This document shows, piece by piece, positions 1 through 64,000 of a DNA stretch of 64,000 bases. The notes under the pieces are model-generated. The model saw only the letters and a list, made by a program, of their open reading frames with translations, was not told the DNA's origin and did no database searches. The stretch lies in the IMG/VR virus record IMGVR_UViG_3300040801_001224, positions 186,001-250,000 of that record, one strand, 5' to 3'. The first letter of the stretch is position 1; every line of letters begins with the position of its first letter. Made by a program: the position numbers and the translations under genes.

Positions 1-1
1 T

Positions 2-307
2 CAGTCTGAAGATGAGTCTTTAATTGAGTTACGCCTAGCATTAGCTGGCTGGTCCAAAGATGATCTTGAAGTTGAAGTTGAAAAAGATCAACTAAAGATT
101 TCTGGATCTAAGACAAAAGAAGTCGAAGGTGAAGAAGAAACTACATTCTTACACAAGGGAATTTCAAACAAAGCATTTACACGCACATTCACGTTAGGTG
201 CTGGCGTTGAAGTAACTGATGTTAAGTACATAGATGGCATACTAACGGTATTCATGGAGAAAGTAATACCTGAAGAAGAGAAGCCACGCTTAATTAAAAT
301 TAAATAA
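2..307 (+). CDS. Small heat-shock protein (Hsp20/IbpA-like), 5'-truncated by window edge
   Basis: My translation of frame 2: ...LALAGWSKDDLEVEVEKDQLKISG...FLHKGISNKAFTRTFTLGAGVEVTDVKYIDGILTVFMEKVIPEEEKPRLIKIK*, an alpha-crystallin signature. Not in the ORF track because it lacks a start. Confidence 0.92.
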   Translation, partial: QSEDESLIELRLALAGWSKDDLEVEVEKDQLKISGSKTKEVEGEEETTFLHKGISNKAFTRTFTLGAGVEVTDVKYIDGILTVFMEKVIPEEEKPRLIKIK

Positions 308-325
308 AAAAGTAGGTGGGGGTGC

Positions 326-354
326 TTGACATCCCCACTTTTTTGTGTTATAAT
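326..354 (+). promoter_or_regulatory. sigma70 promoter embedded in the Hsp20 terminator hairpin
   Basis: TTGACA(326-331)-17 nt-TATAAT(349-354); overlaps GTGGGG...CCCCAC-T6 hairpin. Confidence 0.85.
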
Positions 355-395
355 TCGGGTTATGTAACAGTACTGTATTGTATGAAGGATATTGA

Positions 396-704
396 ATGAG
401 TGCCACTGACGTAATCGAAAAAACTGAAGCAAAAGAAGAAGTTGAAGTAAAAGAGCCTGGAAAATATAAGGTTGTTCTACACAATGATGACAAGACAACA
501 TTCGACTTTGTTATCTTTATATTAACTGAAGTATTTAATAAGTCAATGAAAGAAGCGGCTGAAATAACCATGTTTGTCCACGAAAAAGGCCAAGCAGTCG
601 CAGGTATTTACACGTATCAGATTGCAGAGATGAAAATTGACGAGTCGATTACCCTGGCAAGACGTGCCGGATTCCCACTCACACTGACCGCTGAAGAGCT
701 CTAA
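396..704 (+). CDS. clpS: ATP-dependent Clp protease adaptor ClpS
   Basis: YKVVLHNDDKTTFDFVIFILTEVF...ITMFVHEKGQAVAGIY...FPLTLTAE. Confidence 0.95.
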   Translation: MSATDVIEKTEAKEEVEVKEPGKYKVVLHNDDKTTFDFVIFILTEVFNKSMKEAAEITMFVHEKGQAVAGIYTYQIAEMKIDESITLARRAGFPLTLTAEEL

Positions 705-756
705 AACGATCACCGACCGGTAAATAATATTAGCACTACCTAAAAGGAGTGGTAAT

Positions 757-825
757 ATGCGAATACAACACACTTCCCTCATCACCCAAATTCTGGTAAC
801 CCAGAGTAACACCAATCAAAAATAA
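757..825 (+). CDS. Putative 22-aa small protein
   Basis: TAAATA box at 721-726, SD AAGGAG, ATG 757, TAA 823-825 (MRIQHTSLITQILVTQSNTNQK). Confidence 0.35.
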   Translation: MRIQHTSLITQILVTQSNTNQK

Positions 826-836
826 AAAGGACAGTT

Positions 837-1148
837 ATGAATATAATAGATTTAATGGAATTAGGAACTGAATTGGATGTATACAAATCAGGCAAGAGAC
901 TTGGCACAATATTAGTAATTCAGTATGAAGACTTAATTCATGAAACAATTGGTGAGTATGATGATCGATTTGAATCATATGCAGAGTATATGATGGAGCT
1001 ACATGCCCGCATCAAAGATCACGTATCATGCCCGTATAATATCACATGGTATACCCTACCGAATACCGAAACTCTTGATATTAATGACGTAGCAACACAA
1101 ACAGTACGTGAAGGCAATAATATAGTGGTCGTGGAATATCTTGACTAA
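837..1148 (+). CDS. Hypothetical protein
   Basis: 103-aa ORF with SD AAGGA. Confidence 0.75.
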   Translation: MNIIDLMELGTELDVYKSGKRLGTILVIQYEDLIHETIGEYDDRFESYAEYMMELHARIKDHVSCPYNITWYTLPNTETLDINDVATQTVREGNNIVVVEYLD

Positions 1149-1169
1149 ACCACTTTTTTAACGTATAAT
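1141..1169 (+). promoter_or_regulatory. sigma70 promoter (CCACT class)
   Basis: TTGACT-aaaCCACT...-TATAAT, 17-nt spacer. Confidence 0.8.
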
Positions 1170-1198
1170 TGTAAGCAGACAAACTAATAGGAGTATTT

Positions 1199-1465
1199 AT
1201 GAAACTTACGCAGCCTTGTCTGCTTATGACAATTGCTGACCAAGAAGTCGATTGGGCGATGCTTGTTGCCCCTGGGGAGGAATGGACTGAAGAGACCGTA
1301 TCCAATTATTGTGACACACTTAATACTGACGGTATATATGGATACCCAGTTATGATGGATGACCCGCGCCTCAAAAATGGCATTGTAAATCGAATTATTG
1401 AATCTTTAAACTCAGCACTCGTTGAGTACAAACCACTTGAAATTCCAGGAGTATTTAAACTATGA
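1199..1465 (+). CDS. Hypothetical protein
   Basis: 88-aa ORF with SD AGGAG downstream of promoter. Confidence 0.8.
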   Translation: MKLTQPCLLMTIADQEVDWAMLVAPGEEWTEETVSNYCDTLNTDGIYGYPVMMDDPRLKNGIVNRIIESLNSALVEYKPLEIPGVFKL

Positions 1466-1572
1466 TGACATTTGAACCAAGCATGACTTTTGGTGAAGCT
1501 GTATTAAATTTAGAAATTACTACGGTTGAATATACCTCTACCGGTGTAAATATCCGCTTAAGTTTTTCATAA
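1462..1572 (+). CDS. Putative 36-aa small protein
   Basis: ATGA overlap with previous stop; ends just before terminator. Confidence 0.4.
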   Translation: MMTFEPSMTFGEAVLNLEITTVEYTSTGVNIRLSFS

Positions 1573-1576
1573 AGAT

Positions 1577-1601
1577 GGGGCGGGCTTTGCCCGCTTCTTT
1601 T
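1577..1601 (+). terminator. Intrinsic terminator
   Basis: GGGGCGGGC-TTT-GCCCGCTTC followed by TTTT. Confidence 0.75.
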
Positions 1602-1660
1602 CCACTACCCAAATGCCCAACAATAGATAAATACTAATATTATTTAGTAGGAGATTTATT

Positions 1661-3103
1661 ATGTCAGACATGAAGAAATGGTTGAAGCTAATGGAAGATG
1701 CGGCGCCATCAAGCCCAAAAGCAGACCTATCCAAGCCTGAATCACCAATGGACGATGATCCAGAATTTACAAATGAAAAGGGTGAAGACAGCGTTGTTAC
1801 ACACATGGCCGAAGATGGCATGGAAGATTACGTTGAAGACACAAGTTTTGAAGAATGGTTAATGGATCCAGCAAACGAAGGCAAATCAATGCCGGTAGAA
1901 ATGATGATTGCTGACATTAACGAACACGGTCCAGATGCTACTGCGGCATATTGGATGGCAACAGAAGAGCAAATCCAATCCTGGATTGATGCTGGTAAAA
2001 TTCCAGAAGATTCGATGCACTACTTCCAGAACACTCAGGAAGAAAAAGCATATGAAATGCACCAAGCGGCAGAAGATGCGATGGGTGGATTTAACGGCTA
2101 CCACCATCAACAAGAAGGCATCAAGACTCCAACTGAAGAAGTTGAAGAAGAGCTAGGTCCAGAACATAGCGACAACCCAGACGCTGAAGAAGCCATGATC
2201 AACGACGAAGGCGAATTAAGCCCATTCTCAATGGACACTCAGGAAGTATGCGAAGATGATGATCTAGCAGAAATGTTAGCATTGGCCGGTATTCAGAAAG
2301 TCAATGAAGATGAGTTCGACGACGAAGAAGAACTTGAAGCTGATGATGACGCAATGGTTGATTTAGGTGAGCCTGACGATATTGATGCGATTGATCCAGA
2401 TGCGATGTCAGCAGACAAAGAGATTGGTGACGCAGTTGTTGGCTCGGCGCCAGAAAACGTTGATGAATTAATTGCGGCAATCATGGACGCACAGATGCTG
2501 GGCATGAGCCAGGCTAAAGCAACATACAGTGATGACATGCTAATCAACATGTCTCCAGAGCGTGTTAAGTCAGTATACGCAAAAGTTATGGGTGAAAGCC
2601 TAGAAGAAGACATGGGTGAAGAACACCCACTAGCTAAGTTCAACATTCATACACAGGATGATTTGGACATAGCACTAGACGATCCGGAGATCGTTGCAGA
2701 GCTAACTGAATACTTTGCAGACGAAATGCCATACGGTTACCAGAAAGCACGTACAGGAACTCCAGAAGAATGGTTATGGGACCATTTACACGCTGATCTA
2801 GAAGAGTCTTGCGGTGACGCAGTTGAAGAAAAACTGGTTAAAGATGGCCCTGGTGAAGGACACTTTGACGGTGAAGTGGATTGTACGACAGAGTTTGATG
2901 ATTCATGCTATGATGAAGTTGAAGAAGACGTTGCTGGTATTGATCCAGAGATTGAAGCGGCTATCCTAGACTTAGCAATGGCTTTGGGTTTAGAAGATGC
3001 TGATCAAGACGATGCAGAAGTAATTGGTAAGAAACTTGACGTGCCAGCAAGTGACGTACACAAAGTTATTAACCAAGACTTAACACAAGAATCTAAGAAG
3101 TAA
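1661..3103 (+). CDS. Highly acidic late protein (possible head internal/scaffold-type protein)
   Basis: 480 aa, very D/E-rich; GATAAATA box at 1626-1633 and SD AGGAG; function inferred only from composition and late promoter. Confidence 0.6.
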   Translation: MSDMKKWLKLMEDAAPSSPKADLSKPESPMDDDPEFTNEKGEDSVVTHMAEDGMEDYVEDTSFEEWLMDPANEGKSMPVEMMIADINEHGPDATAAYWMATEEQIQSWIDAGKIPEDSMHYFQNTQEEKAYEMHQAAEDAMGGFNGYHHQQEGIKTPTEEVEEELGPEHSDNPDAEEAMINDEGELSPFSMDTQEVCEDDDLAEMLALAGIQKVNEDEFDDEEELEADDDAMVDLGEPDDIDAIDPDAMSADKEIGDAVVGSAPENVDELIAAIMDAQMLGMSQAKATYSDDMLINMSPERVKSVYAKVMGESLEEDMGEEHPLAKFNIHTQDDLDIALDDPEIVAELTEYFADEMPYGYQKARTGTPEEWLWDHLHADLEESCGDAVEEKLVKDGPGEGHFDGEVDCTTEFDDSCYDEVEEDVAGIDPEIEAAILDLAMALGLEDADQDDAEVIGKKLDVPASDVHKVINQDLTQESKK

Positions 3104-3106
3104 TTC

Positions 3107-3135
3107 TTGACATCTTTACATCACTATAGTATAAT
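3107..3135 (+). promoter_or_regulatory. sigma70 promoter; predicted +1 coincides with ATG 3142 (leaderless)
   Basis: TTGACA(3107)-17-TATAAT(3130-3135). Confidence 0.8.
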
Positions 3136-3141
3136 ATTGGT

Positions 3142-4263
3142 ATGCGTTTTAAAGATATAACATTGAACACGATTAATGAAGGCGGTAGCTCAGGCAAGAC
3201 TCGATATAACAGCGAAGTCGCAACTTTATGTGCCTTCTGCGGCGTCAAACATTGGGATGACATTAGACCAGAACAACTAGCAAACCCAGAAGATACTAAG
3301 GCGCAGTTGCGTTATTGGATGGTAGAGAAAAAGAACTATGACGAAAAACTGTTTAACGAATGGCTTGTTCGCGGCAAGGAAATATATACTAAAATAAAAT
3401 CCCATTACAAAGGCCCAATGCCAACCTTGTATGGTTGGGTCGGCGGTGCGAATGTTGGGCCAGTAGCAGATGTTGAGTTTCATGATCATGAACTGTCGGG
3501 AGTCAGCATAAAAGCCAAGGGTGGGATTACACTCGCTAACTTGGGACCGAAGTCAGTCGGTTTACCAACTCCTAAGGGTGTAGATGCTCTACAGCAATAC
3601 GTTGGCAAAGAGTACTTAGAGTTCAAAAAGAACGTATTTACAAAAGTGTTGGCACTAGCAAAGAAACAACCAAACAAGCCATTGAACGGAAGATACACAA
3701 TTGCTTATGTGCCAGAAGTAGATAAGTTTTTATTGAGGCACAAAAAAACTGCTACTGCCGGCCCAGTAGTTGACACGTTGCTTACTGGTCAAGAAATAAT
3801 GACCTTAGGTATGAAAAGCAATAGCGCCTGGCAACGTCCGATTGGTGATTGGTTCCAGGATAACTTAGCCCAGGAGTTTGATTTGATGAAGCCCTTACTG
3901 GATAAGGTTGAAGTGGTTTTATTGGCACTAATAGAAAAGGCTATTGGCGCAAGTGACACTATGAAGTCTATATTACGATTTGAAGACAAGCCCTATTATT
4001 ACGCATCACCAACAAAAATATATTATGTGCCTTCGGCACAAGAAGATCCTGAGTTAGTTTTGAAAAAACTGACCCCAGTTAAAGCTAGGGGCACTGGAAT
4101 AATATTTAGGGCGTATGTGTCTAATGTAGATTCAACATCAAGCGATTATGCGACATACGATGTATATCTAAGATACAGAAATGGGCTGTTTGCTTCTAAC
4201 ATTACAGTGGCGGCACAAAATCTAAAAAATCCACAAAACCTAGCATGGGACGAGGTTGAATGA
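3142..4263 (+). CDS. Hypothetical protein, possible PD-(D/E)xK restriction-like nuclease
   Basis: 373 aa; ADVEF...GVSIK resembles a D...SxK nuclease core; overlaps MTase start (ATGA). Confidence 0.45.
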   Translation: MRFKDITLNTINEGGSSGKTRYNSEVATLCAFCGVKHWDDIRPEQLANPEDTKAQLRYWMVEKKNYDEKLFNEWLVRGKEIYTKIKSHYKGPMPTLYGWVGGANVGPVADVEFHDHELSGVSIKAKGGITLANLGPKSVGLPTPKGVDALQQYVGKEYLEFKKNVFTKVLALAKKQPNKPLNGRYTIAYVPEVDKFLLRHKKTATAGPVVDTLLTGQEIMTLGMKSNSAWQRPIGDWFQDNLAQEFDLMKPLLDKVEVVLLALIEKAIGASDTMKSILRFEDKPYYYASPTKIYYVPSAQEDPELVLKKLTPVKARGTGIIFRAYVSNVDSTSSDYATYDVYLRYRNGLFASNITVAAQNLKNPQNLAWDEVE

Positions 4264-5129
4264 CACACAACATCATATGTAGCGACAACATATCAGCTCT
4301 TAATAAAATAAACGAAAACACATTTGATTCCTGTATAACAGACCCACCGTATGGAATGGGCATGGATGACTGGGATCATACTGTCCCTCCAGTTGAGATC
4401 TGGGAGGCAGTATACCGAACACTAAAACCAGGTGCGTTTGTTTTAAGTTTCTGCTCTCCGGAATTATATCATAGAATGGCAATTAACGTTGAAGATGCTG
4501 GTTTCAGACCATTAGACATGATTACTTGGATTGTTACTACAAAGATGGCAAAAACAAATAGATTAAAGCCAGCACATGAACCTATATTTGTAGCACAAAA
4601 GCCACTACAAGGTTCCATTAAAGCTAATGTTGAAGCATGGGGTTGTGGCGAGATTGATATCGAAGACGCCAGAATACCGTGGGATAAAGAGCCCCCAACG
4701 TATCCTACTGGCGGACATCAGAGAAGAGCATTCGGTAAAGACGTATCTAAAGAAAAACAAGGCAAAAAGAAAGCTAATATCAAAGGAAGATACCCTTCTG
4801 ATGTCATTGGACACTTCGATGATCCGGATCATCAGAAGTATTTTTACGCACCTAGAGCTACAAGAAAAGAACGTGGTGAATACAATGATCACCCAACGCC
4901 TAAGCCTATTAGTTTAATGAGGTATTTGGTTAGAGTTTACTCTCCGAAGGGTGGACACGTACTAGATCCTTTCAATGGCAGTGGTTCAACAGGTATAGCC
5001 GCTATTCAAGAAGGTAGTGAATTTACAGGAATAGACATGTCACAACATTACTGTGATATTGCTGAAAAAAGAATAGCAGACCATTGTGCCGAAACACCTT
5101 TTGAAAAGTTATTTGATTACGAAAAATAA
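4260..5129 (+). CDS. DNA N6-adenine/N4-cytosine methyltransferase, beta class
   Basis: Motif IV TDPPY precedes motif I LDPFNGSGST; HPTPKP. Confidence 0.93.
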   Translation: MTHNIICSDNISALNKINENTFDSCITDPPYGMGMDDWDHTVPPVEIWEAVYRTLKPGAFVLSFCSPELYHRMAINVEDAGFRPLDMITWIVTTKMAKTNRLKPAHEPIFVAQKPLQGSIKANVEAWGCGEIDIEDARIPWDKEPPTYPTGGHQRRAFGKDVSKEKQGKKKANIKGRYPSDVIGHFDDPDHQKYFYAPRATRKERGEYNDHPTPKPISLMRYLVRVYSPKGGHVLDPFNGSGSTGIAAIQEGSEFTGIDMSQHYCDIAEKRIADHCAETPFEKLFDYEK

Positions 5130-5130
5130 C

Positions 5131-5159
5131 TTGACACCCTCCCTTTAATCTGTTATAAT
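5131..5159 (+). promoter_or_regulatory. sigma70 promoter
   Basis: TTGACA-17-TATAAT. Confidence 0.8.
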
Positions 5160-5183
5160 ACTCCAATAACATGGAGATTTAAT

Positions 5184-5363
5184 ATGCCTACGTATTCTTA
5201 CCGCTGTCAGGACTGTGGACACGAATTCGACATCAATCAACGCATGAGTGATGATCCACTGAAAGAATGCCCTGAGTGTAAAAAAGAAGCACTAAAGAAA
5301 ATTATCAAATCAACAGGCGGATTCCAATTGAAAGGATCTGGTTGGTTTAAGGACGGTTACTAA
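5184..5363 (+). CDS. FmdB-family zinc-ribbon protein
   Basis: My translation: MPTYSYRCQDCGHEFDINQRMSDDPLKECPECKKEALKKIIKSTGGFQLKGSGWFKDGY; SD GGAG. Confidence 0.9.
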   Translation: MPTYSYRCQDCGHEFDINQRMSDDPLKECPECKKEALKKIIKSTGGFQLKGSGWFKDGY

Positions 5364-6145
5364 TGGACGAATTATTAATGAACACAGTAGTCTTAGATAC
5401 TGAGACTACATCACTAGATTGTAAAGAAGCAGAAATCATTGAGTTTGGTTTTGTGCTAAAGATGGAAGATGACTGGCAACAGTTCGACGAGCTACACAAA
5501 CCATCACAACCTATTTCACCAATCATATCAGCAGTGACATATATTTCAAATAGAATGGTTGAAGATAAGCCGCCGTTTGAAGAGGCAGTTGATGATTTCG
5601 ACAAAATTTTAGAGACTATTGGTTCTCCTGATGATACACTAATTGTAGCACATAATGTAGACTATGATAAGGGAGTATTTGAAGCACGTTATAATACATC
5701 CAAGGCTCTGGACTATGACTGGGTATGTACTCTACGTATGGCACGTAAACTATTTAAGGATGATCCAACAGTTGAAAAATATACGTTAGGTTATTTGCGT
5801 TATCGCTTTGATTTGGATGTTGCTGATGATTTGCCCATGCACCGAGCATCAGCAGACGCTTATGTTGCGGCCAAACTATTTGAGTATTTACTAGAAGTAG
5901 CAGAAGAGCAAGGTGTATTTGACAATCTAATGGATACTCGTGCTAGACTAATTGAGTGGCTAGCAGAACCAATTGTGACAACTATTATGCCATTTGGCAA
6001 GCACAAGGGCAAGAAACTTACTGAAGTGCCAGCTGACTATTGGGCTTGGGCTTTAGATAACATGAACTCGTTAAACGAGAATCATGATGACTATGATGCA
6101 GATTTTGCGGCAAGTGTTATCAACGCATTTGATGGACAACTATAA
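5363..6145 (+). CDS. DEDDh 3'-5' exonuclease (exonuclease X-like)
   Basis: VLDTETT, AHNVDYD, HRASADA, C-terminal MPFGKHKG module. Confidence 0.9.
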   Translation: MDELLMNTVVLDTETTSLDCKEAEIIEFGFVLKMEDDWQQFDELHKPSQPISPIISAVTYISNRMVEDKPPFEEAVDDFDKILETIGSPDDTLIVAHNVDYDKGVFEARYNTSKALDYDWVCTLRMARKLFKDDPTVEKYTLGYLRYRFDLDVADDLPMHRASADAYVAAKLFEYLLEVAEEQGVFDNLMDTRARLIEWLAEPIVTTIMPFGKHKGKKLTEVPADYWAWALDNMNSLNENHDDYDADFAASVINAFDGQL

Positions 6146-6433
6146 ATGTTGAGCAATCTCTGGTCAGCATTAATTGACATACAAAGAGAACCAGAAAAGG
6201 AGAAGGTAGTGGAAGAGTGGCAAGGGTTTAGCGATACACAGGGTCCTACAAGTGATTATGAATCACAAATAATAATTTATAAGACATTCACATGGATGCC
6301 AAAGCGTTGTTACGATTCAGGACGTTGGATCTGGGGCAAGGCATTCGTTGACGGTTGGAAGCACTACTATCATCCTCAAGAAGCTCACTATGGTGTCCTG
6401 GCTGGTGAGTATAAGGTAGAAGAACGTGGGTAG
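6146..6433 (+). CDS. Small Trp-rich paralog 1 (F-x-W-x-P...W-x-W family)
   Basis: KTFTWMPKRCYDSGRWIWG. Confidence 0.65.
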   Translation: MLSNLWSALIDIQREPEKEKVVEEWQGFSDTQGPTSDYESQIIIYKTFTWMPKRCYDSGRWIWGKAFVDGWKHYYHPQEAHYGVLAGEYKVEERG

Positions 6434-6680
6434 CTATTCTGACGGTGGTGGTACGAGATGGGGTGATCTGGGTATAGCGAAAAATGGTTACATATTTGGC
6501 AAGCCAACCCTCCACAAAAAGTTCGTGTGGCTACCCAGGAAAACTGTTGAAAAGACGTGGACTTGGGGTAGTTGTTACGCATACCACGAGCATTATCGAA
6601 ATGGTAGCGATCTATACTATGTATCAAATGAAGATGCTCTTGCTGGCGTTTTAACTGAAAAATATAGGATGAAAGAATAG
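6426..6680 (+). CDS. Small Trp-rich paralog 2
   Basis: KKFVWLPRKTVEKTWTWG; GTG start overlapping previous gene. Confidence 0.65.
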   Translation: MGSYSDGGGTRWGDLGIAKNGYIFGKPTLHKKFVWLPRKTVEKTWTWGSCYAYHEHYRNGSDLYYVSNEDALAGVLTEKYRMKE

Positions 6681-6934
6681 TGGGCACCGGCTTTAAGAAT
6701 ATATTTGATGTGTATGTCCCCTATAAGTCTAAGATATTCACTAAATTTTTATGGTTCCCTGAAAGAGTCGGAGGCAAGTGGCACTGGGGTAAGACATATT
6801 ATTATCTTGAAAACTTCTATCAAGGCCATGCGAAAATTTATATGTCTAAAGAAGAAGCGTTTATGGAAGTTATGAAGGGCAATCTTACGTTCGCATCGGA
6901 CGAATGTGTTCACCCGGACGATCGTACTGCTTGA
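6680..6934 (+). CDS. Small Trp-rich paralog 3
   Basis: TKFLWFPERVGGKWHWG. Confidence 0.65.
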   Translation: MGTGFKNIFDVYVPYKSKIFTKFLWFPERVGGKWHWGKTYYYLENFYQGHAKIYMSKEEAFMEVMKGNLTFASDECVHPDDRTA

Positions 6935-7202
6935 ATTTTACGCCTGAACGTTGTTTAGCATTCTCGCCCCCACGATACCCTGGAGTTTGAAATTCATCAT
7001 CTGGATTGTCATGTGGATCATTTGACCAGTGATCTTCTTCAGCAGGTTCTTTTGTGATTACCGGTGTTTCACCTTTAGATTTAGCCGCGATCTGTTGGTA
7101 ACGCTCTTCTTCATCATGTCGAGCGTCAGAATTTTCTGGATTGAATTGATCATCAATTTCATTCCAAACTTGATCAATATCGTAAATTTCTTTTATTTTC
7201 AT
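6885..7202 (-). CDS. Late hypothetical protein (MKIKEI N-terminus)
   Basis: 105 aa; GATAAATA on minus strand at 7234-7241. Confidence 0.75.
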   Translation of the reverse strand: MKIKEIYDIDQVWNEIDDQFNPENSDARHDEEERYQQIAAKSKGETPVITKEPAEEDHWSNDPHDNPDDEFQTPGYRGGENAKQRSGVKFKQYDRPGEHIRPMRT

Positions 7203-7203
7203 G

Positions 7204-7232
7204 TTGACAAAACCACTAAATTGTTATATAAT
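7204..7232 (+). promoter_or_regulatory. sigma70 promoter (CCACT class) for clpP
   Basis: TTGACA-aaaCCACT-...TATAAT, 17-nt spacer. Confidence 0.85.
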
Positions 7233-7267
7233 GTATTTATCACAATTATACTTAAAGGAGAAGTGAA

Positions 7268-7885
7268 ATGGGATTAGTTCCAATGGTAGTAGAGAAAACA
7301 TCACAGGGTGAGCGTTCTTTCGATATTTTTAGTAGGTTATTGAAAGAGAGGACGGTTTTCTTTACAGGTGAGGTACGTGATGAGATGGCCAATCTAATTG
7401 TAGCACAGTTACTTTATTTAGAAGCCGAAGCACCCGAAGCAGACATTACTCTTTATATTAACAGCCCAGGCGGATCGGTGAGTGCAGGCCTCGCTGTATA
7501 TGACACGATGCAATTTATTAAGCCAGACGTTTCTACAATCGTAGCAGGCCAAGCATGTTCGATGGGTTCTTTCATTGCTCAAGCAGGCGCACCTGGCAAG
7601 CGCATGGTATTGCCACAGTCAAGAACAATGGTTCACCGTGTTAGCTCAGGCACACCGGCTACTCGAGGCTCAGTCCACGTGATGGAACATGAATTTGAAG
7701 ACGCCAGGCGCTCATTTGAAGAGTCAAAGCGTGTTAATGAGATCCTTACTCAATTGTACGCCAAGCACAACACAAAAGGTCAGACTTACGAACAGTTGCT
7801 TGAAACCCTTAAATTTGACACCTACCTTTCGGCACAAGAAGCAGTCGACTTTGGGTTAGCTGATCAGATTATCACAAATCGATAA
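7268..7885 (+). CDS. clpP: ATP-dependent Clp protease proteolytic subunit
   Basis: [31 protein letters not shown], catalytic S (GQACSMG), H (MVHR), D (FDTYL). Confidence 0.97.
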
Positions 7886-7913
7886 ATACTTGTAACATAC
7901 TATTATCACTTAT

Positions 7914-7941
7914 GACGGCGGAGCTTTTTCCGCCGTCTTTC
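7914..7941 (+). terminator. Intrinsic terminator after clpP
   Basis: GACGGCGGA-gctttt-TCCGCCGTC-TTTC. Confidence 0.8.
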
Positions 7942-8005
7942 TGATAAATACAAATAAGTATATGCTCACAACACAAACTAAATCGCATATATTAAAGGGA
8001 ATGTC

Positions 8006-8344
8006 ATGGAAGAAATAACATGGCCTGTGGCTATAAGTGCCTTGGGTACACTCGTCGTAATTGCTACGTTTATGTTCAAATGGTTCAGTAAGGATCAGAA
8101 ACCTTGGACAAGTGATTTACAGAAAACCGAAGATGAACTTAACAGTGGAATTCGGAATTTGGAACACCGAACTACCGTATCAGAAGGCAAACAACAAGAA
8201 TTGATACGTCGAGTTAACGAACTTAAAGATGAGGTAAAAGCCCAGGGTGAAACCTCAGAAAAGAAGATTGAGAAAATCGAAGAAAAAGTCGAGAAGATCA
8301 CTCAACTTATGATTGACATCTTACAAAACACCAACACTAGATAA
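8006..8344 (+). CDS. Late membrane-anchored coiled-coil protein
   Basis: N-terminal hydrophobic helix then coiled coil; TAAATA boxes at 7883 and 7945. Confidence 0.7.
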   Translation: MEEITWPVAISALGTLVVIATFMFKWFSKDQKPWTSDLQKTEDELNSGIRNLEHRTTVSEGKQQELIRRVNELKDEVKAQGETSEKKIEKIEEKVEKITQLMIDILQNTNTR

Positions 8345-8612
8345 ACGTTAGTGTTGCCGCTAAATAGTCCTCATTGTAGCGGAAGTAAATTTTTACTGAA
8401 TCATTACTGATATTTTGGCGAGTCCAATCAGTCCTACTTATATTGTTGTCCTTAATAAATTTCCAGAAAGAACGTAAACTTGTCCCAGGTATAGTGATTA
8501 CTCGATCCTGCCACTCCCTGCGCCATTGCTTGTAGACTTCGGCTCGGTGACCGATGTCATAGTCACCATCAAAATATTTTTGTATCTCTTCATCAGTATA
8601 TAACTTACTCAT
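8337..8612 (-). CDS. Hypothetical protein (start reassigned to MSKLYTDEE)
   Basis: ATG at 8612 lies exactly at predicted +1 of the minus-strand sigma70 promoter. Confidence 0.7.
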   Translation of the reverse strand: MSKLYTDEEIQKYFDGDYDIGHRAEVYKQWRREWQDRVITIPGTSLRSFWKFIKDNNISRTDWTRQNISNDSVKIYFRYNEDYLAATLTFI

Positions 8613-8618
8613 AGGACT

Positions 8619-8679
8619 ATTATACAATAAAAATAAAATCTTGTCAAGACTTGACAAAACCACTTATCTGTAGTATAAT
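8619..8679. promoter_or_regulatory. Back-to-back divergent sigma70 promoters sharing a palindrome TTGTCAAG-A-CTTGACAA
   Basis: Minus: -35 8642-8647, -10 8619-8624; plus: -35 8651-8656 (CCACT class), -10 8674-8679; both 17-nt spacers. Confidence 0.85.
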
Positions 8680-8705
8680 AGCCGTATAATAAAAATGGAG
8701 AGCTT

Positions 8706-9200
8706 ATGAGCAATTTTACTCAAGTATGTGATTTAAATAAGGCATTTGGCAGACCTAAGACAAACAGCCAAGAACAAGATTATACGAAGCTAGAGAATCA
8801 ATTTTCTTTAGTTTTAGAAGAAGTTGAAGAGTTACAACAGGCGATTAAAGATGAGAACTGGACGGAAGTTAAAGATGCGATTGGTGACATACTCGTTGTT
8901 ACATACGGGATGGGCTATGTTGCTGATATCAATTGCGATAGACTTATGGCCAATATAAGTGAGAGTAATTTCTCAAAGTTCTGTACGCCATTAGAGAAGA
9001 CACAGACCGTTGATTATTATGAGGGTCTTGGTGCAGAAGTAGTCGCAGAAGAAACAATGATTAATGGTATGCTAAGGTATGCTATAAAATCAGCTAAAGA
9101 TCAAACATACACCGAAAAGGGTGTGGAAAAAGCAGTAAAGAAAGGCAAGTTACTGAAGAACGTAAACTGGGAAGAACCTGAACTAGACGTGGAAAACTAA
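8706..9200 (+). CDS. MazG-like / phosphoribosyl-ATP pyrophosphohydrolase-like NTP pyrophosphatase
   Basis: LVLEEVEEL...EVKDAIGDILVVTYG...ISESNFSK. Confidence 0.85.
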   Translation: MSNFTQVCDLNKAFGRPKTNSQEQDYTKLENQFSLVLEEVEELQQAIKDENWTEVKDAIGDILVVTYGMGYVADINCDRLMANISESNFSKFCTPLEKTQTVDYYEGLGAEVVAEETMINGMLRYAIKSAKDQTYTEKGVEKAVKKGKLLKNVNWEEPELDVEN

Positions 9201-9201
9201 T

Positions 9202-10026
9202 ATGTGGCAAGGTGATGCAATATACGAGCTTTTCGAACATTATAATCATTATGATGACAGATACGAGAAGAAGAGTAGTGTGATGAGTAGATACAATAAC
9301 CGATATAACGAAAAGGATCTTTTTTATAAGATGCTTCTTGTACAGCCTCATCGACTGTTCCAGCTACATCCAGAGCTTTTTGGCACGTCACTGTTAAACC
9401 AAGAAGATATAGGTGGCTTGTATCAGAATAACCGGACACTATTTAAGGTGTTGGGATTTGAATATAAGGACCTGCCGTCATATGTCATGCTTGATGATAT
9501 GCTATATGATAGTGTGCCAATTGCTAGTTTGCGAAAGCATAGTGCGGCTATTCTAGAAAAAGTAACCACTAAAGAAGACATATCAAGTATAGCGTATCAA
9601 CGACCAGCATTATTTTTCCATCTTGGATTTAGTCTTGAAAAGGTGAACTCTGGCGAATCCATTGCTAAACTATTAAACTATTGTGATAGGTCTAAAAAGT
9701 TTAATGACCGGTATGATGATGTGTTCAGACAAGCAATGAAGTTAAACAAGACTGAGCTCAGAGAATTTATTCAGAAGTCACCAGCAACACTACGCAAATT
9801 GGATGCTGATTTGTTAGATGAGTCAACTCTAACTCACAAAGAATGGTTGCTACACATACTGAAACCAAAAAGTTTTAACAGGTTTTACAAGAATCATGTA
9901 ACACCAGAGTTAGTGGAAGATTTAAAAGAAGGTGTCTTCGTAGACGCCATATCAGGTAGTTCAATGGTAAACGTAAACAAATACCTGAAACATTACGAAG
10001 GAACGAAAAATTTATGGCCAGCATGA
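9202..10026 (+). CDS. Hypothetical protein
   Basis: 274-aa ORF in operon. Confidence 0.8.
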   Translation: MWQGDAIYELFEHYNHYDDRYEKKSSVMSRYNNRYNEKDLFYKMLLVQPHRLFQLHPELFGTSLLNQEDIGGLYQNNRTLFKVLGFEYKDLPSYVMLDDMLYDSVPIASLRKHSAAILEKVTTKEDISSIAYQRPALFFHLGFSLEKVNSGESIAKLLNYCDRSKKFNDRYDDVFRQAMKLNKTELREFIQKSPATLRKLDADLLDESTLTHKEWLLHILKPKSFNRFYKNHVTPELVEDLKEGVFVDAISGSSMVNVNKYLKHYEGTKNLWPA

Positions 10027-10439
10027 ACGGATTATATGCCCAACAGGAAAGAGCGGCACGTGAACAAAAAGCATTTCTTAATATGAGAGTTGAGTTTGTT
10101 GTAACTGTATATGGAGAAATTATACCATTTAACCAAATAGCCAGGCTGTCATTAAATCAATTTAATGATATTGACGGCATGGCAGATGCACTGGGATCCA
10201 CTGTGACACTTCCAGTGAATCATTTGTTTGCTGAATTGTCCAATGGACAACGATGTATTCTAGATTTAGATAACTTGGATTTTATGAATAGCATTAACCA
10301 GAATGAATATAGCATATACTTTTCTAATGATCAAGTTAAGAATTTTGTCATTAAATCATTTGTGAGGAACTATGAAACCAGTAAAGAAAACATTAAGCGT
10401 AGCAATTTCAACCAAGCAACAATTGAGCCAGCTGTCTAA
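10023..10439 (+). CDS. Hypothetical protein
   Basis: ATGA overlap with previous stop. Confidence 0.7.
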   Translation: MNGLYAQQERAAREQKAFLNMRVEFVVTVYGEIIPFNQIARLSLNQFNDIDGMADALGSTVTLPVNHLFAELSNGQRCILDLDNLDFMNSINQNEYSIYFSNDQVKNFVIKSFVRNYETSKENIKRSNFNQATIEPAV

Positions 10440-10653
10440 TATTCTTATAGAGAATCTAGGCAAACCACAGGAAACCTGGCGCTACCGGAAGATCGATTCA
10501 AATGGCAACCTCAACGTTGGCAAACGTTGTCGTATCGTAAAACACTTGGACAAAGGTAAGAATATTAATCTTGTGATCCAGGTATTTGAAAACGAAAACA
10601 ACATCTCTGATGAAGACATGTTGTTCTTTAGCTTATCGTCATGTGGAAACTAA
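10372..10653 (+). CDS. Hypothetical protein
   Basis: 93-aa ORF with SD GAGG. Confidence 0.6.
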   Translation: MKPVKKTLSVAISTKQQLSQLSNILIENLGKPQETWRYRKIDSNGNLNVGKRCRIVKHLDKGKNINLVIQVFENENNISDEDMLFFSLSSCGN

Positions 10654-11012
10654 AGCAAGGTAAGCAGATGCGTGATTACTCTGGTAAGATGAAATTCTAC
10701 CGGGTGACCATTACTGATGAAGACCTCGGGTCAAACACCCAGTCTAACACATTCCGAAATCATTTCATGACACAACGTAGAAAACAGCAGGCGTTCAAAA
10801 ACAAGTATAGGAAATGGGCTTGGGATAACTGTGGTGACACCTGGGCTATTTCGGAAATCGACACCATCTACAATCACGGTGACATTCAACATTTCTTTTA
10901 TATTGGTTTCACAAGTGGTGAAGATAAACTGATATTTAAGCTTTCACATGATCCTGAAGAAGTAATCATATACAAGGGTGGCATATCACTCTTTGTGCGT
11001 GAAAGAGCTTGA
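10641..11012 (+). CDS. Hypothetical protein
   Basis: 123-aa ORF in operon. Confidence 0.7.
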   Translation: MWKLKQGKQMRDYSGKMKFYRVTITDEDLGSNTQSNTFRNHFMTQRRKQQAFKNKYRKWAWDNCGDTWAISEIDTIYNHGDIQHFFYIGFTSGEDKLIFKLSHDPEEVIIYKGGISLFVRERA

Positions 11013-11037
11013 CACTACCACTTTATAATGTTAAAAT
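11009..11037 (+). promoter_or_regulatory. sigma70 promoter (CCACT class)
   Basis: TTGACA-ctaCCACT...-TAAAAT, 17-nt spacer. Confidence 0.7.
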
Positions 11038-11053
11038 ATACGTAATATAAATA

Positions 11054-11575
11054 ATGTTGGAAAAACTGATGATAAAAATTAAGAGCAAGATTGGCAATTT
11101 TATTGTTAATCGTGCGCTATCAATAACTGCTAAAAAGTTTGAAGATCACTATAATACGTGTGACCCCTTACGAACAGCAGAAGACATGGCTAATCATATC
11201 TATTTAGAGCAACAGGATTCTAACGTAGAAACATTTTATGCTTATTACATTGACATGGAAGGCTTTATTATTGACAGCTTCACTAAGTCAGGATCCAAGA
11301 ATTCAATTCAGATTTCCAATAAAGAGATTTTACAGCGAGCATTGGCGTGTGACGCACACAAGATTATAGTGGCACACACTCATGTCGCCCAATCACATGA
11401 ACCCAGTGATTCAGATATTTTGTTCACATACAATTTAATTAAAGCGGCCGGCCTATTAGACATGGTTGTGTATGATCATATTGTAGTGAGTAGACAAGGC
11501 TGGACGTCAATGAACGAACAGGGTTATATTGAGAATATGTACACTGAATTATTGTCAGAAAAGGAAGAAGCGTGA
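11054..11575 (+). CDS. RadC-like JAB/MPN domain protein
   Basis: Complete JAMM motif E...HTH-x7-SDSD; DHIVV. Confidence 0.85.
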   Translation: MLEKLMIKIKSKIGNFIVNRALSITAKKFEDHYNTCDPLRTAEDMANHIYLEQQDSNVETFYAYYIDMEGFIIDSFTKSGSKNSIQISNKEILQRALACDAHKIIVAHTHVAQSHEPSDSDILFTYNLIKAAGLLDMVVYDHIVVSRQGWTSMNEQGYIENMYTELLSEKEEA

Positions 11576-11928
11576 TAACAACTGACAGAGCCCAGGAGTT
11601 AATGTATTTGATTAGGACTAAGACTCCTATTCGACTAACTGACGAAGTCGGTGAAGAACGGCTGTCAGTAAAAATTCCTTTTACAGATAAAGTAGTAGAT
11701 ACTTCCGACATGTATTCTCTACGTGATTTATTTGAAGCCGGCGTTATTAACTTTGGTGAAGTGTCAATTGGAACTGCCGGCACGTATACTCTTGAAGTCA
11801 TATTTTATGATGACCTAATAGTAATGAATGATTATGGCGACCATTTAGAAGTGTTCAGAGATGAAACGATAAATGTTGCTATTGATGAAAACGTTTTTAT
11901 GGATATTCAACAATATTTGAGGTATTAA
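11572..11928 (+). CDS. Hypothetical protein
   Basis: 118-aa ORF, GTGA overlap, SD AAGGAAG. Confidence 0.7.
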   Translation: MITTDRAQELMYLIRTKTPIRLTDEVGEERLSVKIPFTDKVVDTSDMYSLRDLFEAGVINFGEVSIGTAGTYTLEVIFYDDLIVMNDYGDHLEVFRDETINVAIDENVFMDIQQYLRY

Positions 11929-11929
11929 A

Positions 11930-12466
11930 ATGTCAACAGTTACGATTGAACGATATAAGCCAGGCTTCTTTGAAGGCATCTTCTTGAAATTAGCATATAA
12001 GTTTCCAAAGTTTGGAACGGAGAAAGTTAACGTTTTTATGTTTATTAGCGTTATGTTTAAGTTAACCAGGCAGTTTTTCCACCGCACTTGGAATAAAATA
12101 AAAGCTATTCGTTTTGACAAACTGAGTTTGAAATTCTATTTCCATCATATGATGTTGAACCTAATGTTCTTCCTTAAAGGCTTAATCGGCTTGATTTCAT
12201 TAGGCTTATTTAGTCCTAACCTAACCGGCAAAGCAACTACTCGCTTGGCTAGAGCAAGACGTGACGTATCAGACGCTAGAGCTGAACGAGTACTTGAAGA
12301 AGTTGGTGAAGAAGAATTAGACGAACAGTTTGAGCATGGCGAGAAATCAAAGGTCAGTAAGATCCAGAAAAATCGTATTCGCAGGAGTAAGATGTCTGAT
12401 GAAGAGCTTAATGATGAAATTGATCAGAAGCTTGCGGCATTCCTGGACGAAAACGACGATAAGTAA
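11930..12466 (+). CDS. Hypothetical membrane protein
   Basis: Hydrophobic segments followed by charged tail; SD GAGG. Confidence 0.75.
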   Translation: MSTVTIERYKPGFFEGIFLKLAYKFPKFGTEKVNVFMFISVMFKLTRQFFHRTWNKIKAIRFDKLSLKFYFHHMMLNLMFFLKGLIGLISLGLFSPNLTGKATTRLARARRDVSDARAERVLEEVGEEELDEQFEHGEKSKVSKIQKNRIRRSKMSDEELNDEIDQKLAAFLDENDDK

Positions 12467-12470
12467 AAGT

Positions 12471-12728
12471 ATGGACCAGGAAGAATTAATAATGCTGATG
12501 CGATTGGGTCAGCACGTAAATTTAGATGACTACGATATTGACTTAACTGAGTACACTGATCTTATGTTAAAGAATGTGAACTTAAGTAAAGTGTATTATG
12601 ATGAGAGCGGGAGAGCTTCCTATGTGATTAATGAGGACATATCATATAGGTATAGGAACATTGACTTCCAGATGGGGTCAATAGCATATTCAGAGGGATT
12701 TAAGAATGACACATCATCCGTTTTATGA
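12471..12728 (+). CDS. Hypothetical protein (start reassigned to MDQEEL)
   Basis: In-frame ATG 4 nt after previous stop. Confidence 0.65.
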   Translation: MDQEELIMLMRLGQHVNLDDYDIDLTEYTDLMLKNVNLSKVYYDESGRASYVINEDISYRYRNIDFQMGSIAYSEGFKNDTSSVL

Positions 12729-12987
12729 TCCAAAGGATTTAAACGACATGCAACTTGCTGAAAAACTGGGTGAGTTGGTTGAAAAGCGTGGCCACGCATT
12801 TAGGATGGGCATGCCATCGCTTGTAGATAATATTGAAATGCTTATAGCTGAGATACACATGGAACAGGAAGCACGTACTTTTAAGGCTGAAAAAGAGTAT
12901 TATGAGAGGCAGGGCATTGATCCTAATGAGCCAATTACACTGGGTGAAGTAGAAGAAGTGGATATGAGGAAAGACGATAATGTTTAA
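12706..12987 (+). CDS. Hypothetical protein
   Basis: 93-aa ORF in operon. Confidence 0.75.
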   Translation: MTHHPFYDPKDLNDMQLAEKLGELVEKRGHAFRMGMPSLVDNIEMLIAEIHMEQEARTFKAEKEYYERQGIDPNEPITLGEVEEVDMRKDDNV

Positions 12988-13663
12988 TGAAATATCATTA
13001 TTGAAGATGAGTACAGGATTTTACGGTAATAGAATTAATGACACAACTATTTCACCGACATATTGGGAATTAACATATGAGATAATTCCTACTGAAGTAA
13101 GCGTTGAGGGCAAGATTAATCGTGGTGAGATTGCCTATGAGAAATTAAAGTTTTGGATTGATTACATCCTAAATGATTTGACGGTGAGCGAACACTCCAA
13201 TGAATTAGCCATGCAGATGTCATATATGTTTGAAAATCCAACTATGCTAACACCCTATTCGCCAACTAACAATCACTTAATACAGTTATTACATTCCAAG
13301 TTTTCAGCAATTGTTGGTGATGACCTGTATATTGGAAAGATGACACTGTCAAGCTCAGAAACTGACAGCGTGTGTGTGTTTAATACTGACGAAGGCGCAT
13401 ATAGCCTCCCGGAAGGCGATGAATACATTGTTGGCATGTACCACGATAAGCCATGGTGGCAACGCAAAACAATGGACTTTGCAGATTTTACTAAAGAAGA
13501 AATTGATAGCGATGAAGCGTTGCGTGAATTCATTGAGAATGAAGATCCACTAGTTACCTTTGAACGTGATATTATTGAGAGCGTGGCAGAAGCAACTAAC
13601 CGAAAACCACAGACAGCAGAAATCATTAAAGTACCTAAGAAATGGAAGCCAAAGATAGTTTAG
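12980..13663 (+). CDS. Conserved jumbo-phage hypothetical protein
   Basis: 227-aa ORF ending KWKPKIV immediately before the DnaE-like fragment. Confidence 0.75.
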   Translation: MFNEISLLKMSTGFYGNRINDTTISPTYWELTYEIIPTEVSVEGKINRGEIAYEKLKFWIDYILNDLTVSEHSNELAMQMSYMFENPTMLTPYSPTNNHLIQLLHSKFSAIVGDDLYIGKMTLSSSETDSVCVFNTDEGAYSLPEGDEYIVGMYHDKPWWQRKTMDFADFTKEEIDSDEALREFIENEDPLVTFERDIIESVAEATNRKPQTAEIIKVPKKWKPKIV

Positions 13664-14154
13664 GACGCATAACATTATCCGAGCAGGATTGTATAGACTT
13701 ATTGTTAAACGGCATTCAATTGCAGAATGTTTACGTTGACGATAAATCTGTGTCTGAAAAATATAACAGAAAAAACGACGAATACTTTCGCTATGACAGC
13801 GTTTTATCTGTGAAGGAGGACGTTTCTTTTGAAGAATTCCACCAGAATAATGTGGATACGTGGTTTATGCCAGATAAGTACAAGAACATAGATGTCAGAG
13901 AATACGTCTTAGATCGTGTCAGCACAGATGAAGAACGTGAGCGTGTTGAAATGGAATACGCCATGTACAAAGAACGAGATTTAGATGACGTATTGCGCCT
14001 TATGATTTTCCTTATAGAATTCTTTAGGGAAAACGACATTGTTTGGGGCGTAGGTCGTGGTTCAAGTGTAGCTTCATATATTTTATATATTATAGGCGTA
14101 CACAAGGTAAATTCAATCCTATACGATCTCGATATCAATGAATTTTTAAAGTAA
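13642..14154 (+). CDS. Stand-alone DNA polymerase III alpha (DnaE)-like fragment
   Basis: GVGRGSSVASYILYIIGVHKVN..YDL..EFL matches the DnaE GRGSxxxSLxxY motif; only 170 aa. Confidence 0.8.
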   Translation: MEAKDSLGRITLSEQDCIDLLLNGIQLQNVYVDDKSVSEKYNRKNDEYFRYDSVLSVKEDVSFEEFHQNNVDTWFMPDKYKNIDVREYVLDRVSTDEERERVEMEYAMYKERDLDDVLRLMIFLIEFFRENDIVWGVGRGSSVASYILYIIGVHKVNSILYDLDINEFLK

Positions 14155-14166
14155 ACGGAGATTACA

Positions 14167-14565
14167 ATGGCTAAAATGTATAGAACATCAAAAGGCAAAA
14201 TGATAGACATGGATGCTCTACGATTGCAGAGTGAAAAATCTACAGCAGTAGGCAACATGGGCGTCAATGGCCGTGGTGACAAATTAGGTAAAGGTGGTAA
14301 GGTAGAAGCCACGGTAGAACAACAGGCGAGAGCATACTACCGACATAACCCAAATGCCGCACCAAAGAAAGTAAATCTAAAAGAAGATTTAGTTGAAGAA
14401 GAAGTCAAGCAGGCTGAAGAAGAGCTTGAGGAAATTACTGAAAACATGCCAGAGAAAAAGTCTAAGCCTAAGAAAAAGAAGACTATTTCAAAGAAAAAAG
14501 AAGTTGAACTGGAAGATGGCTCAATACAAATTGTTGACGAGGACGTTGAGGTTGACGAAGATTAG
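14167..14565 (+). CDS. Hypothetical protein
   Basis: 132-aa ORF, SD GGAG; MYRTSKGKMIDM...VGNMGVNGRGDKLG. Confidence 0.8.
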   Translation: MAKMYRTSKGKMIDMDALRLQSEKSTAVGNMGVNGRGDKLGKGGKVEATVEQQARAYYRHNPNAAPKKVNLKEDLVEEEVKQAEEELEEITENMPEKKSKPKKKKTISKKKEVELEDGSIQIVDEDVEVDED

Positions 14566-14734
14566 GCAAGTAGCACACACTGGTTATCATAACGGTATAC
14601 CAACTACCGTGTTTGTCAACAACTCCGACGATGAGCGCAGGTATGCCTTCGAAAAAGCAGAAAAAATGAATAAGCATAACCCAATGACATTGCCGGGTGA
14701 TGAATGGTTAATTAAAGAAGGATGGTTAAAGTGA
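14552..14734 (+). CDS. Putative small protein (TTG start)
   Basis: 3' part of the 14393-14734 ORF; GAGG upstream of TTG; fills the gap before GroES. Confidence 0.4.
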   Translation: MTKIRQVAHTGYHNGIPTTVFVNNSDDERRYAFEKAEKMNKHNPMTLPGDEWLIKEGWLK

Positions 14735-15075
14735 ATCTAAAACCAATTAAAGACACAATATTGATACACAACTTAGAACGTGGTGGACGTACCTTAAGCT
14801 CAGGTATCATGCTACTAAATGATGATGGTAAAGAACATGGCGTAAGAGCTCGTTGGGCGCAAGTATACGCTAAAGGCCCAGAGATTGATTTTGTCACTGT
14901 AGGCGAATGGGTGTTGATTGAGCATGGTCGCTGGTCACGTGGTTTAGAAGTAGAAGAAGGTTTGACTGTATATAAGGTAGATAATGAGTCTATCCTGGCT
15001 ACAGCAGACGAAGAACCAAGCAATGAATATGTGAGACAAAGTACGTCCCACGGTTTCACAAAGGTTAGAGTTTAA
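14722..15075 (+). CDS. groES: GroES/Cpn10-like co-chaperonin
   Basis: LKPIKDTILI..ERGGRTLSSGIML..GPE..VTVGEWVL..YKVDNESILA. Confidence 0.85.
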   Translation: MVKVNLKPIKDTILIHNLERGGRTLSSGIMLLNDDGKEHGVRARWAQVYAKGPEIDFVTVGEWVLIEHGRWSRGLEVEEGLTVYKVDNESILATADEEPSNEYVRQSTSHGFTKVRV

Positions 15076-15111
15076 CAAGATAAATATATAGTAATATAGG
15101 AGATACATACA

Positions 15112-15588
15112 ATGTCAGAAGGGTTGATTTTAATAGGGGTTATAGCTGTAATAGTTGTTTTGATGACTGTGAAGCGTGGCAAGAAAGAGGACGATCACGG
15201 CGGCAACGAGGATGGTAGAGCACCATTGCGTAGTCCAGTTCAAGAAGCACCACGAGACGATGCTATTCGTGGTGAGGATGGAAACATCACTCCAGAGATG
15301 GAAGAAGCTCGCCGTAGAGTAGAAGAACAAGAACGTCAAGCTGAAGAAGATTCAATTCCAGAATTAACTGATGTAGTTGAGCCAACACCAAGTGGCGACT
15401 TAGATTTCAGCGGTACAGGTTCTGTTATTGATGCTGACTTACATGAAGAGTTGCAGATTGACATTTCAGCTTGGAAAAAGCTAAAAAAAGCTGACTTAGT
15501 CACTGAAGCTGGAAAGCAAGGCATTGAACTGAGCATGTCAATGACAAAAAATGACATGATTGCGAAAGTTGAAGAAAGCATTAAGTAA
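15112..15588 (+). CDS. Membrane-anchored protein with C-terminal HeH/Rho-N-like helical domain
   Basis: N-terminal TM; C-terminal KLKKADL...QGIELSMSMTKNDMI; late box at 15081. Confidence 0.6.
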   Translation: MSEGLILIGVIAVIVVLMTVKRGKKEDDHGGNEDGRAPLRSPVQEAPRDDAIRGEDGNITPEMEEARRRVEEQERQAEEDSIPELTDVVEPTPSGDLDFSGTGSVIDADLHEELQIDISAWKKLKKADLVTEAGKQGIELSMSMTKNDMIAKVEESIK

Positions 15589-15594
15589 GTACTG

Positions 15595-15879
15595 ATGCTA
15601 AAAAACAAAGTTGACCATCTACTTGCTACATTGGGCGAGGAGTGTGGTGAAGTACAGCAGAGCGTAGGCAAGGCCCTACGCTTCGGCTTATTTGAGCATA
15701 ACCCAAAGACACAAATGACACACTGGGTTAGTTTAAGGAATGAAGTACACGATCTAATAGCAGTTTACGAAATGTTATGTGACGACCTTGAATTGAGTTC
15801 AGAGTTCGATCGTGAAAAAATAGAAAATAAAATACACAAAGTAAACAAATACTACACTGAATTACAAGACAAGGAGTGA
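15595..15879 (+). CDS. MazG-like NTP pyrophosphatase domain protein
   Basis: LGEECGEVQQSVGKALRFG...NEVHDL. Confidence 0.7.
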   Translation: MLKNKVDHLLATLGEECGEVQQSVGKALRFGLFEHNPKTQMTHWVSLRNEVHDLIAVYEMLCDDLELSSEFDREKIENKIHKVNKYYTELQDKE

Positions 15880-15885
15880 CACACA

Positions 15886-16101
15886 ATGATACCACAGGGT
15901 ATCCGCAATTTGACTAAAGCACTGAAGCGAAAGTCAAAACCTTCCGAAGACCACTCCGAAGAATTCAAACACCTAATGCGTATGAAAAAGGATGACCTAT
16001 TCGTCCTGGCCGCTGAACATGACTGTGAAATACCGCCAGGTGCTACCAAAGCAAAATTAACAAATCTTATTTTAGACAAGAAAACACTTGACAATCACTA
16101 G
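15886..16101 (+). CDS. Small HeH/Rho-N-like protein
   Basis: MKKDDLFVLAAEHDCEIPPGATKAKL; SD AAGGAG. Confidence 0.55.
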   Translation: MIPQGIRNLTKALKRKSKPSEDHSEEFKHLMRMKKDDLFVLAAEHDCEIPPGATKAKLTNLILDKKTLDNH

Positions 16102-16116
16102 TATTTCTAGTATAAT
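16088..16116 (+). promoter_or_regulatory. sigma70 promoter
   Basis: TTGACA-17-TATAAT. Confidence 0.8.
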
Positions 16117-16142
16117 ACACACATCAACATAGGAATATATGA

Positions 16143-17072
16143 ATGAACAAGGTATGGTTCGATAAGTACAGGCCAGTTACTACTGAAGGTTATGTATTTA
16201 AAAATGATAATTTAAAATCACAAATTGCTACTTGGGTCAAAGAGCAAAACATTCCACACTTATTATTTTCAGGGCCAGCTGGCACAGGAAAGACAACACT
16301 AGCAAAAGTTATATTTAATGAGCTTGATGCTGATAAGGCAGACATTCTAGAAATTAACGCTTCTAGTGATAACGGTGTTGACTACATACGTGACACAACC
16401 ACAAACTTTGTAAGCACAATGTCATTCAGTGGTGGTATGCGTTACGTATTACTTGATGAGGCCGACTACTTGAGTCCAAATGCTCAAGCGGCATTGCGTG
16501 GTGTTATGGAACGGTTTATCAACACTTCACGTTTTATTCTAACGTGTAACTATCCAAGTAAAATTATTCCAGCTCTACATTCACGAGTACAGAGCATTAG
16601 TATTGATACCCTGGAGAAACCAGAGTTTGCTGGTAAGATGGCTGAAATTTTAATGTCTGAGGATGTTAAATTTGATGCTGATTCCCTGCAGACGTATATA
16701 GACGCTTACTACCCAGATATGCGTAAATGTATTAATGAGATGCAGTCAAACAGCTCATCTGGTGAACTGGTTATGCCAGACACAAGTACATCATCTAAAG
16801 ACTACATGCTAGAAATGGTTGCCTTATTCCGCAATAAGCAGTTTGAGCAAGCACGTAAGTTAGTCTGTAAGCAAGCGGCACCCGAAGAATATGAACAAAT
16901 ATTCCGTTTTTTATATGAGAACGTTGAGTTCTGGGGTGAGCAAGATCCAGTGAAAACCGGACAAGCAATTGTAACAATTAGAAATGGATTGGTAAATCAC
17001 ACATTAGTAGCAGACCCAGAGATCAATTTGGCCGCTTGTCTGTGTGACTTGGAATTAGTACAACAAGGATAA
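16143..17072 (+). CDS. Sliding-clamp loader AAA+ subunit (RFC small subunit / T4 gp44-like)
   Basis: WFDKYRP, SGPAGTGKTT, LEINASS, LLDEADYL, AQAALR, LHSRV. Confidence 0.95.
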   Translation: MNKVWFDKYRPVTTEGYVFKNDNLKSQIATWVKEQNIPHLLFSGPAGTGKTTLAKVIFNELDADKADILEINASSDNGVDYIRDTTTNFVSTMSFSGGMRYVLLDEADYLSPNAQAALRGVMERFINTSRFILTCNYPSKIIPALHSRVQSISIDTLEKPEFAGKMAEILMSEDVKFDADSLQTYIDAYYPDMRKCINEMQSNSSSGELVMPDTSTSSKDYMLEMVALFRNKQFEQARKLVCKQAAPEEYEQIFRFLYENVEFWGEQDPVKTGQAIVTIRNGLVNHTLVADPEINLAACLCDLELVQQG

Positions 17073-17076
17073 AATA

Positions 17077-17415
17077 ATGAAGAAAGGATACTACATAGTT
17101 TTAACACACTCATACCACGCGATGCCAACTAACCCGGGCAAGCACACTGTAAACGAAAAATGCGAATTTGTGACTTATGTTAAGGATCGTCATTTAGTTA
17201 ACGCAACTGTTATCATGGATATGGTTGAGCAGAAGTTAGTTAAGAGTCGTGTTGAAAATGCTACGTTTGATAAGTTTGTTAATCACGTAGAAAAAACACA
17301 TCCTGAATACCAGGAATTCAAGAAGCTCCTAAAAGAAGCACATCCTGATTTATACAAAGGCTTTGCTGATAAAGAAGTTTCTGTAACTGAAGATGGAGAA
17401 GTAAATGTTGAATAA
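17077..17415 (+). CDS. Hypothetical protein
   Basis: 112-aa ORF in operon. Confidence 0.75.
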   Translation: MKKGYYIVLTHSYHAMPTNPGKHTVNEKCEFVTYVKDRHLVNATVIMDMVEQKLVKSRVENATFDKFVNHVEKTHPEYQEFKKLLKEAHPDLYKGFADKEVSVTEDGEVNVE

Positions 17416-17677
17416 AGACTATTCCCAACTAAAAGAGTATCTGGATTTAGAAGGGACTGAGATATCAGATTACCTGTATACAGTGATTGAATTGTATGAG
17501 ATGTATGACATTGCTCACGGCATGTCGGAAGGATTCAAGGAATCAATTGAGCGAGAATTAGATTTCTGGCTCGAACGATTCGAGACTGAAACTGAAATTG
17601 TTGAAGAAGAGCATATCCGCCCGGCTATTCCTGAAAAGAAAACAGTTATCAGAACACTTGTCTGGAATGACGAGTAG
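17405..17677 (+). CDS. Hypothetical protein
   Basis: 90-aa ORF, SD GGAG. Confidence 0.7.
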   Translation: MLNKDYSQLKEYLDLEGTEISDYLYTVIELYEMYDIAHGMSEGFKESIERELDFWLERFETETEIVEEEHIRPAIPEKKTVIRTLVWNDE

Positions 17678-17706
17678 TTGACAAGGCCACTTTCTTGTGC
17701 TACAAT
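17678..17706 (+). promoter_or_regulatory. sigma70 promoter (CCACT class)
   Basis: TTGACA-aggCCACT...-TACAAT, 17-nt spacer. Confidence 0.8.
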
Positions 17707-17740
17707 GGTTCAATTGTTTATAAGGAAGGAACGATTATTT

Positions 17741-18847
17741 ATGTGTAAAGTATCTTTAAATTCAACTAGAAAATGTCGCAAGCATAAGGTGACCGGTGAA
17801 GTAATTGATCTGCCGGCTTGCGTTGTTTGTGGCAAAAAAGGCTCACCAATGACAGGCTGGGTTGAGTTAGATGATTCAGATTACCTTTACGCAAGATGGC
17901 GCCCAGTGAGCCAGAAAATTTCTGAAATGACTGGACACTCTACTGATGATTCTTGTTGCGAGAGTTGTAAGAGAAAGCTGAATAGGGAATGGCGTAGAGC
18001 TAATCCTGATGCCTATATCAATAGCATTGATGCAGAGCGTCACATTAAATTAAACGATTACGTTGGTGTTGAATTGACTATTGCTGAGTTTAACCACGTC
18101 ATGGCTCTGTCCAAAACGGGTGAGAAGGCTGCGGATCAATTCAAAGCAATGGTTGAATTGGGTATTGACTACAAAACGTTCAACAGTGTTGCAGAGTATA
18201 CATACTACACTCGTTATAATAACTACAACCCTGGCACAACTATTGAAGAGTTTCGTGAAATCCGCAAAGAAGGCATTAACTACGCTGAATTTGTGGAAAA
18301 AGAAAATAGCAAAATTATCGCATATATGCAACATGGTGATGAAACCAAATATATCGACTTCATCACAAAGAAGCCATTCCACGTAACTGATTACACCGAA
18401 GCAGGTAACGATCAGTTTAAGGAACTCCTTGGCTTCGATACTCTTGAAGAAAAGCCTGATCATCATCATTTTGTGATTTGTAAAAACATTTCTGTAACCA
18501 AAAACAACACAATGAATCCATCGGGTATTATGAAAACTGACATACTTGGTAATTCAGATTATTTTATTGAAATGATGGGTACTATTGCAATTGGCAAAAC
18601 CACCCACAAGCTCATGCATGGTGACAAACTTGGTGGCGATTTTGACATCAACGACATGATGGAATTGGGCATTGCTCCGTGGTGGGCACAGTGTAAAGAT
18701 AATTACGAAGCATTGCGATCTAAATACCCAGGTGTTATTGACCACATTGATTATGAAGAAATGATTGCTAGGCACACCCTATCTAACTACTTGGATGGCA
18801 CATACATGATGTCAGATAAAGCACAAGTAAGATTCCAATACATTTGA
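17741..18847 (+). CDS. Cys-rich protein with possible C-terminal HNH-like nuclease domain
   Basis: Start moved to ATG 17741 (SD AAGGA; the TTG start lies in the promoter); CxxC pairs; DHHHF...N...THKLMH. Confidence 0.45.
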   Translation: MCKVSLNSTRKCRKHKVTGEVIDLPACVVCGKKGSPMTGWVELDDSDYLYARWRPVSQKISEMTGHSTDDSCCESCKRKLNREWRRANPDAYINSIDAERHIKLNDYVGVELTIAEFNHVMALSKTGEKAADQFKAMVELGIDYKTFNSVAEYTYYTRYNNYNPGTTIEEFREIRKEGINYAEFVEKENSKIIAYMQHGDETKYIDFITKKPFHVTDYTEAGNDQFKELLGFDTLEEKPDHHHFVICKNISVTKNNTMNPSGIMKTDILGNSDYFIEMMGTIAIGKTTHKLMHGDKLGGDFDINDMMELGIAPWWAQCKDNYEALRSKYPGVIDHIDYEEMIARHTLSNYLDGTYMMSDKAQVRFQYI

Positions 18848-18872
18848 CATATCCACTTTCTTGTGCTATAAT
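18844..18872 (+). promoter_or_regulatory. sigma70 promoter (CCACT class)
   Basis: TTGACA-tatCCACT...-TATAAT, 17-nt spacer. Confidence 0.8.
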
Positions 18873-18902
18873 AGTGGCGATTCGAAATAAAGGAGAATCG
18901 TT

Positions 18903-19502
18903 TTGGAAAAAATTATATTAGTTGACGTTGATGGTGTATTGCTCGACTGGAACGCAGGTTTCTGTAATTGGATGGATAAGCAAGGCTTTCCGTTCATCCC
19001 AGGTACTGAACATGAATACGCTATTGAAAAGCGTCACGAGAATGTTACATTCACACAGGCACGTAAATTGATAGAAGAATTTAACACTTCTGACGAACTG
19101 CGTACCCTACAACCCAATAAAGACTCACAAGAATTTGTTGCCAAACTTGTTGATGAAGGTTTCCGGTTTATTGCTGTTACTGCGGTATCCGATGATCCGG
19201 TTGCTGGCATTAACAGACGTTATAACTTGGAGCAGGTGTTTGGCGATATATTTGATGAGATCCACTGTACTCCATTAGGTGAATCCAAGCAGGTCATCCT
19301 ACGTGAAAACTGGGGTGGTACAGGTTTGATATGGATCGAGGATCACTTCAAAAATGCTGAAGCGGGTTACGAAGAAGGCCTACGTTCTGTACTGGTGGAC
19401 ACACCATATAACAGGCACTTCATGACCGATCTGTTCCCCAGAGTGGACGCTGAAAAACCCTGGGCAGATATCTATAAAATTGTACATGATCTGTACAGAT
19501 AA
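18903..19502 (+). CDS. HAD-superfamily hydrolase, 5'(3')-deoxyribonucleotidase-like
   Basis: LVDVDGVLLDW, IWIEDH. Confidence 0.85.
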   Translation: MEKIILVDVDGVLLDWNAGFCNWMDKQGFPFIPGTEHEYAIEKRHENVTFTQARKLIEEFNTSDELRTLQPNKDSQEFVAKLVDEGFRFIAVTAVSDDPVAGINRRYNLEQVFGDIFDEIHCTPLGESKQVILRENWGGTGLIWIEDHFKNAEAGYEEGLRSVLVDTPYNRHFMTDLFPRVDAEKPWADIYKIVHDLYR

Positions 19503-19510
19503 ATAAACAC

Positions 19511-19582
19511 GTTGCTAGGGTGTGAACACTGGCTACCAGGTCTAATATCCTGTTCCGCCCTTGGAATCGCCCTAGCACACCA
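19511..19582 (+). ncRNA. Candidate 72-nt structured RNA ending in ACCA (tRNA-like, non-canonical)
   Basis: Starts 5 nt after TAAATA(19500-19505); closing stem TGCTAGGGTG/CGCCCTAGCA; internal hairpins; 3' CCA at 19580-19582; no canonical T or D loops. Confidence 0.35.
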
Positions 19583-19599
19583 AAAAATAAATCCCCTTT

Positions 19600-19621
19600 T
19601 AGTGTGAACTAGTTCACACTA
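19600..19621. promoter_or_regulatory. Perfect 22-bp palindrome matching the CRP box (TGTGA-N6-TCACA)
   Basis: TAGTGTGAACTAGTTCACACTA, centred about 60 bp upstream of the predicted +1. Confidence 0.65.
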
Positions 19622-19634
19622 TTACCTCAGAACG

Positions 19635-19663
19635 TTGACAATACCACTTTTTTCCAGTATAAT
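19635..19663 (+). promoter_or_regulatory. sigma70 promoter (CCACT class)
   Basis: TTGACA-ataCCACT...-TATAAT, 17-nt spacer. Confidence 0.85.
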
Positions 19664-19717
19664 GTATATAAATAGAGATATACATTTAAACTTAATTAAT
19701 CCGTAGGAGGATGAGTC

Positions 19718-21670
19718 ATGAAAACATCAATTTTTAAGAGTTTATTGATACTGACCACGTTGGTGATCCCACTGGTCGTTAACCCTTTATATGCCCACGG
19801 CAACAAGGGCAATAAGGGAAAGAACAAAGGCCAACAATGTTCTTATACAATTCAACAGGGTAACAAAGGTGAGAACTGCGTAGTAGTCACACCAGGTGCT
19901 ACAACTTTTGAAACTACAAGTAAAGGTGTGGTGGTATTCACTGATTTCACTATTAGTGAGCCAGTCAAGAAAACACTAAACACAATGTACAGCTTCGACA
20001 TTGACTTTGCTCAAGACAACAAAGTGTGTAATAAATTAGAAGCACAGATTGAAAAGCGTCCAGTTGGGCGATTTAAGGCAAAGAAGAAAAGTAAAGGTCT
20101 TGAATTCACGTCTAAAAAGATTTTTAAGAATAAAAGATTTTCTAAATGTGACATCACAGCAATAAGCGTCAAAGTTTTCAAAATCAATAAAGGCAACTTA
20201 GGCACTGCTAATACTACCCCAACAACTCCTCCGCCAGCACCTGAAATGTGTGAATGGAATGAAGCTATTGAAGCCACTGATCCTGCTTGCCAGGAACCAC
20301 CACGCTGTGAGTGGAACAGTGACATCTACGCTGATGACTCTTCATGTGTTGAACCACCACGCTGTGAGTGGAATCAGGATATTTATGCTGATGATCAGAA
20401 TTGTGTAGAGCCAGTTACATACGTTTCAAAGGCAGAGCAGATCGCAAACTTACGTCAAATCGTTTATACTAAAGCCTCTGAGCTTGGCTTAAACACTAGT
20501 GGCACACGTTTTGTGGGTCTTGACATTGGTAACGATGGCGATCAAGACATCCTGGCGATCTACGCATTCCACTGGGATGGTCAGGAAGGTCCTGCGGTAC
20601 TGTATATCAACGACACTACATCAGAGAACGGTTGGATTGAGCAAGACATCAACCTTAACACTAACTCTGGATACCGTTCAGCAGTAGTAGGTGACTTCAC
20701 TGGCGATGGTCAAGACGATGTGTTCATCTATAATGGTGCTGGATATAACGTTATGTTAACTCAGATGAATGGTAGCTTGTACAATAACGGTTACATTCCA
20801 GAAGAAGATGGCACAAGCACATATACTAAAGGTTATCAGAAGCACATGGTTAAGCACTCAGCGGCTGACTTTGATGGTGACGGCGATTTAGATGTATTTG
20901 TTGTAGCACAGAACGATTTCGACCAGTACAGAGCAGACAGCCACATTTGGTACATTAATGATGGCAATGGCAACTTTACGCCAGAGTACAGAACTGACCG
21001 CACACAACGTGGCATCTGGTACAACTACGTACTGTCTAGCGCAATCGCTGACTTTGACCGTGACGGCACTTTAGACGTGTATTTAGGTACTGCCAACAAT
21101 GACAATGGTTCCACAAACTATGGTTTAGGCAACCAGATGTTTGGTAACGTTGACGCACTGATTTGCTCAAAAGGTGGCAAGTATAAGAAGTTGATCTCAC
21201 GTACTACTAACCATGGTGTGTCAAGTTCTTCAGCAGAGCATATTGATGTTGTTGCTGACGATGTGAATGGTGACGGCAACCCTGACATTATTGCGCTGAA
21301 CTTTGATACTACTACTAAAGGCAACTCACGTGTAGAGATTAAACTTGGTAATGGTGATGGTACTTTTGAAACAGCTCAAGTACTGTGGAATAGTACACGT
21401 GGTGATGCTCGCATTGGCTATGAAGATGTTAACGGCGATGGCCTAAAGGATATTGTAACAATCCCACAGAGCCAGGCTTACACATACCGTAACTTAACAA
21501 ACGCAGGTACTTCTTATGTACTTAATAACACTAAGAGTACCGTCTACATTAACCAGGGTAATGGTCAATTTGTAGAAGATATGGGCGTAACTATTGACAA
21601 GGTTAGCATATTAACAGCAATGTTCTTTGTAACCGACAATAATGCTTACAACCCAATTGAACTCCATTAA
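19718..21670 (+). CDS. Secreted FG-GAP/VCBS-repeat (Ca-binding beta-propeller) protein
   Basis: Signal peptide (..PLYA); three CEWN..I.A.D..C.EP repeats; at least 6 DxxGDGxxD-type motifs. Confidence 0.85.
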   Translation: MKTSIFKSLLILTTLVIPLVVNPLYAHGNKGNKGKNKGQQCSYTIQQGNKGENCVVVTPGATTFETTSKGVVVFTDFTISEPVKKTLNTMYSFDIDFAQDNKVCNKLEAQIEKRPVGRFKAKKKSKGLEFTSKKIFKNKRFSKCDITAISVKVFKINKGNLGTANTTPTTPPPAPEMCEWNEAIEATDPACQEPPRCEWNSDIYADDSSCVEPPRCEWNQDIYADDQNCVEPVTYVSKAEQIANLRQIVYTKASELGLNTSGTRFVGLDIGNDGDQDILAIYAFHWDGQEGPAVLYINDTTSENGWIEQDINLNTNSGYRSAVVGDFTGDGQDDVFIYNGAGYNVMLTQMNGSLYNNGYIPEEDGTSTYTKGYQKHMVKHSAADFDGDGDLDVFVVAQNDFDQYRADSHIWYINDGNGNFTPEYRTDRTQRGIWYNYVLSSAIADFDRDGTLDVYLGTANNDNGSTNYGLGNQMFGNVDALICSKGGKYKKLISRTTNHGVSSSSAEHIDVVADDVNGDGNPDIIALNFDTTTKGNSRVEIKLGNGDGTFETAQVLWNSTRGDARIGYEDVNGDGLKDIVTIPQSQAYTYRNLTNAGTSYVLNNTKSTVYINQGNGQFVEDMGVTIDKVSILTAMFFVTDNNAYNPIELH

Positions 21671-21689
21671 GCGAGTAAAATAAAACTCT

Positions 21690-21716
21690 AAAAAGCCCGG
21701 CTTGTCCGGGCTTTTT
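21690..21716 (+). terminator. Intrinsic terminator
   Basis: AAAAGCCCGG-cttgt-CCGGGCTTTTT. Confidence 0.85.
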
Positions 21717-21763
21717 CGTGGATTCACGATAAATATAGATATTAAGCAGTTGGGGAATAAACT

Positions 21764-22459
21764 ATGGCAGTAAAAACGCAGGGTCTAAATACAACGAGAT
21801 TCAAAAATTTACGTATTAATAGACCAAAAGTACCAGCACGATTCAACGGGGAGAAGGATCCTGCCCACTATTCATATCACGCAGACTCACGCACAACTAC
21901 CATCATATTCAATAATGAGAATACCACCGGATGGATTTTAACTGACGACGAAGTACCACAGGGACAAAAAATATACTGGGAAATAGAAGTATTGAGTCCC
22001 GTGTCATCTTCAGATATAGGTATTGGCATAATGGCTATTAATTCTGGTAATCCGGCCGATGTGACAACCAGTAATATACGATTCAACACAAACGAATCGG
22101 TCTATTGGACGCCACTGGGAACGCATATTGTGAATGGTAACGAATCTGGTGGCAGTGATCCATGGATAATTTATGGACAAAATGACCGAGTAATGCTTGA
22201 ATTCGATCGAATCAACGGCACCATACGACCAGGACTAAATGGTGTATGGGAAGGTAGGACGTCTGGATTACCAGCATGGGGCTCAGGCCAAACTACGTCC
22301 AACTACAGTTGGTATCCAATGGTGGGGACTTACACTCCGTTGCCGCAAACGTTGAATATTCAGTTCAAGGAACATTTTTCACAGTCTAGTATGTTATATT
22401 TTAACCAAGCGGCAAATGATGCTGTGCCTTTTACTAGGTTTGCTGTTACAGGTGAATAA
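21764..22459 (+). CDS. Late SPRY/concanavalin-like domain protein
   Basis: QKIYWEIEVL...DIGIGI...QNDRVMLEFD; late box at 21730. Confidence 0.7.
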   Translation: MAVKTQGLNTTRFKNLRINRPKVPARFNGEKDPAHYSYHADSRTTTIIFNNENTTGWILTDDEVPQGQKIYWEIEVLSPVSSSDIGIGIMAINSGNPADVTTSNIRFNTNESVYWTPLGTHIVNGNESGGSDPWIIYGQNDRVMLEFDRINGTIRPGLNGVWEGRTSGLPAWGSGQTTSNYSWYPMVGTYTPLPQTLNIQFKEHFSQSSMLYFNQAANDAVPFTRFAVTGE

Positions 22460-22500
22460 TAGATAAATAAGACTAAATAACACTTCAGGAGACTTTTTCA

Positions 22501-23202
22501 ATGAGTTTAAAAATGACAGGCAACTTCCGCATACCATCAGGGAGTTTTAAGGCAGGTGATCCACCTCCACCACCACCAAGTTTTACACCAGCTACATGGG
22601 ATAGTTCACGCTTTGCGCTAAGTGCAAGTCATTACACGCTATCTAACGGTGATAGAGACGTTACTGGTATTATGAGCGGCAATGGTAACTTAGGTGGGTT
22701 CGCAACCAATGACGTAACAAGTGGAAAGTGGTACTGGGAAGTTACATTAACTTCTTTTGTAGGCACGTGGTCTAAGCAAGGAAAATACGGTATTGCGGCG
22801 TCGTCTTTTACGCAGTATGCCACACATCCAAATGGTGATCACCCAAATCCAGGCACTGTAATATTCAATAACCTTACATATGTGAATGATGTTTCGATTG
22901 GCGGCAATGGCCTTACGACTCAGGCGCAAGGAGACGTATTGATGTTTGCTCTTGATATGGATAACAAATATTTCTATGCCGGGCAAAATGGAACATGGGC
23001 TAATGGCGCGAGTATTGCTGATATTGAAGCTGGCTCGGGTGCGAACTCAACAGGGCCACAGTTAACTGAAAGTTCATATGCGCCGTATATAGGCAAGACA
23101 CCGGTCATTGCGAGTGCATCGTATACATTTACAGCTAGGATTAACGGTGGACAGGATGCGTTTACATACGCAGTGCCAACTGGATTTACCGCAGGTATTT
23201 AA
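22501..23202 (+). CDS. Late SPRY/B30.2-like domain protein (virion accessory candidate)
   Basis: TWD..LSNGD..SGKWYWEV..GDVLMFALDMDN..YFY.GQNGTW..NGGQDAFTYAVPTGF; late box at 22464. Confidence 0.8.
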   Translation: MSLKMTGNFRIPSGSFKAGDPPPPPPSFTPATWDSSRFALSASHYTLSNGDRDVTGIMSGNGNLGGFATNDVTSGKWYWEVTLTSFVGTWSKQGKYGIAASSFTQYATHPNGDHPNPGTVIFNNLTYVNDVSIGGNGLTTQAQGDVLMFALDMDNKYFYAGQNGTWANGASIADIEAGSGANSTGPQLTESSYAPYIGKTPVIASASYTFTARINGGQDAFTYAVPTGFTAGI

Positions 23203-23215
23203 GGAGAACTAACCC

Positions 23216-23404
23216 ATGATGAATAAAGATGAATTTATGGCTGAACACGCATCGACATTAGCATTTATCTCTAAGGTAGATGCGATTAAAGCAACTATTG
23301 GTACGCCTGGGAGTTTGACACTCTCGCAATTAGAGTCATTAGCACCACAATTTGAGAAATTAATACAAGACGAATATGACGCTTACGTAGCAGAAAATTC
23401 ATAA
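23216..23404 (+). CDS. Small hypothetical protein
   Basis: 62 aa, SD AAGGAG. Confidence 0.7.
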   Translation: MMNKDEFMAEHASTLAFISKVDAIKATIGTPGSLTLSQLESLAPQFEKLIQDEYDAYVAENS

Positions 23405-23410
23405 AAGACA

Positions 23411-23436
23411 AAAAAGCCCACATGAAGTGGGCTTTT
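23411..23436. terminator. Bidirectional terminator between convergent genes
   Basis: AAAAAGCCCAC-atgaa-GTGGGCTTTT. Confidence 0.85.
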
Positions 23437-23457
23437 CCAAGATACGGATCACCTCCT

Positions 23458-24195
23458 TTATAAGACTTCTCCGAATAATTCCAACGCCATCTTAGTCGTT
23501 TCAGAACGTTCAACATGTTCATGTTTAAACTCAACTAATCTAATGCCATTGATATTATCGCCTTTTCTTTCTCTCATATGTAGCATATGGAGAACATCGG
23601 CTAAGCCTTGTTTGCCTTGATCGGACTGTTTTGTATCGCCAGTAACAACAATGCGTGAACCAGATCCAGCTCTTGTTAGAGCCATTTTCATCTGATTCTG
23701 CGTTGTCAACTGTGCTTCGTCAATAATAATAAAAGAATTGACAAAAGTGCGGCCACGCATATATGCTAGTGGAGCAATTTCAATAATACGCTCTTCCATC
23801 ATACTTGCGATGTCCCTTGGTGAGTAATACTCCTCAAATACGTCATAGATAGGACGTACCCATGGAGCCATTTTTTCTTCTAATGTGCCAGGCAAGAAAC
23901 CGTGTTCTTCGTCCACAGAAACTGCTGGTCTTGTGATTACAATGCGGTCTACCTTGCCGTTTTGTAAATCCTGGATTGCTTTTGTGACTGCGAACATGGT
24001 CTTGCCTGTACCAGCAGACCCTGCGGCTATCACTATTTTATTTGCGTCATCCTCTAAGTATCTTAAATAATCCTCCTGTTTAGTATTACGGGGAATGAGC
24101 TTTACTTCACGTTTACGGATGCGCTTAATACGTGCATCACTAATATTAACCAAGTTATTTTGCTCATGACGAGCCTGTGTTTTACGTTTGGCCAT
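23458..24195 (-). CDS. phoH: PhoH-family ATPase
   Basis: GSAGTGKT, ITRPAV, GFLPG, PLAYMRGRT, IIDEAQ, GDTKQSD; start reassigned to MAKRK (SD AAAGGAG). Confidence 0.96.
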   Translation of the reverse strand: MAKRKTQARHEQNNLVNISDARIKRIRKREVKLIPRNTKQEDYLRYLEDDANKIVIAAGSAGTGKTMFAVTKAIQDLQNGKVDRIVITRPAVSVDEEHGFLPGTLEEKMAPWVRPIYDVFEEYYSPRDIASMMEERIIEIAPLAYMRGRTFVNSFIIIDEAQLTTQNQMKMALTRAGSGSRIVVTGDTKQSDQGKQGLADVLHMLHMRERKGDNINGIRLVEFKHEHVERSETTKMALELFGEVL

Positions 24196-24379
24196 TGATT
24201 CTCCTTTATTATTGTTGGATTCGGGTAGGTTTCGTGATGTGAATTTAGATATTTTTGTATACTTCACATTATTACTTATCGGTCTCCGGCCATATTGTAT
24301 AATTTAACAGCCTTTTCTTTATCTACAATGTATGTTATAAATTGTGATAAATAAGTTAAATAACAAAGGATTTTGGAGC

Positions 24380-24940
24380 ATGAAATACAGTCCTAATTTA
24401 GATTCTATTGGGCAGAACTTGGTTCGTATCGCACACGACGTAACACTAAAAGACATGTTAATGGCTTTTGATGAAGTATTGGAAGAGTCAGGTGTTTACG
24501 CATATCAAAACTGGATAGACGGTGAGCTATGTGAAGGTCCAGAAGTATCACGTTACTGGTTCACGACTACTTGGATGTGGCCAAAGCGTCTAATGCCTAA
24601 CCCGGACGCAGGTCTACGTTTAACTGACAAGGGTGCTAAAGTTTACTTCTACGAAGACAAGTACGTTGAGTCGATTAAAGTTAAGAGCCCACGTGACATC
24701 GACGCACAGACCCATAAAGCAAAAGAACTAGCACATGATGTCTGGTGCGTAAAGATTGAAATGCCTCGCAGATTAATTGATGGCAAGTTAGAAGATATTA
24801 TTGATCTAGAAGACACAATAGAGATTGACGTTTCTCATATTGATAGCGCATATGAGCAACAGGAACCAGAAGTTGTTGAACAAGAACAGCCTGAAGAGCC
24901 AGACTTCGACGACGATTTTGACTTAGAAGAAGAATTATAA
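24380..24940 (+). CDS. Conserved late hypothetical protein
   Basis: Start MKYSPN (SD GGAG); late box at 24348. Confidence 0.75.
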   Translation: MKYSPNLDSIGQNLVRIAHDVTLKDMLMAFDEVLEESGVYAYQNWIDGELCEGPEVSRYWFTTTWMWPKRLMPNPDAGLRLTDKGAKVYFYEDKYVESIKVKSPRDIDAQTHKAKELAHDVWCVKIEMPRRLIDGKLEDIIDLEDTIEIDVSHIDSAYEQQEPEVVEQEQPEEPDFDDDFDLEEEL

Positions 24941-25620
24941 TGGGATTACAATACGGTGATTTAAAAGGACTTGTAATGCCAATGGTTGGCATCGACAAGT
25001 TTCAACCTAAAGCTGGTACAGAAGCTGAAGTTATTGTTGTTAGCTTTTACGTTAAGGACGAACAGGCGGCACATGACTTAGAAAAGTTTTTAGAGATGAG
25101 TAACGTTGAAACACTGGATACTGAGACAAGTCCTAATCCAGATGATGACGGACATTACTTGGTGTTTATTGAGTTATACAGAAACCCACGCTTTTTTGTT
25201 AACTTACGTCTATTATTGCGTGAAATTGAAAACACAACAGAAGAAATGCGCTGGTTAGCAGATGTGTACAAGAATTCAGGCTTATACAGAATGAATGACC
25301 CCAAGCTTCCGGGATTAGTTATTACTGACAAAGCTGAATATGAAGCCAAGATCGTGCCGGAGGAAGATATGTTAGATGGTGAAATGGAAGAAACAGTGAG
25401 TATGCTTGCCAATAAACATGGCATACATATGGAAGCATTCACAGGCGATAAAGAAAAGATCGCATTAAAGTTTGACTTACAAGAACACGCAGTTGCTACA
25501 GACAGAGCATACGAGCAACGCATTATAGAACAATACGTGGGGCCAGTGAGTAAAGTTGGTGATTATTACGTATTGGAAACAGCAGACACATACACATTGT
25601 TCAGGAGAAAAGATGACTAG
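24940..25620 (+). CDS. Conserved late hypothetical protein
   Basis: TAATG overlap; 226 aa. Confidence 0.75.
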   Translation: MGLQYGDLKGLVMPMVGIDKFQPKAGTEAEVIVVSFYVKDEQAAHDLEKFLEMSNVETLDTETSPNPDDDGHYLVFIELYRNPRFFVNLRLLLREIENTTEEMRWLADVYKNSGLYRMNDPKLPGLVITDKAEYEAKIVPEEDMLDGEMEETVSMLANKHGIHMEAFTGDKEKIALKFDLQEHAVATDRAYEQRIIEQYVGPVSKVGDYYVLETADTYTLFRRKDD

Positions 25621-26026
25621 TCTAAAAATTTATCTTATACTTGGTGCCCTAATTGTGGCAATGGGTACTGGTTTTAAAATCTATTATGACTACGCCCAAG
25701 AAAAGATGATCTTATTGGCCGCTTCAGTTGAAAAAGCCAATGATCAGATTAAAGAGCAGGAAAAGACATTCAACGAATACAAGACTACTATTGCTACCCA
25801 GCTTGAGGGTTTGAAGATATTAGAAGAACGTCAATTAGCTGTCGAATCTGAAACCGGTGAACTGGCAAAAATGCTTGCTAGGCATCGCTTGGATCAACTA
25901 TCAGCAGGAAAGCCAGGCTTAATTGAGCGTAAGGCAAATGCGGCAACGAAAAAAGTATTTGCTGAAATTGAAGAAATATCAAAGCCAATAAAGAAAGAAG
26001 AAAAAGAAAGTGAGGGTGAACAATGA
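25613..26026 (+). CDS. Inner-membrane spanin (Rz-like)
   Basis: N-terminal TM plus coiled coil, followed by an overlapping lipoprotein gene; start MTSLK (SD AGGAG). Confidence 0.75.
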   Translation: MTSLKIYLILGALIVAMGTGFKIYYDYAQEKMILLAASVEKANDQIKEQEKTFNEYKTTIATQLEGLKILEERQLAVESETGELAKMLARHRLDQLSAGKPGLIERKANAATKKVFAEIEEISKPIKKEEKESEGEQ

Positions 26027-26442
26027 AATTATTAACGATTATCCTTGCCACATTATTCCTGTCGGGTTGTGCTATATTTGGGCCAGACATTCCGCCTAAT
26101 GCGACAGTCCAGACGCAAGAGTTTACCCTTGTTCCACCGAAACAAACACGCCCCATAACGATGAAGGAAGTAGAATTTAATGTCATAAGTAAGCAAGTAT
26201 TCATAGAAACGCTTATGGAAAAGTACAAGCTGGATTTGACTATTGCTGAAGACATTGCTAGTGAAGTATTTGAGGAAGACATTTCACTTTTCACAGTTAA
26301 CGCACAGTACTATGGTAATTTAGGCGAGAACATGCAGGAAATCATACGTTTCATCAAACAACAACAAAACGCACTCCAATATTATCGTGACAATGTGCCT
26401 GAACCTAAAGAGGGAACAGATACAGAGTCCGAAAATGAATGA
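26023..26442 (+). CDS. Outer-membrane spanin lipoprotein (Rz1-like)
   Basis: Lipobox LFLSG|C; directly after the i-spanin candidate. Confidence 0.75.
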   Translation: MKLLTIILATLFLSGCAIFGPDIPPNATVQTQEFTLVPPKQTRPITMKEVEFNVISKQVFIETLMEKYKLDLTIAEDIASEVFEEDISLFTVNAQYYGNLGENMQEIIRFIKQQQNALQYYRDNVPEPKEGTDTESENE

Positions 26443-27166
26443 TTACTATGACATATTGGGTGTAAGTAGAACTGCTAGTAAAAATGAAATTAAAATAGCT
26501 TATAAAAAGCTTGCGTCAATATACCACCCGGATAAAAACTCAGACCCAAGAGCAAAGGACTTTTTTGGATTAATCAAAGAAGCGTATACCACTCTTGGAA
26601 ATGAAAAGAAACGTGAAGCATACGACAAGCCGGCGTATGATGCGATGCTCAAGCACATATTTGACAACGGCCCAGTGTACAGAAAAGTACATGATATTTA
26701 TATTACCCTAGAAGATGCGTACAATGGGTGTAAACGTCCTTTAGGCGATGTCACAGCAGAGATACCACCTGGCGTACTCAACAAAGCACGTATGGCACTG
26801 GGTGATACGCTATATAATGTCAACGTCATAAAGCATGATGTGTTTAAACGCAATAGAGATGATTTGCTATTGGACATTGACATAGACGGTGTAGAAGCAC
26901 TGATGGGTAAGCGAGTTGAGATACATCATTTAAATGGTGAAAAACTCACAGTAACGTTAACAGAAACATTTACCGGCGACCTAATCAGACTAGAGGGCAA
27001 GGGTATGCCTAACCAGCTATCGGGTGAGTACGGCGATTTATACTTAAAGATCACAGTAAACCCAATTGATAAAAACACATTGACAAAGCCACTTATAGAT
27101 GCTATAATAGACGCATACGGTGAAAAAATCTTAGAACCAAGGGTGATAAATGAACCAAGAAATTAA
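26435..27166 (+). CDS. dnaJ: DnaJ/CbpA-class J-domain co-chaperone lacking a zinc finger
   Basis: DYYDILGV..YHPDKN..AY..L; C-terminal LEGKGMP..GDLY. Confidence 0.92.
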   Translation: MNDYYDILGVSRTASKNEIKIAYKKLASIYHPDKNSDPRAKDFFGLIKEAYTTLGNEKKREAYDKPAYDAMLKHIFDNGPVYRKVHDIYITLEDAYNGCKRPLGDVTAEIPPGVLNKARMALGDTLYNVNVIKHDVFKRNRDDLLLDIDIDGVEALMGKRVEIHHLNGEKLTVTLTETFTGDLIRLEGKGMPNQLSGEYGDLYLKITVNPIDKNTLTKPLIDAIIDAYGEKILEPRVINEPRN

Positions 27167-30100
27167 AGAAATACTTGAAAACGCAGTACAAGAAGCAGTA
27201 AACCGCAACCACATGTATGTGACACTTGAACACTTACTGTGGGCCATGCTTAATGATAGTGAAATTAAAGACATTATTGTTAAGATGAAAGGCAACCCTG
27301 CCGCAATCCAGGCTGACGTCCAGTCATATTTGGATAACAATGCTAGTGAACTTGCTACGCCAGACGGTTCACCGGCCACGCCAAAAGAGACAACAGCACT
27401 TCGCAGAGTTTTCCAGAGAATGGGTGCTCATGCGGCTCTAACTAACCAAGAGCAAGATACTGTTGATGGCGGGATGTTGCTTGCCAGCATGTTACAAGAA
27501 TTAAACAGTCACGCAGTAATGTATTTAAATAAAAATGATGTTACACGTGATAAACTTGTGAAACTATTGCGTAAAGAATATGATACACAAAACCCACAAT
27601 CACATGGCGGAATGCCAGGTGAAAATCCTCCAGTAACAGCACAAGATTTTGAGAAGTTTTGTTATAACCTAAACGAGCAATCCAAAGACGGTGACATCGA
27701 TCCTGTTATTGGGCGTGAAACAGAAATTAACAACACCATTGAAATTCTTGCTCGTAAGAAAAAGAACAACGTTATATATGTTGGTGATCCAGGTGTAGGC
27801 AAAACAGCACTTTCAGAAGGCCTAGCTAACATGATCGTAAATGATCAAGTACCAGAAGCACTAAAAGAGAAAGAAGTATACTCGTTAGACTTGGGTGCTA
27901 TGGTTGCAGGTACAAAATACCGTGGTGAATTTGAAGAACGCCTAAAGATGGTTATTGATGAGATAGAAAAGCGTGGTAACGTTATTTTATTCATTGATGA
28001 GATTCACATGTTAATGGGTGCTGGCGCAACGGGTGGCGGTTCAATGGATGCCGCTAACTTACTAAAGCCAGGGTTATCAAAGGGTAAGCTCTTATGTGTA
28101 GGCGCAACAACACATGATGAGTTCCACGAGCATATTGAGAAAGACAAAGCATTACTACGTCGATTTCAACGCATGGATATTGACGAACCAAGTGTAGAGA
28201 ACACAAAGCGTATTTTAAAAGGCCTAAAGCAATACTATGAAGAATTCCATGGTGTTACTTATGAAGATGAAGCACTTGATCTAGCAGTAGATCTAGCAGA
28301 CCGCTATATCAAATCAAAGTTCTTCCCAGACAAAGCCATTGATATTATGGATGCGGCAGGCGCAGTAGCTAAACTCACAAATGTCACAAACGTTGACAAC
28401 GAAGCAGTTAAAGCACAAGCGGCAAAACTAAGTAAAATGCCACTTGACATGATTGACATAAAAGTTAATGATTCTATTGAACATCTTGACAGTAAAGTAA
28501 AAGCAGAAGTTTACGGCCAGGATGAAGCAGTAGATAAAGTTACAGAAGCCATTATGGTTTCTAAAGCAGGGTTACGTGAACCTAACAAGCCAGTTGGTAG
28601 CTTCCTATTCGTAGGTCCTACTGGTACAGGTAAAGCCCAGCCGCTATATTCAAAAATCAAGACACCTACTGGTTGGACAACTATGGGTGAAATTAAAATT
28701 GGCGACAAAGTATCTACGCCAGACGGGAAAAGTGCAAACGTTATAGGCATTTTTCCGCAGGGTGAAAAAGATATATATGAGATAACATTTGCCGATGGGA
28801 GAAAGGCGCAATCTTGTAAAGAGCATATTTGGAAAGTATATAATAAGCATTGGCGACACAAATGGAAGAATATGACGCTCGAAGAGATTATGGAACTTTC
28901 AGAAGGTGTCAGAAAAGAATTGTATATTCCCCTTATTTTTAATGATAATGCTCCTGATGCTGATTTGCCGCTACCGGCATACTTCATGGGCGTTATGTTA
29001 GGAGATGGTTGCCTAATAAACAATAATTTTTCTACCGCAGATGAGGAAATTGTCGAATACATAAAAGAAAATTTACACGAAGGGTATGACGTTAATCGTA
29101 GAAATAAATATGACTATGCTATTACTTCTACAAAGACTAAAGCTGAAATTCAGTCGTTAAATAGCAGACAGATTCCGTGGAATCATTATGTCGAAATATT
29201 TAAAGATTTAGATTTACGTGGAAAGCGATCGCATGAAAAATTTATTCCCGAAATTTACAAAAATGGGTCGGTATCGCAAAGAATACAGCTTATTCAAGGC
29301 CTTATGGATACTGATGGCGAAGTTGACAAAAAGACAGGATCGCTGTCATATACTACTGTGAGCGAACAATTATGTGATGACTTTGTTGAAATTGTTCGCT
29401 CTATTGGGGGCATAGCTAAGGTAAGAACTAAAATCCCAACGTACACATACAATGGAGAAAAACGCCAAGGAAAATTGGCATATACAGTTCGGATCAGGTA
29501 TCCAGAACCAAGAAAATTAGTGTCTTTATCTAGAAAAGTGAATAGAACTCCTGAAAATTATCAGTATAAAGATTTGAAACTTCGTATAGAAACTATAGCG
29601 AAGGTAACCCCTGCAGAAGCACAGTGTATTATGATTGACCATGTAGACCATTTGTATATCACAGATGAGTATGTTGTTACGCACAACACATACCTATGTA
29701 AAAAATTAGCAGAACATACGGGTGCTAAGTTATTGAGATACGACATGAGTGAGTACCAGGAAAAACACACCGTGTCAAAGTTAATCGGTGCGCCCCCAGG
29801 TTATGTTGGTCATGGCGAGGGCAAAAATGGCGAAGGGCAACTTATTCAAGAAGTCGAAGCCAATCCTAACTGTATATTGCTACTCGACGAAGTTGAAAAA
29901 GCGGCAAGTGAAGTAACTACTATCCTACTACAAGTAATGGATGACGGCAGGCTTACATCGAGCAAGGGTAAGACCGTAGACTTCACAAATGTGACGCTTA
30001 TACTGACCTCGAACCTGGGTGCCGCCGATTCTGAACGCAAGCGTATTGGCTTTGGTGATCAAGCAAATACAATGGCATATGATGAAGCACTTAAAAAGCA

Positions 30101-30485
30101 CTTCACGCCAGAGTTCCGTAACCGTTTAGACGCAGTAGTACAGTTTAACAAACTTGAGGATCGTGAGATTAAGATGATTGTTAACGCTGAACTAAGCGAT
30201 TTACAGAATACTATCTTGGAACAACATATCACAATGTCTTACACGCCTAAGGCACGTACAATGTTGGCAAGAGAAGGCTTTGATGAGCTGATGGGCGCAA
30301 GACCTCTGAAACGTCTTATCCAGGATAAGATTAAAAAGCCTTTGAGTAAGGAAATACTGTTCAGTGATTTGGGACAGCATGGCGGAATTGTTAAAGTTGA
30401 TTATGTCAATGATGACTTTGTTCTGCAAGTGGCAAAGATAAATCCACCACCAGCAGAACCAACGGTCGCTAACGCTGAAGCCTAG
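27150..30485 (+). CDS. clpA: ClpA-type AAA+ unfoldase with an intein in the NBD2 Walker A motif
   Basis: NBD1 GDPGVGKT/FIDEIH; NBD2 GPTGTGK|T, LLDEVEK; ClpP-docking IGF loop; no ClpB M-domain. Confidence 0.93.
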   Translation: MNQEIKEILENAVQEAVNRNHMYVTLEHLLWAMLNDSEIKDIIVKMKGNPAAIQADVQSYLDNNASELATPDGSPATPKETTALRRVFQRMGAHAALTNQEQDTVDGGMLLASMLQELNSHAVMYLNKNDVTRDKLVKLLRKEYDTQNPQSHGGMPGENPPVTAQDFEKFCYNLNEQSKDGDIDPVIGRETEINNTIEILARKKKNNVIYVGDPGVGKTALSEGLANMIVNDQVPEALKEKEVYSLDLGAMVAGTKYRGEFEERLKMVIDEIEKRGNVILFIDEIHMLMGAGATGGGSMDAANLLKPGLSKGKLLCVGATTHDEFHEHIEKDKALLRRFQRMDIDEPSVENTKRILKGLKQYYEEFHGVTYEDEALDLAVDLADRYIKSKFFPDKAIDIMDAAGAVAKLTNVTNVDNEAVKAQAAKLSKMPLDMIDIKVNDSIEHLDSKVKAEVYGQDEAVDKVTEAIMVSKAGLREPNKPVGSFLFVGPTGTGKAQPLYSKIKTPTGWTTMGEIKIGDKVSTPDGKSANVIGIFPQGEKDIYEITFADGRKAQSCKEHIWKVYNKHWRHKWKNMTLEEIMELSEGVRKELYIPLIFNDNAPDADLPLPAYFMGVMLGDGCLINNNFSTADEEIVEYIKENLHEGYDVNRRNKYDYAITSTKTKAEIQSLNSRQIPWNHYVEIFKDLDLRGKRSHEKFIPEIYKNGSVSQRIQLIQGLMDTDGEVDKKTGSLSYTTVSEQLCDDFVEIVRSIGGIAKVRTKIPTYTYNGEKRQGKLAYTVRIRYPEPRKLVSLSRKVNRTPENYQYKDLKLRIETIAKVTPAEAQCIMIDHVDHLYITDEYVVTHNTYLCKKLAEHTGAKLLRYDMSEYQEKHTVSKLIGAPPGYVGHGEGKNGEGQLIQEVEANPNCILLLDEVEKAASEVTTILLQVMDDGRLTSSKGKTVDFTNVTLILTSNLGAADSERKRIGFGDQANTMAYDEALKKHFTPEFRNRLDAVVQFNKLEDREIKMIVNAELSDLQNTILEQHITMSYTPKARTMLAREGFDELMGARPLKRLIQDKIKKPLSKEILFSDLGQHGGIVKVDYVNDDFVLQVAKINPPPAEPTVANAEA
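28635..29687 (+). mobile_element. 351-aa class-3 type intein with LAGLIDADG homing endonuclease
   Basis: Starts AQPL, ends VVTHN before +1 Thr; W (HIW), C (AQCI) and T (VTHN) triplet; LGDG and LMDTDG motifs. Confidence 0.9.
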
Positions 30486-31039
30486 TATCCTAGGCCTGAG
30501 AAAGTACCATGTTTGTTAATCGTCAGCACTTGCTGGCGATTTTCATCATGCTGTGTGTAACTGACATGAACCCAGCCCATATTAGGATCACCGTCTGGAT
30601 TCTTTTCTTCATCATCTGGATCATACCAGAATTCTAGAATAAGTTGATCAAATACTAGGTTATCCTTTATCCACTCAGCTAGTTCATAGTTACTGACACC
30701 ATAAATTTCAATGTCTGCCGCTTCACCCTTTGTGTGCTGTGAACGATCACTTGATCCTAATTTACGGTTTAACTCTAAACAACGAAACCCTGAGTTAACG
30801 TTTACTGAGCGTCCGAAGTGATCACGAACTGGCTGTAATACGTTTTCTGCAAGTGCTATCATGTTATCGACTTCATCCTCATAAGGTGTGTTGTCGATGC
30901 CATGTCTCGCCGCTGTCTGACTCTTAAGCATTTCGCCTAATGTAAAATTTGCTGATAATCTCATAGTTCTATCAATCTCCTTTGTGTGTATTTCAGGCTG
31001 AAATAAGCCTTTGAGTAATTTTCTTAAAAATTCTATCAT
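30482..31039 (-). CDS. Peptidase M15 endolysin (Zn D-Ala-D-Ala/L-Ala-D-Glu peptidase fold)
   Basis: LSANFTLGE, VNSGFRC, SQHTKGEAAD, WVHVS; late box on minus strand at 31044-31051. Confidence 0.9.
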   Translation of the reverse strand: MIEFLRKLLKGLFQPEIHTKEIDRTMRLSANFTLGEMLKSQTAARHGIDNTPYEDEVDNMIALAENVLQPVRDHFGRSVNVNSGFRCLELNRKLGSSDRSQHTKGEAADIEIYGVSNYELAEWIKDNLVFDQLILEFWYDPDDEEKNPDGDPNMGWVHVSYTQHDENRQQVLTINKHGTFSGLGY

Positions 31040-31116
31040 ATTGTATTTATCGTAGTTTTTATATAAATCGTAAATAGCAAAATAGTGATAAATAACATAA
31101 ATTAAGGAGTTTTTAC

Positions 31117-31551
31117 ATGTCTCGACGTTCGATCAAGATGATGACAAACACAACAGGTAAGATTGAAGAAGTTGGACCAGCAATTAGAGCTGACAGCTAC
31201 TTTGGATACACCGATGGTTTACATACAGTAGCCGTTCATGTGAATAATTTTACTGGGCGTTTTGTTCTACAAGGCACTCTTGCCCTAGAGCCAACAGAAA
31301 GCGATTGGTTTGACATCTATTTACAAGGCAACCCATGCGGTAATGAGCCATTCGTTCAATATCCAAAAGATCCAGCGAATCCTACTACTAGCGTTACATC
31401 AGGCTTTGTTGGTGACACAGGCGTTGATGCTTTCACATTCATAGGCAACTTTACGTTCCTACGTGCTAAGTTAGAACGTGAGTATTTAGGTGAAGTAGAC
31501 TATGGCAACAATACCCTTGGTGTTATTGATAAAGTATTATTAAGTTTATAG
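31117..31551 (+). CDS. Late structural protein candidate
   Basis: Late box at 31089, SD AAGGAG, first gene of the fibre operon. Confidence 0.7.
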   Translation: MSRRSIKMMTNTTGKIEEVGPAIRADSYFGYTDGLHTVAVHVNNFTGRFVLQGTLALEPTESDWFDIYLQGNPCGNEPFVQYPKDPANPTTSVTSGFVGDTGVDAFTFIGNFTFLRAKLEREYLGEVDYGNNTLGVIDKVLLSL

Positions 31552-31558
31552 GATAAAT

Positions 31559-32653
31559 ATGTATATTAGCGCACAAAATACAATACTAAATAAAGACGTG
31601 CCAAACTTTTGTTTTGAAGACTTAGGTGATGGGCAGGTTTTAACGTGGGATAAAGACAAAAGAGCTTTTGTCAACACAAACGTTATTGATCTTAACCTTG
31701 AAGTACCTTTAGGTGTTGATGATATACGTATATTTGAAGCATTTGGTAATGGTACGCAGAGTTTGTACCCTATTCCATGGCCAGCGATTAGCCCAGAATC
31801 CCTAATCATTACATTGGGTGGTGTTAAGCAGGAAAATGCGGCATATGACATTACGACATTTGAAACGTTTACCAATGTACAGTTCGCAGAGCCAATTCCA
31901 ACAGGATTAAAAATTGAGATTGTTGGTTTAATTGTTGAAGATGCGTCAAGCATTAAGTTTTTTGAAACACAGGGTGATGGATCATCATTCCAATACACAC
32001 TACCGTGGATTGCCCCTGGTAAAGAATCATTAATTGTCACTATTGAAGGCATTAAACAAGAACAAGCGGCATATGATATCACTGTAATAGGTAACGATAC
32101 ACTATTTACATTTAATGGTATCCCGCAGGTTACGGATACAATTGAAATTGTTGGTATTACTGGTAACTTTGGCACAACTAATTACGGCGTTGAAGCTGTA
32201 TTTGGCGCAAACTTAAGTCCATTGGGCGAAGGTGTGTTTGCCAGTGAGTCAGTAGCTGGTAAAGAGACAACATTAAACTTTAAGAATCTACTTCCAGGGT
32301 GGGGCATTGAATTATCAAGTGACGCCACTGGAATCACTATTGCCAAAACAGCAGATAGTGTGTCTTACACTGCTAATCCGGTTTATCCGTTAGTAGCAAC
32401 AGACGAAGTAAAAGTATTTGAAGCATCATCACCAGTATCATGTGTTGTTCCACTAAACAGCACAGTGGCGTTTCCAATAGGATACGAAATTGAAATCATA
32501 CAGCGTGGTACAGGCGTTGTAGTGATTACTGGTGATACTGGCGTGATAGTTGAATCACTTAACGGTGCCAACATAACTACTGGTCCTGGATCAGTAGCAA
32601 GGTTACGCAAAATTTATGATGATGTTTGGTCACTAAGTGGCGACATAATTTAA
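31559..32653 (+). CDS. Virion fibre-associated protein with duplicated beta domain
   Basis: Two Y.(L/I)PW.A...ESLI.T..G.KQE..AYDIT repeats; C-terminal AFPIGYEIEIIQRGTG fibre module. Confidence 0.7.
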   Translation: MYISAQNTILNKDVPNFCFEDLGDGQVLTWDKDKRAFVNTNVIDLNLEVPLGVDDIRIFEAFGNGTQSLYPIPWPAISPESLIITLGGVKQENAAYDITTFETFTNVQFAEPIPTGLKIEIVGLIVEDASSIKFFETQGDGSSFQYTLPWIAPGKESLIVTIEGIKQEQAAYDITVIGNDTLFTFNGIPQVTDTIEIVGITGNFGTTNYGVEAVFGANLSPLGEGVFASESVAGKETTLNFKNLLPGWGIELSSDATGITIAKTADSVSYTANPVYPLVATDEVKVFEASSPVSCVVPLNSTVAFPIGYEIEIIQRGTGVVVITGDTGVIVESLNGANITTGPGSVARLRKIYDDVWSLSGDII

Positions 32654-32667
32654 AAAGGAAAATAATA

Positions 32668-35600
32668 ATGGCATTAACAAGAGTTACTACAGGTGTAATT
32701 GAAACAAACACTATTTTAGGGCAAGACATTTCGGACGGAACAGTCAGCCTAGATAAATTGGACATTTCTGGCGCACAACCTGGCGACGCGATTGTATTCA
32801 CATCAGGCGGAGCATTAGCATACCAGCCAGTGAACTTGGATAACATTGGTGACGTATCAACTTCAGGTGCTGACATCGGTGACGCATTAGTATGGAATGG
32901 TACAGGTTGGGCTCCAGGCACTCCAGTTGGTGGTGGCTCAGGTGGTTCAGGTATTGACACTTTAGACGAGCTATTAGATGTATCATTAACACCATTGAGC
33001 GCAGGACAGTACCTAAAGTGGAATGGTAGTGTATGGACTAATGACGTTATTGATTATAGTGAAATTGCTAACACACCATTTATCCCATTGAACTTTGGTG
33101 ATTTGGGTGATGTAACATTAACAGGGCCTGTAGCGAATCAGGTAGCAGTATTTGACGGTACTAACTGGGTTAACCTAGCTGTAACTAAATCGTTAATAAG
33201 CGACTTCAATGACGCTGACTATGCCACACAAGCGCAGGGCGCATTGGCTGATACAGCACTACAGGGTGGCGAGAACATAAGCATTTTTGCTAACGATGCC
33301 GGCTACCTAACGGCAGGTACAGCAGTTGGCGCAATAGGATTAGAGCCAGTGGCATTAAGCGGTTCATATAATGACTTAACTGATGTTCCAACAGAGTTTA
33401 ATCCAACGGTACACGCCCATGTTAAAGCAGACATTACGGATTTTGACGATGCTGATTACGCAACATCAGCACAAGGTGCTCTAGCAGATACAGCACTACA
33501 AGGTGGCGAAAATATTAGTATATTTGCTAACGACGCCGGTTACTTAACATCAGCAACGGGCGGTGCTTCATTAGGTCTTGCTCCTGTAGCTACATCTGGT
33601 GATTATGCGGATTTAACAAACATTCCAAGCACATTTGCTCCGTCAGCACACACCCACGTTAAAGCACAGATTACAGACTTTAGCGATAGTGACTATGCGA
33701 CAGCGGCCCAAGGTGCTCTAGCAACTTCAGCAGTACAACCAGGTGATTTAAGTACAGTTGCTACAACAGGCGACTACAATGATTTAGCAAATATTCCAGC
33801 GACAGCTACGCCATCTGCTCATACACATACTAAGTCAGATATTACAGACTTTGATGACGCAGATTACGCTACAGCAATACAAGGGCTAAAGGCAGACACT
33901 GCTCTACAATCAGGTGATGTTGCTACATTAGCTTTAAGTGGACTATGGGGTGACATTATCGGTAAACCAACAACGTTTACACCAGATGCTCATACTCACT
34001 TAAAAGCAGATATTACAGATTTTAATGACGCTGACTACGCTTCAGCGGCACAGGGTGTTCTTGCTAATACAGCAGTTCAACCAGGTGAAAACATTAGCAT
34101 ATTTGCTAATGACGAAGGCTTCCTAAGCACAAACATCGCAGGATCACTACCAGGACAGTTTGTTTACTTTGATGGTACTGATTGGACTAACAAGACACTT
34201 GCTAAGTCAGACATTTCAAACTTCGATGACAGCGATTACGCAACATCAGCACAGGGTGTCCTAGCAACAACAGCCTTACAGCCAGGCGACAACGTAAGTG
34301 ATCTAGTTAATGATGCTGGTTACTTCAGTGACGTTGCCGTTAACACCGGGACATTATCATCAGGTGATGCTCTATTGTTTGACGGTACTATTTGGAGAAA
34401 CCGTCCAATTGAATTAGCTGATATCGTTGATTATGATGGCAATATTTATGCTACAGCGGCACAAGGTGCTCTGGCTGATAGCTCATTACAGCCAGGATCG
34501 GATGTTTCGGTCCTTACGAACAATGTTGGTTACTTAACAGGCGACAGTATTCTAAATGACTTATTAGACGTTATCGCTGTTACACCAGACGCTGGTGACG
34601 TACTACGGTGGGATGGCAGTGAGTGGGTTAACAGCCCAGATAGTATTGATACACTAACCCTAGACGACGTTACGGACGTTGATGTTAGTGGCGCAGTACC
34701 AGGACAGATACTAACGTTCGACGGCACAGGCTGGATTGCTTCAGGCGCTAATGGTGGCACTGGTGAAACTAACACAGCAAGCAACATTGGTCCAGGTGAA
34801 GGCATATTTGCTACTAAGACTGGTGTTGATTTAGAATTTAAGTCAATCCTAGCAGGTTCAGGCGTAAGTGTTACTGATTTTGGCAATAACCTAACACTAG
34901 CATTGGACGCAGGTTTAAGCAACTTAGATGACGTTGACACAAGTGGCGCAGTTGCTAACCAAATCCTACGTTTCAATGGTACTGAGTGGGTTGCTTCTAC
35001 AGAATCACCAACAGCAGGCGAGGCTAACACATTTAGTTCACGTCCAGGCACTGGTGAAGAAGTAATTGCCAGTAAAATTGGCGTGGACCTACAGTTCAAG
35101 AGATTACGTGCTTCAGGTAACATTGTGTTATCTTCAGATGGTAACGAAATTACTATTGGCACAGCATCTAACGTTGGTGAAGCAAATACAGCAAGTAACG
35201 TTGGCACAGGTGCTGGCCTATTCTTACAGAAAACTGGCACTGACTTAGAATTTAAGACATTACTAGCAGGTCCTAACGTTACATTAACGCAAGGCGCAAC
35301 AGAAGTACAGATTGAGTCATTTAACCCATTAGAAAGTGTGAGTAACTTACAGGAAGGTGATGGCTTAATTTACGAATCAGGTGCTTGGAACAATCGTCCA
35401 CTACTAAAAGCAGACATTAGCAACTTCAGTGATGCTGATTATGCGACAGCGGCACAAGGTGCTCTAGCTGATAGTGCGGCACAGCCAGGCGATAGCATTA
35501 GCATATTCGACAATGACACAGGTTACTTAACAGGTAGCTCAATCCTTAACGACTTACTAGATGTTGACGTTGATGGTAACCCTGACCCTCTAGTAGCAGG

Positions 35601-38600
35601 ACAAATCCTACGCTGGAACGGCGTACAGTGGGTTAACGACAACGAGTCTACTGACCTAACAGCAAGTAACTTGGGTGATGGTGAAGATGTATTCTTCCAG
35701 AAGAACGTTAATGACTTGGAATTTAGAACAATTAAAGCGGGTTCAGGCATTAACATCACTGTTAACGGCAACAATGCTCTAGAGATTGAATCTACAGCAT
35801 CAGGCGCAGGTGAAGCAAACACAGCAAGCAACCGTGGCGCAGGTGAAGGCGTGTTCTTCCAGAAGACAGGCGCAGATTTAGAATTTAAGTCATTAATTGC
35901 TGGCGCAAACATTACGCTATCAAGCGATGATGATGGCATTACTATTGAGTCAACAGGTGGTGGTAGTGCTTCAGAGCTGGATGACCTAACGGACGTTACA
36001 ATTGTTGGCACACCAGCGGCTAACAACGTATTATTCCACAATGGTTCAGTATGGCGTAACGGAACAATTTTGGAAGCAGGTTTAGCTACTGCGGCACAAG
36101 GCGCCCTAGCAGAATCGGCACTACAGAATATTAATTCAGAATCAATTACTGAACTATTAGACGTTGACACAACAGGCGCAACAACTAACGATGTATTAAC
36201 ATTTAATGGTACAAGTTGGGTGCCAGGCGCTCCTGCTACTGGCGGCATTGACTGGACTGTAGATCAGAATGGTTCAGCAGTAATTCACCCAGGCAACTAC
36301 ACCAATACTGATGCTTTTGCTGACTTAACTGATGTAGACTTAGGTGGAGGAGCTATTGCTCTAGCACCAGGCCAGATTCCAGTATACAATGGCATAAATT
36401 GGGTTAATACTGGCGGTGTTAGTTCTTTTGATGGTACTGCTACGTACTTAACATACAATACGCCAGCAGTTGGCGAAGTCCTAGTCACAGCAAGTGTGTC
36501 AGGAAGCAATGTTATAATGCAGAACCAAGCGTTCACATTAGAAAATTTAACTGATACAGACAACACTGGTACAGCGGCAGATGGCGAAGTACTAACGTGG
36601 ATTGCGGCAAACAACAAATGGGAACCACAAGCAGTAAGTGGCAACCAATTCCCTGACCCACTTGACGCTTACGAATATATCGTTGGTGGTGAGCAAGGTG
36701 GTGAAGATAATGGCTGGGATATCAGAGATGTTCGTGAACTGCCAAGAAGAAGGAAAGATTTCCAGGTATCACGTTCAGTAGAAGACACTGACATAAATGC
36801 TCTATTGATCGCAGAAGGCGCAGGTGCCAAAACATATACTCTGGACGAATTAAACTTCCCAGGTTTTGAAGGTACTGACTTTTACCAGATAACGATGCAC
36901 AACAGAGGTGTCGACCCAGTGACAATAACATCGGGTCTTAACGCAGAAGTAATTTCGCCAAATGGTCGAGCACCAGTATTGAATCAAGGTGAAACAGTTA
37001 CGATATCAAGAATTTCACTAGGCGGCTTTGATCGTTGGGTATTAGACTTCAGCACACAAACTATCAATGATCTAGTTGGCACTCAAAACTTATCAACGGC
37101 CGCAGATGGCCAAGTTATTGCTTGGAACCAGACTGCTGGTTTATGGGAGCCACAGACTGTGTCAGCTGGTGGCGGTGGTGTCACAGAATTAACGGCACTT
37201 AACGATACAATTGGCACAGCAGTAGCTAATGGTTTCCTACGTTGGAACGCAGGCGGAACAACCGTTGAGTACGTTTCAATTGTTAAAGCAGATATTACAG
37301 ATTTTAATGACGCTGACTATGCGACGGCCGCACAAGGTGCTCTAGCAGATACAGCACTACAGTCAGGCGCAAACATTAGCTTATTAACTAATGATGCCGG
37401 TTATCTAACAACAGCTATCCAACAGAATGATAACATTAGTCTGCTAACAAACGATGCTGGTTATATAACATCGGCACCGAGCGTTATTGATGACTTAGGT
37501 GATGTTGATACGACTTCAGTAGTTCCTAACAATGGTGAAGTACTAGGTTGGGACGGTTCTAATTGGGTACCAACAGCAGTATCATCAGGTGTTACAAACT
37601 TAACATGGAATCCTGCTACACAATCTGTGAACAGTGATACTGGTACGGACGCAGTTATTCCAAACGTACTTCCAGCAGGCACATCAGGCTTAATGAGTGG
37701 CGCTGACAAGACTAAGTTAGATAATATACAAGATGGTGCTGAAATAAACCAGAACGCATTCACAAGCGTAGCATTAACGGGCAACGTAACAGGTGACGCT
37801 AGTATAGACGCTGATGCGAAGACAGATACGCTAAATATAGTAGCAGGCACAAACGTAAGTATTGTGGGCGATGGTTCTACTGATACGATTACAATTAATG
37901 CGGCTCCAGGCGGTGGTGCTACAAACTTAAGTACTACTAATGTTACGGCAACTAACGTGGATGTAGCAAGTGACACTGGCACAGACGCAACTCTACCAGC
38001 AGTGACTACAACTACAGCAGGTCTAATGACAGCATCAGATAAGACTGCTCTAGATGGACTTGCAGGTGCAGAAGCTAACCAGAACGCATTCAGTAACTTT
38101 GCGTTAACTGGCAACACGGCAGGTGACACAACTATATCGGCAGACACGCCTACTGACAGTGTTACACTTGTTGGTGGCTCAAACGTCACACTAACAGGTA
38201 ACGCGGCCGGTGACCAGATCATAATTGATGCCGCAGGCGGTGGTGCTGGTGGTGGCGCACAGACTGAGGATCTAGTGGTACGCTATACTTCGGGCTCAGG
38301 CGGTACACTAAACGCAGGTGACGTAATTGTAAGTACAACATCAGGCATTAGTGCTACGGTTGTTGACGGTGCTAACTCAATTGTTGAGATATCATTCACT
38401 GGTTATAACTTACCGCCAGCAAGTATTGTGGCTTATGGTCAGAACTACTCAAGTAATGTTTGGTCTATTAAGGGCTTAGGTAGCTTAGTGGCAAGTGCGT
38501 CTCAAACAGTGAACGACACAGGCTCAGCGGCTAACCCAGATATACTGAATACTGGTGTAGCATGTCCACCAATACGTTTACAGATTAGAATGTCAGATAC

Positions 38601-38664
38601 AGGCAGTTCAGCAGGCTTCGGCCAACGTGCTCAAGCACTAATTAGACTAGTAATGTTAGGATAA
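32668..38664 (+). CDS. Large repetitive tail-fibre/spike protein (about 1998 aa)
   Basis: Start reassigned to MALTRV (SD AAGGA); about 9-10 D(F)xDADYATxAQG repeats, five DLxF(K/R) repeats, many LxDLxDV repeats. Confidence 0.85.
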   Translation: MALTRVTTGVIETNTILGQDISDGTVSLDKLDISGAQPGDAIVFTSGGALAYQPVNLDNIGDVSTSGADIGDALVWNGTGWAPGTPVGGGSGGSGIDTLDELLDVSLTPLSAGQYLKWNGSVWTNDVIDYSEIANTPFIPLNFGDLGDVTLTGPVANQVAVFDGTNWVNLAVTKSLISDFNDADYATQAQGALADTALQGGENISIFANDAGYLTAGTAVGAIGLEPVALSGSYNDLTDVPTEFNPTVHAHVKADITDFDDADYATSAQGALADTALQGGENISIFANDAGYLTSATGGASLGLAPVATSGDYADLTNIPSTFAPSAHTHVKAQITDFSDSDYATAAQGALATSAVQPGDLSTVATTGDYNDLANIPATATPSAHTHTKSDITDFDDADYATAIQGLKADTALQSGDVATLALSGLWGDIIGKPTTFTPDAHTHLKADITDFNDADYASAAQGVLANTAVQPGENISIFANDEGFLSTNIAGSLPGQFVYFDGTDWTNKTLAKSDISNFDDSDYATSAQGVLATTALQPGDNVSDLVNDAGYFSDVAVNTGTLSSGDALLFDGTIWRNRPIELADIVDYDGNIYATAAQGALADSSLQPGSDVSVLTNNVGYLTGDSILNDLLDVIAVTPDAGDVLRWDGSEWVNSPDSIDTLTLDDVTDVDVSGAVPGQILTFDGTGWIASGANGGTGETNTASNIGPGEGIFATKTGVDLEFKSILAGSGVSVTDFGNNLTLALDAGLSNLDDVDTSGAVANQILRFNGTEWVASTESPTAGEANTFSSRPGTGEEVIASKIGVDLQFKRLRASGNIVLSSDGNEITIGTASNVGEANTASNVGTGAGLFLQKTGTDLEFKTLLAGPNVTLTQGATEVQIESFNPLESVSNLQEGDGLIYESGAWNNRPLLKADISNFSDADYATAAQGALADSAAQPGDSISIFDNDTGYLTGSSILNDLLDVDVDGNPDPLVAGQILRWNGVQWVNDNESTDLTASNLGDGEDVFFQKNVNDLEFRTIKAGSGINITVNGNNALEIESTASGAGEANTASNRGAGEGVFFQKTGADLEFKSLIAGANITLSSDDDGITIESTGGGSASELDDLTDVTIVGTPAANNVLFHNGSVWRNGTILEAGLATAAQGALAESALQNINSESITELLDVDTTGATTNDVLTFNGTSWVPGAPATGGIDWTVDQNGSAVIHPGNYTNTDAFADLTDVDLGGGAIALAPGQIPVYNGINWVNTGGVSSFDGTATYLTYNTPAVGEVLVTASVSGSNVIMQNQAFTLENLTDTDNTGTAADGEVLTWIAANNKWEPQAVSGNQFPDPLDAYEYIVGGEQGGEDNGWDIRDVRELPRRRKDFQVSRSVEDTDINALLIAEGAGAKTYTLDELNFPGFEGTDFYQITMHNRGVDPVTITSGLNAEVISPNGRAPVLNQGETVTISRISLGGFDRWVLDFSTQTINDLVGTQNLSTAADGQVIAWNQTAGLWEPQTVSAGGGGVTELTALNDTIGTAVANGFLRWNAGGTTVEYVSIVKADITDFNDADYATAAQGALADTALQSGANISLLTNDAGYLTTAIQQNDNISLLTNDAGYITSAPSVIDDLGDVDTTSVVPNNGEVLGWDGSNWVPTAVSSGVTNLTWNPATQSVNSDTGTDAVIPNVLPAGTSGLMSGADKTKLDNIQDGAEINQNAFTSVALTGNVTGDASIDADAKTDTLNIVAGTNVSIVGDGSTDTITINAAPGGGATNLSTTNVTATNVDVASDTGTDATLPAVTTTTAGLMTASDKTALDGLAGAEANQNAFSNFALTGNTAGDTTISADTPTDSVTLVGGSNVTLTGNAAGDQIIIDAAGGGAGGGAQTEDLVVRYTSGSGGTLNAGDVIVSTTSGISATVVDGANSIVEISFTGYNLPPASIVAYGQNYSSNVWSIKGLGSLVASASQTVNDTGSAANPDILNTGVACPPIRLQIRMSDTGSSAGFGQRAQALIRLVMLG

Positions 38665-38670
38665 AATTAA

Positions 38671-40641
38671 ATGGCAATTAACATACCTTCAAGAGTTATC
38701 AATGGTGATATTATATCTTCAGTTGGCGTAGAGTTTTGGCCCTATGATGACGGAACTGGCGACCCATGGTGGGCTGGTGGTGGAACACCACGTGACTATC
38801 GTTGGTCATTAGAGATCAGTATCATCCCACAAACTCACTCAAGTCACTTAACGAGAGATGACTATGAATTTAACGGGTATGACGTAAGACTGGGTGACTG
38901 GATTGCTAGTTCTACAACGGGTACAACAGTACAGATCGTTGAAGTGACGTCAAAAACAGCATCTAGTATTACGGTTATTGTTGAAGACGTTGTTCGTTAT
39001 AACACATTTAGAGCACCAGGTGCTACTGGTAACGGTAGCATTGGTGTTGGTCAGTGTATTATCTTTGAACTAAACGAAGAGGGTGAACCAATGGTTGACC
39101 CGATTCCACCAGCAGGTGTTAGTGCTGTTTTCTTCAGTAACTTAATGTCACGCTTTCAGAACATCAACGAACAATTTGATTTTAACCTAACACAAGTTGG
39201 CCATACTTTTCAGAAGGGTGATATTATAAGTGTAGATTCAGACTCAGGTAACTTTGTTTTATCTGATAATACATTTACAACAGTTATTGGCCAAGTAACT
39301 GACGTTGGTCCTACTCCGGACCAGTTCTTTATCAATCCGGTGCAAAAGATTGTTAATGACTTCGATACTCTCCCGGGAGCAATCACTGATATACTATATA
39401 CTGATAACGCAGGCGGTTTAACCACAAGTCCTTCATCAGGTAAGATGATGTATATTAAATTGCGTGAGAATACGCAGAGTACAGCAGTGGGACAAGTAAT
39501 CGATGGTACAACAACACCAGGCAATGTAATTGAAATTAATGGATCACCAATCACAATCAGTGGCGCAGGTGATATTCCGGCGGCTATTTCAGCGATTAAC
39601 TTAAATACTGGCGTTACAGGGATTACGGCAGATTCAGTAACAGCTCCGACGCAGGTAGACACATCTCTACCATTATTTTACGGTGAGCCAGCATTATATA
39701 CAGTGCCAACCCCAGCAACGGCAACAATCAATGGTGTGACGGTTACATTTGATATTGATACAGTGGGCTTGTCAACATATGCTCTAAATCTAGCATTAGA
39801 AGAAGATATGGCGGCCGCCATTAATCGTGACATGCTTGCGGCGGGCAATACAGATATTGTTGCGACTACAAATACAAATAATTTAATTATATCAAACAAC
39901 TCAGGTGGTGCGATTACAATAAGTAATGGCGCAGTTGATCAATCTGGTGTGGCATTTGCCGGTAATAACTCAGGCTCAGGGGTTGAACTATTGACTCCTG
40001 CTGGCTCCGGTTCATACTTACGTTTAACCGCACCGGACGCAAGACCAATTGACATTTTTGATGTCGCAGGAACACCAAGTGTTGATTACGGCATATACAG
40101 CGCAGAAAACGGCGCAAAGGCCGCGGCAATATATGTTGAACAAGGGCTACGTACTGGCGGTACCACAGTAGTAGCTGATATTCCATCCAGGGACGCACTA
40201 AATCCTTTCATTGGAGACCAAGTAATGGTACTAGACAAAGGCAACGGAGAATGGGAACTATATTTATATGACGGCAGTGTGTACATTCCAGTAGCCAACC
40301 AAGACTCGGCGAGAACAGACGCTAACTCAGTAGACTTGATTGTTGATTTCAATGATCCAGCACTACAGGAGATAGTAACGGTGAGTTCACAGTCGAGAAT
40401 CACACTCATCACAGTAGAAGTAATTACGCCATTTGATGGCTCACCAACATTGACAGTGGGCATAAGCCCAGATCTAGATTTGTTGTTCACAGATGATCTG
40501 CATGATTTAAGCACAGTCGGTTCATATGCTTATCAGACAGATTACTACTTTGACACAGGCGTCGACACAGATATATTAGTTAATTACATTGCCAATGGCG
40601 CAACACAAGGCCAGGCAAGAATTATTGTAAGTTACATGTAA
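38671..40641 (+). CDS. Virion structural protein
   Basis: 656 aa, G/T/D-rich beta composition, within the fibre operon. Confidence 0.75.
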   Translation: MAINIPSRVINGDIISSVGVEFWPYDDGTGDPWWAGGGTPRDYRWSLEISIIPQTHSSHLTRDDYEFNGYDVRLGDWIASSTTGTTVQIVEVTSKTASSITVIVEDVVRYNTFRAPGATGNGSIGVGQCIIFELNEEGEPMVDPIPPAGVSAVFFSNLMSRFQNINEQFDFNLTQVGHTFQKGDIISVDSDSGNFVLSDNTFTTVIGQVTDVGPTPDQFFINPVQKIVNDFDTLPGAITDILYTDNAGGLTTSPSSGKMMYIKLRENTQSTAVGQVIDGTTTPGNVIEINGSPITISGAGDIPAAISAINLNTGVTGITADSVTAPTQVDTSLPLFYGEPALYTVPTPATATINGVTVTFDIDTVGLSTYALNLALEEDMAAAINRDMLAAGNTDIVATTNTNNLIISNNSGGAITISNGAVDQSGVAFAGNNSGSGVELLTPAGSGSYLRLTAPDARPIDIFDVAGTPSVDYGIYSAENGAKAAAIYVEQGLRTGGTTVVADIPSRDALNPFIGDQVMVLDKGNGEWELYLYDGSVYIPVANQDSARTDANSVDLIVDFNDPALQEIVTVSSQSRITLITVEVITPFDGSPTLTVGISPDLDLLFTDDLHDLSTVGSYAYQTDYYFDTGVDTDILVNYIANGATQGQARIIVSYM

Positions 40642-40724
40642 ATGTAATTTAAGCATCTTATAACTTATCTGCAAGATTCCGATAAATAACTGTAACAATG
40701 GGCGGGACTCATTGGAGTCCTACT

Positions 40725-40746
40725 TTATTGTTATCGATAACAATAA
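40725..40746. repeat. Perfect 22-bp palindrome in the leader of the 916-aa structural gene
   Basis: TTATTGTTATCGATAACAATAA, between the late box at 40683 and the SD. Confidence 0.8.
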
Positions 40747-40773
40747 TTTTACATAAATAGGAGATTAAAATTT

Positions 40774-43524
40774 ATGGCAACTTCAAAACAATTCGGTCTA
40801 CGTGGTATAGGTTCGGACGTACAGCTAGGTAAAGCTGGCGGTCGTTTCGTATTCGACGGTACAGACTTCAACATGACAGGCACTGACGGCTCTACGCTAG
40901 TCAACGTTTCTGGTGCTGAGCCTACATTAGGCACTCACTTAACTACAAAGAACTACGTTGATTCAGTAAGCTCAGGCCTAGATCCGAAAGAATCGGTACG
41001 TGTTGCTACAACAGCTAACATCGACTTAGGCACAGGCGGTCTATTAACAATTGACGGTGTTACTCTACAGGCAGGCGATCGTGTTCTTGTTAAAGATCAG
41101 ACAACAGCTACAGAAAATGGTATCTACGTTGCGGCGGCAGGTGCATGGTCTCGTTCAGAGGACATGGACGGTACTCCAGCTTCTGAAGTATCAGGTGGTA
41201 ACTTCACATTCGTTGAGCAAGGTACAGCTAACATCAACAGTGGTTGGGTTGTACAGGGTGACGGCATCCTAACGTTAGGTACTAACGCCATCACTTGGGT
41301 ACAGTTCTCAGGTGCTGGTTCAATTACAGCAGGTGTAGCATTAACAAAAGTTGGTGAAACATTAAACGTTGACTTATTCGACGGTGACGTTCCAAACCAA
41401 ATCCCAACAATGACTGCTACGGTTGATTCTGCAGATTTACTGATGATTGGTGATACTTCGGAATCTACTACATTAGTTAAGTCAGTAGGTGACGTACTAA
41501 ACGACTTAGACGTTCCTCAATTCCCAGCTTTTGCTCAATCTGCATTAATTACACGTACTGCTGATGACGTTTACGTTGAGACAGTATTTGGTGCTTCTAC
41601 AACAGCTGGTCAGGAAGGCTTAGTGTTCAACGCTTCTAACACTGCTCCATCATTTGGTCTAAACATTGATGGTCTAACAGGTGCCGGTACACTAACAGGT
41701 GCAGAAGAAATTGCGGTATTTGACGGTAATAACAACGTTAAAGCTTCAATCAACGACATCATTGCTGATCGTGACCTAGTTACAGCGGCTGACGCTCTAA
41801 CAGGTATGGTACAGATCACTGGTGGCGTACTTACTTCAACTTCAGTCACTGCTTCATCAGCGGCTAACCGTTTAGGTATTGACGTACAGAACGGTGGTAC
41901 TGCTCCAGTAGTTGGTTTAAACATCAACGGCTTAACTGGTACTACACTAGAATTAACTGACGAACTAGCAGTTTACAGTACTTCTAATGCTACTAACGAA
42001 AAAGCTACAATCCAGAACATCGTTGACTTAGTTGCGGCTAACTCTTCAGATAACGAAATTTCAGAAGGCGATAGCTCTGTAACAGTTACAGACGCAGGTA
42101 CTGGTACAATTACAACTACTGTTGACAATACAGTTGTAATGACAGCTACAGCAGGTGGCGTAGACGTTACTTCACTAACAGTTGACAGCTTAACAGCAGG
42201 TCAGGTTGTTTACGCAGGTACAGACGGTCTACTAACTACAGAAGCTGGTTTCGAGTACAATGACACTACTGATACTTTATCAGCGGCTAACATCTCAGCA
42301 ACTACTTCTGGTACGTTCGCAAGCGCGGCAGTAAGCGACTTAACATCAGGTCGTGTTGTACTAGCAGGTACAGCTGGTGAGTTAGAAGATTCAGCAGACT
42401 TAACGTTCAACGGCACTAACTTAGTTGTTGGCGGCACAGCTGGTCTACAGGTTGCAGGCAACATTGCTACAACTTCTGGTTCAATCACAGCGGCTGGCGG
42501 TTTAATCGACAGCACATTATCAGTTAACAACGGTGTTGTAACTACAAACGCTTCAGGTGCTTTACAGCAGTCAGCTAACTTCACATTCGATGGTTCTACA
42601 ATGACTATCGCTGGTGACGTTGACATTACTGGTTCACTAGACGTTGATAACATTGCTATTGACGGCAACACAATTAGCTCAACTGATACAGATGGCGACA
42701 TCATCATTGCTCCTAACGGCAACGGCGAAGTAATCATTGGTAACGCTGGTAGCCCAGCTCAGTTAATCGCTGAAGACGATCAGTCACTAACAGTTGCTGG
42801 TGGTGCTGGTACATCTACAGCAGGCGGTGATCTAAACCTATTCGGTGGTGACGGCGCAGGCGCAATTGACGGTGGCGACGTAACTATCCAGGCTGGTTCT
42901 TCAGCTTCAGGTACTGCGGGTACTACACTATTCCTAGACGCTAACGACAACGTTGTAGCACAGATCCTTAACTCTGCGGCTTCAACTGACGGCACTCTAG
43001 ACTTATCAGCTGGCGCAAGCATTGCGGCTTCTGGTACAGCGGCTAACATTGACATTACTCTTGATCCTAAGGGTACTGGCACTGTTATCGTTGGTGACGA
43101 GGCTACTTACTCAGCTAACATGGTTGACGCAAGTCTTACAACTAAGGCATACCTTGACTCACAGATTAGTGCTAACGTAGTTCCTGGTTCACTAGCAAGT
43201 GTATCTGGCACAATCGACCTAAGCTCAGCAGGCGCACAGAACATTGGCGCGGCAGACGGCATCCCAGCTAACGCAACGATCCTAGAAGTTACAATGGACG
43301 TTACAGCGGCTTCGAATGCGGCTACAACAGTTACTTTTGGTGACAGTTCAAACGGTGCGGCAAGCTACATGGCTGACACTGAGAACGATCCAGAAACTAC
43401 TGGCCTATACATTGGTGACGCTCGCGTTACTAACGGCGGTACTGCTCAGCAAGCTCAAGCAACAGTTGCTACACCAGGCGCATCTGGTAGCGCATTTGTT
43501 GTTATTACTTTTAGAAATGCCTAA
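40774..43524 (+). CDS. Virion fibre/whisker-like structural protein
   Basis: HLTTKNYVD..GLDPKESVRVAT..GDRVLVKDQT..ENGIY..WSRSED module typical of jumbo-phage fibres; late promoter; followed by terminator. Confidence 0.8.
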   Translation: MATSKQFGLRGIGSDVQLGKAGGRFVFDGTDFNMTGTDGSTLVNVSGAEPTLGTHLTTKNYVDSVSSGLDPKESVRVATTANIDLGTGGLLTIDGVTLQAGDRVLVKDQTTATENGIYVAAAGAWSRSEDMDGTPASEVSGGNFTFVEQGTANINSGWVVQGDGILTLGTNAITWVQFSGAGSITAGVALTKVGETLNVDLFDGDVPNQIPTMTATVDSADLLMIGDTSESTTLVKSVGDVLNDLDVPQFPAFAQSALITRTADDVYVETVFGASTTAGQEGLVFNASNTAPSFGLNIDGLTGAGTLTGAEEIAVFDGNNNVKASINDIIADRDLVTAADALTGMVQITGGVLTSTSVTASSAANRLGIDVQNGGTAPVVGLNINGLTGTTLELTDELAVYSTSNATNEKATIQNIVDLVAANSSDNEISEGDSSVTVTDAGTGTITTTVDNTVVMTATAGGVDVTSLTVDSLTAGQVVYAGTDGLLTTEAGFEYNDTTDTLSAANISATTSGTFASAAVSDLTSGRVVLAGTAGELEDSADLTFNGTNLVVGGTAGLQVAGNIATTSGSITAAGGLIDSTLSVNNGVVTTNASGALQQSANFTFDGSTMTIAGDVDITGSLDVDNIAIDGNTISSTDTDGDIIIAPNGNGEVIIGNAGSPAQLIAEDDQSLTVAGGAGTSTAGGDLNLFGGDGAGAIDGGDVTIQAGSSASGTAGTTLFLDANDNVVAQILNSAASTDGTLDLSAGASIAASGTAANIDITLDPKGTGTVIVGDEATYSANMVDASLTTKAYLDSQISANVVPGSLASVSGTIDLSSAGAQNIGAADGIPANATILEVTMDVTAASNAATTVTFGDSSNGAASYMADTENDPETTGLYIGDARVTNGGTAQQAQATVATPGASGSAFVVITFRNA

Positions 43525-43548
43525 TTGTAAGTAAGGATTTAGATATTT

Positions 43549-44370
43549 TTACAGTATCATAAATTCAAAGTTAAAGCCTGCTTTTTTGCAGGCTTTTTCT
43601 TTTGCTAAGTTTTTTTCTAAATCTGCTTGGAAAGTATATTTTGATTTTACTTCGATGATGAGATTTTCCTTTGGAATGTAGAAGTCCGGGTAATAGCGTT
43701 TTGTTTGGCCATTTATTTCATACCATATGTCGGGCGTTTCATTATCCTTATATACGATGTCTTTTTCAGAAAATTTTTCTAATAGAATATCCAATGCTTG
43801 GCATTCATATCCCTGCACGTCAATCTTATTCCCAGACGGAAGAATATATTCTTTGAACTTGTACATCTTGTGCTTTATCTTTTCGTATAGTTCTTTATTC
43901 TGCATGTGATTCTCTACACCATATTTTTTCAAACACGTCTTCTTTTTCTTTTCTTTAATTTTTTCTGAGATATTGGGGTTATCAACACCATATTTAGTTT
44001 TCCATGTTTCTTTTCTTTTCGCATTGAGTTCAGGAACCTGGCCGGTGTGTTTGTATCCATATTTTTCTAAATTACTTGCTATTGTCGCTTCTTTTATTTC
44101 GTCTGATTGTTGAGGATATTCAACACCATATTTTTGTAGATTAGTGTCTTTTATTTTATTCTGAACACCCTTATTGCCTAATGGAGAAATTGAACCATAT
44201 TTCTTTAGACATGTTTTTTCACGCTGTTCTTTTCCGTTAATGTAAGATAGCTTGCCGGCACAGGATCTTGAACATGCCTTTTTGTATTTATTGTTCCATT
44301 TGTCCCATTCTACAAGATTAGAACAATCGGGATTCGCACATTCGGGTGGGTTGTTGCGGTAAATATTCAT
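43549..44370 (-). CDS. Free-standing homing-endonuclease-like gene (KYGxxN repeats plus PD-(D/E)xK domain)
   Basis: N-terminal CxxxxC, repeated KKYGV(E/D)(N/Y), C-terminal YYPDFYIPKENLIIEVKS; AT-rich, antisense; late box at 44432-44439. Confidence 0.8.
   Translation of the reverse strand: MNIYRNNPPECANPDCSNLVEWDKWNNKYKKACSRSCAGKLSYINGKEQREKTCLKKYGSISPLGNKGVQNKIKDTNLQKYGVEYPQQSDEIKEATIASNLEKYGYKHTGQVPELNAKRKETWKTKYGVDNPNISEKIKEKKKKTCLKKYGVENHMQNKELYEKIKHKMYKFKEYILPSGNKIDVQGYECQALDILLEKFSEKDIVYKDNETPDIWYEINGQTKRYYPDFYIPKENLIIEVKSKYTFQADLEKNLAKEKACKKAGFNFEFMIL
43573..43599. terminator. Bidirectional terminator
   Basis: AAAGCCTGC-ttttt-TGCAGGCTTTTT. Confidence 0.8.
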
Positions 44371-44557
44371 AGCTGATACTCCTTTCCAGTATTAGAGTAG
44401 TCAGATGTTGGCGCATCGTGGACTACACTTCTATTTATCATTATTGAACCCATTGTCTGAGCAAAGTTGATTTTAGGCCCTTTTCTTTTTGTCTGACATT
44501 TCTGATATATTAGAAAATTATGGTAAATAAGAGTAACAAGCCCAAGAGGAACAAATC

Positions 44558-45721
44558 ATGACTTTAAAATTATCAGGAAGCTTTAAGATACCAAGCGGAA
44601 GCTTCAAGGCCGGAGATCTATCATTAATAGATGCCGGAGCTCACCGTTATTGGCGAGTAAATGGGGTGCCTGACGCAGGCAGTAATGATTTAGATATCAT
44701 TGAGATTGAAATGTTTGAAGAAACTAGTGGTGGTTCTGACGTAACAAGCACTTCTTTTGCTATTGCTGATAGTGAGTTAGATAGTAGGTTCTTAAAAGAA
44801 AATGCGTTTAACGATGTAATTAACAAAAGCAACGTTGGCGCCAGTGGCAACCGTTGGAGCTCAGTTAGAAATGACGGCCAAGGATGGGTTGGTCAAGATT
44901 TTGGTGCTGGTAACGAGAAAAATATTAAACGTGTGAACTTAATTAATGGTTGGAGACCACCAGGTTATCCAGCAGATAAACCAGCTGGATCAGGATGGCA
45001 AGTACAGTACTCGGATGACGGAACAACGTGGACTGATATTGGCCCACTAACACCAGCAAGTGCTTTTGAGGATGTCGAAGTGTTACTAGTTGCACCACCG
45101 GCTCCAACATTAACCCCAACTACTTGGGATCCAGTGGGAAGTGCTTCTAACTGGACATTATCAAACGGTAACTTAACTGCGGCACATACAAACGTTGGCG
45201 GTTCATTTGGTTATGTTGAAACAGTGGATTCCTTTTCATCTGGCAAATTTTACTTTGAAATTACAGATGATAACTCAGTTGATTCAGCACCATCTATTGG
45301 TATTACTGATTACACTGGTCCAAATACGCCAACTACTAACCTATTTGGTGCTCAGCCAGGCAACAACACTACAGCAGTATATGGCCCAGACGGTGTATGT
45401 TATTTTGAAAGCGGTAGCGCGGCATGTTTCCCATCAGGTTGGACTAGTGGTGACGTGATTGGCGTTGCGCTTGATTTAGACAACAACGCTATCTGGTTTT
45501 CTAAAAATGGTGTCTGGGGTGGCGGTGCCAGTCAAGCAGAAATTGAAGCTGGCAACACTACAAACGCTATTAGAACTGGTTTAACAGGAACTTACCAAGT
45601 TGTTATCACTGACAGTACAGGTGATAGTGCTGTGCACCAACACACTGCTAATTTTGGACAGAATGCTTTCTCATACACAGTTCCAGCAGGATTTACAGCA
45701 GGCCTTGGCACTGTTAGCTAA
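44558..45721 (+). CDS. Late discoidin(F5/8)-like plus SPRY-domain protein
   Basis: HRYWRV..IIEIEM..W.GQDFG..WQVQYSDDGTTWT then SGKFYFE..GDVIGVALDLDN..ANFGQNAF. Confidence 0.8.
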   Translation: MTLKLSGSFKIPSGSFKAGDLSLIDAGAHRYWRVNGVPDAGSNDLDIIEIEMFEETSGGSDVTSTSFAIADSELDSRFLKENAFNDVINKSNVGASGNRWSSVRNDGQGWVGQDFGAGNEKNIKRVNLINGWRPPGYPADKPAGSGWQVQYSDDGTTWTDIGPLTPASAFEDVEVLLVAPPAPTLTPTTWDPVGSASNWTLSNGNLTAAHTNVGGSFGYVETVDSFSSGKFYFEITDDNSVDSAPSIGITDYTGPNTPTTNLFGAQPGNNTTAVYGPDGVCYFESGSAACFPSGWTSGDVIGVALDLDNNAIWFSKNGVWGGGASQAEIEAGNTTNAIRTGLTGTYQVVITDSTGDSAVHQHTANFGQNAFSYTVPAGFTAGLGTVS

Positions 45722-45740
45722 AACTTTTTCAAACTAACGC

Positions 45741-45768
45741 AAAGGGTTCTTAGGAGCCCTTTTCTTTT
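45741..45768 (+). terminator. Intrinsic terminator
   Basis: AAAGGGTTCT-tagg-AGCCCTTTTCTTTT. Confidence 0.7.
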
Positions 45769-45801
45769 GATTTCACATTCACAAACAAGATAAATATTAT
45801 T

Positions 45802-46299
45802 ATGCGTGTAGAAGAAGTTAAAGATGATGATACATACAAGATTAAGTATACTAAATTGGACTATGGCGATTTCTGTGACATGTTTGGAGAAAATGTTGCT
45901 ATACACGTATACGCAGAATATATAATATCAGAGTGCAATCTTTTGGAGAGTAATAGCGAAGAATCTATTGCTGAATTTGATTCACTCGAAGGCGAGAAGC
46001 CAGTTGTCGGAAATATCTATTATGGTTTACACATTGGATTAACCAATGGAAAAATACAACCCCTAGGTAATTTTAAAGGAAAAGTGGATAGTGTAATCTC
46101 CAATCCATTTGGTGATACATATATTATAGAACTTAAGGACGGCACCAAGGCCCCCTATCCACAATATGATACACAAGAAATCTTAAAATCAAAAGTTTTG
46201 CTATCATCGTCCAAGGAAGATCATGAATCAGAGATGATGTCTATGAAATTAAAATTCGGTATAGATTTTGACGCAATAAGAGAGCAAATGGTAGTCTAA
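45802..46299 (+). CDS. Late hypothetical protein (leaderless; MRVEEV)
   Basis: ATG 5 nt after TAAATA(45791-45796). Confidence 0.7.
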   Translation: MRVEEVKDDDTYKIKYTKLDYGDFCDMFGENVAIHVYAEYIISECNLLESNSEESIAEFDSLEGEKPVVGNIYYGLHIGLTNGKIQPLGNFKGKVDSVISNPFGDTYIIELKDGTKAPYPQYDTQEILKSKVLLSSSKEDHESEMMSMKLKFGIDFDAIREQMVV

Positions 46300-46383
46300 A
46301 AAAATTTGACTTCAATTTCACTAGACTACGCTATCTGTCATTCCAATGATAAATACTAATATAATAAAAATAGGGCAAACACC

Positions 46384-46773
46384 ATGAGTACATTTAAAGC
46401 AGGCGCTAGACCTCACGTAATCGAGGAACATGAGAAGCCAGTAGAAGAAACAAACGTATTAGGAAAACATTGGAGAACAGCGTGTGCTATAATCTACCTA
46501 GTTATCTGTGTGTTCGATTTCTTAATAATGCCAGCAATGTTAACTCAGTATAGTAAAGAGCAAGATTACTCTCAATTATTTATTGAGATTTCAAAGCTAG
46601 AAAGTCCACAGGCACAAACGGCATTAATCAACAAGATTGATTATAGCGTACAAACATGGGATCCTATTACACTACAGGGCGCAGGAATGTTCCATGTAGC
46701 ATTTGGTGCTATTTTAACAGGTGTTGTGTTATCACGTACAGGAAGGGAAAGAATCACTAGAAGGGTTGATTAA
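46384..46773 (+). CDS. Holin-like membrane protein (3TM/GTA-holin-like)
   Basis: HWRTACAIIYLVICVFDFLIMP...W.PITLQGAGMFHVAFGAIL; late box at 46350. Confidence 0.65.
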   Translation: MSTFKAGARPHVIEEHEKPVEETNVLGKHWRTACAIIYLVICVFDFLIMPAMLTQYSKEQDYSQLFIEISKLESPQAQTALINKIDYSVQTWDPITLQGAGMFHVAFGAILTGVVLSRTGRERITRRVD

Positions 46774-47225
46774 TGAGACTGTATGAGATTGATAGTGAGC
46801 CGGGAACATATGTTTCTGTAAGGTTTACTAAAGACACAAATAAAAAATTACGTGAGTTTGCTCTAAGTTTGGGTTTAAAGCCTATTGACAAATTTCACAT
46901 TACTGTAGTTTATTCACCAAAACCATTAGGTGTAGAATTTGGCGAGAGCAGATTTAACGGATCTGCTAAAATAACTGGCATAGATTATTTAGGTGATATT
47001 GACTCTGAGTACAGGGCAGTTGTATTGCACGTTGATTCAAAAGAAGTACAAAATTTATATGATACGTATGAAGTAATACATGGGTACAAACACACATATG
47101 ATGAGTTTATCCAGCACGTGAGTTTAGCTTATCGGCCACCAGAGGATTTGGATTTAAGTCAAGTAGATTTACCAGACTTTGAAATAGAATTTAGTTACGT
47201 AAAAATTGAGGCATTAAAAGAATGA
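46773..47225 (+). CDS. 2H phosphoesterase, T4 gp57B/Acb1 (anti-CBASS)-like
   Basis: GTYVSVRF, FHITVVYS, HTYDEFIQHVSLAY and terminal EALK parallel the T4 57B pattern. Confidence 0.85.
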   Translation: MRLYEIDSEPGTYVSVRFTKDTNKKLREFALSLGLKPIDKFHITVVYSPKPLGVEFGESRFNGSAKITGIDYLGDIDSEYRAVVLHVDSKEVQNLYDTYEVIHGYKHTYDEFIQHVSLAYRPPEDLDLSQVDLPDFEIEFSYVKIEALKE

Positions 47226-47806
47226 GAGCAAGCGAATTATTAAACGAAAGCATGGATTTTTCTGTATCTGAGTTGAAAGACTACAAAGGCACACATCCTA
47301 AATTTCAGGGTAAGAAAATATGGTACCCAGTTGGACAAGAAGAAGACGTTGAATGTTGGGCATGTAAAGGCCAGGGTTGGGAAGACTTTGGGCCTGAATA
47401 CGGCAAGGAAGAATGTCGTGTATGTGACGGAGAAGGCACACGCAATGAATTCGTTAGTGTTGGTCCAGAGTTTAACGTGTCTAATTCCAATGGTTATGAG
47501 ATACAGCGTATGATGGGATTAGATCCAGACTACAGTGGTTCACTACAGGGTGAAGAAATAACGACTGTTTTGCGTAGATTAATTAAATTAAAGAATACAG
47601 ATAGTTCAGCACATACTCGTGACGTGTCAGATGAACGTGGCGAAGCACGAGCCGTTAAGGGTGATGATGGCGTAGACCGCATACAGCGTGGTCCTAGAAT
47701 GGTGGATTTTGGTCGCACTCAAGAACAGGTAAATCGTTACCTAGACGATATGATTGAACTGCTACAGTTTGCCAAAAAGAACGGATATGGAGTGACTTGG
47801 GGCTAA
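47222..47806 (+). CDS. Late protein with DnaJ-type zinc finger
   Basis: CWACKGQG...CRVCDGEG; N-terminus MRASELLNE. Confidence 0.65.
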   Translation: MRASELLNESMDFSVSELKDYKGTHPKFQGKKIWYPVGQEEDVECWACKGQGWEDFGPEYGKEECRVCDGEGTRNEFVSVGPEFNVSNSNGYEIQRMMGLDPDYSGSLQGEEITTVLRRLIKLKNTDSSAHTRDVSDERGEARAVKGDDGVDRIQRGPRMVDFGRTQEQVNRYLDDMIELLQFAKKNGYGVTWG

Positions 47807-47807
47807 T

Positions 47808-48119
47808 ATGTACGCAACATTAAAAACGCAGAGTGAAATGGGTGAAGAATTATTCCAGGACGTATTCATTGTAATGGATGATGCCCTAGAGATAACAAAT
47901 GTGTTGACTTTCGATGATGAAGGCAATAGAATAGAGACAGTAGCAACACTAGACTATTTGAGTGACAAAGATGACTATGGTGTTGAATACGAGTTCGATG
48001 TAAACAAGAAATTAACTGTTGAAGAAGGTGAGCAGTTAATGGACGCATTAAACCAAGTTTTAAAATATGATTACGAATTAGATTTACCTATAGATAAGGA
48101 TAGTTACAATGAAAGTTAA
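47808..48119 (+). CDS. Acidic hypothetical protein
   Basis: 103-aa ORF in operon. Confidence 0.7.
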   Translation: MYATLKTQSEMGEELFQDVFIVMDDALEITNVLTFDDEGNRIETVATLDYLSDKDDYGVEYEFDVNKKLTVEEGEQLMDALNQVLKYDYELDLPIDKDSYNES

Positions 48120-48528
48120 CGATATTATTTACGAGTCAGACGAAGCTCATAGAGAAAAAGTCAAAAAGATGATGGACACGATGGACCGAGAGCGTGAACG
48201 TGCGGCTCAAATGAAAGCCAAGCGTAAAGAACGTGAGGAGCAGGAACGTCCAGAACGTGAACGTCGAGCTAAAGCCCATAAAGAAAAGATGATCAAGCAA
48301 CAGAATCGTCTGGACACAATTGCTAAAGGTCACAACGACTATGAAACGTTTGAGCAGGCAGTAGAGCGTGAAATGGGTGAAAAAGTATCCAACAACTATG
48401 GACTGATGCAGAGTACATGGCACAAGATCCATCCAATGGGTGACGAAGAAACCAAAGACTATTACACTGGATGGGCAAATTCTCACAGTGATCTAGCCAG
48501 AAAAACAGGTGGCTGGACTGGAGATTAA
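48109..48528 (+). CDS. Late charged coiled-coil protein (MKVNDI N-terminus)
   Basis: 139-aa ORF overlapping previous gene. Confidence 0.7.
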   Translation: MKVNDIIYESDEAHREKVKKMMDTMDRERERAAQMKAKRKEREEQERPERERRAKAHKEKMIKQQNRLDTIAKGHNDYETFEQAVEREMGEKVSNNYGLMQSTWHKIHPMGDEETKDYYTGWANSHSDLARKTGGWTGD

Positions 48529-48531
48529 TAC

Positions 48532-48560
48532 TTGACAAAGGATATAGATTGTAGTATAAT
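48532..48560 (+). promoter_or_regulatory. sigma70 promoter
   Basis: TTGACA-17-TATAAT. Confidence 0.8.
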
Positions 48561-48593
48561 ACATTCTATAACAAGTCAAGGAGTACCCAAAAA

Positions 48594-48866
48594 ATGACAG
48601 ATAGAGAATACAACTCTAAAAGTTTCAAACAGGAAGATATCGTTCGTTTAAAGCAGTTAATGACTGAAGGCTGTCAAGTGATGCAGGAAGTTGATGACCT
48701 AAACGAAGGCTTAAACGATACAATTAAAGCGATTGCTGAAGAGATTGAAGTTAAACCAGCCCAATTGAAAAAAGCAATTAAAATCGCATACAAGAACTCA
48801 ATGATCGAAGAGCGTGATAAGCTTGACGAAATTGATGACATATTACAGGCGGCTGGCCGAGGATAA
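48594..48866 (+). CDS. Small helical dsDNA-binding protein (T4 DsbA/GapR-like, tentative)
   Basis: EVDDLNEGLNDTIKAIAEEIEVKPAQLKKAIKIAYK pattern; upstream of polymerase. Confidence 0.55.
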   Translation: MTDREYNSKSFKQEDIVRLKQLMTEGCQVMQEVDDLNEGLNDTIKAIAEEIEVKPAQLKKAIKIAYKNSMIEERDKLDEIDDILQAAGRG

Positions 48867-48872
48867 TGAGAG

Positions 48873-49241
48873 GTGGCAAAACATATCGTAATAGTAGACG
48901 ACGACCCTACGGTTATTCAGATACTAAAAGCGTTTATTCGCCAGGCCATTAATGGCAATGGTCATTACGATATTGTCACCTTTGATAACATAACTGAAGC
49001 CTGTGATTATATAACTGAACATCCTGTGGATTTATTATTCCAGGATGTTCACGTTCAAAGCGACTTAGACGGATTAATTGCCGCTCGAATAGCCAAAAAC
49101 TTTGGTGTTCCGGTAGTTGTTATCACTTCTGATATCTGTCTATCAATAGTTGAAAGAGTCGCTAAGGGTAGATACGACAAGCTAATACTAAAGCCCATCA
49201 GTATTGGTGAAGTGAAACACGCCCTAGATCTTTGTAAATAA
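48873..49241 (+). CDS. Stand-alone CheY-like receiver domain protein
   Basis: IVIVDDD, phospho-acceptor D (LFQD), T/S (VITSD) and K (LKP) all present. Confidence 0.88.
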   Translation: MAKHIVIVDDDPTVIQILKAFIRQAINGNGHYDIVTFDNITEACDYITEHPVDLLFQDVHVQSDLDGLIAARIAKNFGVPVVVITSDICLSIVERVAKGRYDKLILKPISIGEVKHALDLCK

Positions 49242-49245
49242 TCAC

Positions 49246-49274
49246 TTGACAAAACCCCCGTTATATAGTATACT
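49246..49274 (+). promoter_or_regulatory. sigma70 promoter for polB
   Basis: TTGACA-17-TATACT. Confidence 0.75.
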
Positions 49275-49300
49275 ATAGCACTATAGTAGGAAAGGATTCT

Positions 49301-51670
49301 ATGTACGTACACGCACGATATTCTAAAGAAGAAGACATAATCAACATCGTTGAACGGGTAGACGGTGAAAGAGTTTATAAAGAATTTAAGCCCGACCATT
49401 CATTTTACGTTGAAGATCCACGTGGCACATATACGAGTATCTTTGGCGACACAATCACAAAGTTACAACCTAACAGCTACAAAGACAAGCGTAGGCTAGG
49501 CAAATTACATGGCGCAAAGAAAACATTTGAGTTTGACTTGCCACCAATTGCTCGTTGTATTGAACAACACTACAGTGACTCAGATCCCGCAGATTTACAT
49601 GTTGCTTTCTTCGATATTGAGACCGACTTCGACAAGGAGTTGGGCTACTCTAGTCCTGATGAAGCCTTTAATCCAATTACATCTATCGCTGTATATTTAC
49701 AGTGGATGGAGCAGATGATATGTCTAGCAGTTCCGCCCAAAACCCTAACCTGGGAAGAAGCACAGGAGATAGCAGGTGAAGTACCTGACGTTATTTTATG
49801 TAAAACAGAAAATGAAATGCTTCAGATGTTTTTAACAATTATTGATGACGCAGATGTGCTTAGTGGTTGGAACTCAGAATTTTACGATATTCCATACACA
49901 ATTCATAGAATTATGAATCAATTAGGAAAGCATGAAGCACGTAAAATGTGTTTATGGGATGAAATGCCACGCAAGAAGACCATTGAGCGTTTTGAAAAGC
50001 AGGAAGTAGTATATGAGTTAACTGGTCGTGTACATCTAGATTACTTAGAACTATACAAGAAGTACACATATGAGGAACGACAATCCTATAAACTGGATGC
50101 TATTGCTGAATTTGAGTTAGGTGAGAAAAAGGTCGAATATCCTGGAACACTTGATCAATTGTACAAAGAAGATTTTAAGAAGTTCCTGGAATACAACATC
50201 CAGGATACCATGCTCCTGGAAAAGCTGGATAAAAAATTAGACTTTATATCACTAGCCAACACAATTGCCCTGGGCTCAAGCGTATTGATGCCAGCAACGA
50301 TGGGTGCGGTAGCAGTAACAGAACAATCCATCATTAAAGAAGCGCACAGACGTGACATGATGGTGCCTGACAAGAAGCAAGGCGATAAAGGTGATACCCG
50401 AGCGGCAGGGGGCTGGGTACAGCAACCTAAGAAAGGCTTACATCATTGGGTAGGCAGTTCGGATTTGAACTCACTGTATCCATCAGTTATCCGTGCGTTA
50501 AATATGAGTCCAGAAACAATTGTGGGACAGCTAGTAACTGACAAGACGAATCAGGAAATTGCTGAATGGATTGCCAGTGCTAAGTCACGTACTTTCGCAG
50601 GATGGTGGAATGATAAATTTAATACCCTGGAGATGGATGATTTTATCAACAAGAACAGTAGTAACAAACACACATTCCAGATGGAGGATGGCTCAAAGAG
50701 TCCTATAACTGGCGCAGAGTTACATGAGATTGTTTTTAAGAGTGGGCAACCCTGGTGTATTAGTGCTAACGGCACAATATTTAGGACAGACATTGATGGT
50801 ATTATTCCTGGACTACTAGCAGGCTGGTACGCAGATCGTAAAGCAATGAAGAAAATTCTCTGGAATCTAATTCAATTGCGTACGGGTCTAATCGATGCTA
50901 AAATTGACAACTCTGATATTACAGTGCCAAGCGAAGTGCCTAACTTGCGTAAACTGGCATATGGTGAGCTTGACAAGTGCTTTGAATTGGAAGGCTCTGA
51001 ACGTGCGGCATTTGCCAGCAAGTTTGGGTTAGAAGTTAGAGACGGAAAGTTTTGGGCAAGAGATGAATTTGTTAAAGACTACAAAGACGCTGAAGGCTAC
51101 TGGGACAAACGTCAGCTGGTACGTAAGATTAACCTTAACTCACTATACGGCGGATTGCTTAATGAGCATTGTAGATTTTATGACCATAGATTAGGACAAT
51201 CAACTACACTAACCGGACGTAGTATTACAAGACATATGGCGGCAAAAACAAATGAATTTTTAACTGGTGAATACTCAGAGAAAGGCAAGACTATTATATA
51301 TGGTGACACCGACAGTCTGACAGGTGATTCGATTATTGAAACTTCATTAGGTCAGATGACCATCGAAGAATTGTACGAAAAATGTGAATCATATACAGAA
51401 AACGAAGACAAAGAATATGGGCATGATAATGATATGATGGTCATGTCGTATGATGAAAGTAGAGATGAACCATACATGGGACACTTCGATTATGTGTACC
51501 GCCATAAAGTGTCAAAAGATTTATATGAAATAGAAGATGATAACGGCAACGTAGTGACTGTGACAGAAGATCATTCGGTTATGGTTGAGCGTGATGGAAA
51601 GTTAATAGAAATGAAGCCAGCAGATATACAGGAAGCCGATATCATTATTTCACTTGAAATTACTAAATAA
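49301..51670 (+). CDS. Family B DNA polymerase N-terminal half fused to split intein N-fragment
   Basis: Exo DIETD, SDLNSLYPS, KINLNSLYG, YGDTD followed by intein block A SLTGDSII. Confidence 0.95.
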   Translation: MYVHARYSKEEDIINIVERVDGERVYKEFKPDHSFYVEDPRGTYTSIFGDTITKLQPNSYKDKRRLGKLHGAKKTFEFDLPPIARCIEQHYSDSDPADLHVAFFDIETDFDKELGYSSPDEAFNPITSIAVYLQWMEQMICLAVPPKTLTWEEAQEIAGEVPDVILCKTENEMLQMFLTIIDDADVLSGWNSEFYDIPYTIHRIMNQLGKHEARKMCLWDEMPRKKTIERFEKQEVVYELTGRVHLDYLELYKKYTYEERQSYKLDAIAEFELGEKKVEYPGTLDQLYKEDFKKFLEYNIQDTMLLEKLDKKLDFISLANTIALGSSVLMPATMGAVAVTEQSIIKEAHRRDMMVPDKKQGDKGDTRAAGGWVQQPKKGLHHWVGSSDLNSLYPSVIRALNMSPETIVGQLVTDKTNQEIAEWIASAKSRTFAGWWNDKFNTLEMDDFINKNSSNKHTFQMEDGSKSPITGAELHEIVFKSGQPWCISANGTIFRTDIDGIIPGLLAGWYADRKAMKKILWNLIQLRTGLIDAKIDNSDITVPSEVPNLRKLAYGELDKCFELEGSERAAFASKFGLEVRDGKFWARDEFVKDYKDAEGYWDKRQLVRKINLNSLYGGLLNEHCRFYDHRLGQSTTLTGRSITRHMAAKTNEFLTGEYSEKGKTIIYGDTDSLTGDSIIETSLGQMTIEELYEKCESYTENEDKEYGHDNDMMVMSYDESRDEPYMGHFDYVYRHKVSKDLYEIEDDNGNVVTVTEDHSVMVERDGKLIEMKPADIQEADIIISLEITK
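51314..51667 (+). mobile_element. Split intein N-fragment (118 aa, Ser1)
   Basis: SLTGDSIIET..TIEEL; block B VTVTEDHSV; stop immediately afterwards. Confidence 0.9.
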
Positions 51671-51708
51671 TGGTAAATACTATGGAGCTTGTTGCGTAAA
51701 GGAGTATT

Positions 51709-52668
51709 ATGCCGAAATGTTTAGAATGTGGTTTTGAAGCACCACGACTACAATGGACACACTTCCGATACAAATGTACCGGAAAATTTAAGAACGGCCG
51801 CGAGTATATGGCGGCATATCCGGGCGCAAAGGTAGTTGATGATGATTTGGCCAAAAAGACTGCGGTGACTGAAGAAAATCTTATCAAAAAATATGGTGAA
51901 GAAGAAGGCATTCAACGATTCAAGGAATACAAGGAAAAACAAGCGTACACTAACAGTCTCGAATATAAGGCAGAAAAAAATGGCTGGACAAAAAGCCAAT
52001 TTGATGAGTATAACCAAAGTAGAGCATGTACGTTGGAAAATTTAATCGAACGTCATGGCGAAGAAGTTGGTGTAGCTAAATGGGATGATTATATTGAGCG
52101 ACAACGTTATACAACTACAATCGAATATTTCAAAGAAAAATATGGTGCGGAAGGTGAAGAAAAATGGAATGAATTCTGTCGTGAACGAGGCAAATCAAGC
52201 AGTATAGAATTTATTCAGAAAAAATATAATGTAACAAAAGAAGAAGCCGAAACACTATTGGCTGGAAGATACCGTAATAGATATACTTCACAGATGGAAA
52301 TGGACTTCGTTGATGATATCCAAAAATGTGTAGGTGATATTAAATATACGGCACAAACGAACCAATTCTGTATATGGTCATATGAGTTAGATGCTCCTGT
52401 ATTTTATGATGTAGTTGATAGTGATAAAATGAAAGTTATAGAATTCAATGGTGATTATTGGCATCAAAACCCAAAGAAATATTCGGCTGATTCAAAAATA
52501 TCTCAATCTGGAAAAACCGCCAAAGATGTGTGGGAAAGAGACAGGATAAAATTAAATGAAGCTAAGAAACGCGGTTTTGATGTTATGGTAGTGTGGGAAA
52601 GTGATTATCAAAATAATCCAACTCAAGTATTAGATAATGTGGTGAAGTGGTGGAATAATGAAGGATAA
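51709..52668 (+). CDS. Free-standing Vsr/EDxHD-like homing endonuclease between the split polymerase halves
   Basis: N-terminal CxxC..H, KYGxEEG repeats, C-terminal FYD..VIEFNGDYWH..VVWE; TAAATA boxes at 51664/51674. Confidence 0.88.
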   Translation: MPKCLECGFEAPRLQWTHFRYKCTGKFKNGREYMAAYPGAKVVDDDLAKKTAVTEENLIKKYGEEEGIQRFKEYKEKQAYTNSLEYKAEKNGWTKSQFDEYNQSRACTLENLIERHGEEVGVAKWDDYIERQRYTTTIEYFKEKYGAEGEEKWNEFCRERGKSSSIEFIQKKYNVTKEEAETLLAGRYRNRYTSQMEMDFVDDIQKCVGDIKYTAQTNQFCIWSYELDAPVFYDVVDSDKMKVIEFNGDYWHQNPKKYSADSKISQSGKTAKDVWERDRIKLNEAKKRGFDVMVVWESDYQNNPTQVLDNVVKWWNNEG

Positions 52669-52885
52669 GTTGTTAAATATATTAAAAGCTAAAACTCCAG
52701 AAGAAGTTGATAAAGCCAGTAGAGAGTTTATGTCAAATGTGGGTACAGATCAGATATCATTAAAGCGAGCTAAAGTTAGAAAAGTTAGAAAAGTTAGAAA
52801 AGCAAATGATGAATATGTATATGATGTGGGTATGAAAAATAAAAATCATCCATGGTTTTTTGCGAATAATATCCTTGTCCACAAC
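52658..52885 (+). mobile_element. Split intein C-fragment (blocks F and G)
   Basis: YVYD (block F), LVHN (block G), +1 Ser. Confidence 0.9.
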
Positions 52886-53770
52886 TCAGTTTATTTTTCA
52901 GCATACCCAGCGTATAAAGAGCAGATTGAAGCAGGTGAACTGGAATGGAATAAAGAAAAGGCTGTTGAACTGTATGATGAAATATCTTCAATGGTGAGTG
53001 ACACGTTCCCGCAGTTTATGTTGGATGCGTTTAATGTACCCTATGCGAGATCTGAAGGTGTTATTGCCGCAGGTCGTGAAATTGTAGCAAGCACAGGCTT
53101 GTTTATTAAGAAGAAACGTTATGCGGCAATGGTGTATGACAACGAGGGTGAACGCAAGGATGTAGATGGTAAGCCGGGTAAAATGAAAGCAATGGGCCTG
53201 GATCTAAGACGTGCTGACACACCGGTATTCGTACAAGAGTTCCTATCCAAAGTATTAACAATGGTGTTAACAGAACACACTGAAGAAGAATGTATCCAGT
53301 TCATCAAGGAATTTAAGGAATTGTATGACGACATGGCACCCTGGGAAAAGGGTACACCCAAAGCAGTAAACGGCGTAACCAAGTACATGAATAAGATTGA
53401 AGAACGTAATAAGCAGATTGCCCGTGGCCAAACGCCTAAGACTCTAATGGTTCCCGGTCACGTACAAGGCAGTTTCAACTGGAACTTATTGCGTGAGCGT
53501 CACAATGACTTACACAGAGCAAAGATCACAGACGGATCAAAGGTGATATTGTGTTACTTAAAGGATAATGATTATAAATTTAAGAACATTGCTTATCCTG
53601 TAGAAGAAAACCATTTGCCAGACTGGTTCTTAGAACTTCCATTTGATGAAGAACGCATGATGGAGAGTGGTGTGGATAAGAAAATTGAGAATATGCTTGG
53701 CGTAATGAAGTGGGATTTAAGCAAAGCAAGTAAACAAGCAGATCACTTTGGATCACTATTTGAATTTTAG
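52658..53770 (+). CDS. Split intein C-fragment fused to family B DNA polymerase C-terminal half
   Basis: YVYDVGM..FFANNILVHN|SVYF then IKKKRYA, MGLDLRRADTP; alternative start ATG 52730. Confidence 0.93.
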   Translation: MKDKLLNILKAKTPEEVDKASREFMSNVGTDQISLKRAKVRKVRKVRKANDEYVYDVGMKNKNHPWFFANNILVHNSVYFSAYPAYKEQIEAGELEWNKEKAVELYDEISSMVSDTFPQFMLDAFNVPYARSEGVIAAGREIVASTGLFIKKKRYAAMVYDNEGERKDVDGKPGKMKAMGLDLRRADTPVFVQEFLSKVLTMVLTEHTEEECIQFIKEFKELYDDMAPWEKGTPKAVNGVTKYMNKIEERNKQIARGQTPKTLMVPGHVQGSFNWNLLRERHNDLHRAKITDGSKVILCYLKDNDYKFKNIAYPVEENHLPDWFLELPFDEERMMESGVDKKIENMLGVMKWDLSKASKQADHFGSLFEF

Positions 53771-53778
53771 GAGCTATT

Positions 53779-54111
53779 ATGCAGTGGAATACAATTAGCA
53801 AAGAAGAGAAAGAAAAGCGTAAACAGGAATGGCACGTAATCTTTGCGTGGTTACCACATAAAATCACACGTAATCGCAACGGCATAAACCGTTGGGCATG
53901 GTTAGAAAATATTGGCCGTAAATACGTGAAAGAAGTAGGCTGGTTAGACAATATGCCTGCAGATGTCTGGATTAAAGAATATGCTAGTAAAGAAGACGCA
54001 GTTTTTTACGCAATGGGTGGCCAGGAACCTGAAAAAGATCAAGACATAAGGTCAATAAGGCCATTAGGTCCACCACCTATGCCAACCGTAAAACCACCAA
54101 AGAAAAAATAA
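53779..54111 (+). CDS. Trp-rich paralog 4 (FAWLP...WAWLE)
   Basis: HVIFAWLPHK..RWAWLENI; SD AGGAG, TTG start. Confidence 0.7.
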   Translation: MQWNTISKEEKEKRKQEWHVIFAWLPHKITRNRNGINRWAWLENIGRKYVKEVGWLDNMPADVWIKEYASKEDAVFYAMGGQEPEKDQDIRSIRPLGPPPMPTVKPPKKK

Positions 54112-54112
54112 C

Positions 54113-54141
54113 TTGACACAACCAATACACTATGTTATAAT
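54113..54141 (+). promoter_or_regulatory. sigma70 promoter
   Basis: TTGACA-17-TATAAT. Confidence 0.8.
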
Positions 54142-54167
54142 GTGTAAATTAACAGGAGAACTTTTGA

Positions 54168-54911
54168 ATGATTAGGGATAGTTTTAAAGATATTTTAGGC
54201 CATACACATGGCTTAAGTTTCATCACAGACGTAAAGTTAACAGGCGAATCAGATAAGACACGCATTGAAGCAATTGCTGAAGACAAGTCAGTTGTTTTAA
54301 TGGGTGAAACTAAAGAGCCAATTGCTGACTTAACAGACCACGTTGTTGGTTTACATCGCATGAGCGTACTGAGCGGTTACATTAGTGGCCCAATGTTTGA
54401 CACAGACGAAGCAGAGATTTCTATTGTTGAGCAGACACGTGGCGACACAACCCAGCCTACAGAAATCAAGTTTGATTCTAAGAAAGGCCACAAGGCGTTT
54501 TATCGTTTTATGGGTGAAGAAGCCGCAAGCCAGATTGAAATGCCAAAGTTTAAAGGTGTTGAGTGGAATGTAGCATTCCAGCCCACAATTGATAACTTAA
54601 AAGAGCTTTCATACTTTGCTGGTATTTTAGGATCTTATGAACCTTCTTTTGAAGTACACATGCAGGATGGAAATTTACAGTTCCATATCGGTACTGGTGC
54701 AAGTGACCGCACAGTATTACCAATTGCTTCGGACTTAGAAGGTAACTTAAATACAGCACACCATTATCCATTAGCACAGGTACTGAGTATCCTTAAGTTA
54801 AGTGATAGCGAGCAGTGTGTGATCCAGTTCAGTGATGTTGGCTGTATGCAGATTACACTAGACAGTGGTTTGGGCATTTACGACTTTATCCTACCAGCAA
54901 AGATGCGATAA
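54168..54911 (+). CDS. DNA polymerase sliding clamp (gp45/PCNA-like)
   Basis: 247 aa two-domain beta-rich layout, adjacent to polB, C-terminal YDFILPA. Confidence 0.75.
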   Translation: MIRDSFKDILGHTHGLSFITDVKLTGESDKTRIEAIAEDKSVVLMGETKEPIADLTDHVVGLHRMSVLSGYISGPMFDTDEAEISIVEQTRGDTTQPTEIKFDSKKGHKAFYRFMGEEAASQIEMPKFKGVEWNVAFQPTIDNLKELSYFAGILGSYEPSFEVHMQDGNLQFHIGTGASDRTVLPIASDLEGNLNTAHHYPLAQVLSILKLSDSEQCVIQFSDVGCMQITLDSGLGIYDFILPAKMR

Positions 54912-55084
54912 TGACAGTAACAAAGTACACACCATTAATGCTTAAATGTTTTCTCAGAGGACTGAGTCCTTTTGAGTGTTATGATGTACTTTCTGAAGAA
55001 TACCCGGGAGATGAACTCCCAACGCTTGAATGTATTCGAGCGATATATCAAGGATTTGAGAAAAAAGATAATGACGAATTTTAA
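54911..55084 (+). CDS. 57-aa protein, possible helix-turn-helix
   Basis: My translation: MTVTKYTPLMLKCFLRGLSPFECYDVLSEEYPGDELPTLECIRAIYQGFEKKDNDEF; TAATG overlap with clamp stop. Confidence 0.55.
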   Translation: MTVTKYTPLMLKCFLRGLSPFECYDVLSEEYPGDELPTLECIRAIYQGFEKKDNDEF

Positions 55085-56612
55085 CGACCAATATGATGAA
55101 AGCTGGGCAAGATTTTTGCCTGCTATCTCTGGCTTTTACACATCATTGCTTGGAGCAATGGAACGAGATCCACACTACACCGATAATGACCGACCTAATG
55201 GCTTGCCAGCAGGTATGGACAAAGGCTTCGAAGGATTGGATTACCTCACTGATCAAGGATATTTCCAGTATGACTACTCGTTATATTCTGCAGGTCATGC
55301 GGCATTGGATCTCGAAAAGAGTAAAGAGAAAGAAGGCATGGTGTCACGACGTGGCGGTCACACTACTCTGGTAGGCGACTCCGGCGGATTCCAGATTGGT
55401 AAGGGCGTTATTAAATTAGACTGGGAACGTTTCTACGAAATGGAAGATGATCCAAGCACATGGATTGGCGGCAAGTATGTTGGCGATGCCGACAAAGTAC
55501 GCATGAAGATCTTACGTTGGTTAGAAGCTACCGCAGATTGGTCAATGACCCTCGATGTTCCGTCTTGGGCGGCCTTACCTCAAAACCAAGCACGTACAGG
55601 ACTAAAGAACTTTGCGGACTGTTTACGTGCTACCTTACACAACAATGACTTCTTTGTTAAGAATCGTGAGCCAGGCGCTACGAAATTCCTTAACGTGTTA
55701 CAGGGCGGTAACTGGACAGAAGCAGAAGCATGGTATCAAGCGGTTAAAGACTATCCGTTTGAGGGCTGGGCTTTTGGTGCGGCAAATGTGCGTAACATGT
55801 ATATCGCACTAAGACGTCTAATTATCATGCGTGATGAAAAGATGCTTGAAGGTAAGGATTGGATTCACATCCTGGGTATTTCTAAATTGGATTGGGCTTG
55901 TATGGCTACTGCTATTCAGCGTGAACTACGTAAGGAAGCTAATCCTAACATTACTGTTAGCTTTGATTGTGCGAGCCCTTTCATTAGTGCGGCCAACGGG
56001 CTAATGTATACTGATTCAGTTACTACTGGTGATAAGTTCGCTTACCCAATGGAGAGTTTTCCGGATCAGAAGATGTTTAAGGGCAGTAACTTGCCTTTCC
56101 CTAACAAGAGTCCTATTGGCGATATGCTGACAATGGGTGATCTCTGTGTTCGTGGTGAAGGTGACTTAAACAAGAACGGCAAGGAGACTAAAACTTCTTG
56201 GGACACATTTAGTTATGGACTTATTATGGCACACAACACTGCCAAGCACATTGAGTCTGTTATTAAGGCTAACCGGTTGGTTGATATTGAAAGTTCTTAC
56301 ATCAAGCCAGATATCAGAGACTGGAAAAAGCTTAAGTCGAGTGATAAGTCAGACAACTTGTCAGTATATGTTCCACGCAATATCTTATACTTCAACCACT
56401 TTGTTGAAGAACTATTCCAGAGTGAAAAGCCAATGGATCTATTAGAAAAGAACCATAGATTCCTGGATTCGATAAGTAACAATGTACAGCTTCAAAACAG
56501 TGATGTCGCATTCGCAAACTTGTTTGAGATGCCTGAAACAGCAAATGTTACAGCAGACACAATGGATGAAGAAAAACTGAACGAACTTGAACGATCTATT
56601 ATGGGAGATTAA
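55071..56612 (+). CDS. tRNA-guanine transglycosylase-fold protein (DpdA-like DNA 7-deazaguanine insertase)
   Basis: GDSGGFQI, MTLDVP, LNVLQGG, WIHILG, SFDCASP; next to queD and near queE; start reassigned to MTNFND. Confidence 0.85.
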   Translation: MTNFNDQYDESWARFLPAISGFYTSLLGAMERDPHYTDNDRPNGLPAGMDKGFEGLDYLTDQGYFQYDYSLYSAGHAALDLEKSKEKEGMVSRRGGHTTLVGDSGGFQIGKGVIKLDWERFYEMEDDPSTWIGGKYVGDADKVRMKILRWLEATADWSMTLDVPSWAALPQNQARTGLKNFADCLRATLHNNDFFVKNREPGATKFLNVLQGGNWTEAEAWYQAVKDYPFEGWAFGAANVRNMYIALRRLIIMRDEKMLEGKDWIHILGISKLDWACMATAIQRELRKEANPNITVSFDCASPFISAANGLMYTDSVTTGDKFAYPMESFPDQKMFKGSNLPFPNKSPIGDMLTMGDLCVRGEGDLNKNGKETKTSWDTFSYGLIMAHNTAKHIESVIKANRLVDIESSYIKPDIRDWKKLKSSDKSDNLSVYVPRNILYFNHFVEELFQSEKPMDLLEKNHRFLDSISNNVQLQNSDVAFANLFEMPETANVTADTMDEEKLNELERSIMGD

Positions 56613-56613
56613 T

Positions 56614-56892
56614 ATGAAGAAGGTAGTATTTTTGCTTGTAGTACTTCTAACACTCATGCCGGTTAAGACTGAAGCTAATGACTTTTTGGTTCTCGCAACA
56701 TCACTATGCGAGAACACTAAAGTTGACAATAAGTCAGGCATTCGTAAAGCACTCAAAAAGCATGGTGTTAAGATACGTAGAATATATGATGACATCAAGT
56801 GTAATGACATGAGTCTACATGCGTTTGCTAAAGCTAATGGTGCTGAAGAAGTAGCCGCTTGGTACGAAAAGAAGGTTAAGAAAAATCTATGA
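56614..56892 (+). CDS. Secreted DUF3718-like protein
   Basis: Signal peptide then SLCENTKVDNKSGIRKALKKHGVKIRRIYDDIKCNDMSLHAFA. Confidence 0.7.
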   Translation: MKKVVFLLVVLLTLMPVKTEANDFLVLATSLCENTKVDNKSGIRKALKKHGVKIRRIYDDIKCNDMSLHAFAKANGAEEVAAWYEKKVKKNL

Positions 56893-56908
56893 TAAAAGGA
56901 CGCAGATA

Positions 56909-57274
56909 ATGAAAACTGAAACGAAAATGATATGGGTGACTTTCCAGAAAGCTGGGATACATTATTACCCTGCGGCGAAAACTGATAAAAATCTTAATGA
57001 TGTCAGTTATCTTGGCAACAAGCATAGACATTTGTTTAAATTTAAAGTTTCCATTGAAGTATTCCATAATGATCGAGACATTGAGTTTCATCAATTTTTG
57101 AATTGGATAGAAGGGCTTTATGAATCACAAGTACTGTCATTAGATAGTCGCAGTTGTGAAATGATTTCAGATGAACTAGCTGAGAAAATTACAAGCAAGT
57201 ATGCAGGAAGAAAATTAGTCATAGAGGTCTCCGAAGACGGAGAATGCGGAAGTACAATCGAGTATTGTTCTTAA
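56909..57274 (+). CDS. queD: QueD-like 6-carboxy-tetrahydropterin synthase (T-fold)
   Basis: HYYP..HRHLF.F.V..HNDRDIEF..SCEM..EVSEDGECG. Confidence 0.8.
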   Translation: MKTETKMIWVTFQKAGIHYYPAAKTDKNLNDVSYLGNKHRHLFKFKVSIEVFHNDRDIEFHQFLNWIEGLYESQVLSLDSRSCEMISDELAEKITSKYAGRKLVIEVSEDGECGSTIEYCS

Positions 57275-58042
57275 AATTTCATTATCATTAGAGTTATTAA
57301 TATAAGATTCAGACATTCGCAGAATTCGGTATCCGAAGTCATTTGCTACATACGAACAAGTTGTATCCCAGTTTTTCACTTCGATACTTGAGTGCCAATA
57401 GTCACCATCGACTTCTATGATTAAGTTATGATCAGGTAAGAGAAAGTCATATAGATGTCTAAAGAATAGTTTGTTTCTCCTATGCTCTTTAGTTTGTATT
57501 AAAAATTGAAATTCATGACGTATATTATTATGGATGAGGATTTCTAATATTCTTTTTTCAATAGAAGTCATTTTAAACTTATTCGATTTTCGTGTTTCAG
57601 TAATTGTTTTGGACAACATTTCTCTATGCTTATCAGTTCGAACATAACGTCCCATTTTTGATGTGTCTGATTTGGGCTTTCTCATTTTTTTCCGAATTTC
57701 TGGATCGTTTGTGAATTTCCCTTCAAAATTTGGGTTCTTTTCGCCTTGAGATAGTCCTAATCTAATTCTCGTTTCTGATATTTTGGATCCGACCCGTTCC
57801 TTATATGATTTTGTTTTTCTTATATTCGAGTTATTGCCTTTTATTGACATTGATTTCATATGAGCTTCTTTGGAACCTGGTTTCTGTCTCCACGTTTCTT
57901 CTCTCGACTTTTGCTGTTTTTTTATAACTCCTGGGCATTTCGTTACCTTGTATTCACATCTGAATACCTTCGTATTCACGGATTGAAATTTTGCTGGAGA
58001 CCCACAATACTCACATACCTTTCCTTCAATAAAATCTGTCAT
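57215..58042 (-). CDS. Free-standing Vsr/DUF559-like homing endonuclease with NUMOD3-like segments
   Basis: YDFLLPDHNLIIEVDGDYWH; CEYCG zinc knuckle; antisense, AT-rich; late box at 58079-58086. Confidence 0.85.
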   Translation of the reverse strand: MTDFIEGKVCEYCGSPAKFQSVNTKVFRCEYKVTKCPGVIKKQQKSREETWRQKPGSKEAHMKSMSIKGNNSNIRKTKSYKERVGSKISETRIRLGLSQGEKNPNFEGKFTNDPEIRKKMRKPKSDTSKMGRYVRTDKHREMLSKTITETRKSNKFKMTSIEKRILEILIHNNIRHEFQFLIQTKEHRRNKLFFRHLYDFLLPDHNLIIEVDGDYWHSSIEVKNWDTTCSYVANDFGYRILRMSESYINNSNDNEILRTILDCTSAFSVFGDLYD

Positions 58043-58151
58043 GTAGTTTACCTATTAATTCTAGTTCGCTATCATTGTTATTTATCTTTTTTTAGGTTAT
58101 AATTAAATCAATATTGAACAGACATAGAGTATACTCCAGATAAATAACAGT

Positions 58152-58808
58152 ATGAAGAGGTATATAGGAAAAATAACACCATTCGCATATGCGGCATTTG
58201 CGGCAATTGTTTCAATGTGGCTATTGGCAATGTTCATGTCTATTTCTCAAGAAATTCAGTTGTCAATTACATTATTAATATCCTTCCTCATCGGTTTAAT
58301 GGCTTTCAACATAGCAGGAGCTATAGATGCCAGAAGTTATAAAAAAATGACTCGTGATCCAGAATCCGGAGCTCGGACAAGGCAATATTTCATTGATATA
58401 TCAGAACGTGAAATATCAAGGAGCATAAGAAGCCAGACACCAATTTATGCGATTGCGTTTAAGTTGGACCAATACGAAGAAATTCATAGTGAAGCTCCCA
58501 AATGTATTGCTACTATCTTTGAGCAGATGACTATACATTTAAGAAAAAATACACGAAAAAATGATGTCCTAGCTAGACTAAGTGATAATGCCTTTGTACT
58601 ATTGCTGTCAGACGACACTAAAGAAGAACATACCGGAATGCTTGCTGAACGAGTTCAGAATACTGTGAACTCACTAATGTGTACCGCAAATAATAAAACA
58701 TACCAAAATCTAACAGCCACTACATTCGTTGAACCATATGATATGGATAACGACATGAGCTCTGAAGACTTTACAACTCGCCTAGAAAACATCTTAGAAA
58801 ACGCTTGA
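58152..58808 (+). CDS. Two-TM membrane protein with degenerate GGDEF domain
   Basis: DPESGARTRQYF, RKND-x5-SDNAF (intact I-site, dead A-site); leaderless after TAAATA at 58141. Confidence 0.8.
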   Translation: MKRYIGKITPFAYAAFAAIVSMWLLAMFMSISQEIQLSITLLISFLIGLMAFNIAGAIDARSYKKMTRDPESGARTRQYFIDISEREISRSIRSQTPIYAIAFKLDQYEEIHSEAPKCIATIFEQMTIHLRKNTRKNDVLARLSDNAFVLLLSDDTKEEHTGMLAERVQNTVNSLMCTANNKTYQNLTATTFVEPYDMDNDMSSEDFTTRLENILENA

Positions 58809-58833
58809 CAAACACACCAATTTATAGTATAAT
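58805..58833 (+). promoter_or_regulatory. sigma70 promoter
   Basis: TTGACA-17-TATAAT. Confidence 0.8.
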
Positions 58834-58860
58834 GACTATAACTATAAATACAGGTGACTA

Positions 58861-59961
58861 ATGAACACAATTTTTATTATACCTATCGAACCTATCGATA
58901 CACGTTATACCCGTCATTGGTATGAACACATACCGGAATTACTTAAAGCCGCTGGAGATGACCGATACAGAGTCATAACAATTGATGGCACAGACGTCCC
59001 ACCAGTTCCTACTCCAGGCGCATTCTTAGACTTTGGCGCAACGAATATTTATAAGAGTTCACAGCTCATTAAAATTGCTGACAAGTTCCGCCGTGGTGAG
59101 GTTAAGGATGGTGATAAGTTTTTATTTACTGATGCGTGGAATACAAGTATCTTACAAGTAAAGTATATGAGTGAACTATTGGGCGTTAAAACTGAGTTAC
59201 ATGGCTTATGGCATGCTGGTTCTTATGATCCACAAGATTTCTTAGGACGTTTAATCAAGGACAAACGTTGGACAAATAACACGGAAAAGGCAATCTTTTA
59301 TTCATTGGATAAGAATTGGTTTGCTACTGAGTTTCATGTTGAAATGTTTATGGCTAACGTATTTTTAGAAACTGATGTATTTAAAAATGATCAAGACTTA
59401 TCACACAGTGACAGGACAAGGCGTATTGGCATAACTGGTTGGCCAATGGAATACATGACTGAAATGTTAGAGCGTTATGAAGCTCCAAAGAAAGACCTCA
59501 TACTATTTCCGCATCGTCTAGCACCTGAGAAGCAGTTGGATATCTTCAAGGACTTAGAAAAGGAACTGCCCGAATACGAATGGGTTGTCTGTCAGGAAAA
59601 GAAACTGACCAAGAACGAATACCATAAATTATTGGGTAGAGCTAAGATGGTGTTTAGTGCTAACTTACAGGAAACCCTGGGTATTAGTGTTCCTGAAGGA
59701 ATGGCGACAGGCGCTATACCCTGTGTTCCAGACCGTTTAAGTTATGCGGAAATGTACAGAGATGAATGGAAGTATCCAAGTGAATGGACTGAAAGCTTTG
59801 ATTCATATACACGATACAAAGAGAAACTGGTTTCTAGAATTAAAGAACATATGGAATCATATGATGAAAAAATGCGTGAAGTTATTTATGATGACTACAA
59901 AGTTCTACATGAAAAATTCTTTAGCGCAGGACCATTAGTAGAGAGTTTAGTTAGTGAGTAA
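58861..59961 (+). CDS. GT-B (GT4-like) glycosyltransferase
   Basis: ILFPHRLAPEKQ, ANLQETLGISVPEG (E-x7-E), VPDRLSYAE. Confidence 0.85.
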   Translation: MNTIFIIPIEPIDTRYTRHWYEHIPELLKAAGDDRYRVITIDGTDVPPVPTPGAFLDFGATNIYKSSQLIKIADKFRRGEVKDGDKFLFTDAWNTSILQVKYMSELLGVKTELHGLWHAGSYDPQDFLGRLIKDKRWTNNTEKAIFYSLDKNWFATEFHVEMFMANVFLETDVFKNDQDLSHSDRTRRIGITGWPMEYMTEMLERYEAPKKDLILFPHRLAPEKQLDIFKDLEKELPEYEWVVCQEKKLTKNEYHKLLGRAKMVFSANLQETLGISVPEGMATGAIPCVPDRLSYAEMYRDEWKYPSEWTESFDSYTRYKEKLVSRIKEHMESYDEKMREVIYDDYKVLHEKFFSAGPLVESLVSE

Positions 59962-60889
59962 AATTTTAGTAACTGGTGGAAGTGGCTTCATAGGCACTTC
60001 AGTCTGCAATATGTTGGTTAAGGAAGGCTATGAAGTCCATAACTTAGATCGTGTTAAGAAAGTCATTCCTGGCACCAAGCAACATTGGATGGATTTAGGC
60101 AATACAGAACTGCTCGATCAGATCCTATGCGAACATCAGTATGACGCAGTAATACATCTAGCTTCAGAACATGAAGTTGGGAGGAGTATTGTTGAACCAG
60201 AACTCTATTATGAAAACAACGTTGTTAATACGATTAGCTTGCTTCGTCTCATGAAGAAGCATGGCATTGACAAATTAATTATGAGTAGCAGTAGCTCTGT
60301 GTATGGTGACGCTGATTGTTATCCAACACATGAAGAAATGCCAAAAAAGCCATTGAGTCCTTATGCGAGAACTAAGGCTATTATGGAAGATATGCTACAA
60401 GACTTTGATCGTGCTTATGGCATTCAATATACAGCACTAAGATATTTTAATGCTGTAGGCGCAGGGTATACGCAGGAGCCTGCAACACATATTATGCCCA
60501 AGCTATGTCAGAAAGTTTTATCGGGTGAGACATTCAATGTTTATGGTGGTGATTACGATACTGCTGATGGAACGTGTGAACGTGATTATACTCATTTAGA
60601 AGATATAGCAGAAGCGCATATATTGGCGCTGAATTATTTGTTTAATGGTGGCACCAGCCAGATACTAAACATTGGCGAAGGGTATACTTGGAGTGTACTT
60701 GAAATATTAGAAAAATTTGAAGAAGTTACTGGTGAAGAAGTAAAATACGAATTCACTGACAGGAGAGAAGGTGATGTTATGACGACATCTTCCGATTCGA
60801 GCAAAGCAAAGGACTTACTTGGTTGGGAACCTTCTTATAATATAGAAGACATGATAAAAGACGCATGGGAATGGGAGAAAAACAAATGA
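59954..60889 (+). CDS. galE: UDP-glucose 4-epimerase
   Basis: VTGGSGFIG, SSSSSVYG, YARTK, LRYFN, RDYTH, RREGD. Confidence 0.93.
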   Translation: MSKILVTGGSGFIGTSVCNMLVKEGYEVHNLDRVKKVIPGTKQHWMDLGNTELLDQILCEHQYDAVIHLASEHEVGRSIVEPELYYENNVVNTISLLRLMKKHGIDKLIMSSSSSVYGDADCYPTHEEMPKKPLSPYARTKAIMEDMLQDFDRAYGIQYTALRYFNAVGAGYTQEPATHIMPKLCQKVLSGETFNVYGGDYDTADGTCERDYTHLEDIAEAHILALNYLFNGGTSQILNIGEGYTWSVLEILEKFEEVTGEEVKYEFTDRREGDVMTTSSDSSKAKDLLGWEPSYNIEDMIKDAWEWEKNK

Positions 60890-61353
60890 CCGTCAAGAAA
60901 GACATAAGCTACGAACAGATTGAAGATTACGTTAATCTACTCATTAAAGAGATTGAAGCTAAAGAATGGAAGCCAGACTTAATTGTGGGACTTACTCGTG
61001 GTGGCCTATTGCCAGCAGTACGCCTAAGTCATAAGATGGGTATTCCGATGCAGTCGCTCCAGTGGACCACAAGAGATCATACAAATAGAAATTGTCATGA
61101 TGCGGCATTGGCGGAGGACATGGTTGACGGTATGAAAATACTCATCGTTGATGATATTTGTGACAGTGGTGAAACATTTAAGACCCTTATCAAAGACATG
61201 AACACAAGTGTAGTGGATGATATTGCCTGGCATGAACAAGTACGTTTCGCGGCATTGTTACATAAGAATGGATCACATTTCCATACGGATTTTAAAGCAA
61301 CTACAGTATTAGACGAAAGCATCTGGTGGGTATTTCCCTGGGAGAAAGAATAA
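60886..61353 (+). CDS. Type I phosphoribosyltransferase (Gpt/Hpt-like)
   Basis: VGLTRGG, ILIVDDICDSGET, WWVFPWE. Confidence 0.92.
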   Translation: MTVKKDISYEQIEDYVNLLIKEIEAKEWKPDLIVGLTRGGLLPAVRLSHKMGIPMQSLQWTTRDHTNRNCHDAALAEDMVDGMKILIVDDICDSGETFKTLIKDMNTSVVDDIAWHEQVRFAALLHKNGSHFHTDFKATTVLDESIWWVFPWEKE

Positions 61354-61553
61354 TGGCAGAATCAATAGCCACAATACAATTACTATTAACGCCTGAAGAA
61401 TTAGAAACGTTATATAAAGTAATAGGACATGTTAGCGATGCTGACTTCGAAAAGAAGTTTAAGTTAGATGATGATCAAGTAGAAATTATACATGATATCA
61501 TAAACGAAGTATTTTCATATGAGATGTTATGGAGTGAAGAATGGATTCTATAG
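61353..61553 (+). CDS. Small hypothetical protein
   Basis: TAATG overlap; start MAESIA. Confidence 0.6.
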   Translation: MAESIATIQLLLTPEELETLYKVIGHVSDADFEKKFKLDDDQVEIIHDIINEVFSYEMLWSEEWIL

Positions 61554-61801
61554 ATGATTTTGAAGAACGATTATCTGAGAATTATAATCCTGAAGTAGGT
61601 GACTATTTGATGCCTGCAAGGGATAATGGAATGAATTGGGAGTCTAGTAGAATTATTGACAAGAATAAACCGCACATGTATAAGGTTAATTATGATGATA
61701 GATGGTACGCGGTTTTACCTAAAGATATACAATCTTTCAATTATACTGAATGTGGAAATAAAATGTATAAAATAATTGCTATTACACAGATGTCGAGATA
61801 A
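61541..61801 (+). CDS. Hypothetical protein
   Basis: 86-aa ORF in operon. Confidence 0.65.
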   Translation: MDSIDDFEERLSENYNPEVGDYLMPARDNGMNWESSRIIDKNKPHMYKVNYDDRWYAVLPKDIQSFNYTECGNKMYKIIAITQMSR

Positions 61802-61810
61802 GGAAATAAA

Positions 61811-62155
61811 ATGAAGTTTGAAGATATACCATGGAAAGACATAGTTGTTGAGACTAAGAACTTCGTCATATTTAACGACGGGTTTCCGGTTAGCGAAGGG
61901 CATGAGTTAATTGTGCCACGAGACCCAAAGAATGTGCGTCATTTAGAAGAGTGTATGTTGACAGCATATAAACGTGGCCGAGATTTAATTCGGAGAGGGT
62001 TGGCCACAGGTTTCAATGTTGGCATGAATTATGGCGAATCTGCTGGCCAGACTGTTCCATATCCACATATACACTTAATTCCACGTAGAGATGGTGATAC
62101 TGAAAACCCACGTGGTGGGATCCGTAACTGTATTCCAGGCAAGGGAGATTATTAA
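61811..62155 (+). CDS. HIT-family nucleotide hydrolase
   Basis: DGFPVSEGHELIVP, GFNVGMNYGESAGQTVPYPHIHLIPR. Confidence 0.93.
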   Translation: MKFEDIPWKDIVVETKNFVIFNDGFPVSEGHELIVPRDPKNVRHLEECMLTAYKRGRDLIRRGLATGFNVGMNYGESAGQTVPYPHIHLIPRRDGDTENPRGGIRNCIPGKGDY

Positions 62156-62334
62156 TGTCAGAACCCAGGACATTTGACCATGAAGGTGGCACTGGTATTA
62201 GTGCTTCTCCCATGTTAGCAAAGAAAGTTGCCGTATCTATTACGGAAGAACAAGCAAGGGAGTTGCTTGGGTTAGTTGATAGGGTAGCCGAATTAGAAAG
62301 ACGAGTTAAGGAGCTATCTGATGAAAAGAGTTGA
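62155..62334 (+). CDS. 59-aa coiled-coil hypothetical protein
   Basis: My translation MSEPRTFDHE...VAELERRVKELSDEKS; TAATG overlap. Confidence 0.55.
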   Translation: MSEPRTFDHEGGTGISASPMLAKKVAVSITEEQARELLGLVDRVAELERRVKELSDEKS

Positions 62335-62560
62335 GCGTTGGGCACCGGTATTTCTAATACTGCCTAAGAAAATATTAGGAGAATGGTATTGGCTCAGACG
62401 TGTGATGCGTAAGGGTAATGTTTATATGACTGAAAAAGACTATTTGGGTATGGTTGAATCTCAAGAGCCAACTAAAGAGGATATATCAAAATTGTATCCG
62501 TACACTGCGGATGACATATTAGAAATGGAGGACGATGATGAGTGTGAACAAAGACAATAG
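62321..62560 (+). CDS. Trp-rich paralog 5 (divergent)
   Basis: VFLILPKKILGEWYWLRRV. Confidence 0.6.
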   Translation: MKRVERWAPVFLILPKKILGEWYWLRRVMRKGNVYMTEKDYLGMVESQEPTKEDISKLYPYTADDILEMEDDDECEQRQ

Positions 62561-62945
62561 TCTTGAAGCTATCAGAAAGAAAATCAAAGATTTCAATAAG
62601 AAGTATAGTGAAGAACGTACAACTTGGGCATCAAGCGGAACAAATACTGATCCATTTGGCCTAGGATCTGGCGGTAACGCTGGTTGGCCATATGGTAATG
62701 ATCCTTATATAGGATATCCACAGTATCCAGGGAACAGTGGATGGGATAGTTCAGGAACCGGAACTGTTGATATGACTGCCCTTCAACTCACACAGATCAT
62801 GGCACGCCTAGACGCTATTGAAAAACGTTTGAGGATTATGGAAGATGCTGATCCAGATCTAGTGGAAGCACTCAAGGAAGCTTATGACCATTATAAATTC
62901 ATTGAAAAACTTTGTGAAGATTCCCTGGCGGGGAGGGAAGACTAA
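62535..62945 (+). CDS. Hypothetical protein with G/P/Y-rich linker and C-terminal coiled coil
   Basis: 136 aa; ALKEAYDHYKFIEKLC. Confidence 0.7.
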   Translation: MMSVNKDNSLEAIRKKIKDFNKKYSEERTTWASSGTNTDPFGLGSGGNAGWPYGNDPYIGYPQYPGNSGWDSSGTGTVDMTALQLTQIMARLDAIEKRLRIMEDADPDLVEALKEAYDHYKFIEKLCEDSLAGRED

Positions 62946-62946
62946 C

Positions 62947-63393
62947 ATGTCAGCCAAGCAATCTAGATATACTGTATTGGGACAAAATACTTGGAATAGT
63001 AGCAATAGCGGCACTGTAACAATAAATACAGGAACAACTACACCAGCCGGAACTGTATCTATCGGCACTACTAGTCAAAGACATCTGGCGATAGAGCCAA
63101 AAGATGATGAAGATAAGTTTTTTGAAAAACTGGGTGGCGGAGAATTAGCCTTAGAGATTTTGTCCTTTGATTTTGATCTAGTTAATAAAACAGCTAGGAT
63201 GGTATGTAGCTCAGCTAATAATATCGATATTGAATTATTTGTTGAAAGACTGGAAGGTTACAATGTTATTATGGGTGGGAATGTGATGGGTATTGATAAA
63301 GTGACAAGCGCATCGGCTAGGACAACAACATCAATATACGATGAAATAGAATGGACAATTGAATTTAAATATAACATTGACAAGCCACGTTAA
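62947..63393 (+). CDS. Hypothetical protein
   Basis: Start reassigned to MSAKQS (SD GGGAGG). Confidence 0.6.
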   Translation: MSAKQSRYTVLGQNTWNSSNSGTVTINTGTTTPAGTVSIGTTSQRHLAIEPKDDEDKFFEKLGGGELALEILSFDFDLVNKTARMVCSSANNIDIELFVERLEGYNVIMGGNVMGIDKVTSASARTTTSIYDEIEWTIEFKYNIDKPR

Positions 63394-63406
63394 CATATGT
63401 TATAAT
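63377..63406 (+). promoter_or_regulatory. sigma70 promoter for queE
   Basis: TTGACA-18-TATAAT. Confidence 0.7.
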
Positions 63407-63426
63407 ACGCTATTAATGGAGAAAGT

Positions 63427-64000
63427 ATGAACAAGCATTATTATTCAGAAATATTTAGAAGTCTACAAGGCGAAGGCACATACACTGGTGCTAACAGCTT
63501 GTGGATTCGTTGGTTTCATTGTAACCTACAGTGTGACGGATTTGGACAAGATGATCCCACTAATCCAGACAGTTATGAACTACCCTACAAAGACTATGAT
63601 TTGATCAACACAAAGACAGTTGAAGATTTGCCAGTATTTGACAAAGGCTGTGATAGCTCATACACATGGAGTAAAAAGTACAAGCACTTAATGGCACACG
63701 AAGATGCGGTAACTATTGTTGACAAGCTAGAAGACACACTACGTGGCCCAGGTAATCCAAATGGCACGTTCCTACATCCAGTCAGTCATCAGGAAACCCA
63801 TATGTGTTTTACCGGTGGTGAGCCCATGCTTAAAAAGAATCAATTAGCTATTGTGGAAACAATGGAAGAGTTTGCTAAAAGACGCAATGCTCCACGTTTT
63901 GTGACTGTTGAAACTAATGGTACACAGAAACTTACAGATGATATGCTCAAACTTATAGGCGGGCATAACAGTTTATTTCCTTCAGGCACTACTAGTGAAT
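63427..64000 (+). CDS. queE: QueE 7-carboxy-7-deazaguanine synthase (radical SAM), 3'-truncated
   Basis: My translation: YSEIFRSLQGEG.YTG..WIRWFHCNLQC...GCDS...CFTGGEPML...TVETNGT. Confidence 0.92.
   Translation, partial: MNKHYYSEIFRSLQGEGTYTGANSLWIRWFHCNLQCDGFGQDDPTNPDSYELPYKDYDLINTKTVEDLPVFDKGCDSSYTWSKKYKHLMAHEDAVTIVDKLEDTLRGPGNPNGTFLHPVSHQETHMCFTGGEPMLKKNQLAIVETMEEFAKRRNAPRFVTVETNGTQKLTDDMLKLIGGHNSLFPSGTTSE

Follow-up and report, generated by a model that had tools for sequence, protein, structure and literature searches.

A spacer word that marks a subclass of sigma70-type promoters in an uncultured jumbo phage, probably half of a cassette that joins a promoter to a hairpin

Results

Consensus promoters with and without a fixed spacer word

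The window analyzed here, 64,000 nucleotides covering positions 186,001 to 250,000 of IMG/VR record IMGVR_UViG_3300040801_001224, belongs to the complete 328,096-bp (328-kb) metagenomic genome of an uncultured jumbo phage from a microbial mat. Its nearest cultured kin are the Pseudomonas phage PA5oct group, and no RNA run was found to contain it. Two regions of the genome, 2.5-30 kb and 255-326 kb, are rich in promoters that precede small ORFs. The genome also has promoters of a T4-late-like GATAAATA class. A preliminary description of the window had listed eight promoters carrying the pentamer CCACT at one position of a 17-nt spacer. We searched the window for the pattern TTGAC(A/T)-N3-CCACT-N9-TATAAT, counting mismatches and using shuffled sequences as a control. 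All eight sites exist, six without mismatch (326, 1141, 7204, 8651, 18844, and 19635) and two, at 11009 and 17678, with one each; a ninth perfect site, at 27080, was absent from the original list. With up to two mismatches allowed, the window contains 13 matches, against 0.05 expected from the shuffles. The motif-positive promoters, and a hairpin overlapping the first of them, are listed below in window coordinates (the partner arm is an upstream inverted copy of the word).

326-354, plus strand: motif-positive consensus promoter upstream of clpS (396-704); CCACT at 335-339, then a T-run
314-340, plus strand: hairpin with the -35 of promoter 326 in its loop; 11 pairs, 6 of them GC; dG -17.3
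1141-1169, plus strand: motif-positive promoter, -35 TTGACT, upstream of an 88-aa ORF (1199-1465)
7204-7232, plus strand: motif-positive promoter without partner arm, upstream of clpP (7268-7885)
8651-8679, plus strand: motif-positive promoter without partner arm, upstream of a MazG-like gene (8706-9200)
11009-11037, plus strand: motif-positive promoter with TAAAAT as its -10, ahead of a RadC-like JAB gene (11054-11575; RadC E = 5.5e-23)
17678-17706, plus strand: motif-positive promoter with TACAAT as its -10, ahead of an uncharacterized 377-aa ORF (17714-18847)
18844-18872, plus strand: motif-positive promoter upstream of an NT5C/HAD-type nucleotidase gene (18903-19502)
19635-19663, plus strand: motif-positive promoter upstream of an FG-GAP repeat protein gene (19718-21670)
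27080-27108, plus strand: ninth motif-positive promoter, upstream of a ClpA-like ATPase gene (27150-30485)

The clpS and clpP assignments are supported by matches to ClpS (PF02617, E = 1.3e-27) and CLP_protease (E = 9.7e-63). The promoter at 8651 lies directly next to, and diverges from, a perfect promoter on the minus strand (8647-8619). The six consensus promoters originally described as lacking CCACT do lack it, as does a seventh at 16088:

3107-3135, plus strand: perfect consensus promoter lacking the word, ahead of an uncharacterized 373-aa ORF and then an N6/N4 DNA methylase gene
5131-5159, plus strand: motif-negative promoter ahead of a 59-aa ORF, with an RNase T-type exonuclease gene next
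16088-16116, plus strand: motif-negative promoter upstream of the clamp loader gene (16143-17072)
48532-48560, plus strand: motif-negative promoter ahead of a 90-aa ORF that has a weak, sub-threshold DsbA-like match
49246-49274, plus strand: motif-negative promoter with TATACT as its -10, ahead of the family-B DNA polymerase gene (49301-51670)
54113-54141, plus strand: promoter with CCAAT in place of CCACT (one letter off); the orthologue in the close relative G010 is also motif-negative
58805-58833, plus strand: motif-negative promoter ahead of a 366-aa ORF and a gene for a nucleotide-sugar epimerase; the orthologue in the relative is likewise negative

Register and extent of the word across the genome

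To place these sites in the whole genome, we collected all near-consensus promoters (TTGACA-N17-TATAAT, at most one hexamer mismatch, 17-nt spacer), which number 94 on the plus strand and 4 on the minus strand. CCACT starts at spacer position 4, exactly -26 to -22, in 37 of the 94 plus-strand promoters. The conserved block exceeds the pentamer, comprising A at -27, CCACT, and a T-run at -21 to -17, while neighboring spacer positions vary freely. Mismatches to ACCACT at this register are distributed bimodally, with 29, 13, 4, 13, 17, 9, and 9 promoters having zero to six mismatches, respectively; base composition predicts 0, 0.3, 2.8, 12, 28, 34, and 17. In addition to the T-run, a preference for G at -37/-36 and an A at +1 are class specific. 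The word marks a true subclass of sigma70-type promoters.

One conserved spacer block separates approximately 40 from approximately 35 sigma70 promoters of equal consensus quality, and the genes behind them differ as well. Behind the motif-positive promoters lie ClpS/P/A, MazG, rIIA, nucleases, and a large number of small ORFs, an accessory and host-takeover set; motif-negative promoters that match the consensus equally well drive SSB, helicase, primase, the clamp loader, DNA polymerase, and the late sigma factor. Among annotated first genes, replisome or late-sigma functions follow 0 of 14 motif-positive and 7 of 17 motif-negative promoters (Fisher p = 0.009).

An inverted-repeat partner at the left genome end

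CCACT with its T-run is the reverse complement of a second element, an A-run followed by AGTGG. This element abuts the -35 in 18 promoters, with AGTGG at -40 to -36, and all 18 lie at the left end of the genome (6668-21568). Eleven of them also carry CCACT in the spacer, the arms reaching 9 bp in length. Left-end promoters have the word at -28, -23, and -21 too, and inverted; in six of these promoters it forms a direct rather than an inverted repeat. Folding of the region from -47 to -13 yields a dG of -9.3 for the left-end set versus -3.8 for shuffled sequences, and several of the hairpins were picked by a terminator scan on both strands.

The downstream arm alone is found in 33 promoters, including seven of the nine in the window. 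These sites contain no dyad, in contrast to those of the left end and of relatives, and their folding energy (dG -2.5) resembles that of shuffles (-2.2). AGTGG within 150 nt upstream occurs in 4 of the 33, which is the background level. Of the 37 promoters whose CCACT starts at -26, 31 lack the upstream arm. Within the window, the partner arm is present only at 326 and 1141. At 326, the 3' arm of the hairpin is the CCCCACTT stretch followed by the T-run, a terminator-like arrangement; at 1141, the partner is AGTGGT (1124-1129), with 11 nt between it and the -35. The upstream arm at 17678 is off by one letter (AGTAG).

The upstream element, A-run plus AGTGG at -45 to -36, coincides in position with the proximal subsite of UP elements and looks like one. 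The proximal UP consensus of Estrem et al. (1999) is reportedly AAAAAARNR. This subsite is A-rich, spans about -45 to -37, and adjoins the -35 (PMC2613000). On its own, A-run plus AGTGG is clade-wide, with at least 119 loci in IMG/VR.

Conservation among relatives

The position of the word, originally reported from one window, is conserved in relatives, where the arm is kept at orthologous promoters. Orthologous promoters stay in the same class where the proteins encoded downstream share 40-70% of their amino acids. Part of this evidence comes from loci retrieved by the motif itself and is biased accordingly. The exact pattern occurs at 56 IMG/VR loci, about 44 of which encode homologues of this genome; bacterial genomes yield only scattered single matches, and the word is absent from PA5oct promoters. 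The AAAGTGG/CCACTTT stem is common to this genome and to relatives G010 and G006. Others bear different small inverted repeats in the same spacer, of GGT-WWW-ACC types in G001 and G005 and CAAGAAATCTTG in G002, and UUCG-type loops are seen in related contigs. In the close relative, paralogous promoters share flanks (TT before ACCACT, TGT before the -10) with one another more than with their orthologues here, a pattern that hints at concerted evolution. Class concordance between relatives could reflect evolutionary history, namely the spread of cassettes in plastic regions, rather than regulation.

Discussion

The word as a probable arm of an early-promoter cassette

Promoter-early stem-loops (PeSLs) have been described in the T4-type phages RB49/phi1, KVP40/nt-1, and T4/PST, and consist of a consensus promoter with a lineage-specific stem-loop between or over its boxes (Arbiol 2010, PMC2839356; Comeau 2014, PMC4122927). 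They occur in ORFan regions, are absent from core replication and virion genes, and are known to be shuffled as cassettes and to degrade to "half" copies (PMC2839356, PMC4122927). Their stem-loops are characterized by transcription termination, and the cassettes by recombination that yields mini-circles and indels between close relatives. The promoters described here share many of these properties: a near-perfect TTGACA-N17-TATAAT with A/T-rich upstream sequence (here A-rich around -40), a predicted stem-loop between the boxes or over the -35 (at the 18 left-end promoters and at 326 and 1141 in the window, but not at the 33 lone-arm promoters), and cassettes placed ahead of ORFans and accessory genes, not core replication genes. 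The nt-1 stem, A3-4G3..C3T3-4, is comparable with AAAGTGG..CCACTTT in this phage, and here too the stem is lineage specific, differing among G010/G006, G001/G005, and G002. Two differences stand out. The carrier is a PA5oct-related jumbo phage rather than a member of Tquatrovirinae, and 31 of the 37 main-register copies are a 3' arm alone, perfectly kept at a fixed position.

We consider that CCACT plus the T-run is probably the downstream arm of this lineage's early-promoter inverted-repeat cassettes, a PeSL variant in which the lone arm serves as a class mark. Under this model, the block from -27 to -17 would be the downstream arm of an inverted repeat that marks early-promoter cassettes. 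At the left end (n = 18), the arms would pair as a hairpin whose loop contains the -35 and which the A-run and T-run flank, and hairpin and consensus promoter may together form a two-way terminator or insulator fused to a promoter. The six direct repeats of the left end are left unexplained by the hairpin model. At the 33 lone-arm promoters, where a hairpin is impossible, the arm, which is always in the one register, would mark early or accessory sigma70-type promoters. The missing upstream arm in 31 of 37 promoters and the shuffle-like folding mean that a PeSL hairpin function is inapplicable to most window sites. The lone arm appears to be under selection, since the mismatch spectrum is bimodal and the arm is kept at orthologous promoters in relatives, and its presence on accessory and host-takeover promoters but not on replisome and late-sigma promoters is what suggests an early/accessory class mark. 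Most likely, it acts at the DNA level. It might tentatively be viewed as a putative docking site beside sigma region 4 for some protein; that it is a spacer tuning host RNA polymerase seems unlikely. Overall, the preliminary description was right that the word defines a real promoter subclass, but missed the inverted partner AGTGG, with which it forms PeSL-type hairpins.

A possible trans-acting factor

The preliminary description took the word as the binding site of a phage activator or repressor, or of a modified holoenzyme, defining a temporal class; early promoters would, for example, be shut off while replisome promoters remain on. A trans-acting factor reading the word is possible on this evidence, although we regard this explanation as doubtful. 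A lone asymmetric word strictly conserved at a fixed register is what such a factor would recognize, and the differing gene sets of the two classes agree with it. So do the left-end copies, inverse and direct, on either side of the -35: forward at -38 and reverse at -24, they nearly mirror each other about the -35, as might suit a protein touching sigma region 4. Relatives with lineage-specific small palindromes in their spacers keep the class of orthologous genes, and in T4 early shut-off is known to proceed by an unidentified mechanism (PMC2988021). On the other side, the variable arm spacing at the left end and the UUCG-type loops suit RNA hairpins better than a dimeric protein, and the complete genome yielded no candidate of the kinds sought: MotA (PF09158, MotCF), AsiA (PF09010), and Sigma70_r2 (sigma70 region 2) had no match at E <= 1, and GntR, HTH_3, HU-type, and ADP-ribosyltransferase genes were not detected. 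The only helix-turn-helix lead is an ORF with NUMOD3 and HTH_23 domains (genome 132226-132537, minus strand), whose sole tie to the motif is that it is shared with the close relative.

A MotA box is (a/t)3TGCTTtA centered at -30, in place of the -35 element. T4 MotA and AsiA offer a parallel: there too, a brief asymmetric sequence stands at a set distance from the sigma70 -10, and prereplicative promoters divide in two, with replication genes within one class. Here, however, a perfect -35 is retained, the word is centered at -24, and accessory rather than replication genes bear it. The MotA-box-like logic proposed earlier does not extend to membership of that family, given the intact -35, the different position, and the missing MotA, AsiA, and sigma70 region 2 genes. 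A MotA/AsiA system was rejected: all sites have TTGAC(A/T) at -35 and ACCACT at -27 to -22.

Operators within promoter spacers are familiar from lambda, where OL1/OR1 (bound by CI/Cro) and the Q binding element of PR' sit inside the -35/-10 spacer. Each is either a 17-bp dyad or accompanied by a promoter-proximal pause, and OL1 happens to contain ACCACT within the PL spacer. Their placement between or over the hexamers of strong phage promoters is comparable, but the feature here is a lone asymmetric block of 6-10 bp, at most a putative protein site. We treat the OL1 resemblance as a lead, not a test.

Possible intrinsic promoter elements or relics

Alternatively, the block may tune DNA shape or contact host RNA polymerase with no extra factor, such that early promoters would outcompete those of the host. 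T4 early promoters are "uber" UP/-35/TGn/-10 promoters read by unmodified host sigma70 holoenzyme, with extra conserved positions beyond the hexamers, and precede early and novel ORFs (Hinton 2010, PMC2988021; Nolan 2006, PMC1524935). Those of this phage similarly have G just upstream of the -35 and an A-rich stretch at -40 to -45, but the extra block conserved in them is one particular hexamer, placed in the half of the spacer nearer the -35. Replication genes differ too, being served by MotA-dependent middle promoters in T4 and by plain consensus sigma70 promoters here. A register fixed relative to both hexamers in 37 promoters, the accompanying class-specific positions (T-run, G, and A), the clade-wide upstream element at the proximal UP position, and the known influence of spacer sequence on promoter strength without known base contacts would all fit an intrinsic element. 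We nevertheless find it distinctly unlikely: replisome promoters are equally consensus without the block, left-end copies occur at other positions and inverted, the palindromes of relatives are unreadable as such by an asymmetric polymerase, and the word is missing from PA5oct promoters and merely scattered in bacterial genomes.

Very improbably, the lone arms are functionless half-decayed PeSL copies spread or homogenized by recombination, with the accessory-gene link merely mirroring where cassettes move; half PeSLs and cassette shuffling are documented, and the flank sharing among paralogous promoters agrees, but 29 promoters match the arm exactly and 13 more differ from it by one letter with the other arm wholly gone, adjacent spacer positions vary freely, the arm persists at orthologous promoters of genes merely 40-60% identical, and gene conversion would be expected to leave a longer stretch than the discontinuous identity seen (approximately 20 of 29 bp).

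Implications for jumbo phage promoters

A wider question is how large virulent phages that have neither their own RNA polymerase nor MotA/AsiA separate immediate-early from replication-phase transcription. Two equally consensus promoter sets, one spacer block apart and driving different genes, constitute a clean natural experiment on this question, and relatives keep the same class logic with other spacer repeats. If ACCACT and the T-run were the putative site of a packaged or early phage protein docking on either side of sigma region 4 and timing a large early regulon, which we think somewhat unlikely, the clade of uncultured jumbo phages would possess a spacer-box control of promoter class distinct from MotA/AsiA. 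The word is best read as one half of the promoter-plus-hairpin cassette known from T4-like phages, and not as a proven new switch. Read in this way, it widens the range of PeSL-type promoter/terminator cassettes, described from classical T4-like phages, to include the PA5oct-related jumbo clade, and adds a form with a single arm that is apparently maintained by selection. The motif set can be used as a signature to find and annotate early regions in this uncultured clade, and the lone-arm form bears on whether such cassettes are recombination linkers and insulators only, or regulatory sites too.

A fixed CCACT word marks one class of consensus promoters

The window corresponds to positions 186001-250000 of one 328,096-bp contig (40% G+C), which IMG/VR lists as complete with direct terminal repeats and which derives from a microbial mat metagenome; coordinates are those of the window unless given as genome positions. 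The DNA polymerase and ClpA-like protein have their best kin in the Pseudomonas jumbo phage PA5oct group (49%-53% identity), and megablast found no near-identical phage record. Four sequencing runs contain the stretch, all of metagenome DNA and none of RNA.

A pattern search recovered all eight promoters initially described as carrying CCACT at one register (−26 to −22) of the 17-nt spacer between TTGAC(A/T) and TATAAT (−35 boxes at 326, 1141, 7204, 8651, 11009, 17678, 18844, and 19635). Six are perfect; the −10 boxes at 11009 and 17678 read TAAAAT and TACAAT. The search added a ninth site, also perfect, at 27080. The consensus promoters described as free of the word (3107, 5131, 48532, 49246, 54113, and 58805) do lack it, as does the promoter at 16088. 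With up to two mismatches allowed, the window holds 13 matches versus 0.05 expected from shuffles, and the number of mismatches to ACCACT at the register has a sharply bimodal distribution (29 promoters with none, 13 with one, 4 with two, and beyond that a tail resembling background), which together rule out chance as the origin of the motif. A role as a DNA-methylation or restriction site was rejected because genome-wide counts of CCACT (255 plus, 295 minus) approximate the composition expectation.

Genome-wide, TTGACA-N17-TATAAT with at most one mismatch occurs 94 times on the plus strand versus four on the minus, and 37 of the 94 carry CCACT at spacer position 4. The conserved block comprises A(−27), CCACT(−26 to −22), and a T-run (−21 to −17); G at −37, a base other than C at −36, and A at +1 are also class specific. 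At 8619-8679, a perfect consensus promoter on the plus strand (8651) and another on the minus strand (8647-8619) point away from each other, and their −35 hexamers together make up a palindrome (TTGTCAAG / CTTGACAA).

Promoter classes precede different gene sets

Motif-positive promoters in the window precede genes for ClpS, ClpP, the ClpA-like ATPase, and MazG-like, RadC/JAB, NT5C/HAD nucleotidase, and FG-GAP proteins. Elsewhere in the genome they precede rIIA, an AAA ATPase, an HD phosphohydrolase, two nucleases, another ATPase, and, toward both ends of the genome, dozens of small ORFs. Motif-negative consensus promoters serve SSB, helicase, primase, exonuclease, clamp loader, DNA polymerase, sugar/NAD metabolism genes, and a gp55-like late sigma factor:

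genome 65476-66384, gp55-like late sigma gene

Counting only first genes with products of 150 aa or more, and excluding an ambiguous promoter (CCAC at the register, genome 178284) before a metallophosphoesterase gene, replisome and late-sigma genes make up 0/14 of the positive class versus 7/17 of the negative (p = 0.009). The regulon split proposed in the preliminary description is supported in gene content, with support stopping short of timing.

Three products in these sets drew separate observations. The ClpA-like ATPase (27150-30485, plus strand, 1111 aa) bears a LAGLIDADG/Hint intein-like insert at approximately residues 510-790, and its tblastn alignment to relatives breaks into two segments that together span 66% of its length. 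The FG-GAP protein (19718-21670, plus strand) has a sub-threshold TcdB_toxin_midN match (E = 0.0087; 15.8 bits versus a cut-off of 24.8), which we treated as noise. The family-B DNA polymerase is split in two, with an ORF of unassigned function in between:

49301-51670, plus strand, N-terminal polymerase ORF (789 aa)
51709-52668, plus strand, intervening ORF (319 aa; phrog_22677)
52658-53770, plus strand, C-terminal polymerase ORF (370 aa)

Besides the two sigma70 classes, a third class of promoter is represented by (T)GATAAATA(C), which is similar to the T4 late promoter TATAAATA. Its genome copies number 99, of which 66 lie closely upstream of genes that have no sigma70 promoter; the genes behind them include minus-strand structural genes. 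The window holds 18 copies versus 4.1 expected:

1626, 7881, 7943, 15079, 19498, 21728, 22462, plus strand, GATAAATA
24346, 31087, 31552, 40681, 45789, 46348, 58139, plus strand, GATAAATA
7241, 31051, 44439, 58086, minus strand, GATAAATA

Two architectures of the motif

Listing all upstream regions separated two architectures. The 18 type I promoters, all at genome 6668-21568, carry an upstream arm (an A-run plus AGTGG at −40 to −36) directly against the −35 box. In 11, CCACT lies in the spacer at −28, −26, −23, or −21, which produces inverted repeats whose arms reach 9 bp and whose loop contains the −35 box. Another six have a direct (T/A)GTGG copy at −28 instead of the inverted CCACT, an arrangement explained by neither a hairpin nor a simple dimer:

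genome 7926, 8320, 11855, 17866, 18872, 20358, promoters with (A/T)GTGG at −40 and −28, 11-12 bp apart (loci L179/L180)

Type I sequences (n = 18) fold at −9.3 kcal/mol versus −3.8 for shuffles, and several score as terminator-like in either direction, owing to the A-run in front of the hairpin and the T-run behind it.

The 33 type II promoters span 23-326 kb and include all sites in the window. In this type, CCACT always stands at −26, as a lone arm without its upstream counterpart; counting every promoter with CCACT at that position (n = 37), 31 differ from AGTGG at −40 by two or more bases. The folding energy of the type II promoters equals that of shuffles, and a search up to 150 nt upstream for a distant 5′ partner found AGTGG in 4/33, the background rate. 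Among window sites, a partner arm occurs only at 326 and 1141. At 326, a terminator scan placed the −35 hexamer in a hairpin loop, with a 3′ arm formed by the CCCCACTT stretch and followed by a T-run.

These features recall the promoter-early stem-loops (PeSLs) of T4-type phages, near-perfect sigma70 promoters fused to transcription-terminating stem-loops that lie between the boxes or over −35 or −10 (Arbiol et al. 2010, PMC2839356; Comeau et al. 2014, PMC4122927). The PeSL stem consensus depends on lineage (Gn..Cn; A3-4G3..C3T3-4; AGNA..TCNT), and PeSLs are enriched in ORFan-rich hyperplastic regions, with core replication and virion genes free of them; some copies are degraded to halves (PMC2839356, PMC4122927). 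Type I elements match PeSLs feature by feature, and by analogy with those assayed in RB49, we infer that they work as fused promoter/terminator cassettes. Type II elements resemble PeSLs in promoter, arm sequence, and gene association but lack the stem-loop.

The motif is a clade signature

The exact pattern TTGACA-NN-ACCACT-N9-TATAAT occurs at 56 IMG/VR loci and is a signature of the clade, since approximately 44 of these encode homologues of this genome's proteins. In a close relative (contigs G010 and G006; DNA polymerase 73% identical), the word stands at the identical register in 6/14 and 4/10 promoters, respectively. Orthologous promoters mostly keep their class, with those of rIIA and at genome 127155, 255691, and 292339 staying positive and those at genome 240113, 244805, 131563, and 147271 staying negative, evidence that is partly biased because some loci were found via the motif itself. 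The motif-negative SSB promoter (genome 147271-147299) is identical at all 29 bases, spacer included, in G006 (62936) and at locus L047 (101), despite SSB proteins only ~66% identical; this is a second case of spacer conservation.

In farther relatives (G001, a complete 354,680-bp genome with 95/516 genes in common, and the fragments G005 and G002), other small inverted repeats occupy the spacer: GGT-WWW-ACC types, at times running into ACCACT, in G001 and G005, and CAAGAAATCTTG in G002. They stand before small early ORFs and rIIA; in these relatives, the promoters of the SSB, primase, and exonuclease genes are plain. The upstream arm alone (As plus AGTGG abutting TTGACA) occurs at no fewer than 119 IMG/VR loci, 70-76 of 118 examined being related to this clade, and only 4/107 unique sites have a spacer CCACT. 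Its position coincides with that of the proximal UP element (consensus AAAAAARNR).

PA5oct was considered as an RNA-seq-backed model. None of its 11 perfect promoters has the word, so its expression data are not transferable; its published promoter boxes are TTGAC and TATAATA only. An origin in host promoters was also set aside: across 185,579 bacterial genomes, the exact pattern gave more than 120 single matches, mostly in Clostridia, with no enrichment in any one genome. An uncultured Gammaproteobacteria MAG has two or three TTGACA-AA-ACC(A/T)C promoters (L092, 392-420; L099, 5264-5292 and 6854-6882) on bacterial-looking contigs with a tmRNA gene nearby; these may point to the host or be fortuitous, and following them yielded nothing further.

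Search for a trans-acting factor

Family searches of this genome gave no match to MotCF (MotA), AsiA, Sigma70_r2, GntR, HTH_3 (XRE-type), Bac_DNA_binding (HU-type), or ADPrib_exo_Tox (ADP-ribosyltransferase). The suggested MotA-like logic fails as family membership, the −35 hexamer being intact, the word lying near −24 instead of −30, and MotA and AsiA being undetectable. Two candidates were rejected. The conserved early AAA ATPase (genome 8651-9739), considered as a DnaA/Orc-like binder, proved in an atlas search to be a classical viral AAA protein (PF00004-type); it has no PDB sequence match, and its single-sequence fold was uninformative (pLDDT 39). The best palindromic promoter (genome 12281) is followed by a gene for a 185-aa product, considered as an autoregulator; this product matches only PHROGs of unknown function and has no homologue in G001.

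The only recognizable HTH protein found is a 103-aa ORF (genome 132226-132537, minus strand) with a NUMOD3 motif and a C-terminal HTH_23, flanked by a P-loop kinase-like gene and a 785-aa ORF (genome 132605-134962). It resembles the DNA-binding domain of a homing endonuclease occurring on its own; a 49% identical copy is present in the close relative (G006 48353-48652, minus strand) and absent from G001.

Possible roles of the lone arm

Judged from sequence, the lone arm most likely acts at the DNA level, neutral decay being unlikely: 29 promoters keep an intact copy of this arm with no trace of the other, the spacer bases beside it are unconstrained, and the arm is retained where downstream proteins are only 40%-60% identical. 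It may be bound by a protein adjacent to sigma region 4, or it may act as a spacer tuning host polymerase. Inverse and direct copies at other positions, the palindromes used by relatives, and the absence of the block from equally strong replisome promoters argue for a protein site; the fixed register and the similarity of the upstream arm to an UP element argue for polymerase tuning. Concerted evolution of the cassettes is a minor alternative, hinted at by lineage-specific flanks that paralogous promoters in the relative have in common.

The element is best classed with the early-promoter cassettes of PeSL type, as a variant from a jumbo phage clade related to PA5oct in which an unusual half-element is apparently under selection.

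Follow-up and report, generated by a model that had tools for sequence, protein, structure and literature searches.

Genes and features of the locus

The window, that is, the whole 64,000-nucleotide (64-kb) stretch of DNA analysed here, belongs to the genome of an uncultured T4-related jumbo phage (328,096 bp, 485 called proteins). Genes were called and assigned to transcription units with our own crude caller, which uses sequence only. A preliminary description had singled out six proteins of the window that begin with M-[KR]-x-x-[ED]-[ILV] and had read this N-terminus as a capsid-targeting signal for injected cargo. All six N-termini were recovered where they had been placed, and in each case no other possible start codon lies between this Met and the in-frame stop before it. 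Two of the proteins lie in the left part of the window, among the following features (a slash marks the putative end of a leader or propeptide):

1627..1633 (+), late-type ATAAATA box upstream of the gene at 1661, 1.5 kb upstream of the gene at 3142 and its only such box
3107..3135 (+), sigma70-type promoter, a perfect TTGACA-17-TATAAT by direct reading of the sequence, ending 6 nt before the ATG at 3142
3142..4263 (+), restriction-endonuclease-like protein, 373 aa, leader MRFKDITLNTINE13/GG, which resembles a capsid-targeting sequence (CTS) and ends in I-x-E
4260..5129 (+), N6/N4 DNA methyltransferase (Pfam PF01555, E 6.7e-36), overlapping the stop codon of the 3142 gene
6885..7202 (-), acidic protein, 105 aa, N-terminus MKIKEIYDID
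7234-7240 (-), ATAAATA box, 31 nt upstream of the 7202(-) gene

The nuclease-like protein at 3142 has 74 viral homologues, most of which start with M-R-hydrophobic-x-E-hydrophobic and end their leaders, 10-18 residues long, in hydrophobic-x-E/GG. In alignment A2, D110 and K124 are invariant and S122 is present in at least 90% of sequences. Fold matches are weak (HinP1I, Z 5.6; MspI, Z 4.4), and the protein is tied to RE_HaeIII clusters at the feature level (Atlas). The methyltransferase is likely the protective partner of the nuclease, and the same pairing is found beside homologue P0026 on contig L201. Transcripts from the promoter at 3107..3135 would be early and probably leaderless, and read-through from the box at 1627 could add late expression. 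The gene thus sits behind an early-type promoter while its family conserves the leader, so it may be expressed both early and late. The sigma70-type promoter directly in front of it counts against the capsid-targeting reading.

Whether the 7202(-) protein belongs to the leader set is uncertain. Pseudomonas phage PA5oct, which is the closest relative in culture, has a homologue, EST35_0271; this contains MKIKEIILE, has 5 additional residues at its N-terminus in the annotation and is absent from the PA5oct virion mass spectrometry detections.

The other four proteins share one late unit, bounded by a terminator and an early-type promoter:

45741..45762 (+), intrinsic terminator at the end of the upstream unit
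45790..45796 (+), late-type ATAAATA box, with 5 nt between it and the ATG at 45802
45802..46299 (+), ORFan, 165 aa, N-terminus MRVEEVKDDD, opening the late operon
46773..47225 (+), Acb1-like 2H phosphoesterase, leader MRLYEIDSE/PG
47222..47806 (+), DnaJ-type zinc finger protein, 194 aa, leader MRASELLNE/S
48109..48528 (+), K/R/E-rich ORFan, 139 aa, leader MKVNDIIYE/S, the canonical motif
48532..48560 (+), perfect sigma70-type promoter of the following early-type unit, marking where the late operon ends

The first gene of this operon, for which no search found a homologue, would give a leaderless transcript. Its protein has Val at residue 6 and lacks hydrophobic-x-E at residues 7-9, which makes it a weak or uncertain member of the set. 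The search likewise found no homologue of the 48109 protein; elsewhere in the genome, the product of gene 276658 (leader MKVNDIIKE/G) has the same first six residues. The Acb1-like protein matches Pfam PF23474 from residue 11 at 61.5 bits (cut-off 27) and has two H-x-T/S motifs, H42 and H115. Its homologue P0002 retains a leader, MRLDEIIQE; P0003 and P0004 carry other leaders on the same domain, and that of P0004, MKSFNQFLSE, resembles the T4 CTS. One Acb1 domain is found with three different leaders in three phages, as expected of a modular element. In the 47222 family, M-[RK]-x-x-[ED]-[LIV]-hydrophobic-x-E is present in the protein and all eleven homologues (31-65% identity over the first 60 residues); M1, E9 and F13 are invariant, and residues 14-40 diverge. 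We count this conservation of the leader next to diverging residues, seen in the 47222 and 3142 families at 30-65% identity, as further evidence of modularity. In two confident AF2 models, the leader is predicted to be disordered and to stand directly before the fold: for 3142 (pLDDT 91.9), residues 1-15 score below 50 and the fold begins near residue 17, and for 47222 (pLDDT 86.6), residues 1-7 score below 50 and the first strand begins at residue 10.

Two further proteins of the window match the strict or a relaxed form of the pattern:

23216..23404 (+), 62-aa protein in a late-type unit, N-terminus MMNKDEFMAE/H, relaxed-pattern match
61811..62155 (+), HIT-family protein in a mixed early/late unit, N-terminus MKFEDI

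The 62-aa protein, missing from the original list, resembles the 10-residue T4 CTS MKTYQEFIAE. The HIT protein, which had been entered as a caveat, does begin with MKFEDI. In its Pfam match, residue 10 is the first to align, at profile position 7, which indicates that no leader was appended, and we regard it as probably a chance match.

Genome-wide occurrence of the leader

We counted N-termini with the strict pattern M-[KR]-x-x-[ED]-[ILV] and derived expected counts from positional residue frequencies. The pattern opens 19 of the 485 proteins of the whole genome against 4.45 expected (Poisson p 2.6e-7); among 2146 Met positions inside proteins, 7 match (Fisher p 1.5e-9). Outside the window, where the count is independent of the earlier picks, there are 12 matches against 3.4 expected (p 2.4e-4). 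Bias extends to positions that the pattern leaves free: 19/19 carriers have L/I/V/A/F at residue 3 (background 0.35, p 2e-9), and 10/19 have Glu at residue 9 (background 0.10, p 3e-6). The nine-residue consensus is M-[RK]-hydrophobic-x-[ED]-[IL]-hydrophobic-x-E, with about 15-19 carriers, mostly late proteins, spread over more than 200 kb. BLASTP found no paralogy among the 19, as had been claimed for the original six. The listed tag is therefore real, but the preliminary description had missed its genome-wide spread and its restriction to a clade.

Among genes in units with ATAAATA boxes, which also contain the protease, scaffold, capsid and giant structural genes, 16/210 encode the leader, against 1/213 in sigma70-type units (Fisher p 1e-4). 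This comparison of late and early genes, offered earlier as the idea's own refutation test, does not refute it. The statement that all six genes lie downstream of TAAATA boxes is largely right: it holds for 45802, 46773, 47222, 48109 and 7202(-), and the exception is 3142, whose nearest promoter is sigma70-type and whose box is 1.5 kb away. A relaxed pattern, [ED]-hydrophobic-hydrophobic-x-E inside the first ten residues, gives 14 matches in the genome: 13 in late units, 1 unassigned and none early. In T4, used as a positive control, its 6 matches include IPII, IPIII, gp24 and Alt.

Two related environmental genomes likewise show enrichment of the strict pattern (G001, 11 vs 3.0 expected; G003, 9 vs 3.9), as does PA5oct (8 vs 1.7). 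The controls CBB (1 vs 4.3) and T4 (2 vs 2.0) show none. A six-residue pattern is low in information, with about 4 matches expected per genome, and chance combined with general N-terminal composition (Lys/Arg at residue 2, acidic and hydrophobic residues, an AT-rich phage) may account for HIT, 45802 and 7202(-). As an explanation of the whole set, chance is hardly credible given the genome-wide excess and the bias at unselected positions, and it is effectively refuted by the counts outside the window, in late units and in the three relatives.

Specificity for late-type units could also reflect translation or the mRNA, for example a downstream box on leaderless or coupled messages. The genome has 26 ATAAATA-N5-ATG leaderless starts, of which four or five are on motif genes, and such starts are numerous in the clade. 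However, most of the 17 called genes with this start lack the motif, and most leader carriers have a Shine-Dalgarno sequence or an overlapping stop-start context instead. For Arg at residue 2 the codons are AGA (six times), AGG (once) and CGN (five times); for Leu at residue 3 they are CTN as well as TTA, and Glu/Asp likewise have different codons. The use of both codon families for Arg and for Leu indicates selection at the protein level. Since the amino acids are also kept in orthologues at 31-65% identity and tagged PA5oct proteins are enriched in virions, we consider an mRNA feature very improbable.

Head module and putative cleavage site

A head module of T4 type is present, its genes ordered as in T4: portal, gp67-position protein, S77 gp21-like protease (E 1.1e-27), scaffold and Gp23 capsid protein (E 2.4e-81). 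The gp67-position prohead-core protein itself carries the leader MKAKDLLVE/F, and about 30 of 49 homologues retrieved from IMG/VR have M-[KR]-A-x-[ED]-[LM]-L-V-E-[FY]. The putative capsid propeptide junction, ..MLRE44/SASAGAT (L-x-E/S; LAE/S and LVE/N in relatives), fits the L/I-x-E type sites of T4 gp21, which include ITE-6 and LTE-619 in Alt and LIE-9 in gp21 (PMC5694885, PMC9026906). For the leader, Glu5, Glu9 and, in the 3142 family, Glu13 are all candidate cleavage sites. The processing enzyme is not certain, as a second, ClpP-family protease (7268-7885) bears the PHROG label head maturation protease.

Virion proteins of PA5oct

Mass spectrometry confirmed 5/8 strict-motif proteins of PA5oct as virion proteins, against a base rate of 93/461 (20%; p 0.010). 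These data come from ESI-MS/MS notes in GenBank, cover 8-11 proteins and report association with the virion rather than a place inside the head. With patterns picked after the data were seen, the count is 7/11 when Phe or Met is allowed at residue 6, and 7/9 when residue 3 must also be hydrophobic. One detected leader protein, EST35_0175 (70 aa), adjoins DHFR, outside any structural module. Three or four carriers lack virion detection, and about 2 chance matches are expected.

A shared N-terminus could also serve a fate other than prohead targeting: recognition by Clp-type machinery that the phage itself encodes (ClpB/ClpA-like AAA+, DnaJ, ClpP) for timed unfolding or degradation, assembly into a part of the virion other than the head, or proteolysis that plays no role in targeting. 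Genes for such machinery lie in the window: a ClpA/B-like AAA+ protein (27150-30485), a J-domain protein (26435-27166) and the ClpP-family protein, whose PA5oct counterpart is itself detected in virions. If cut behind residue 5, tagged proteins would begin with Leu or Ile, and the mass spectrometry gives no position within the virion. We nevertheless consider such a fate unlikely, as the prohead-core protein in the head module bears the same leader, tagged PA5oct proteins remain in mature particles, and the pattern fits the core of the T4 CTS as well as the junction of the capsid propeptide.

Comparison with known systems

We favor, with some reserve, the view that the leader is a variant, specific to this clade, of the capsid-targeting/propeptide system of T4, and we infer its packaging role indirectly. 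The capsid-targeting reading originally put forward is thus sustained by a protein-level tag with a late bias, a gp21-type protease, a CTS-like core, the gp67-position carrier and the PA5oct virion data, while 45802, 7202(-) and HIT are doubtful members. The short, unstructured, acidic-hydrophobic leader, 9 residues long (10-18 in the nuclease family), would bring unrelated proteins into the prohead core during assembly. It would then be cut off at a hydrophobic-x-Glu site by the prohead protease (T4-type, S77, gp21-like), and the mature protein would remain in the virion, deliverable with the DNA. That the leader causes incorporation, where it is cut, that the cargo lies in the head interior and that it is injected are all things we infer. 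Probable cargo, as predicted from sequence, comprises the Acb1-like cyclic-nucleotide phosphodiesterase, the methylase-paired restriction-endonuclease-like protein, a GNAT acetyltransferase, an amidoligase-domain protein, an NMNAT-like nucleotidyltransferase and about ten ORFans. The GNAT, amidoligase and NMNAT-like carriers are enzymes expected in the cytoplasm, which counts against packaging, and NMNAT-like homologues in relatives have no leader.

In T4, a CTS is found on the internal proteins IPI/IPII/IPIII and on Alt (Mullaney & Black 1996; reviews PMC9026906, PMC3012670). Both systems have a short N-terminal leader common to unrelated proteins and ending in hydrophobic-x-Glu, a gp21-type protease, a head module in T4 order, enzymes among the cargo (Alt in T4) and a diverse tagged set that is poorly conserved among relatives; the core E-hydrophobic-hydrophobic-x-E fits MKTYQEFIAE and MELITELFDE. 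In contrast, the clade consensus is one residue shorter, its first hydrophobic-x-acidic site lies already at residues 3-5, and the dispersed set of about 15-19 compares with only a handful of T4 proteins. The predicted Acb1-like, restriction-nuclease-like, GNAT and amidoligase cargo would be of new classes. The difference from MKTYQEFIAE in register and consensus speaks against a CTS variant.

T-even phages have a variable locus for internal proteins; Bas37_0260 is an example that was identified by the conserved N-terminal motif of these proteins (PMC13716836). There too, the motif marks unrelated proteins, with anti-defence roles in T-evens, and turnover between related phages is fast; the T-evens, however, have one locus and the T4 CTS itself, whereas here the carriers are dispersed and the consensus is another. 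The phiKZ-like giants SPN3US, 201phi2-1 and phiKZ have propeptide-bearing ejection and head proteins (PMC5694885, PMC7411985). They are likewise jumbo phages in which a T4-related prohead protease processes many head proteins after Glu, but they are unrelated to the PA5oct-like clade, and most of their propeptides exceed 100 residues, with cleavage at S/A/G-x-E and no short shared tag reported.

The leader is most likely CTS-like in function, so virion cargo could be predicted; if it works like the T4 CTS, sequence alone would identify the Acb1-like anti-CBASS enzyme and the nuclease-like protein as such cargo. T4 Acb1 (gp57B) is an anti-CBASS phosphodiesterase (PMC9117128). The 46773 protein resembles it in passing the Pfam Acb1 threshold and in having both H-x-T/S motifs, and differs in the appended 9-10-residue leader; the literature searched makes no mention of Acb1 packaging. 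T4 57B adjoins ipI, and its start, MMEFKDFST, resembles that of IPI, MKTFKEFTST.

Conserved N-terminal leader on unrelated proteins

The virus record is a complete genome of 328,096 bp with direct terminal repeats, a G+C content of about 40%, and nearly all genes on one strand; the window covers its bases 186,001-250,000. A simple caller based on codon bias and ribosome-binding sites gave 485 genes. The preliminary description had singled out six window proteins starting with M-[KR]-x-x-[ED]-[ILV] (ORFs at 3142, 7202 on the minus strand, 45802, 46773, 47222, and 48109), and all six N-termini are correct as stated, each Met being the earliest possible start of its ORF. This strict pattern starts 19 of the 485 proteins, compared with 4.45 expected from column frequencies (p = 2.6e-7), and follows internal Met residues in just 7 of 2146 cases. 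Twelve of these carriers lie outside the window, where 3.4 were expected (p = 2.4e-4), and had escaped the first reading.

Bias extends to positions on which the pattern sets no condition: residue 3 is Leu, Ile, Val, Ala, or Phe in 19/19 carriers, and 10/19 have Glu at residue 9, with Ser or Gly as the usual next residue. Hydrophobic-x-[ED] occupies residues 3 to 5 in 19/19, and Glu9 is usually preceded by hydrophobic-x at residues 7 and 8. This makes M-[RK]-hydrophobic-x-[ED]-[IL]-hydrophobic-x-E the real motif, as in MRLRELITE/G, MRLSELVLE/S, MRLDEILKE/E, MKVNDIIYE/S, and MRASELLNE/S (slashes mark predicted cleavage points). By chance alone, about four of the 19 matches would be expected; set against these counts and biases, chance as the source of the whole resemblance is extremely improbable.

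The leader could also be read as a feature of the mRNA, which we consider very unlikely. Its Arg codons include AGA, AGG, and CGN, its Leu codons CTN and TTA, and the upstream DNA varies between carrier genes; selection thus acts on the peptide. The same differences rule out an origin in repeated DNA or in a promoter element. BLASTP found no paralogy among the 19, which rejects gene duplication as the origin of the common N terminus and bears out the earlier statement that the proteins are otherwise unrelated.

Carriers of the strict pattern
Window 46773: Acb1-like 2H phosphoesterase (PF23474)
NMNAT-like nucleotidyltransferase
GNAT acetyltransferase
Amidoligase-domain protein, 676 aa
Member of a PHROG annotated as virion structural protein
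Window 61811: HIT protein
Remainder of the 19: ORFans, carriers without a recognisable domain

Carriers in late-type transcription units

We distinguished about 90 sigma70-like promoters (TTGAC[AT]-N16-18-TA[TAC]AAT) from a late-type class of about 91 ATAAATA boxes (mostly GATAAATA) at most 60 nt from a gene start, and assigned each gene to the closest upstream promoter on the same strand. The genes for the protease, scaffold, capsid protein, and giant structural proteins lie behind ATAAATA boxes. Carriers account for 16 of 210 genes in late-type units vs 1 of 213 in early-type units (Fisher p = 1e-4), so the motif is not equally frequent in the two classes; equal frequency had been named as the outcome that would refute the idea. 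The claim that all the cited genes lie downstream of TAAATA boxes is largely right; 3142 stands directly behind a perfect sigma70 promoter. The window operon at 45802-48528 is bounded on one side by a terminator (45741-45762) and then an ATAAATA box, and on the other by a perfect sigma70 promoter (48532-48560).

In the promoter at 3142 (TTGACA-17-TATAAT, 3107-3135), 6 nt separate the end of the -10 element from the ATG. The gene before 3142 has an ATAAATA box in front of it, and both early and late expression of 3142 are therefore possible. On account of its sigma70 promoter, 3142 could be taken for a chance match, a reading we reject because its family conserves the leader.

Separately, the genome has 26 cases of ATAAATA separated from an ATG by exactly 5 nt, vs 2 to 7 for each of the other spacings between 2 and 12 nt. 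Of the 26 sites, seventeen are called gene starts and would give late mRNAs that are leaderless at the RNA level. An early-type transcript from the sigma70 promoter of 3142 would be leaderless too. The spacing spike is also seen in two related environmental genomes, G001 and G003 (N4-5), and in the cultured relative PA5oct, and is absent from phages CBB and T4.

ATAAATA-N5-ATG sites in the window
45790-45804
58140-58154
31039-31050, minus strand

Head module and prohead protease

The head module is of T4 type and has the T4 gene order, with a gp21-family (S77) prohead protease encoded inside it.

Head module (genome coordinates)
75921: portal-position gene
77648: 81-aa protein in the gp67 position
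Between the gp67-position gene and the protease: 262-aa protein
78837-79466: S77 gp21-like prohead protease (PF03420, 94.4 bits)
Between the protease and the capsid gene: scaffold-position protein, 370 aa
80606-81784: Gp23-family capsid protein (PF07068, 270.8 bits)

About 150 relatives of the capsid protein are present in IMG/VR, some of them in complete genomes (347-385 kb) with 81-84% identity. Among cultured phages, PA5oct of Pseudomonas (Arenbergviridae) comes closest by this protein, with 78.6% identity, and CBB (Mimasvirus) is farther off at 68%. The core protein in the gp67 position itself begins MKAKDLLVE/F, and M-[KR]-A-x-[ED]-[LM]-L-V-E-[FY] is retained in about 30 of the 49 homologues obtained from IMG/VR loci.

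We placed the capsid propeptide junction by alignment with relatives, at the point where the conserved capsid-protein core begins. The placement also drew on the cleavage site of T4 gp23. The predicted junction is MLRE44/SASAGAT here, LAE/S in G001 and G003, and LVE/N in PA5oct. This is the L/I-x-E type of specificity that has been reported for substrates of T4 gp21, such as Alt (ITE-6) and gp21 itself (LIE-9) (PMC5694885, PMC9026906). Judged by sequence, the leader ends in the L/I-x-E motif predicted for cleavage by the protease, the same motif as at the capsid propeptide junction.

A ClpP-family protein (window 7268-7885) matches a PHROG annotated "head maturation protease" (E = 3.5e-42), and its PA5oct counterpart, EST35_0272, was detected in virions. 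The phage may thus have two head proteases, and for this reason the enzyme that would process the leader is not certain.

Relation to the T4 capsid targeting sequence

The principle is already known from T4 and the T-even phages, where a capsid targeting sequence (CTS) is used and internal proteins are told by an N-terminal motif, as for Bas37_0260 (PMC13716836). The T4 CTS (MKTYQEFIAE), Alt (MELITELFDE), and gp24 (MAKINELLRE) share with the new leader the core [ED]-hydrophobic-hydrophobic-x-E, and the CTS shares Lys/Arg at residue 2 as well. In the leader, however, the core lies one residue earlier, giving a register one residue shorter than in the CTS. Starts that resemble the 10-residue T4 form are seen in window protein 23216 and in the Acb1 homologue P0004. 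The former, a 62-aa protein of a late unit (23216-23404), starts MMNKDEFMAE/H, closer to the T4 CTS than the clade consensus is.

A relaxed pattern, M-x(1-5)-[ED]-hydrophobic-hydrophobic-x-E anchored at the N terminus, gave six matches in T4 as a positive control, including IPII, IPIII, gp24, and Alt. In this genome it gave 14, with 23216 among them; 13 are late-type, one is unassigned, and none is early-type. What is new relative to T4 and the T-evens is the consensus, the phage group, the number and dispersal of carriers, and the cargo classes, in particular an Acb1 bearing the leader. Among the open-access papers found, none mentions capsid targeting together with the RaK2/PA5oct group.

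Conservation in the clade and presence in PA5oct virions

The strict pattern is enriched in three relatives and in neither outgroup control. The strict consensus is a property of the PA5oct-like clade and not a general N-terminal feature.

Proteins starting with the strict pattern in other genomes
G001 (369 kb): 11 observed, 3.0 expected, p = 2.7e-4
G003 (385 kb): 9 observed, 3.9 expected, p = 0.018
PA5oct: 8 observed, 1.7 expected, p = 4.6e-4
CBB (outgroup control): 1 observed, 4.3 expected, not enriched
T4 (outgroup control): 2 observed, 2.0 expected, not enriched

Ninety-three virion proteins of PA5oct, among 461 CDS, were identified by ESI-MS/MS (PMC7318152), and we read virion status from the corresponding GenBank marks, which denote proteins found in purified particles. 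Five of the eight strict-motif proteins are marked (EST35_0150, 0205, 0230, 0238, and 0380), compared with the base rate of 93/461 (p = 0.010). The unmarked proteins are 0075, 0422 (a weak match), and 0382 (64 aa, beside the marked 0380 and 0381). Two widened patterns, both picked after the data were seen, gave 7 of 11 marked (p = 0.0018) when Phe or Met was admitted at residue 6, adding 0381 and 0175 (marked) and 0264 (unmarked), and 7 of 9 (p = 2.8e-4) when a hydrophobic residue 3 was required as well. EST35_0175, with 70 aa, is a neighbour of dihydrofolate reductase and lies well away from all structural modules. Neither propeptides nor a common N terminus are mentioned in the PA5oct paper (PMC7318152).

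The consecutive genes EST35_0380, 0381, and 0382 (MK797984, 260677-262300, minus strand) start MRLNEINLIE, MKILEFNLTE, and MKLSEICILE. Two of the trio are virion proteins by mass spectrometry, and the 64-aa third was not detected.

Individual carriers

Leader membership is strong for 46773, 47222, 48109, and 3142. It is uncertain for 45802, which is an ORFan and whose leader is atypical, and for 7202 (minus strand), whose PA5oct homologue is annotated five residues longer, has MKIKEIILE inside, and went undetected by mass spectrometry. The HIT protein had been flagged as matching the pattern while not obviously late; its domain begins at the N terminus, its unit is mixed early/late, and it is probably a chance match. 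When window genes were compared with the phage collection by megablast and tblastn, the cargo operon had no match. PA5oct has no homologue of 45802, IMG/VR scans gave no relatives of 45802 or 48109, and a large protein search gave none for 48109.

The Acb1-like protein 46773 matches PF23474 with 61.5 bits (cut-off, 27) from residue 11 and has two predicted catalytic H-x-T/S motifs, H42-I-T and H115-V-S. Ahead of the Acb1 domain (GTYVSV onward), the leader is MRLYEIDSE in 46773, MRLDEIIQE in homologue P0002, a longer one beginning MSFKKFLELME in P0003 (from a T4-like contig), and MKSFNQFLSE in P0004, where the T4 CTS pattern is almost copied. Five related complete genomes contain no homologue of the gene, and the literature searched makes no mention of Acb1 packaging. 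The contig of P0003 (L183) has two Gp23-family genes followed by Acb1, with a Tad2-like gene about 3 kb upstream, and Acb1 of P0004 neighbours a Tad6-family gene and a cytidylyltransferase-like gene. In T4 (AF158101), Acb1 (57B) and ipI are adjacent (both within 73591-74410, minus strand); 57B starts MMEFKDFST vs MKTFKEFTST in IPI, and the 54-aa gp61.1 (18966-19130, minus strand) starts MKTFKEFIKE. Both the 57B and gp61.1 starts look CTS-like. T4's own Acb1 might be an overlooked internal protein.

For 47222, all eleven homologues (31-65% identity across the first 60 residues) keep the leader; M1, E9, and F13 are invariant, and residues 14-40 are divergent. The AlphaFold2 model (pLDDT 86.6) has residues 1-7 below 50 and a fold that begins right after the predicted cleavage Glu; it has no significant Foldseek match in the PDB. 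When the S77 protease was modelled in complex with the first 40 residues of 47222, the score was 0.01, a result that counts neither way.

The 3142 family comprises 74 viral relatives, most of which begin M-R-hydrophobic-x-E-hydrophobic. Nearly all have a 10-18-residue leader ending hydrophobic-x-E/GG, here MRFKDITLNTINE13/GG. The AlphaFold2 model (pLDDT 91.9) has residues 1-15 below 50 and, again, a fold starting right after the predicted cleavage Glu. The leader thus lies outside the folded or catalytic domain in 3142 and 47222, by their models, and in 46773, by its Pfam match. D110 and K124 are invariant in the 3142 family alignment, and at least 90% of its sequences share S122. Foldseek gave no significant match in the PDB, VIA-align gave weak structural matches to HinP1I (Z 5.6) and MspI (Z 4.4), and there is a feature-level Atlas link to RE_HaeIII clusters. 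An N6/N4 DNA methylase gene follows with overlapping stop and start (3142-5129), a pairing that recurs in homologue contig L201. A reasonable but putative reading is that 3142 is a restriction-type nuclease, possibly a type II enzyme of the PD-(D/E)XK class with a D...(D/E/S)-x-K candidate catalytic motif. A conserved 480-aa protein (1661-3103) precedes 3142, with a 487-aa gene in the same position in homologue contig L198; the 480-aa protein had no match in the same megablast/tblastn comparison with the phage collection.

Proposed role of the leader

The best-supported reading is that the leader is a clade-specific CTS or propeptide. It would bind the prohead core and be removed after Glu by the S77 protease, with Glu5, Glu9, or Glu13 as candidate sites, and the mature protein would stay in the head. 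That the leader marks some different shared fate is unlikely. If the leader is such an address label, it gives a sequence rule that predicts packaged, probably injected, proteins in a widespread environmental clade of jumbo phages. The rule would extend to PA5oct, a therapy candidate in which 73 of 93 virion proteins have no assigned role. It would also suggest that anti-CBASS (Acb1) and nuclease activities are delivered pre-made, altering the picture of defence and counter-defence timing, and would add to the T4 CTS another short tag, independent of it, with which large phage capsids could be loaded with foreign proteins.

More tentatively, the PA5oct-like jumbo phages, meaning Arenbergviridae plus a large sister group that is uncultured, might use a portable nine-residue label to preload capsids with a large and rapidly changing set of at least 15 proteins per genome, including the Acb1 cyclic-nucleotide nuclease and a methylase-protected restriction-type nuclease. 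In that case, anti-defence and host-takeover enzymes would come in with the DNA, ahead of phage gene expression, and the label would let the injected proteome of uncultured phages be read from metagenomes.

Other genes in the window

A 650-aa FG-GAP repeat protein (19718-21670) has a signal-peptide-like start. Beyond it lies a run of very large genes (32668-43524; 1998, 656, and 916 aa), presumably structural, with no Pfam match in the two scanned. After a J-domain protein comes a ClpA/B-like AAA+ protein of 1111 aa with an intein-like LAGLIDADG/Hom_end insertion (26435-30485 for the pair), and a family B DNA polymerase (49301-51670) carries an intein splicing domain at its C-terminal end.

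What the first reader, a model, noticed from the sequence alone, without database searches (positions are those of the whole stretch)
19498..19590. Late-transcribed 72-nt tRNA-sized RNA ending in ACCA
Seen: GATAAATA (19498-19505) with no downstream ORF or SD. The sixth base after the box (G19511, the offset of the leaderless late ATGs) begins a sequence closed by a 10-bp stem (TGCTAGGGTG/CGCCCTAGCA) with a CACCA 3' tail. It has internal hairpin options (CTGG-CTA-CCAG, CAGG-TCTAATAT-CCTG, TTCC-GCCCTT-GGAA) and lacks canonical D- and T-loop sequences. Inference: a tRNA mimic, e.g. a decoy for anticodon nucleases, an aminoacylated non-ribosomal donor, or a substrate of the phage TGT-fold enzyme.
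Basis: partly seen in the sequence, partly recalled or inferred. Interest (0 to 1): 0.6.

Follow-up and report, generated by a model that had tools for sequence, protein, structure and literature searches.

The report
Phage small RNA mimicking tRNA's acceptor arm
Behind a late-type promoter, a 328-kb uncultured phage and its closest relatives carry a conserved ~72-79-nt hairpin RNA that ends like a tRNA (a long helix plus a single-stranded NCCA tail) but has no cloverleaf and no anticodon; it matches no described RNA family and is probably a new kind of tRNA-end mimic.

Summary
The GATAAATA box (19498-19505), the 10-bp closing stem, the CACCA tail and the lack of an ORF or SD are all there.

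The box is a genuine promoter-like signal. Of 99 copies in the genome, 82 sit just upstream of ORFs, and 17 have ATG exactly at the leaderless offset.

The element recurs downstream of the same nucleotidase gene in five other metagenomic phage lineages (53-81% protein identity). Its sequence has diverged there, but its structure is kept:
- 93.6% of cells are paired, against 33-43% when partners are slid.
- 18 of 25 pairs carry double-sided changes.
- 0 of 500 shuffles reach the observed values.

It is not a cloverleaf. It is an irregular rod made of an 11-12-bp closing helix (10 bp in L028), an invariant UGGCU/CGCC core, a variable apical hairpin and a 4-nt NCCA tail. In relatives the apical loop is only a UUCG-type tetraloop.

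ARAGORN and Rfam do not recognise it, and it is single-copy in the genome.

Best reading: a stand-alone small RNA that imitates the acceptor/T arm ("minihelix") of tRNA and works through its NCCA end. The anticodon-nuclease decoy and TGT-substrate ideas are disfavoured. Expression and function remain untested because no RNA data exist. It is a new variant of the tRNA-mimic theme and moderately to highly interesting.

The parts
18903..19502 (+). Upstream gene: HAD-superfamily 5'-nucleotidase (NT5C-like), 199 aa. It is the synteny anchor of the element.
   Evidence: Pfam PF06941 (28.4 bits) and phrog_420. Homologues were used to fetch related loci.
19498..19505 (+). GATAAATA box, a T4-like late-type promoter element that overlaps the stop codon of the nucleotidase gene.
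   Evidence: Enriched 18 vs 4.1 in the window. 82 of 99 genomic copies precede ORFs, and 17 are leaderless at offset 5. Annotated genes behind boxes are virion structural proteins and homing endonucleases. The box is kept 5-6 nt before the helix in all six homologues plus the truncated L010 lineage; L028 has GATAAACA.
19511..19582 (+). The 72-nt RNA element, from the inferred start G19511 to the A of the ACCA tail.
   Evidence: Folds at -28.8 kcal/mol, z = -3.9. Covariance models built from relatives find it: R1, built without the window sequence, scores 24.3 bits (E 0.0023); R2 scores 47.9 bits.
19511..19522 (+). P1 5' arm. 19513-19522 pairs with 19568-19577. In the model alignment G19511-C19578 and U19512-A19577 also pair, with U19513 bulged, which gives 11 bp.
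   Evidence: 10 of the 12 P1 pairs show double-sided changes across homologues.
19568..19578 (+). P1 3' arm.
19527..19528 (+). P1b 5' side (CA), pairing with 19562-19563 (UG). This is a short helix above a 4x4 purine-rich internal loop.
   Evidence: MFE fold. Both pairs covary in homologues (helix 2).
19530..19534 (+). Invariant UGGCU. Its GGC (19531-19533) can pair with GCC (19557-19559).
   Evidence: Invariant in all six homologues, and UGGCU is also kept in the truncated L010.
19556..19559 (+). Invariant CGCC, the partner of the GGC above.
   Evidence: GC, GC and CG in 6 of 6.
19537..19552 (+). P2 apical hairpin: CAGG / 8-nt loop / CCUG. Length and loop vary among relatives.
   Evidence: Single-sequence folds. 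6 of the 8 model pairs carry double-sided changes. Loops are UUCG or CCCG in L030, L031 and L090.
19579..19582 (+). Single-stranded ACCA tail, directly after P1.
   Evidence: ACCA in the window, L028, L030 and L031; UCCA in L090; ACCU in L009. The bases that follow are not conserved. The phage's own tRNA genes likewise encode NCCA followed by an A/T-rich trailer.
19601..19620 (.). Perfect 20-nt palindrome between the element and the next gene's promoter. Terminator-like in relatives (A-run, stem, T-run), with a weak T-run here.
   Evidence: Unique in the genome. In L030 it stays with the FG-GAP gene, not with the element.
19635..19674 (+). The downstream gene's own promoters: TTGACA-17-TATAAT and a TATAAATA box.
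   Evidence: An ATAAATA box at the same place in relatives.
19718..21670 (+). Downstream gene: 650-aa protein with FG-GAP repeats and a hydrophobic N-terminus.
   Evidence: Pfam PF13517 and PF01839. The syntenic FG-GAP/Calx-beta genes in L009, L028 and L030.

Best explanation
This is a dedicated, single-copy gene for a small non-coding RNA of about 72 nt (75-79 nt in relatives). It is carried by one clade of T4-like jumbo phages.

Proposed steps:
1. Transcription starts at, or one base before, the first nucleotide of the closing helix, five to six bases after a GATAAATA late-type promoter box. The RNA therefore needs no 5' processing.
2. The RNA folds into one irregular hairpin. Its parts are an 11-12-bp helix formed by its two ends (10 bp in L028), a purine-rich internal loop, a short helix, an invariant UGGCU/CGCC core, and a variable apical hairpin that serves only as a cap.
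3. The helix is followed by a 4-nt single-stranded NCCA. Helix length plus overhang reproduce the coaxial acceptor/T-stem arm of tRNA (7 + 5 bp plus discriminator-CCA), the so-called 'minihelix'. I infer that the 3' end is trimmed back to CCA by the host's tRNA 3'-maturation nucleases. This would match the phage's 26 tRNA genes, nearly all of which also encode CCA followed by an A/U-rich trailer.
4. The RNA then acts in trans through this acceptor-like end and its conserved core. It would be a mimic that occupies, or is modified by, a factor that reads tRNA 3' ends.

My preferred version is a late-expressed competitor or decoy for host enzymes that attack or inspect the CCA end, such as CCA-pyrophosphorylating toxSAS, nucleotidyltransferase toxins or acetyltransferase toxins.

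Shown: conservation, structure, strand, promoter-box geometry, the tRNA-like end, and the absence of cloverleaf and anticodon.
Inferred: start site, late timing, the 3' end at CCA, and trans action.
Speculative: the decoy role.
For: Structure is conserved while sequence diverges:
- Six distinct homologues sit behind the same gene.
- Each folds on its own into the same architecture.
- A covariance model built only from L030, L090 and L031 retrieves the window's copy (24.3 bits, E 0.0023) and L009.
- On the six-sequence alignment, 93.6% of cells pair, against 33-43% with slid partners. 18 of 25 pairs have double-sided changes. 0 of 500 shuffles reach the observed values (the five-sequence version is).
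- A structure-blind MAFFT/RNAalifold run still recovers P1, with 5 compensated pairs.

Strand: G-U pairs (three in a row in L090) pair only in the plus-strand RNA. The plus strand folds better in 5 of 6 homologues.

Promoter:
- Box statistics, and virion genes behind boxes.
- Box-to-helix spacing is fixed at 5-6 nt in every lineage, even where the stop codon has moved (L028, L031).
- The downstream genes have their own promoters. L030 and L090 have a second GATAAATA only 4-5 nt after NCCA. The FG-GAP gene has its own sigma70-type and ATAAATA boxes. The first box is therefore not needed for them.
- In L028 and L031 a terminator-like hairpin with a T-run follows NCCA after 5-8 nt, which gives a complete small transcription unit.

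tRNA-like end:
- CCA at a fixed place after P1 in 5 of 6 homologues, with unconserved bases after it.
- The first two pairs (G-C, U-A) and the A before CCA are kept in 5 of 6, while the rest of P1 covaries.
- The genome's own tRNA genes follow the same NCCA-plus-A/T-trailer convention.

Exceptional stability: it is the most stable of all 99 box-proximal stretches, so it is not a generic late 5' leader.

Literature context: hairpin models of the acceptor/T arm are recognised by RNase P (PMC11143913). A tRNA minihelix is a substrate of the antiphage toxSAS FaRel2, which reads the acceptor stem (doi 10.1101/2024.07.05.602228).
Against: - There is no expression evidence. Only DNA runs hold this phage, so the start, the end and even the existence of a discrete RNA are unproven.
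- Only six homologues exist, all from one narrow clade. The alignment used for pair counts was fitted to the model.
- One close lineage (L010, L011, L012; three samples) keeps only the 5' half within the available sequence. The RNA may therefore be dispensable.
- L009 has ACCU instead of ACCA. L028 has a 10-bp helix and a 5-nt overhang.
- The window's own terminator-like hairpin lacks a good U-run, so 3'-end formation is unexplained here.
- No partner was found. The genome has no CCA-adding enzyme, Ro/TROVE, RtcB or TGT by Pfam.
- The helix is continuous rather than a 7 + 5 stack with a T-loop, so the mimicry is geometric, not sequence-based.
- Nothing links it specifically to any defence system.
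Confidence: 0.45

Rival explanations
1. A cis-acting RNA processing or stability element rather than a trans-acting RNA. It could be a tRNA-like 'punctuation' mark cut by RNase P, or a T7-style RNase III site, at the end of the early nucleotidase message. Alternatively it could be a 5'-terminal or 3'-terminal protective hairpin for neighbouring mRNAs.
For: - It lies in an intergenic region at the 3' end of an early-type gene.
- Its outline (lower stem, internal loop, upper stem) resembles phage RNase III sites, by my own knowledge of T7.
- G1-C72 and a purine-CCA tail are RNase P determinants, and RNase P cuts hairpin substrates and some mRNAs (PMC11143913). tRNA-like t-elements define mRNA ends in plant mitochondria (PMC1920247).
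- A hairpin that begins at +1 would protect a late transcript's 5' end.
Against: - The invariant UGGCU/CGCC core and the conserved first two pairs are not needed for a protective hairpin.
- The upper part is too interrupted, and too variable in length (P2 has 4-8 bp), for a two-turn RNase III substrate.
- The downstream genes have their own promoters directly after the element, so it is not their obligatory leader.
- Other late transcripts of this phage do not start with such hairpins.
- There is no U-run for a terminator.
Confidence: 0.25
2. An aminoacylated carrier: the NCCA end is charged by a synthetase, and the amino acid is used outside normal decoding.
For: - The acceptor-like helix with NCCA, a conserved G1-C72, U2-A71 and an A at the discriminator place suggest a sequence-specific reader of the end.
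- Some synthetases charge minihelices (general knowledge; PMC2377443 for LeuRS).
Against: - The known minihelix identity marks are absent: no G3-U70 wobble at a fixed place, and no G-1 with C73.
- There is no anticodon.
- The P1 sequence matches none of the 26 phage tRNA acceptor stems.
- L009 ends in CCU.
- I did not search the genome for an aminoacyl-tRNA-dependent transferase.
Confidence: 0.08
3. A cis-acting antiterminator RNA in the manner of HK022 put. The nascent structure would modify the polymerase that made it, so that late transcripts from this promoter read through the terminator-like palindrome into the next genes.
For: - The element sits immediately after a promoter and, in L028 and L031, immediately before a terminator-like hairpin.
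- It is about the size of put RNA, by my own knowledge.
Against: - This does not explain the conserved NCCA or the helix length.
- In L030 and L090 no terminator follows, only a second promoter.
- In the window the palindrome has no U-run.
- No precedent is known to me in T4-type late transcription.
Confidence: 0.05
4. A decoy for anticodon nucleases, or a substrate of a tRNA-guanine transglycosylase-fold enzyme. These were the reader's first and third ideas.
For: The phage carries 26 tRNAs and a tmRNA, so tRNA-directed conflicts are plausible for it.
Against: - The apical loop is not conserved in length or sequence, and in four of five relatives it is a 4-nt cap (UUCG, CCCG, AUCU). There is no 7-nt anticodon-like loop and no UGU.
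- PF01702 finds no TGT in the genome.
Confidence: 0.02
5. No function: a chance hairpin or a decaying remnant.
For: One close lineage has only the 5' half. Most nucleotidase loci with 55% identity or less lack the element.
Against: Compensatory changes across six lineages, invariant core motifs, and fixed promoter spacing and tail.
Confidence: 0.03

Closest known systems
tRNA acceptor/T-arm 'minihelix' (12-bp coaxial stack plus discriminator-CCA)
   Same: An 11-12-bp helix formed with the 3' strand running straight into a 4-nt single-stranded NCCA. G1-C72 and an A at the discriminator place. The CCA is gene-encoded and followed by an A/U-rich trailer, as in this phage's tRNA genes.
   Different: The 5' strand is continuous, with no break between acceptor and T stem. 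There is no T-loop. A roughly 45-nt conserved irregular hairpin sits where the T-loop would be. It is a natural gene with its own promoter, not a fragment of a tRNA.
Hairpin-type natural RNase P substrates: E. coli 4.5S RNA precursor, phage phi80 M3 RNA, P1/P7 C4 antisense RNA (listed in PMC11143913)
   Same: Small or hairpin-shaped non-tRNA RNAs, some phage-encoded, whose terminal helix plus 3' tail is read like a tRNA acceptor end.
   Different: Those RNAs need RNase P to make their 5' end, whereas here the promoter box places the start at the helix itself. There is no sequence or Rfam similarity. Cleavage was not tested.
Bacterial and phage Y RNAs (YrlA) and other tRNA mimics (mascRNA, plant-virus tRNA-like structures; PMC4201824, PMC8457004, PMC7749636)
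   Same: Non-coding RNAs that copy part of tRNA architecture in order to recruit tRNA-handling proteins.
   Different: Those mimics keep T-loop/D-loop elbow features or pseudoknotted acceptor arms, and YrlA works with Ro60. This element has no T- or D-loop sequences, and the genome has no TROVE protein. It copies only the acceptor end.
T4 stable RNAs of unknown function (species 1 and 2, rnaC/rnaD) in the tRNA gene cluster (from my own knowledge; not retrieved here)
   Same: Phage-encoded small stable RNAs that are processed like tRNAs but do not decode.
   Different: The T4 RNAs are longer and lie inside the tRNA cluster. This element lies about 56 kb from the tRNA cluster, next to a replication-module gene. 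No sequence comparison was possible.
T7-type RNase III processing sites
   Same: An intergenic irregular hairpin with a lower stem, an internal loop and an upper stem, often just after a promoter.
   Different: This element has a conserved NCCA tail, an invariant core, a much-interrupted upper part and a variable length.

Membership tests
Canonical tRNA (Rfam RF00005; ARAGORN model) | Cloverleaf with D arm, anticodon arm with a 7-nt loop, and a T arm with a T-loop | tested here: not met
   ARAGORN finds nothing at the site although it finds 26 tRNAs elsewhere in the genome. There is no RF00005 match even at E up to 10. Comparative structure is a single rod.
Canonical tRNA | Acceptor helix formed by the 5' and 3' ends, followed by a 4-nt NCCA | tested here: met
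   NCCA in 5 of 6 homologues, and the helix is kept by covariation.
tRNA acceptor/T-arm minihelix mimic | About 12 bp between the NCCA end and the distal element | tested here: met
   12 bp in L030, L031 and L090. 11 bp plus a bulged U in the window and L009. 10 bp in L028.
tRNA acceptor/T-arm minihelix mimic | T-loop (UUCRANY) closing the helix | tested here: not met
   No conserved T-loop-like sequence. UUGGAAUC in the window and L009 is not kept in L030, L031 or L090.
tmRNA tRNA-like domain | Acceptor plus T arm joined to a tag reading frame; recognised by ARAGORN or Rfam | tested here: not met
   The phage's tmRNA is elsewhere, at genome 124149-124495. There is no match at the element.
Y RNA / YrlA | Ro60 (TROVE) partner gene and a Ro-binding stem with a tRNA-like T/D module | tested here: not met
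   PF05731 is absent from the genome although the controls ring. There is no Rfam hit.
T4-type late promoter | A (T/G)ATAAATA box with the start about 6 nt downstream, in front of late (virion) genes | tested here: met
   Enrichment, position before ORFs and the leaderless offset. Virion structural genes lie behind boxes. Timing and the start site themselves cannot be tested with these tools.
Intrinsic terminator | A G+C-rich hairpin with a short loop, followed directly by a U-run | tested here: not met
   The scan reports no terminator at the element. The tail is ACCA followed by an A-run.
Hairpin-type RNase P substrate | G(+1)-C72 and a purine-CCA 3' tail on a helix of at least 7-12 bp; cleavage by RNase P | tested here: inconclusive
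   The sequence features are present in 4-5 of 6 homologues. Cleavage cannot be tested here, and the promoter geometry suggests no leader to remove.
RNase III site (T7-like) | About two turns of near-continuous dsRNA around one internal loop | tested here: inconclusive
   The lower stem fits. The upper part is broken by three loops and varies from 9 to 13 bp. No enzyme test was possible.
Any described RNA family (Rfam 15) | A match at or near the gathering score | tested here: not met
   0 matches at gathering score in the window and seven related loci. Only irrelevant weak hits at E-value threshold.

The most novel reading that the evidence does not exclude
A new class of phage small RNA: a minimal, promoter-to-CCA encoded mimic of the tRNA acceptor arm. 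It would be made in quantity late in infection, and its NCCA end would be the working part. It could soak up or divert host factors that attack or inspect tRNA 3' ends (toxSAS such as CapRel or FaRel2, MenT/AbiEii-type nucleotidyltransferases, GNAT toxins, RelA). Alternatively it could itself be charged or modified. The invariant UGGCU/CGCC core would be the docking site for a specific partner, or a T-box-like UGGN pairing site for tRNA 3' ends. This would be an RNA-based counter-defence aimed at the acceptor end rather than the anticodon.
Probability: 0.25. Interest if true: 0.85.

Novelty: new variant of a known kind. Interest (0 to 1): 0.62.

Why it matters
Phages are known to bring whole tRNAs to escape anticodon-directed defences. 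I found no description of a phage RNA that copies only the acceptor end. Several recently described antiphage toxins act precisely on the tRNA CCA end and read the acceptor stem, so a natural minihelix mimic would be an obvious but undescribed counter-move.

Independently of function, this is a compact (about 75 nt) new structured RNA with clear covariation. It has an invariant internal-loop core that must bind something, and a transcription unit that runs from the promoter box to CCA. It is therefore easy to synthesise and test in vitro.

The element also shows that this phage clade uses a GATAAATA late box with many leaderless genes. That helps annotation of a poorly known group of jumbo phages.

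Tried and rejected
- Close relatives in public phage records: none by megablast or blastn.
- IMG/VR scans gave only chance or coding matches, or a distant locus without the element: the exact stem pattern, the conserved 5' block, the palindrome, the core pattern and the nucleotidase protein (L003).
- The core pattern in 185,579 prokaryote genomes gave 44 matches. None is a real homologue by the model; the best is 17 bits and lacks P1.
- The JGI metagenome scan with the nucleotidase alignment gave 53 loci. Apart from L037 (the same contig as L030), they lack the element.
- Paralogues: model R2 over the whole 328-kb genome (window plus 14 fetched pieces) and about 50 related loci found only the five sequences it was built from. 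The genome search with R1 on the own genome returned nothing, but its first-look filter also missed the known copy, so that result is uninformative.
- A small ORF over the element was rejected. The 52-aa minus-strand ORF and a 31-codon plus-strand TTG frame are not kept in relatives; L009 has an early stop.
- Cloverleaf folding was rejected.
- Partner enzymes: PF01743, PF05731, PF01139 and PF01702 are all absent from the genome.
- RNA evidence: no RNA run holds the phage. Laying the three DNA runs only confirmed the sequence.
- Literature searches for a described equivalent found none. Two literature calls failed on a term-length slip.
No alternative genetic code was used. No protein-complex prediction was run.
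Full report
**1. What the window is**

The window is bases 186001-250000 of a 328,096-bp virus record with direct terminal repeats. The record comes from a microbial-mat metagenome.

It is a T4-like jumbo phage. A gp44-type clamp loader lies at 16143-17072. The genome holds 26 tRNA genes and a tmRNA, all outside the window. No close relative exists in public phage records.

**2.

All stated features are present:
- The GATAAATA box is at 19498-19505. It overlaps the TAA stop of a HAD/NT5C-type 5'-nucleotidase gene (18903-19502).
- The 10-bp stem pairs 19513-19522 with 19568-19577 and includes one U-G pair.
- The stem is followed by C-ACCA, ending at 19582.
- G19511 to A19582 is 72 nt.

The next ORF (19718) has its own promoters and SD: a perfect sigma70-type promoter (19635-19663), a TATAAATA box (19667) and an AGGAGG SD.

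The fold is far better than shuffles (z = -3.9). It is the most stable of all 99 stretches that follow a GATAAATA box in this genome.

Short contigs from public DNA runs reproduce the region exactly.

**3. The box is a real promoter-type signal**

- GATAAATA occurs 18 times in the window, against 4.1 expected.
- Genome-wide, 82 of 99 boxes are followed within 100 nt by an ATG opening an ORF of at least 50 codons (control 32%).
- In 17 boxes the A of ATG is exactly the sixth base after the box (control 0.5%).
- Genes behind boxes that can be named are virion structural proteins and homing endonucleases.

This fits a T4-like late promoter. The timing itself is an inference from T4 biology.

**4. 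Relatives**

Homologues of the nucleotidase led to contigs with the same gene order: clamp loader, small ORF, nucleotidase, intergenic region, FG-GAP protein.

The element is present in:
- L009 (81% protein identity)
- L028, identical to L029
- L030, identical to L037
- L031
- L090

Coordinates from +1 to NCCA are listed.

A sixth lineage (L010, L011, L012; three samples) has the box and the 5' half. It then runs into T-rich tandem repeats, with no 3' half within 267 nt.

More distant nucleotidase loci lack the element.

**5. Structure**

Each of the six sequences folds by itself into the same architecture:
- P1: closing helix of 10-12 bp.
- An internal loop.
- P1b: a short helix.
- A GGC/GCC helix set inside the invariant UGGCU and CGCC.
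- P2: an apical hairpin of 4-8 bp.
- A 4-5-nt 3' overhang.

Independent support comes from several tests:
- A covariance model built only from L030, L090 and L031 found the window's copy (24.3 bits, E 0.0023) and L009 among 265 kb.
- On the six-sequence model alignment, 93.6% of cells pair, against 33-43% when the partners are slid. 18 of 25 pairs have changes on both sides. No shuffle out of 500 reaches the observed values. This alignment was fitted to the model, which favours the structure.
- The single-sequence folds and a structure-blind MAFFT/RNAalifold run (P1 recovered with five compensated pairs) do not share that bias.

G-U pairs, three of them consecutive in L090, make sense only for plus-strand RNA. 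The plus strand folds better in five of six homologues.

**6. What is conserved and what is not**

Free to vary, with compensation:
- most of P1
- P1b
- P2

Not conserved:
- the apical loop (8 nt here, 5 nt in L009, UUCG/CCCG/AUCU elsewhere)
- the purine-rich loop above P1
- everything after the tail

Conserved:
- the box and its 5-6-nt distance to P1
- the first two P1 pairs (G-C, U-A) in five of six
- UGGCU and CGCC in all six
- the CA...UG base of P2
- the tail: ACCA four times, UCCA once, ACCU once

In the model alignment the 5'-most transcribed base pairs with the base just before the tail. The overhang is therefore exactly four bases, as in tRNA.

The phage's own tRNA genes almost all encode NCCA followed by an A/T-rich trailer. 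Two of them are followed by a late box within 6-8 nt. L030 and L090 show the same layout after the element.

**7. What it is not**

- Not a tRNA or tmRNA.
- Not a member of any Rfam family, whether in the window or in seven related loci.
- Not an intrinsic terminator: no U-run follows the stem.
- Not coding: candidate frames are not kept.
- Not repeated: it is a single copy in the whole genome.
- Not found in prokaryote genomes or other IMG/VR contigs by pattern plus model.
- Not the obligatory leader of the next gene, because that gene has its own promoters in every lineage.

**8. Interpretation**

The simplest reading of the anatomy is a stand-alone small-RNA gene. A late box places the start at the base of P1. 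The RNA is one bent or straight rod. Its end reproduces the acceptor/T arm of tRNA: 11-12 bp (10 bp in L028) plus NCCA.

I infer that the host's tRNA 3'-end nucleases trim it to CCA. In L028 and L031 a terminator-like hairpin with a T-run closes the unit 5-8 nt downstream.

The apical loop is a mere cap, so the working parts must be the acceptor-like end and the invariant core. No Pfam TGT is found in the genome either.

Charging cannot be excluded, but the known minihelix identity marks are absent.

My preferred mechanism is mimicry of the tRNA 3' end towards a factor that reads it. One plausible case is competition with tRNAs for CCA-end-directed antiphage toxins. Those toxins accept minihelices and read the acceptor stem (doi 10.1101/2024.07.05.602228). 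This last step is speculation.

The main rival is a cis-acting processing or stability element: RNase P punctuation, an RNase III site or a terminal protective hairpin. It explains the helix and, for RNase P, the purine-CCA tail. It does not explain the invariant core or the dedicated promoter.

**9. Comparison with known systems**

The element works like a tRNA minihelix at its end. It resembles the hairpin-type non-tRNA substrates of RNase P: 4.5S RNA, phi80 M3 RNA and P1/P7 C4 RNA (PMC11143913).

It belongs with the broader set of tRNA mimics such as YrlA, mascRNA and viral TLS (PMC4201824, PMC8457004, PMC7749636). It fails the defining tests of each family, as the membership table shows.

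The phage lacks a CCA-adding enzyme, Ro and RtcB.

**10. Verdict**

This is a real, conserved, previously undescribed structured RNA. It is a new variant of the tRNA-mimic theme, restricted so far to one clade of uncultured jumbo phages.

Expression, exact ends and function are untested.

Confidence:
- about 0.9 that it is a selected RNA structure
- about 0.45 for the stand-alone acceptor-arm mimic acting through its NCCA end
- about 0.25 for the anti-defence or CCA-modification version

Interest: 0.62.

Noticed in passing
window 19601-19620: A perfect 20-nt palindrome (AGTGTGAAC TA GTTCACACT) lies just upstream of the sigma70-type promoter of the FG-GAP gene. It is almost invariant in relatives whose neighbouring protein is only 53-81% identical. 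L031 differs by 2 uncompensated bases. In relatives it is flanked by an A-run and a T-run, like a bidirectional terminator. It is unique in the genome. This sequence-level conservation suggests a protein-binding site as well as, or instead of, a terminator. In L030 it travels with the FG-GAP gene, not with the RNA element.
   Followed up: partly
window 19635-19674 and 19718-21670: The 650-aa FG-GAP-repeat protein has a hydrophobic N-terminus, and its relatives carry Calx-beta. It has both a perfect sigma70-type promoter and a TATAAATA late-type box, and the pair is conserved in relatives. It also has a sub-threshold Pfam hit to TcdB_toxin_midN (15.8 bits against a 24.8-bit cut-off), which I regard as repeat-level similarity only.
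   Followed up: partly
window 44370-44446 (minus strand); also genome 125164 and 15113 (minus strand): Three GATAAATA boxes are followed by a similar ~60-nt leader (TGTAGTCC...GACTACTCTAATA, a 6-bp hairpin). The copy in the window is the leader of a homing-endonuclease gene (43552-44370). This recalls the hairpin-controlled late expression of T4 intron endonucleases.
   Followed up: partly
genome G000 124149-124495 and 261544-290925 (outside the window): The phage encodes a permuted (two-piece type) tmRNA with the tag ENDEIFALAA, and 26 tRNAs. Nearly all the tRNA genes have a gene-encoded CCA. One ARAGORN call (266270-266347) has a four-base anticodon (tttg).
   Followed up: no
genome-wide, e.g. 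window 45789-45804 and 58139-58154: 17 of the 99 GATAAATA boxes have ATG exactly 5 nt after the box. Many late genes of this phage are therefore predicted to be leaderless.
   Followed up: yes
L038:3100-3350, L059:3050-3330, L063:960-1240, L068:1890-2170 (identical to L070): In more distant relatives the nucleotidase gene is followed by a different long non-coding stretch. It has shared motifs (GGCGCGCC-like, CACCUGAAA...GGUG, GCUUCU..GGUUGU) and no Rfam match. This is possibly another unrecognised structured RNA at the same genomic position.
   Followed up: partly
L010:1381-1647 (also L011 and L012): In the lineage with 73% nucleotidase identity, the element's 5' half is followed by a UUCG hairpin and then degenerate tandem repeats of a T-rich 13-mer (TTTTTTGGATAGA) up to the contig end. 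The same junction is seen in three samples.
   Followed up: partly
window 17678-18847: A 389-aa ORF lies between the clamp-loader module and the nucleotidase gene. It has no Pfam or PHROG match, and it is absent from the syntenic relatives L009, L028 and L030.
   Followed up: no
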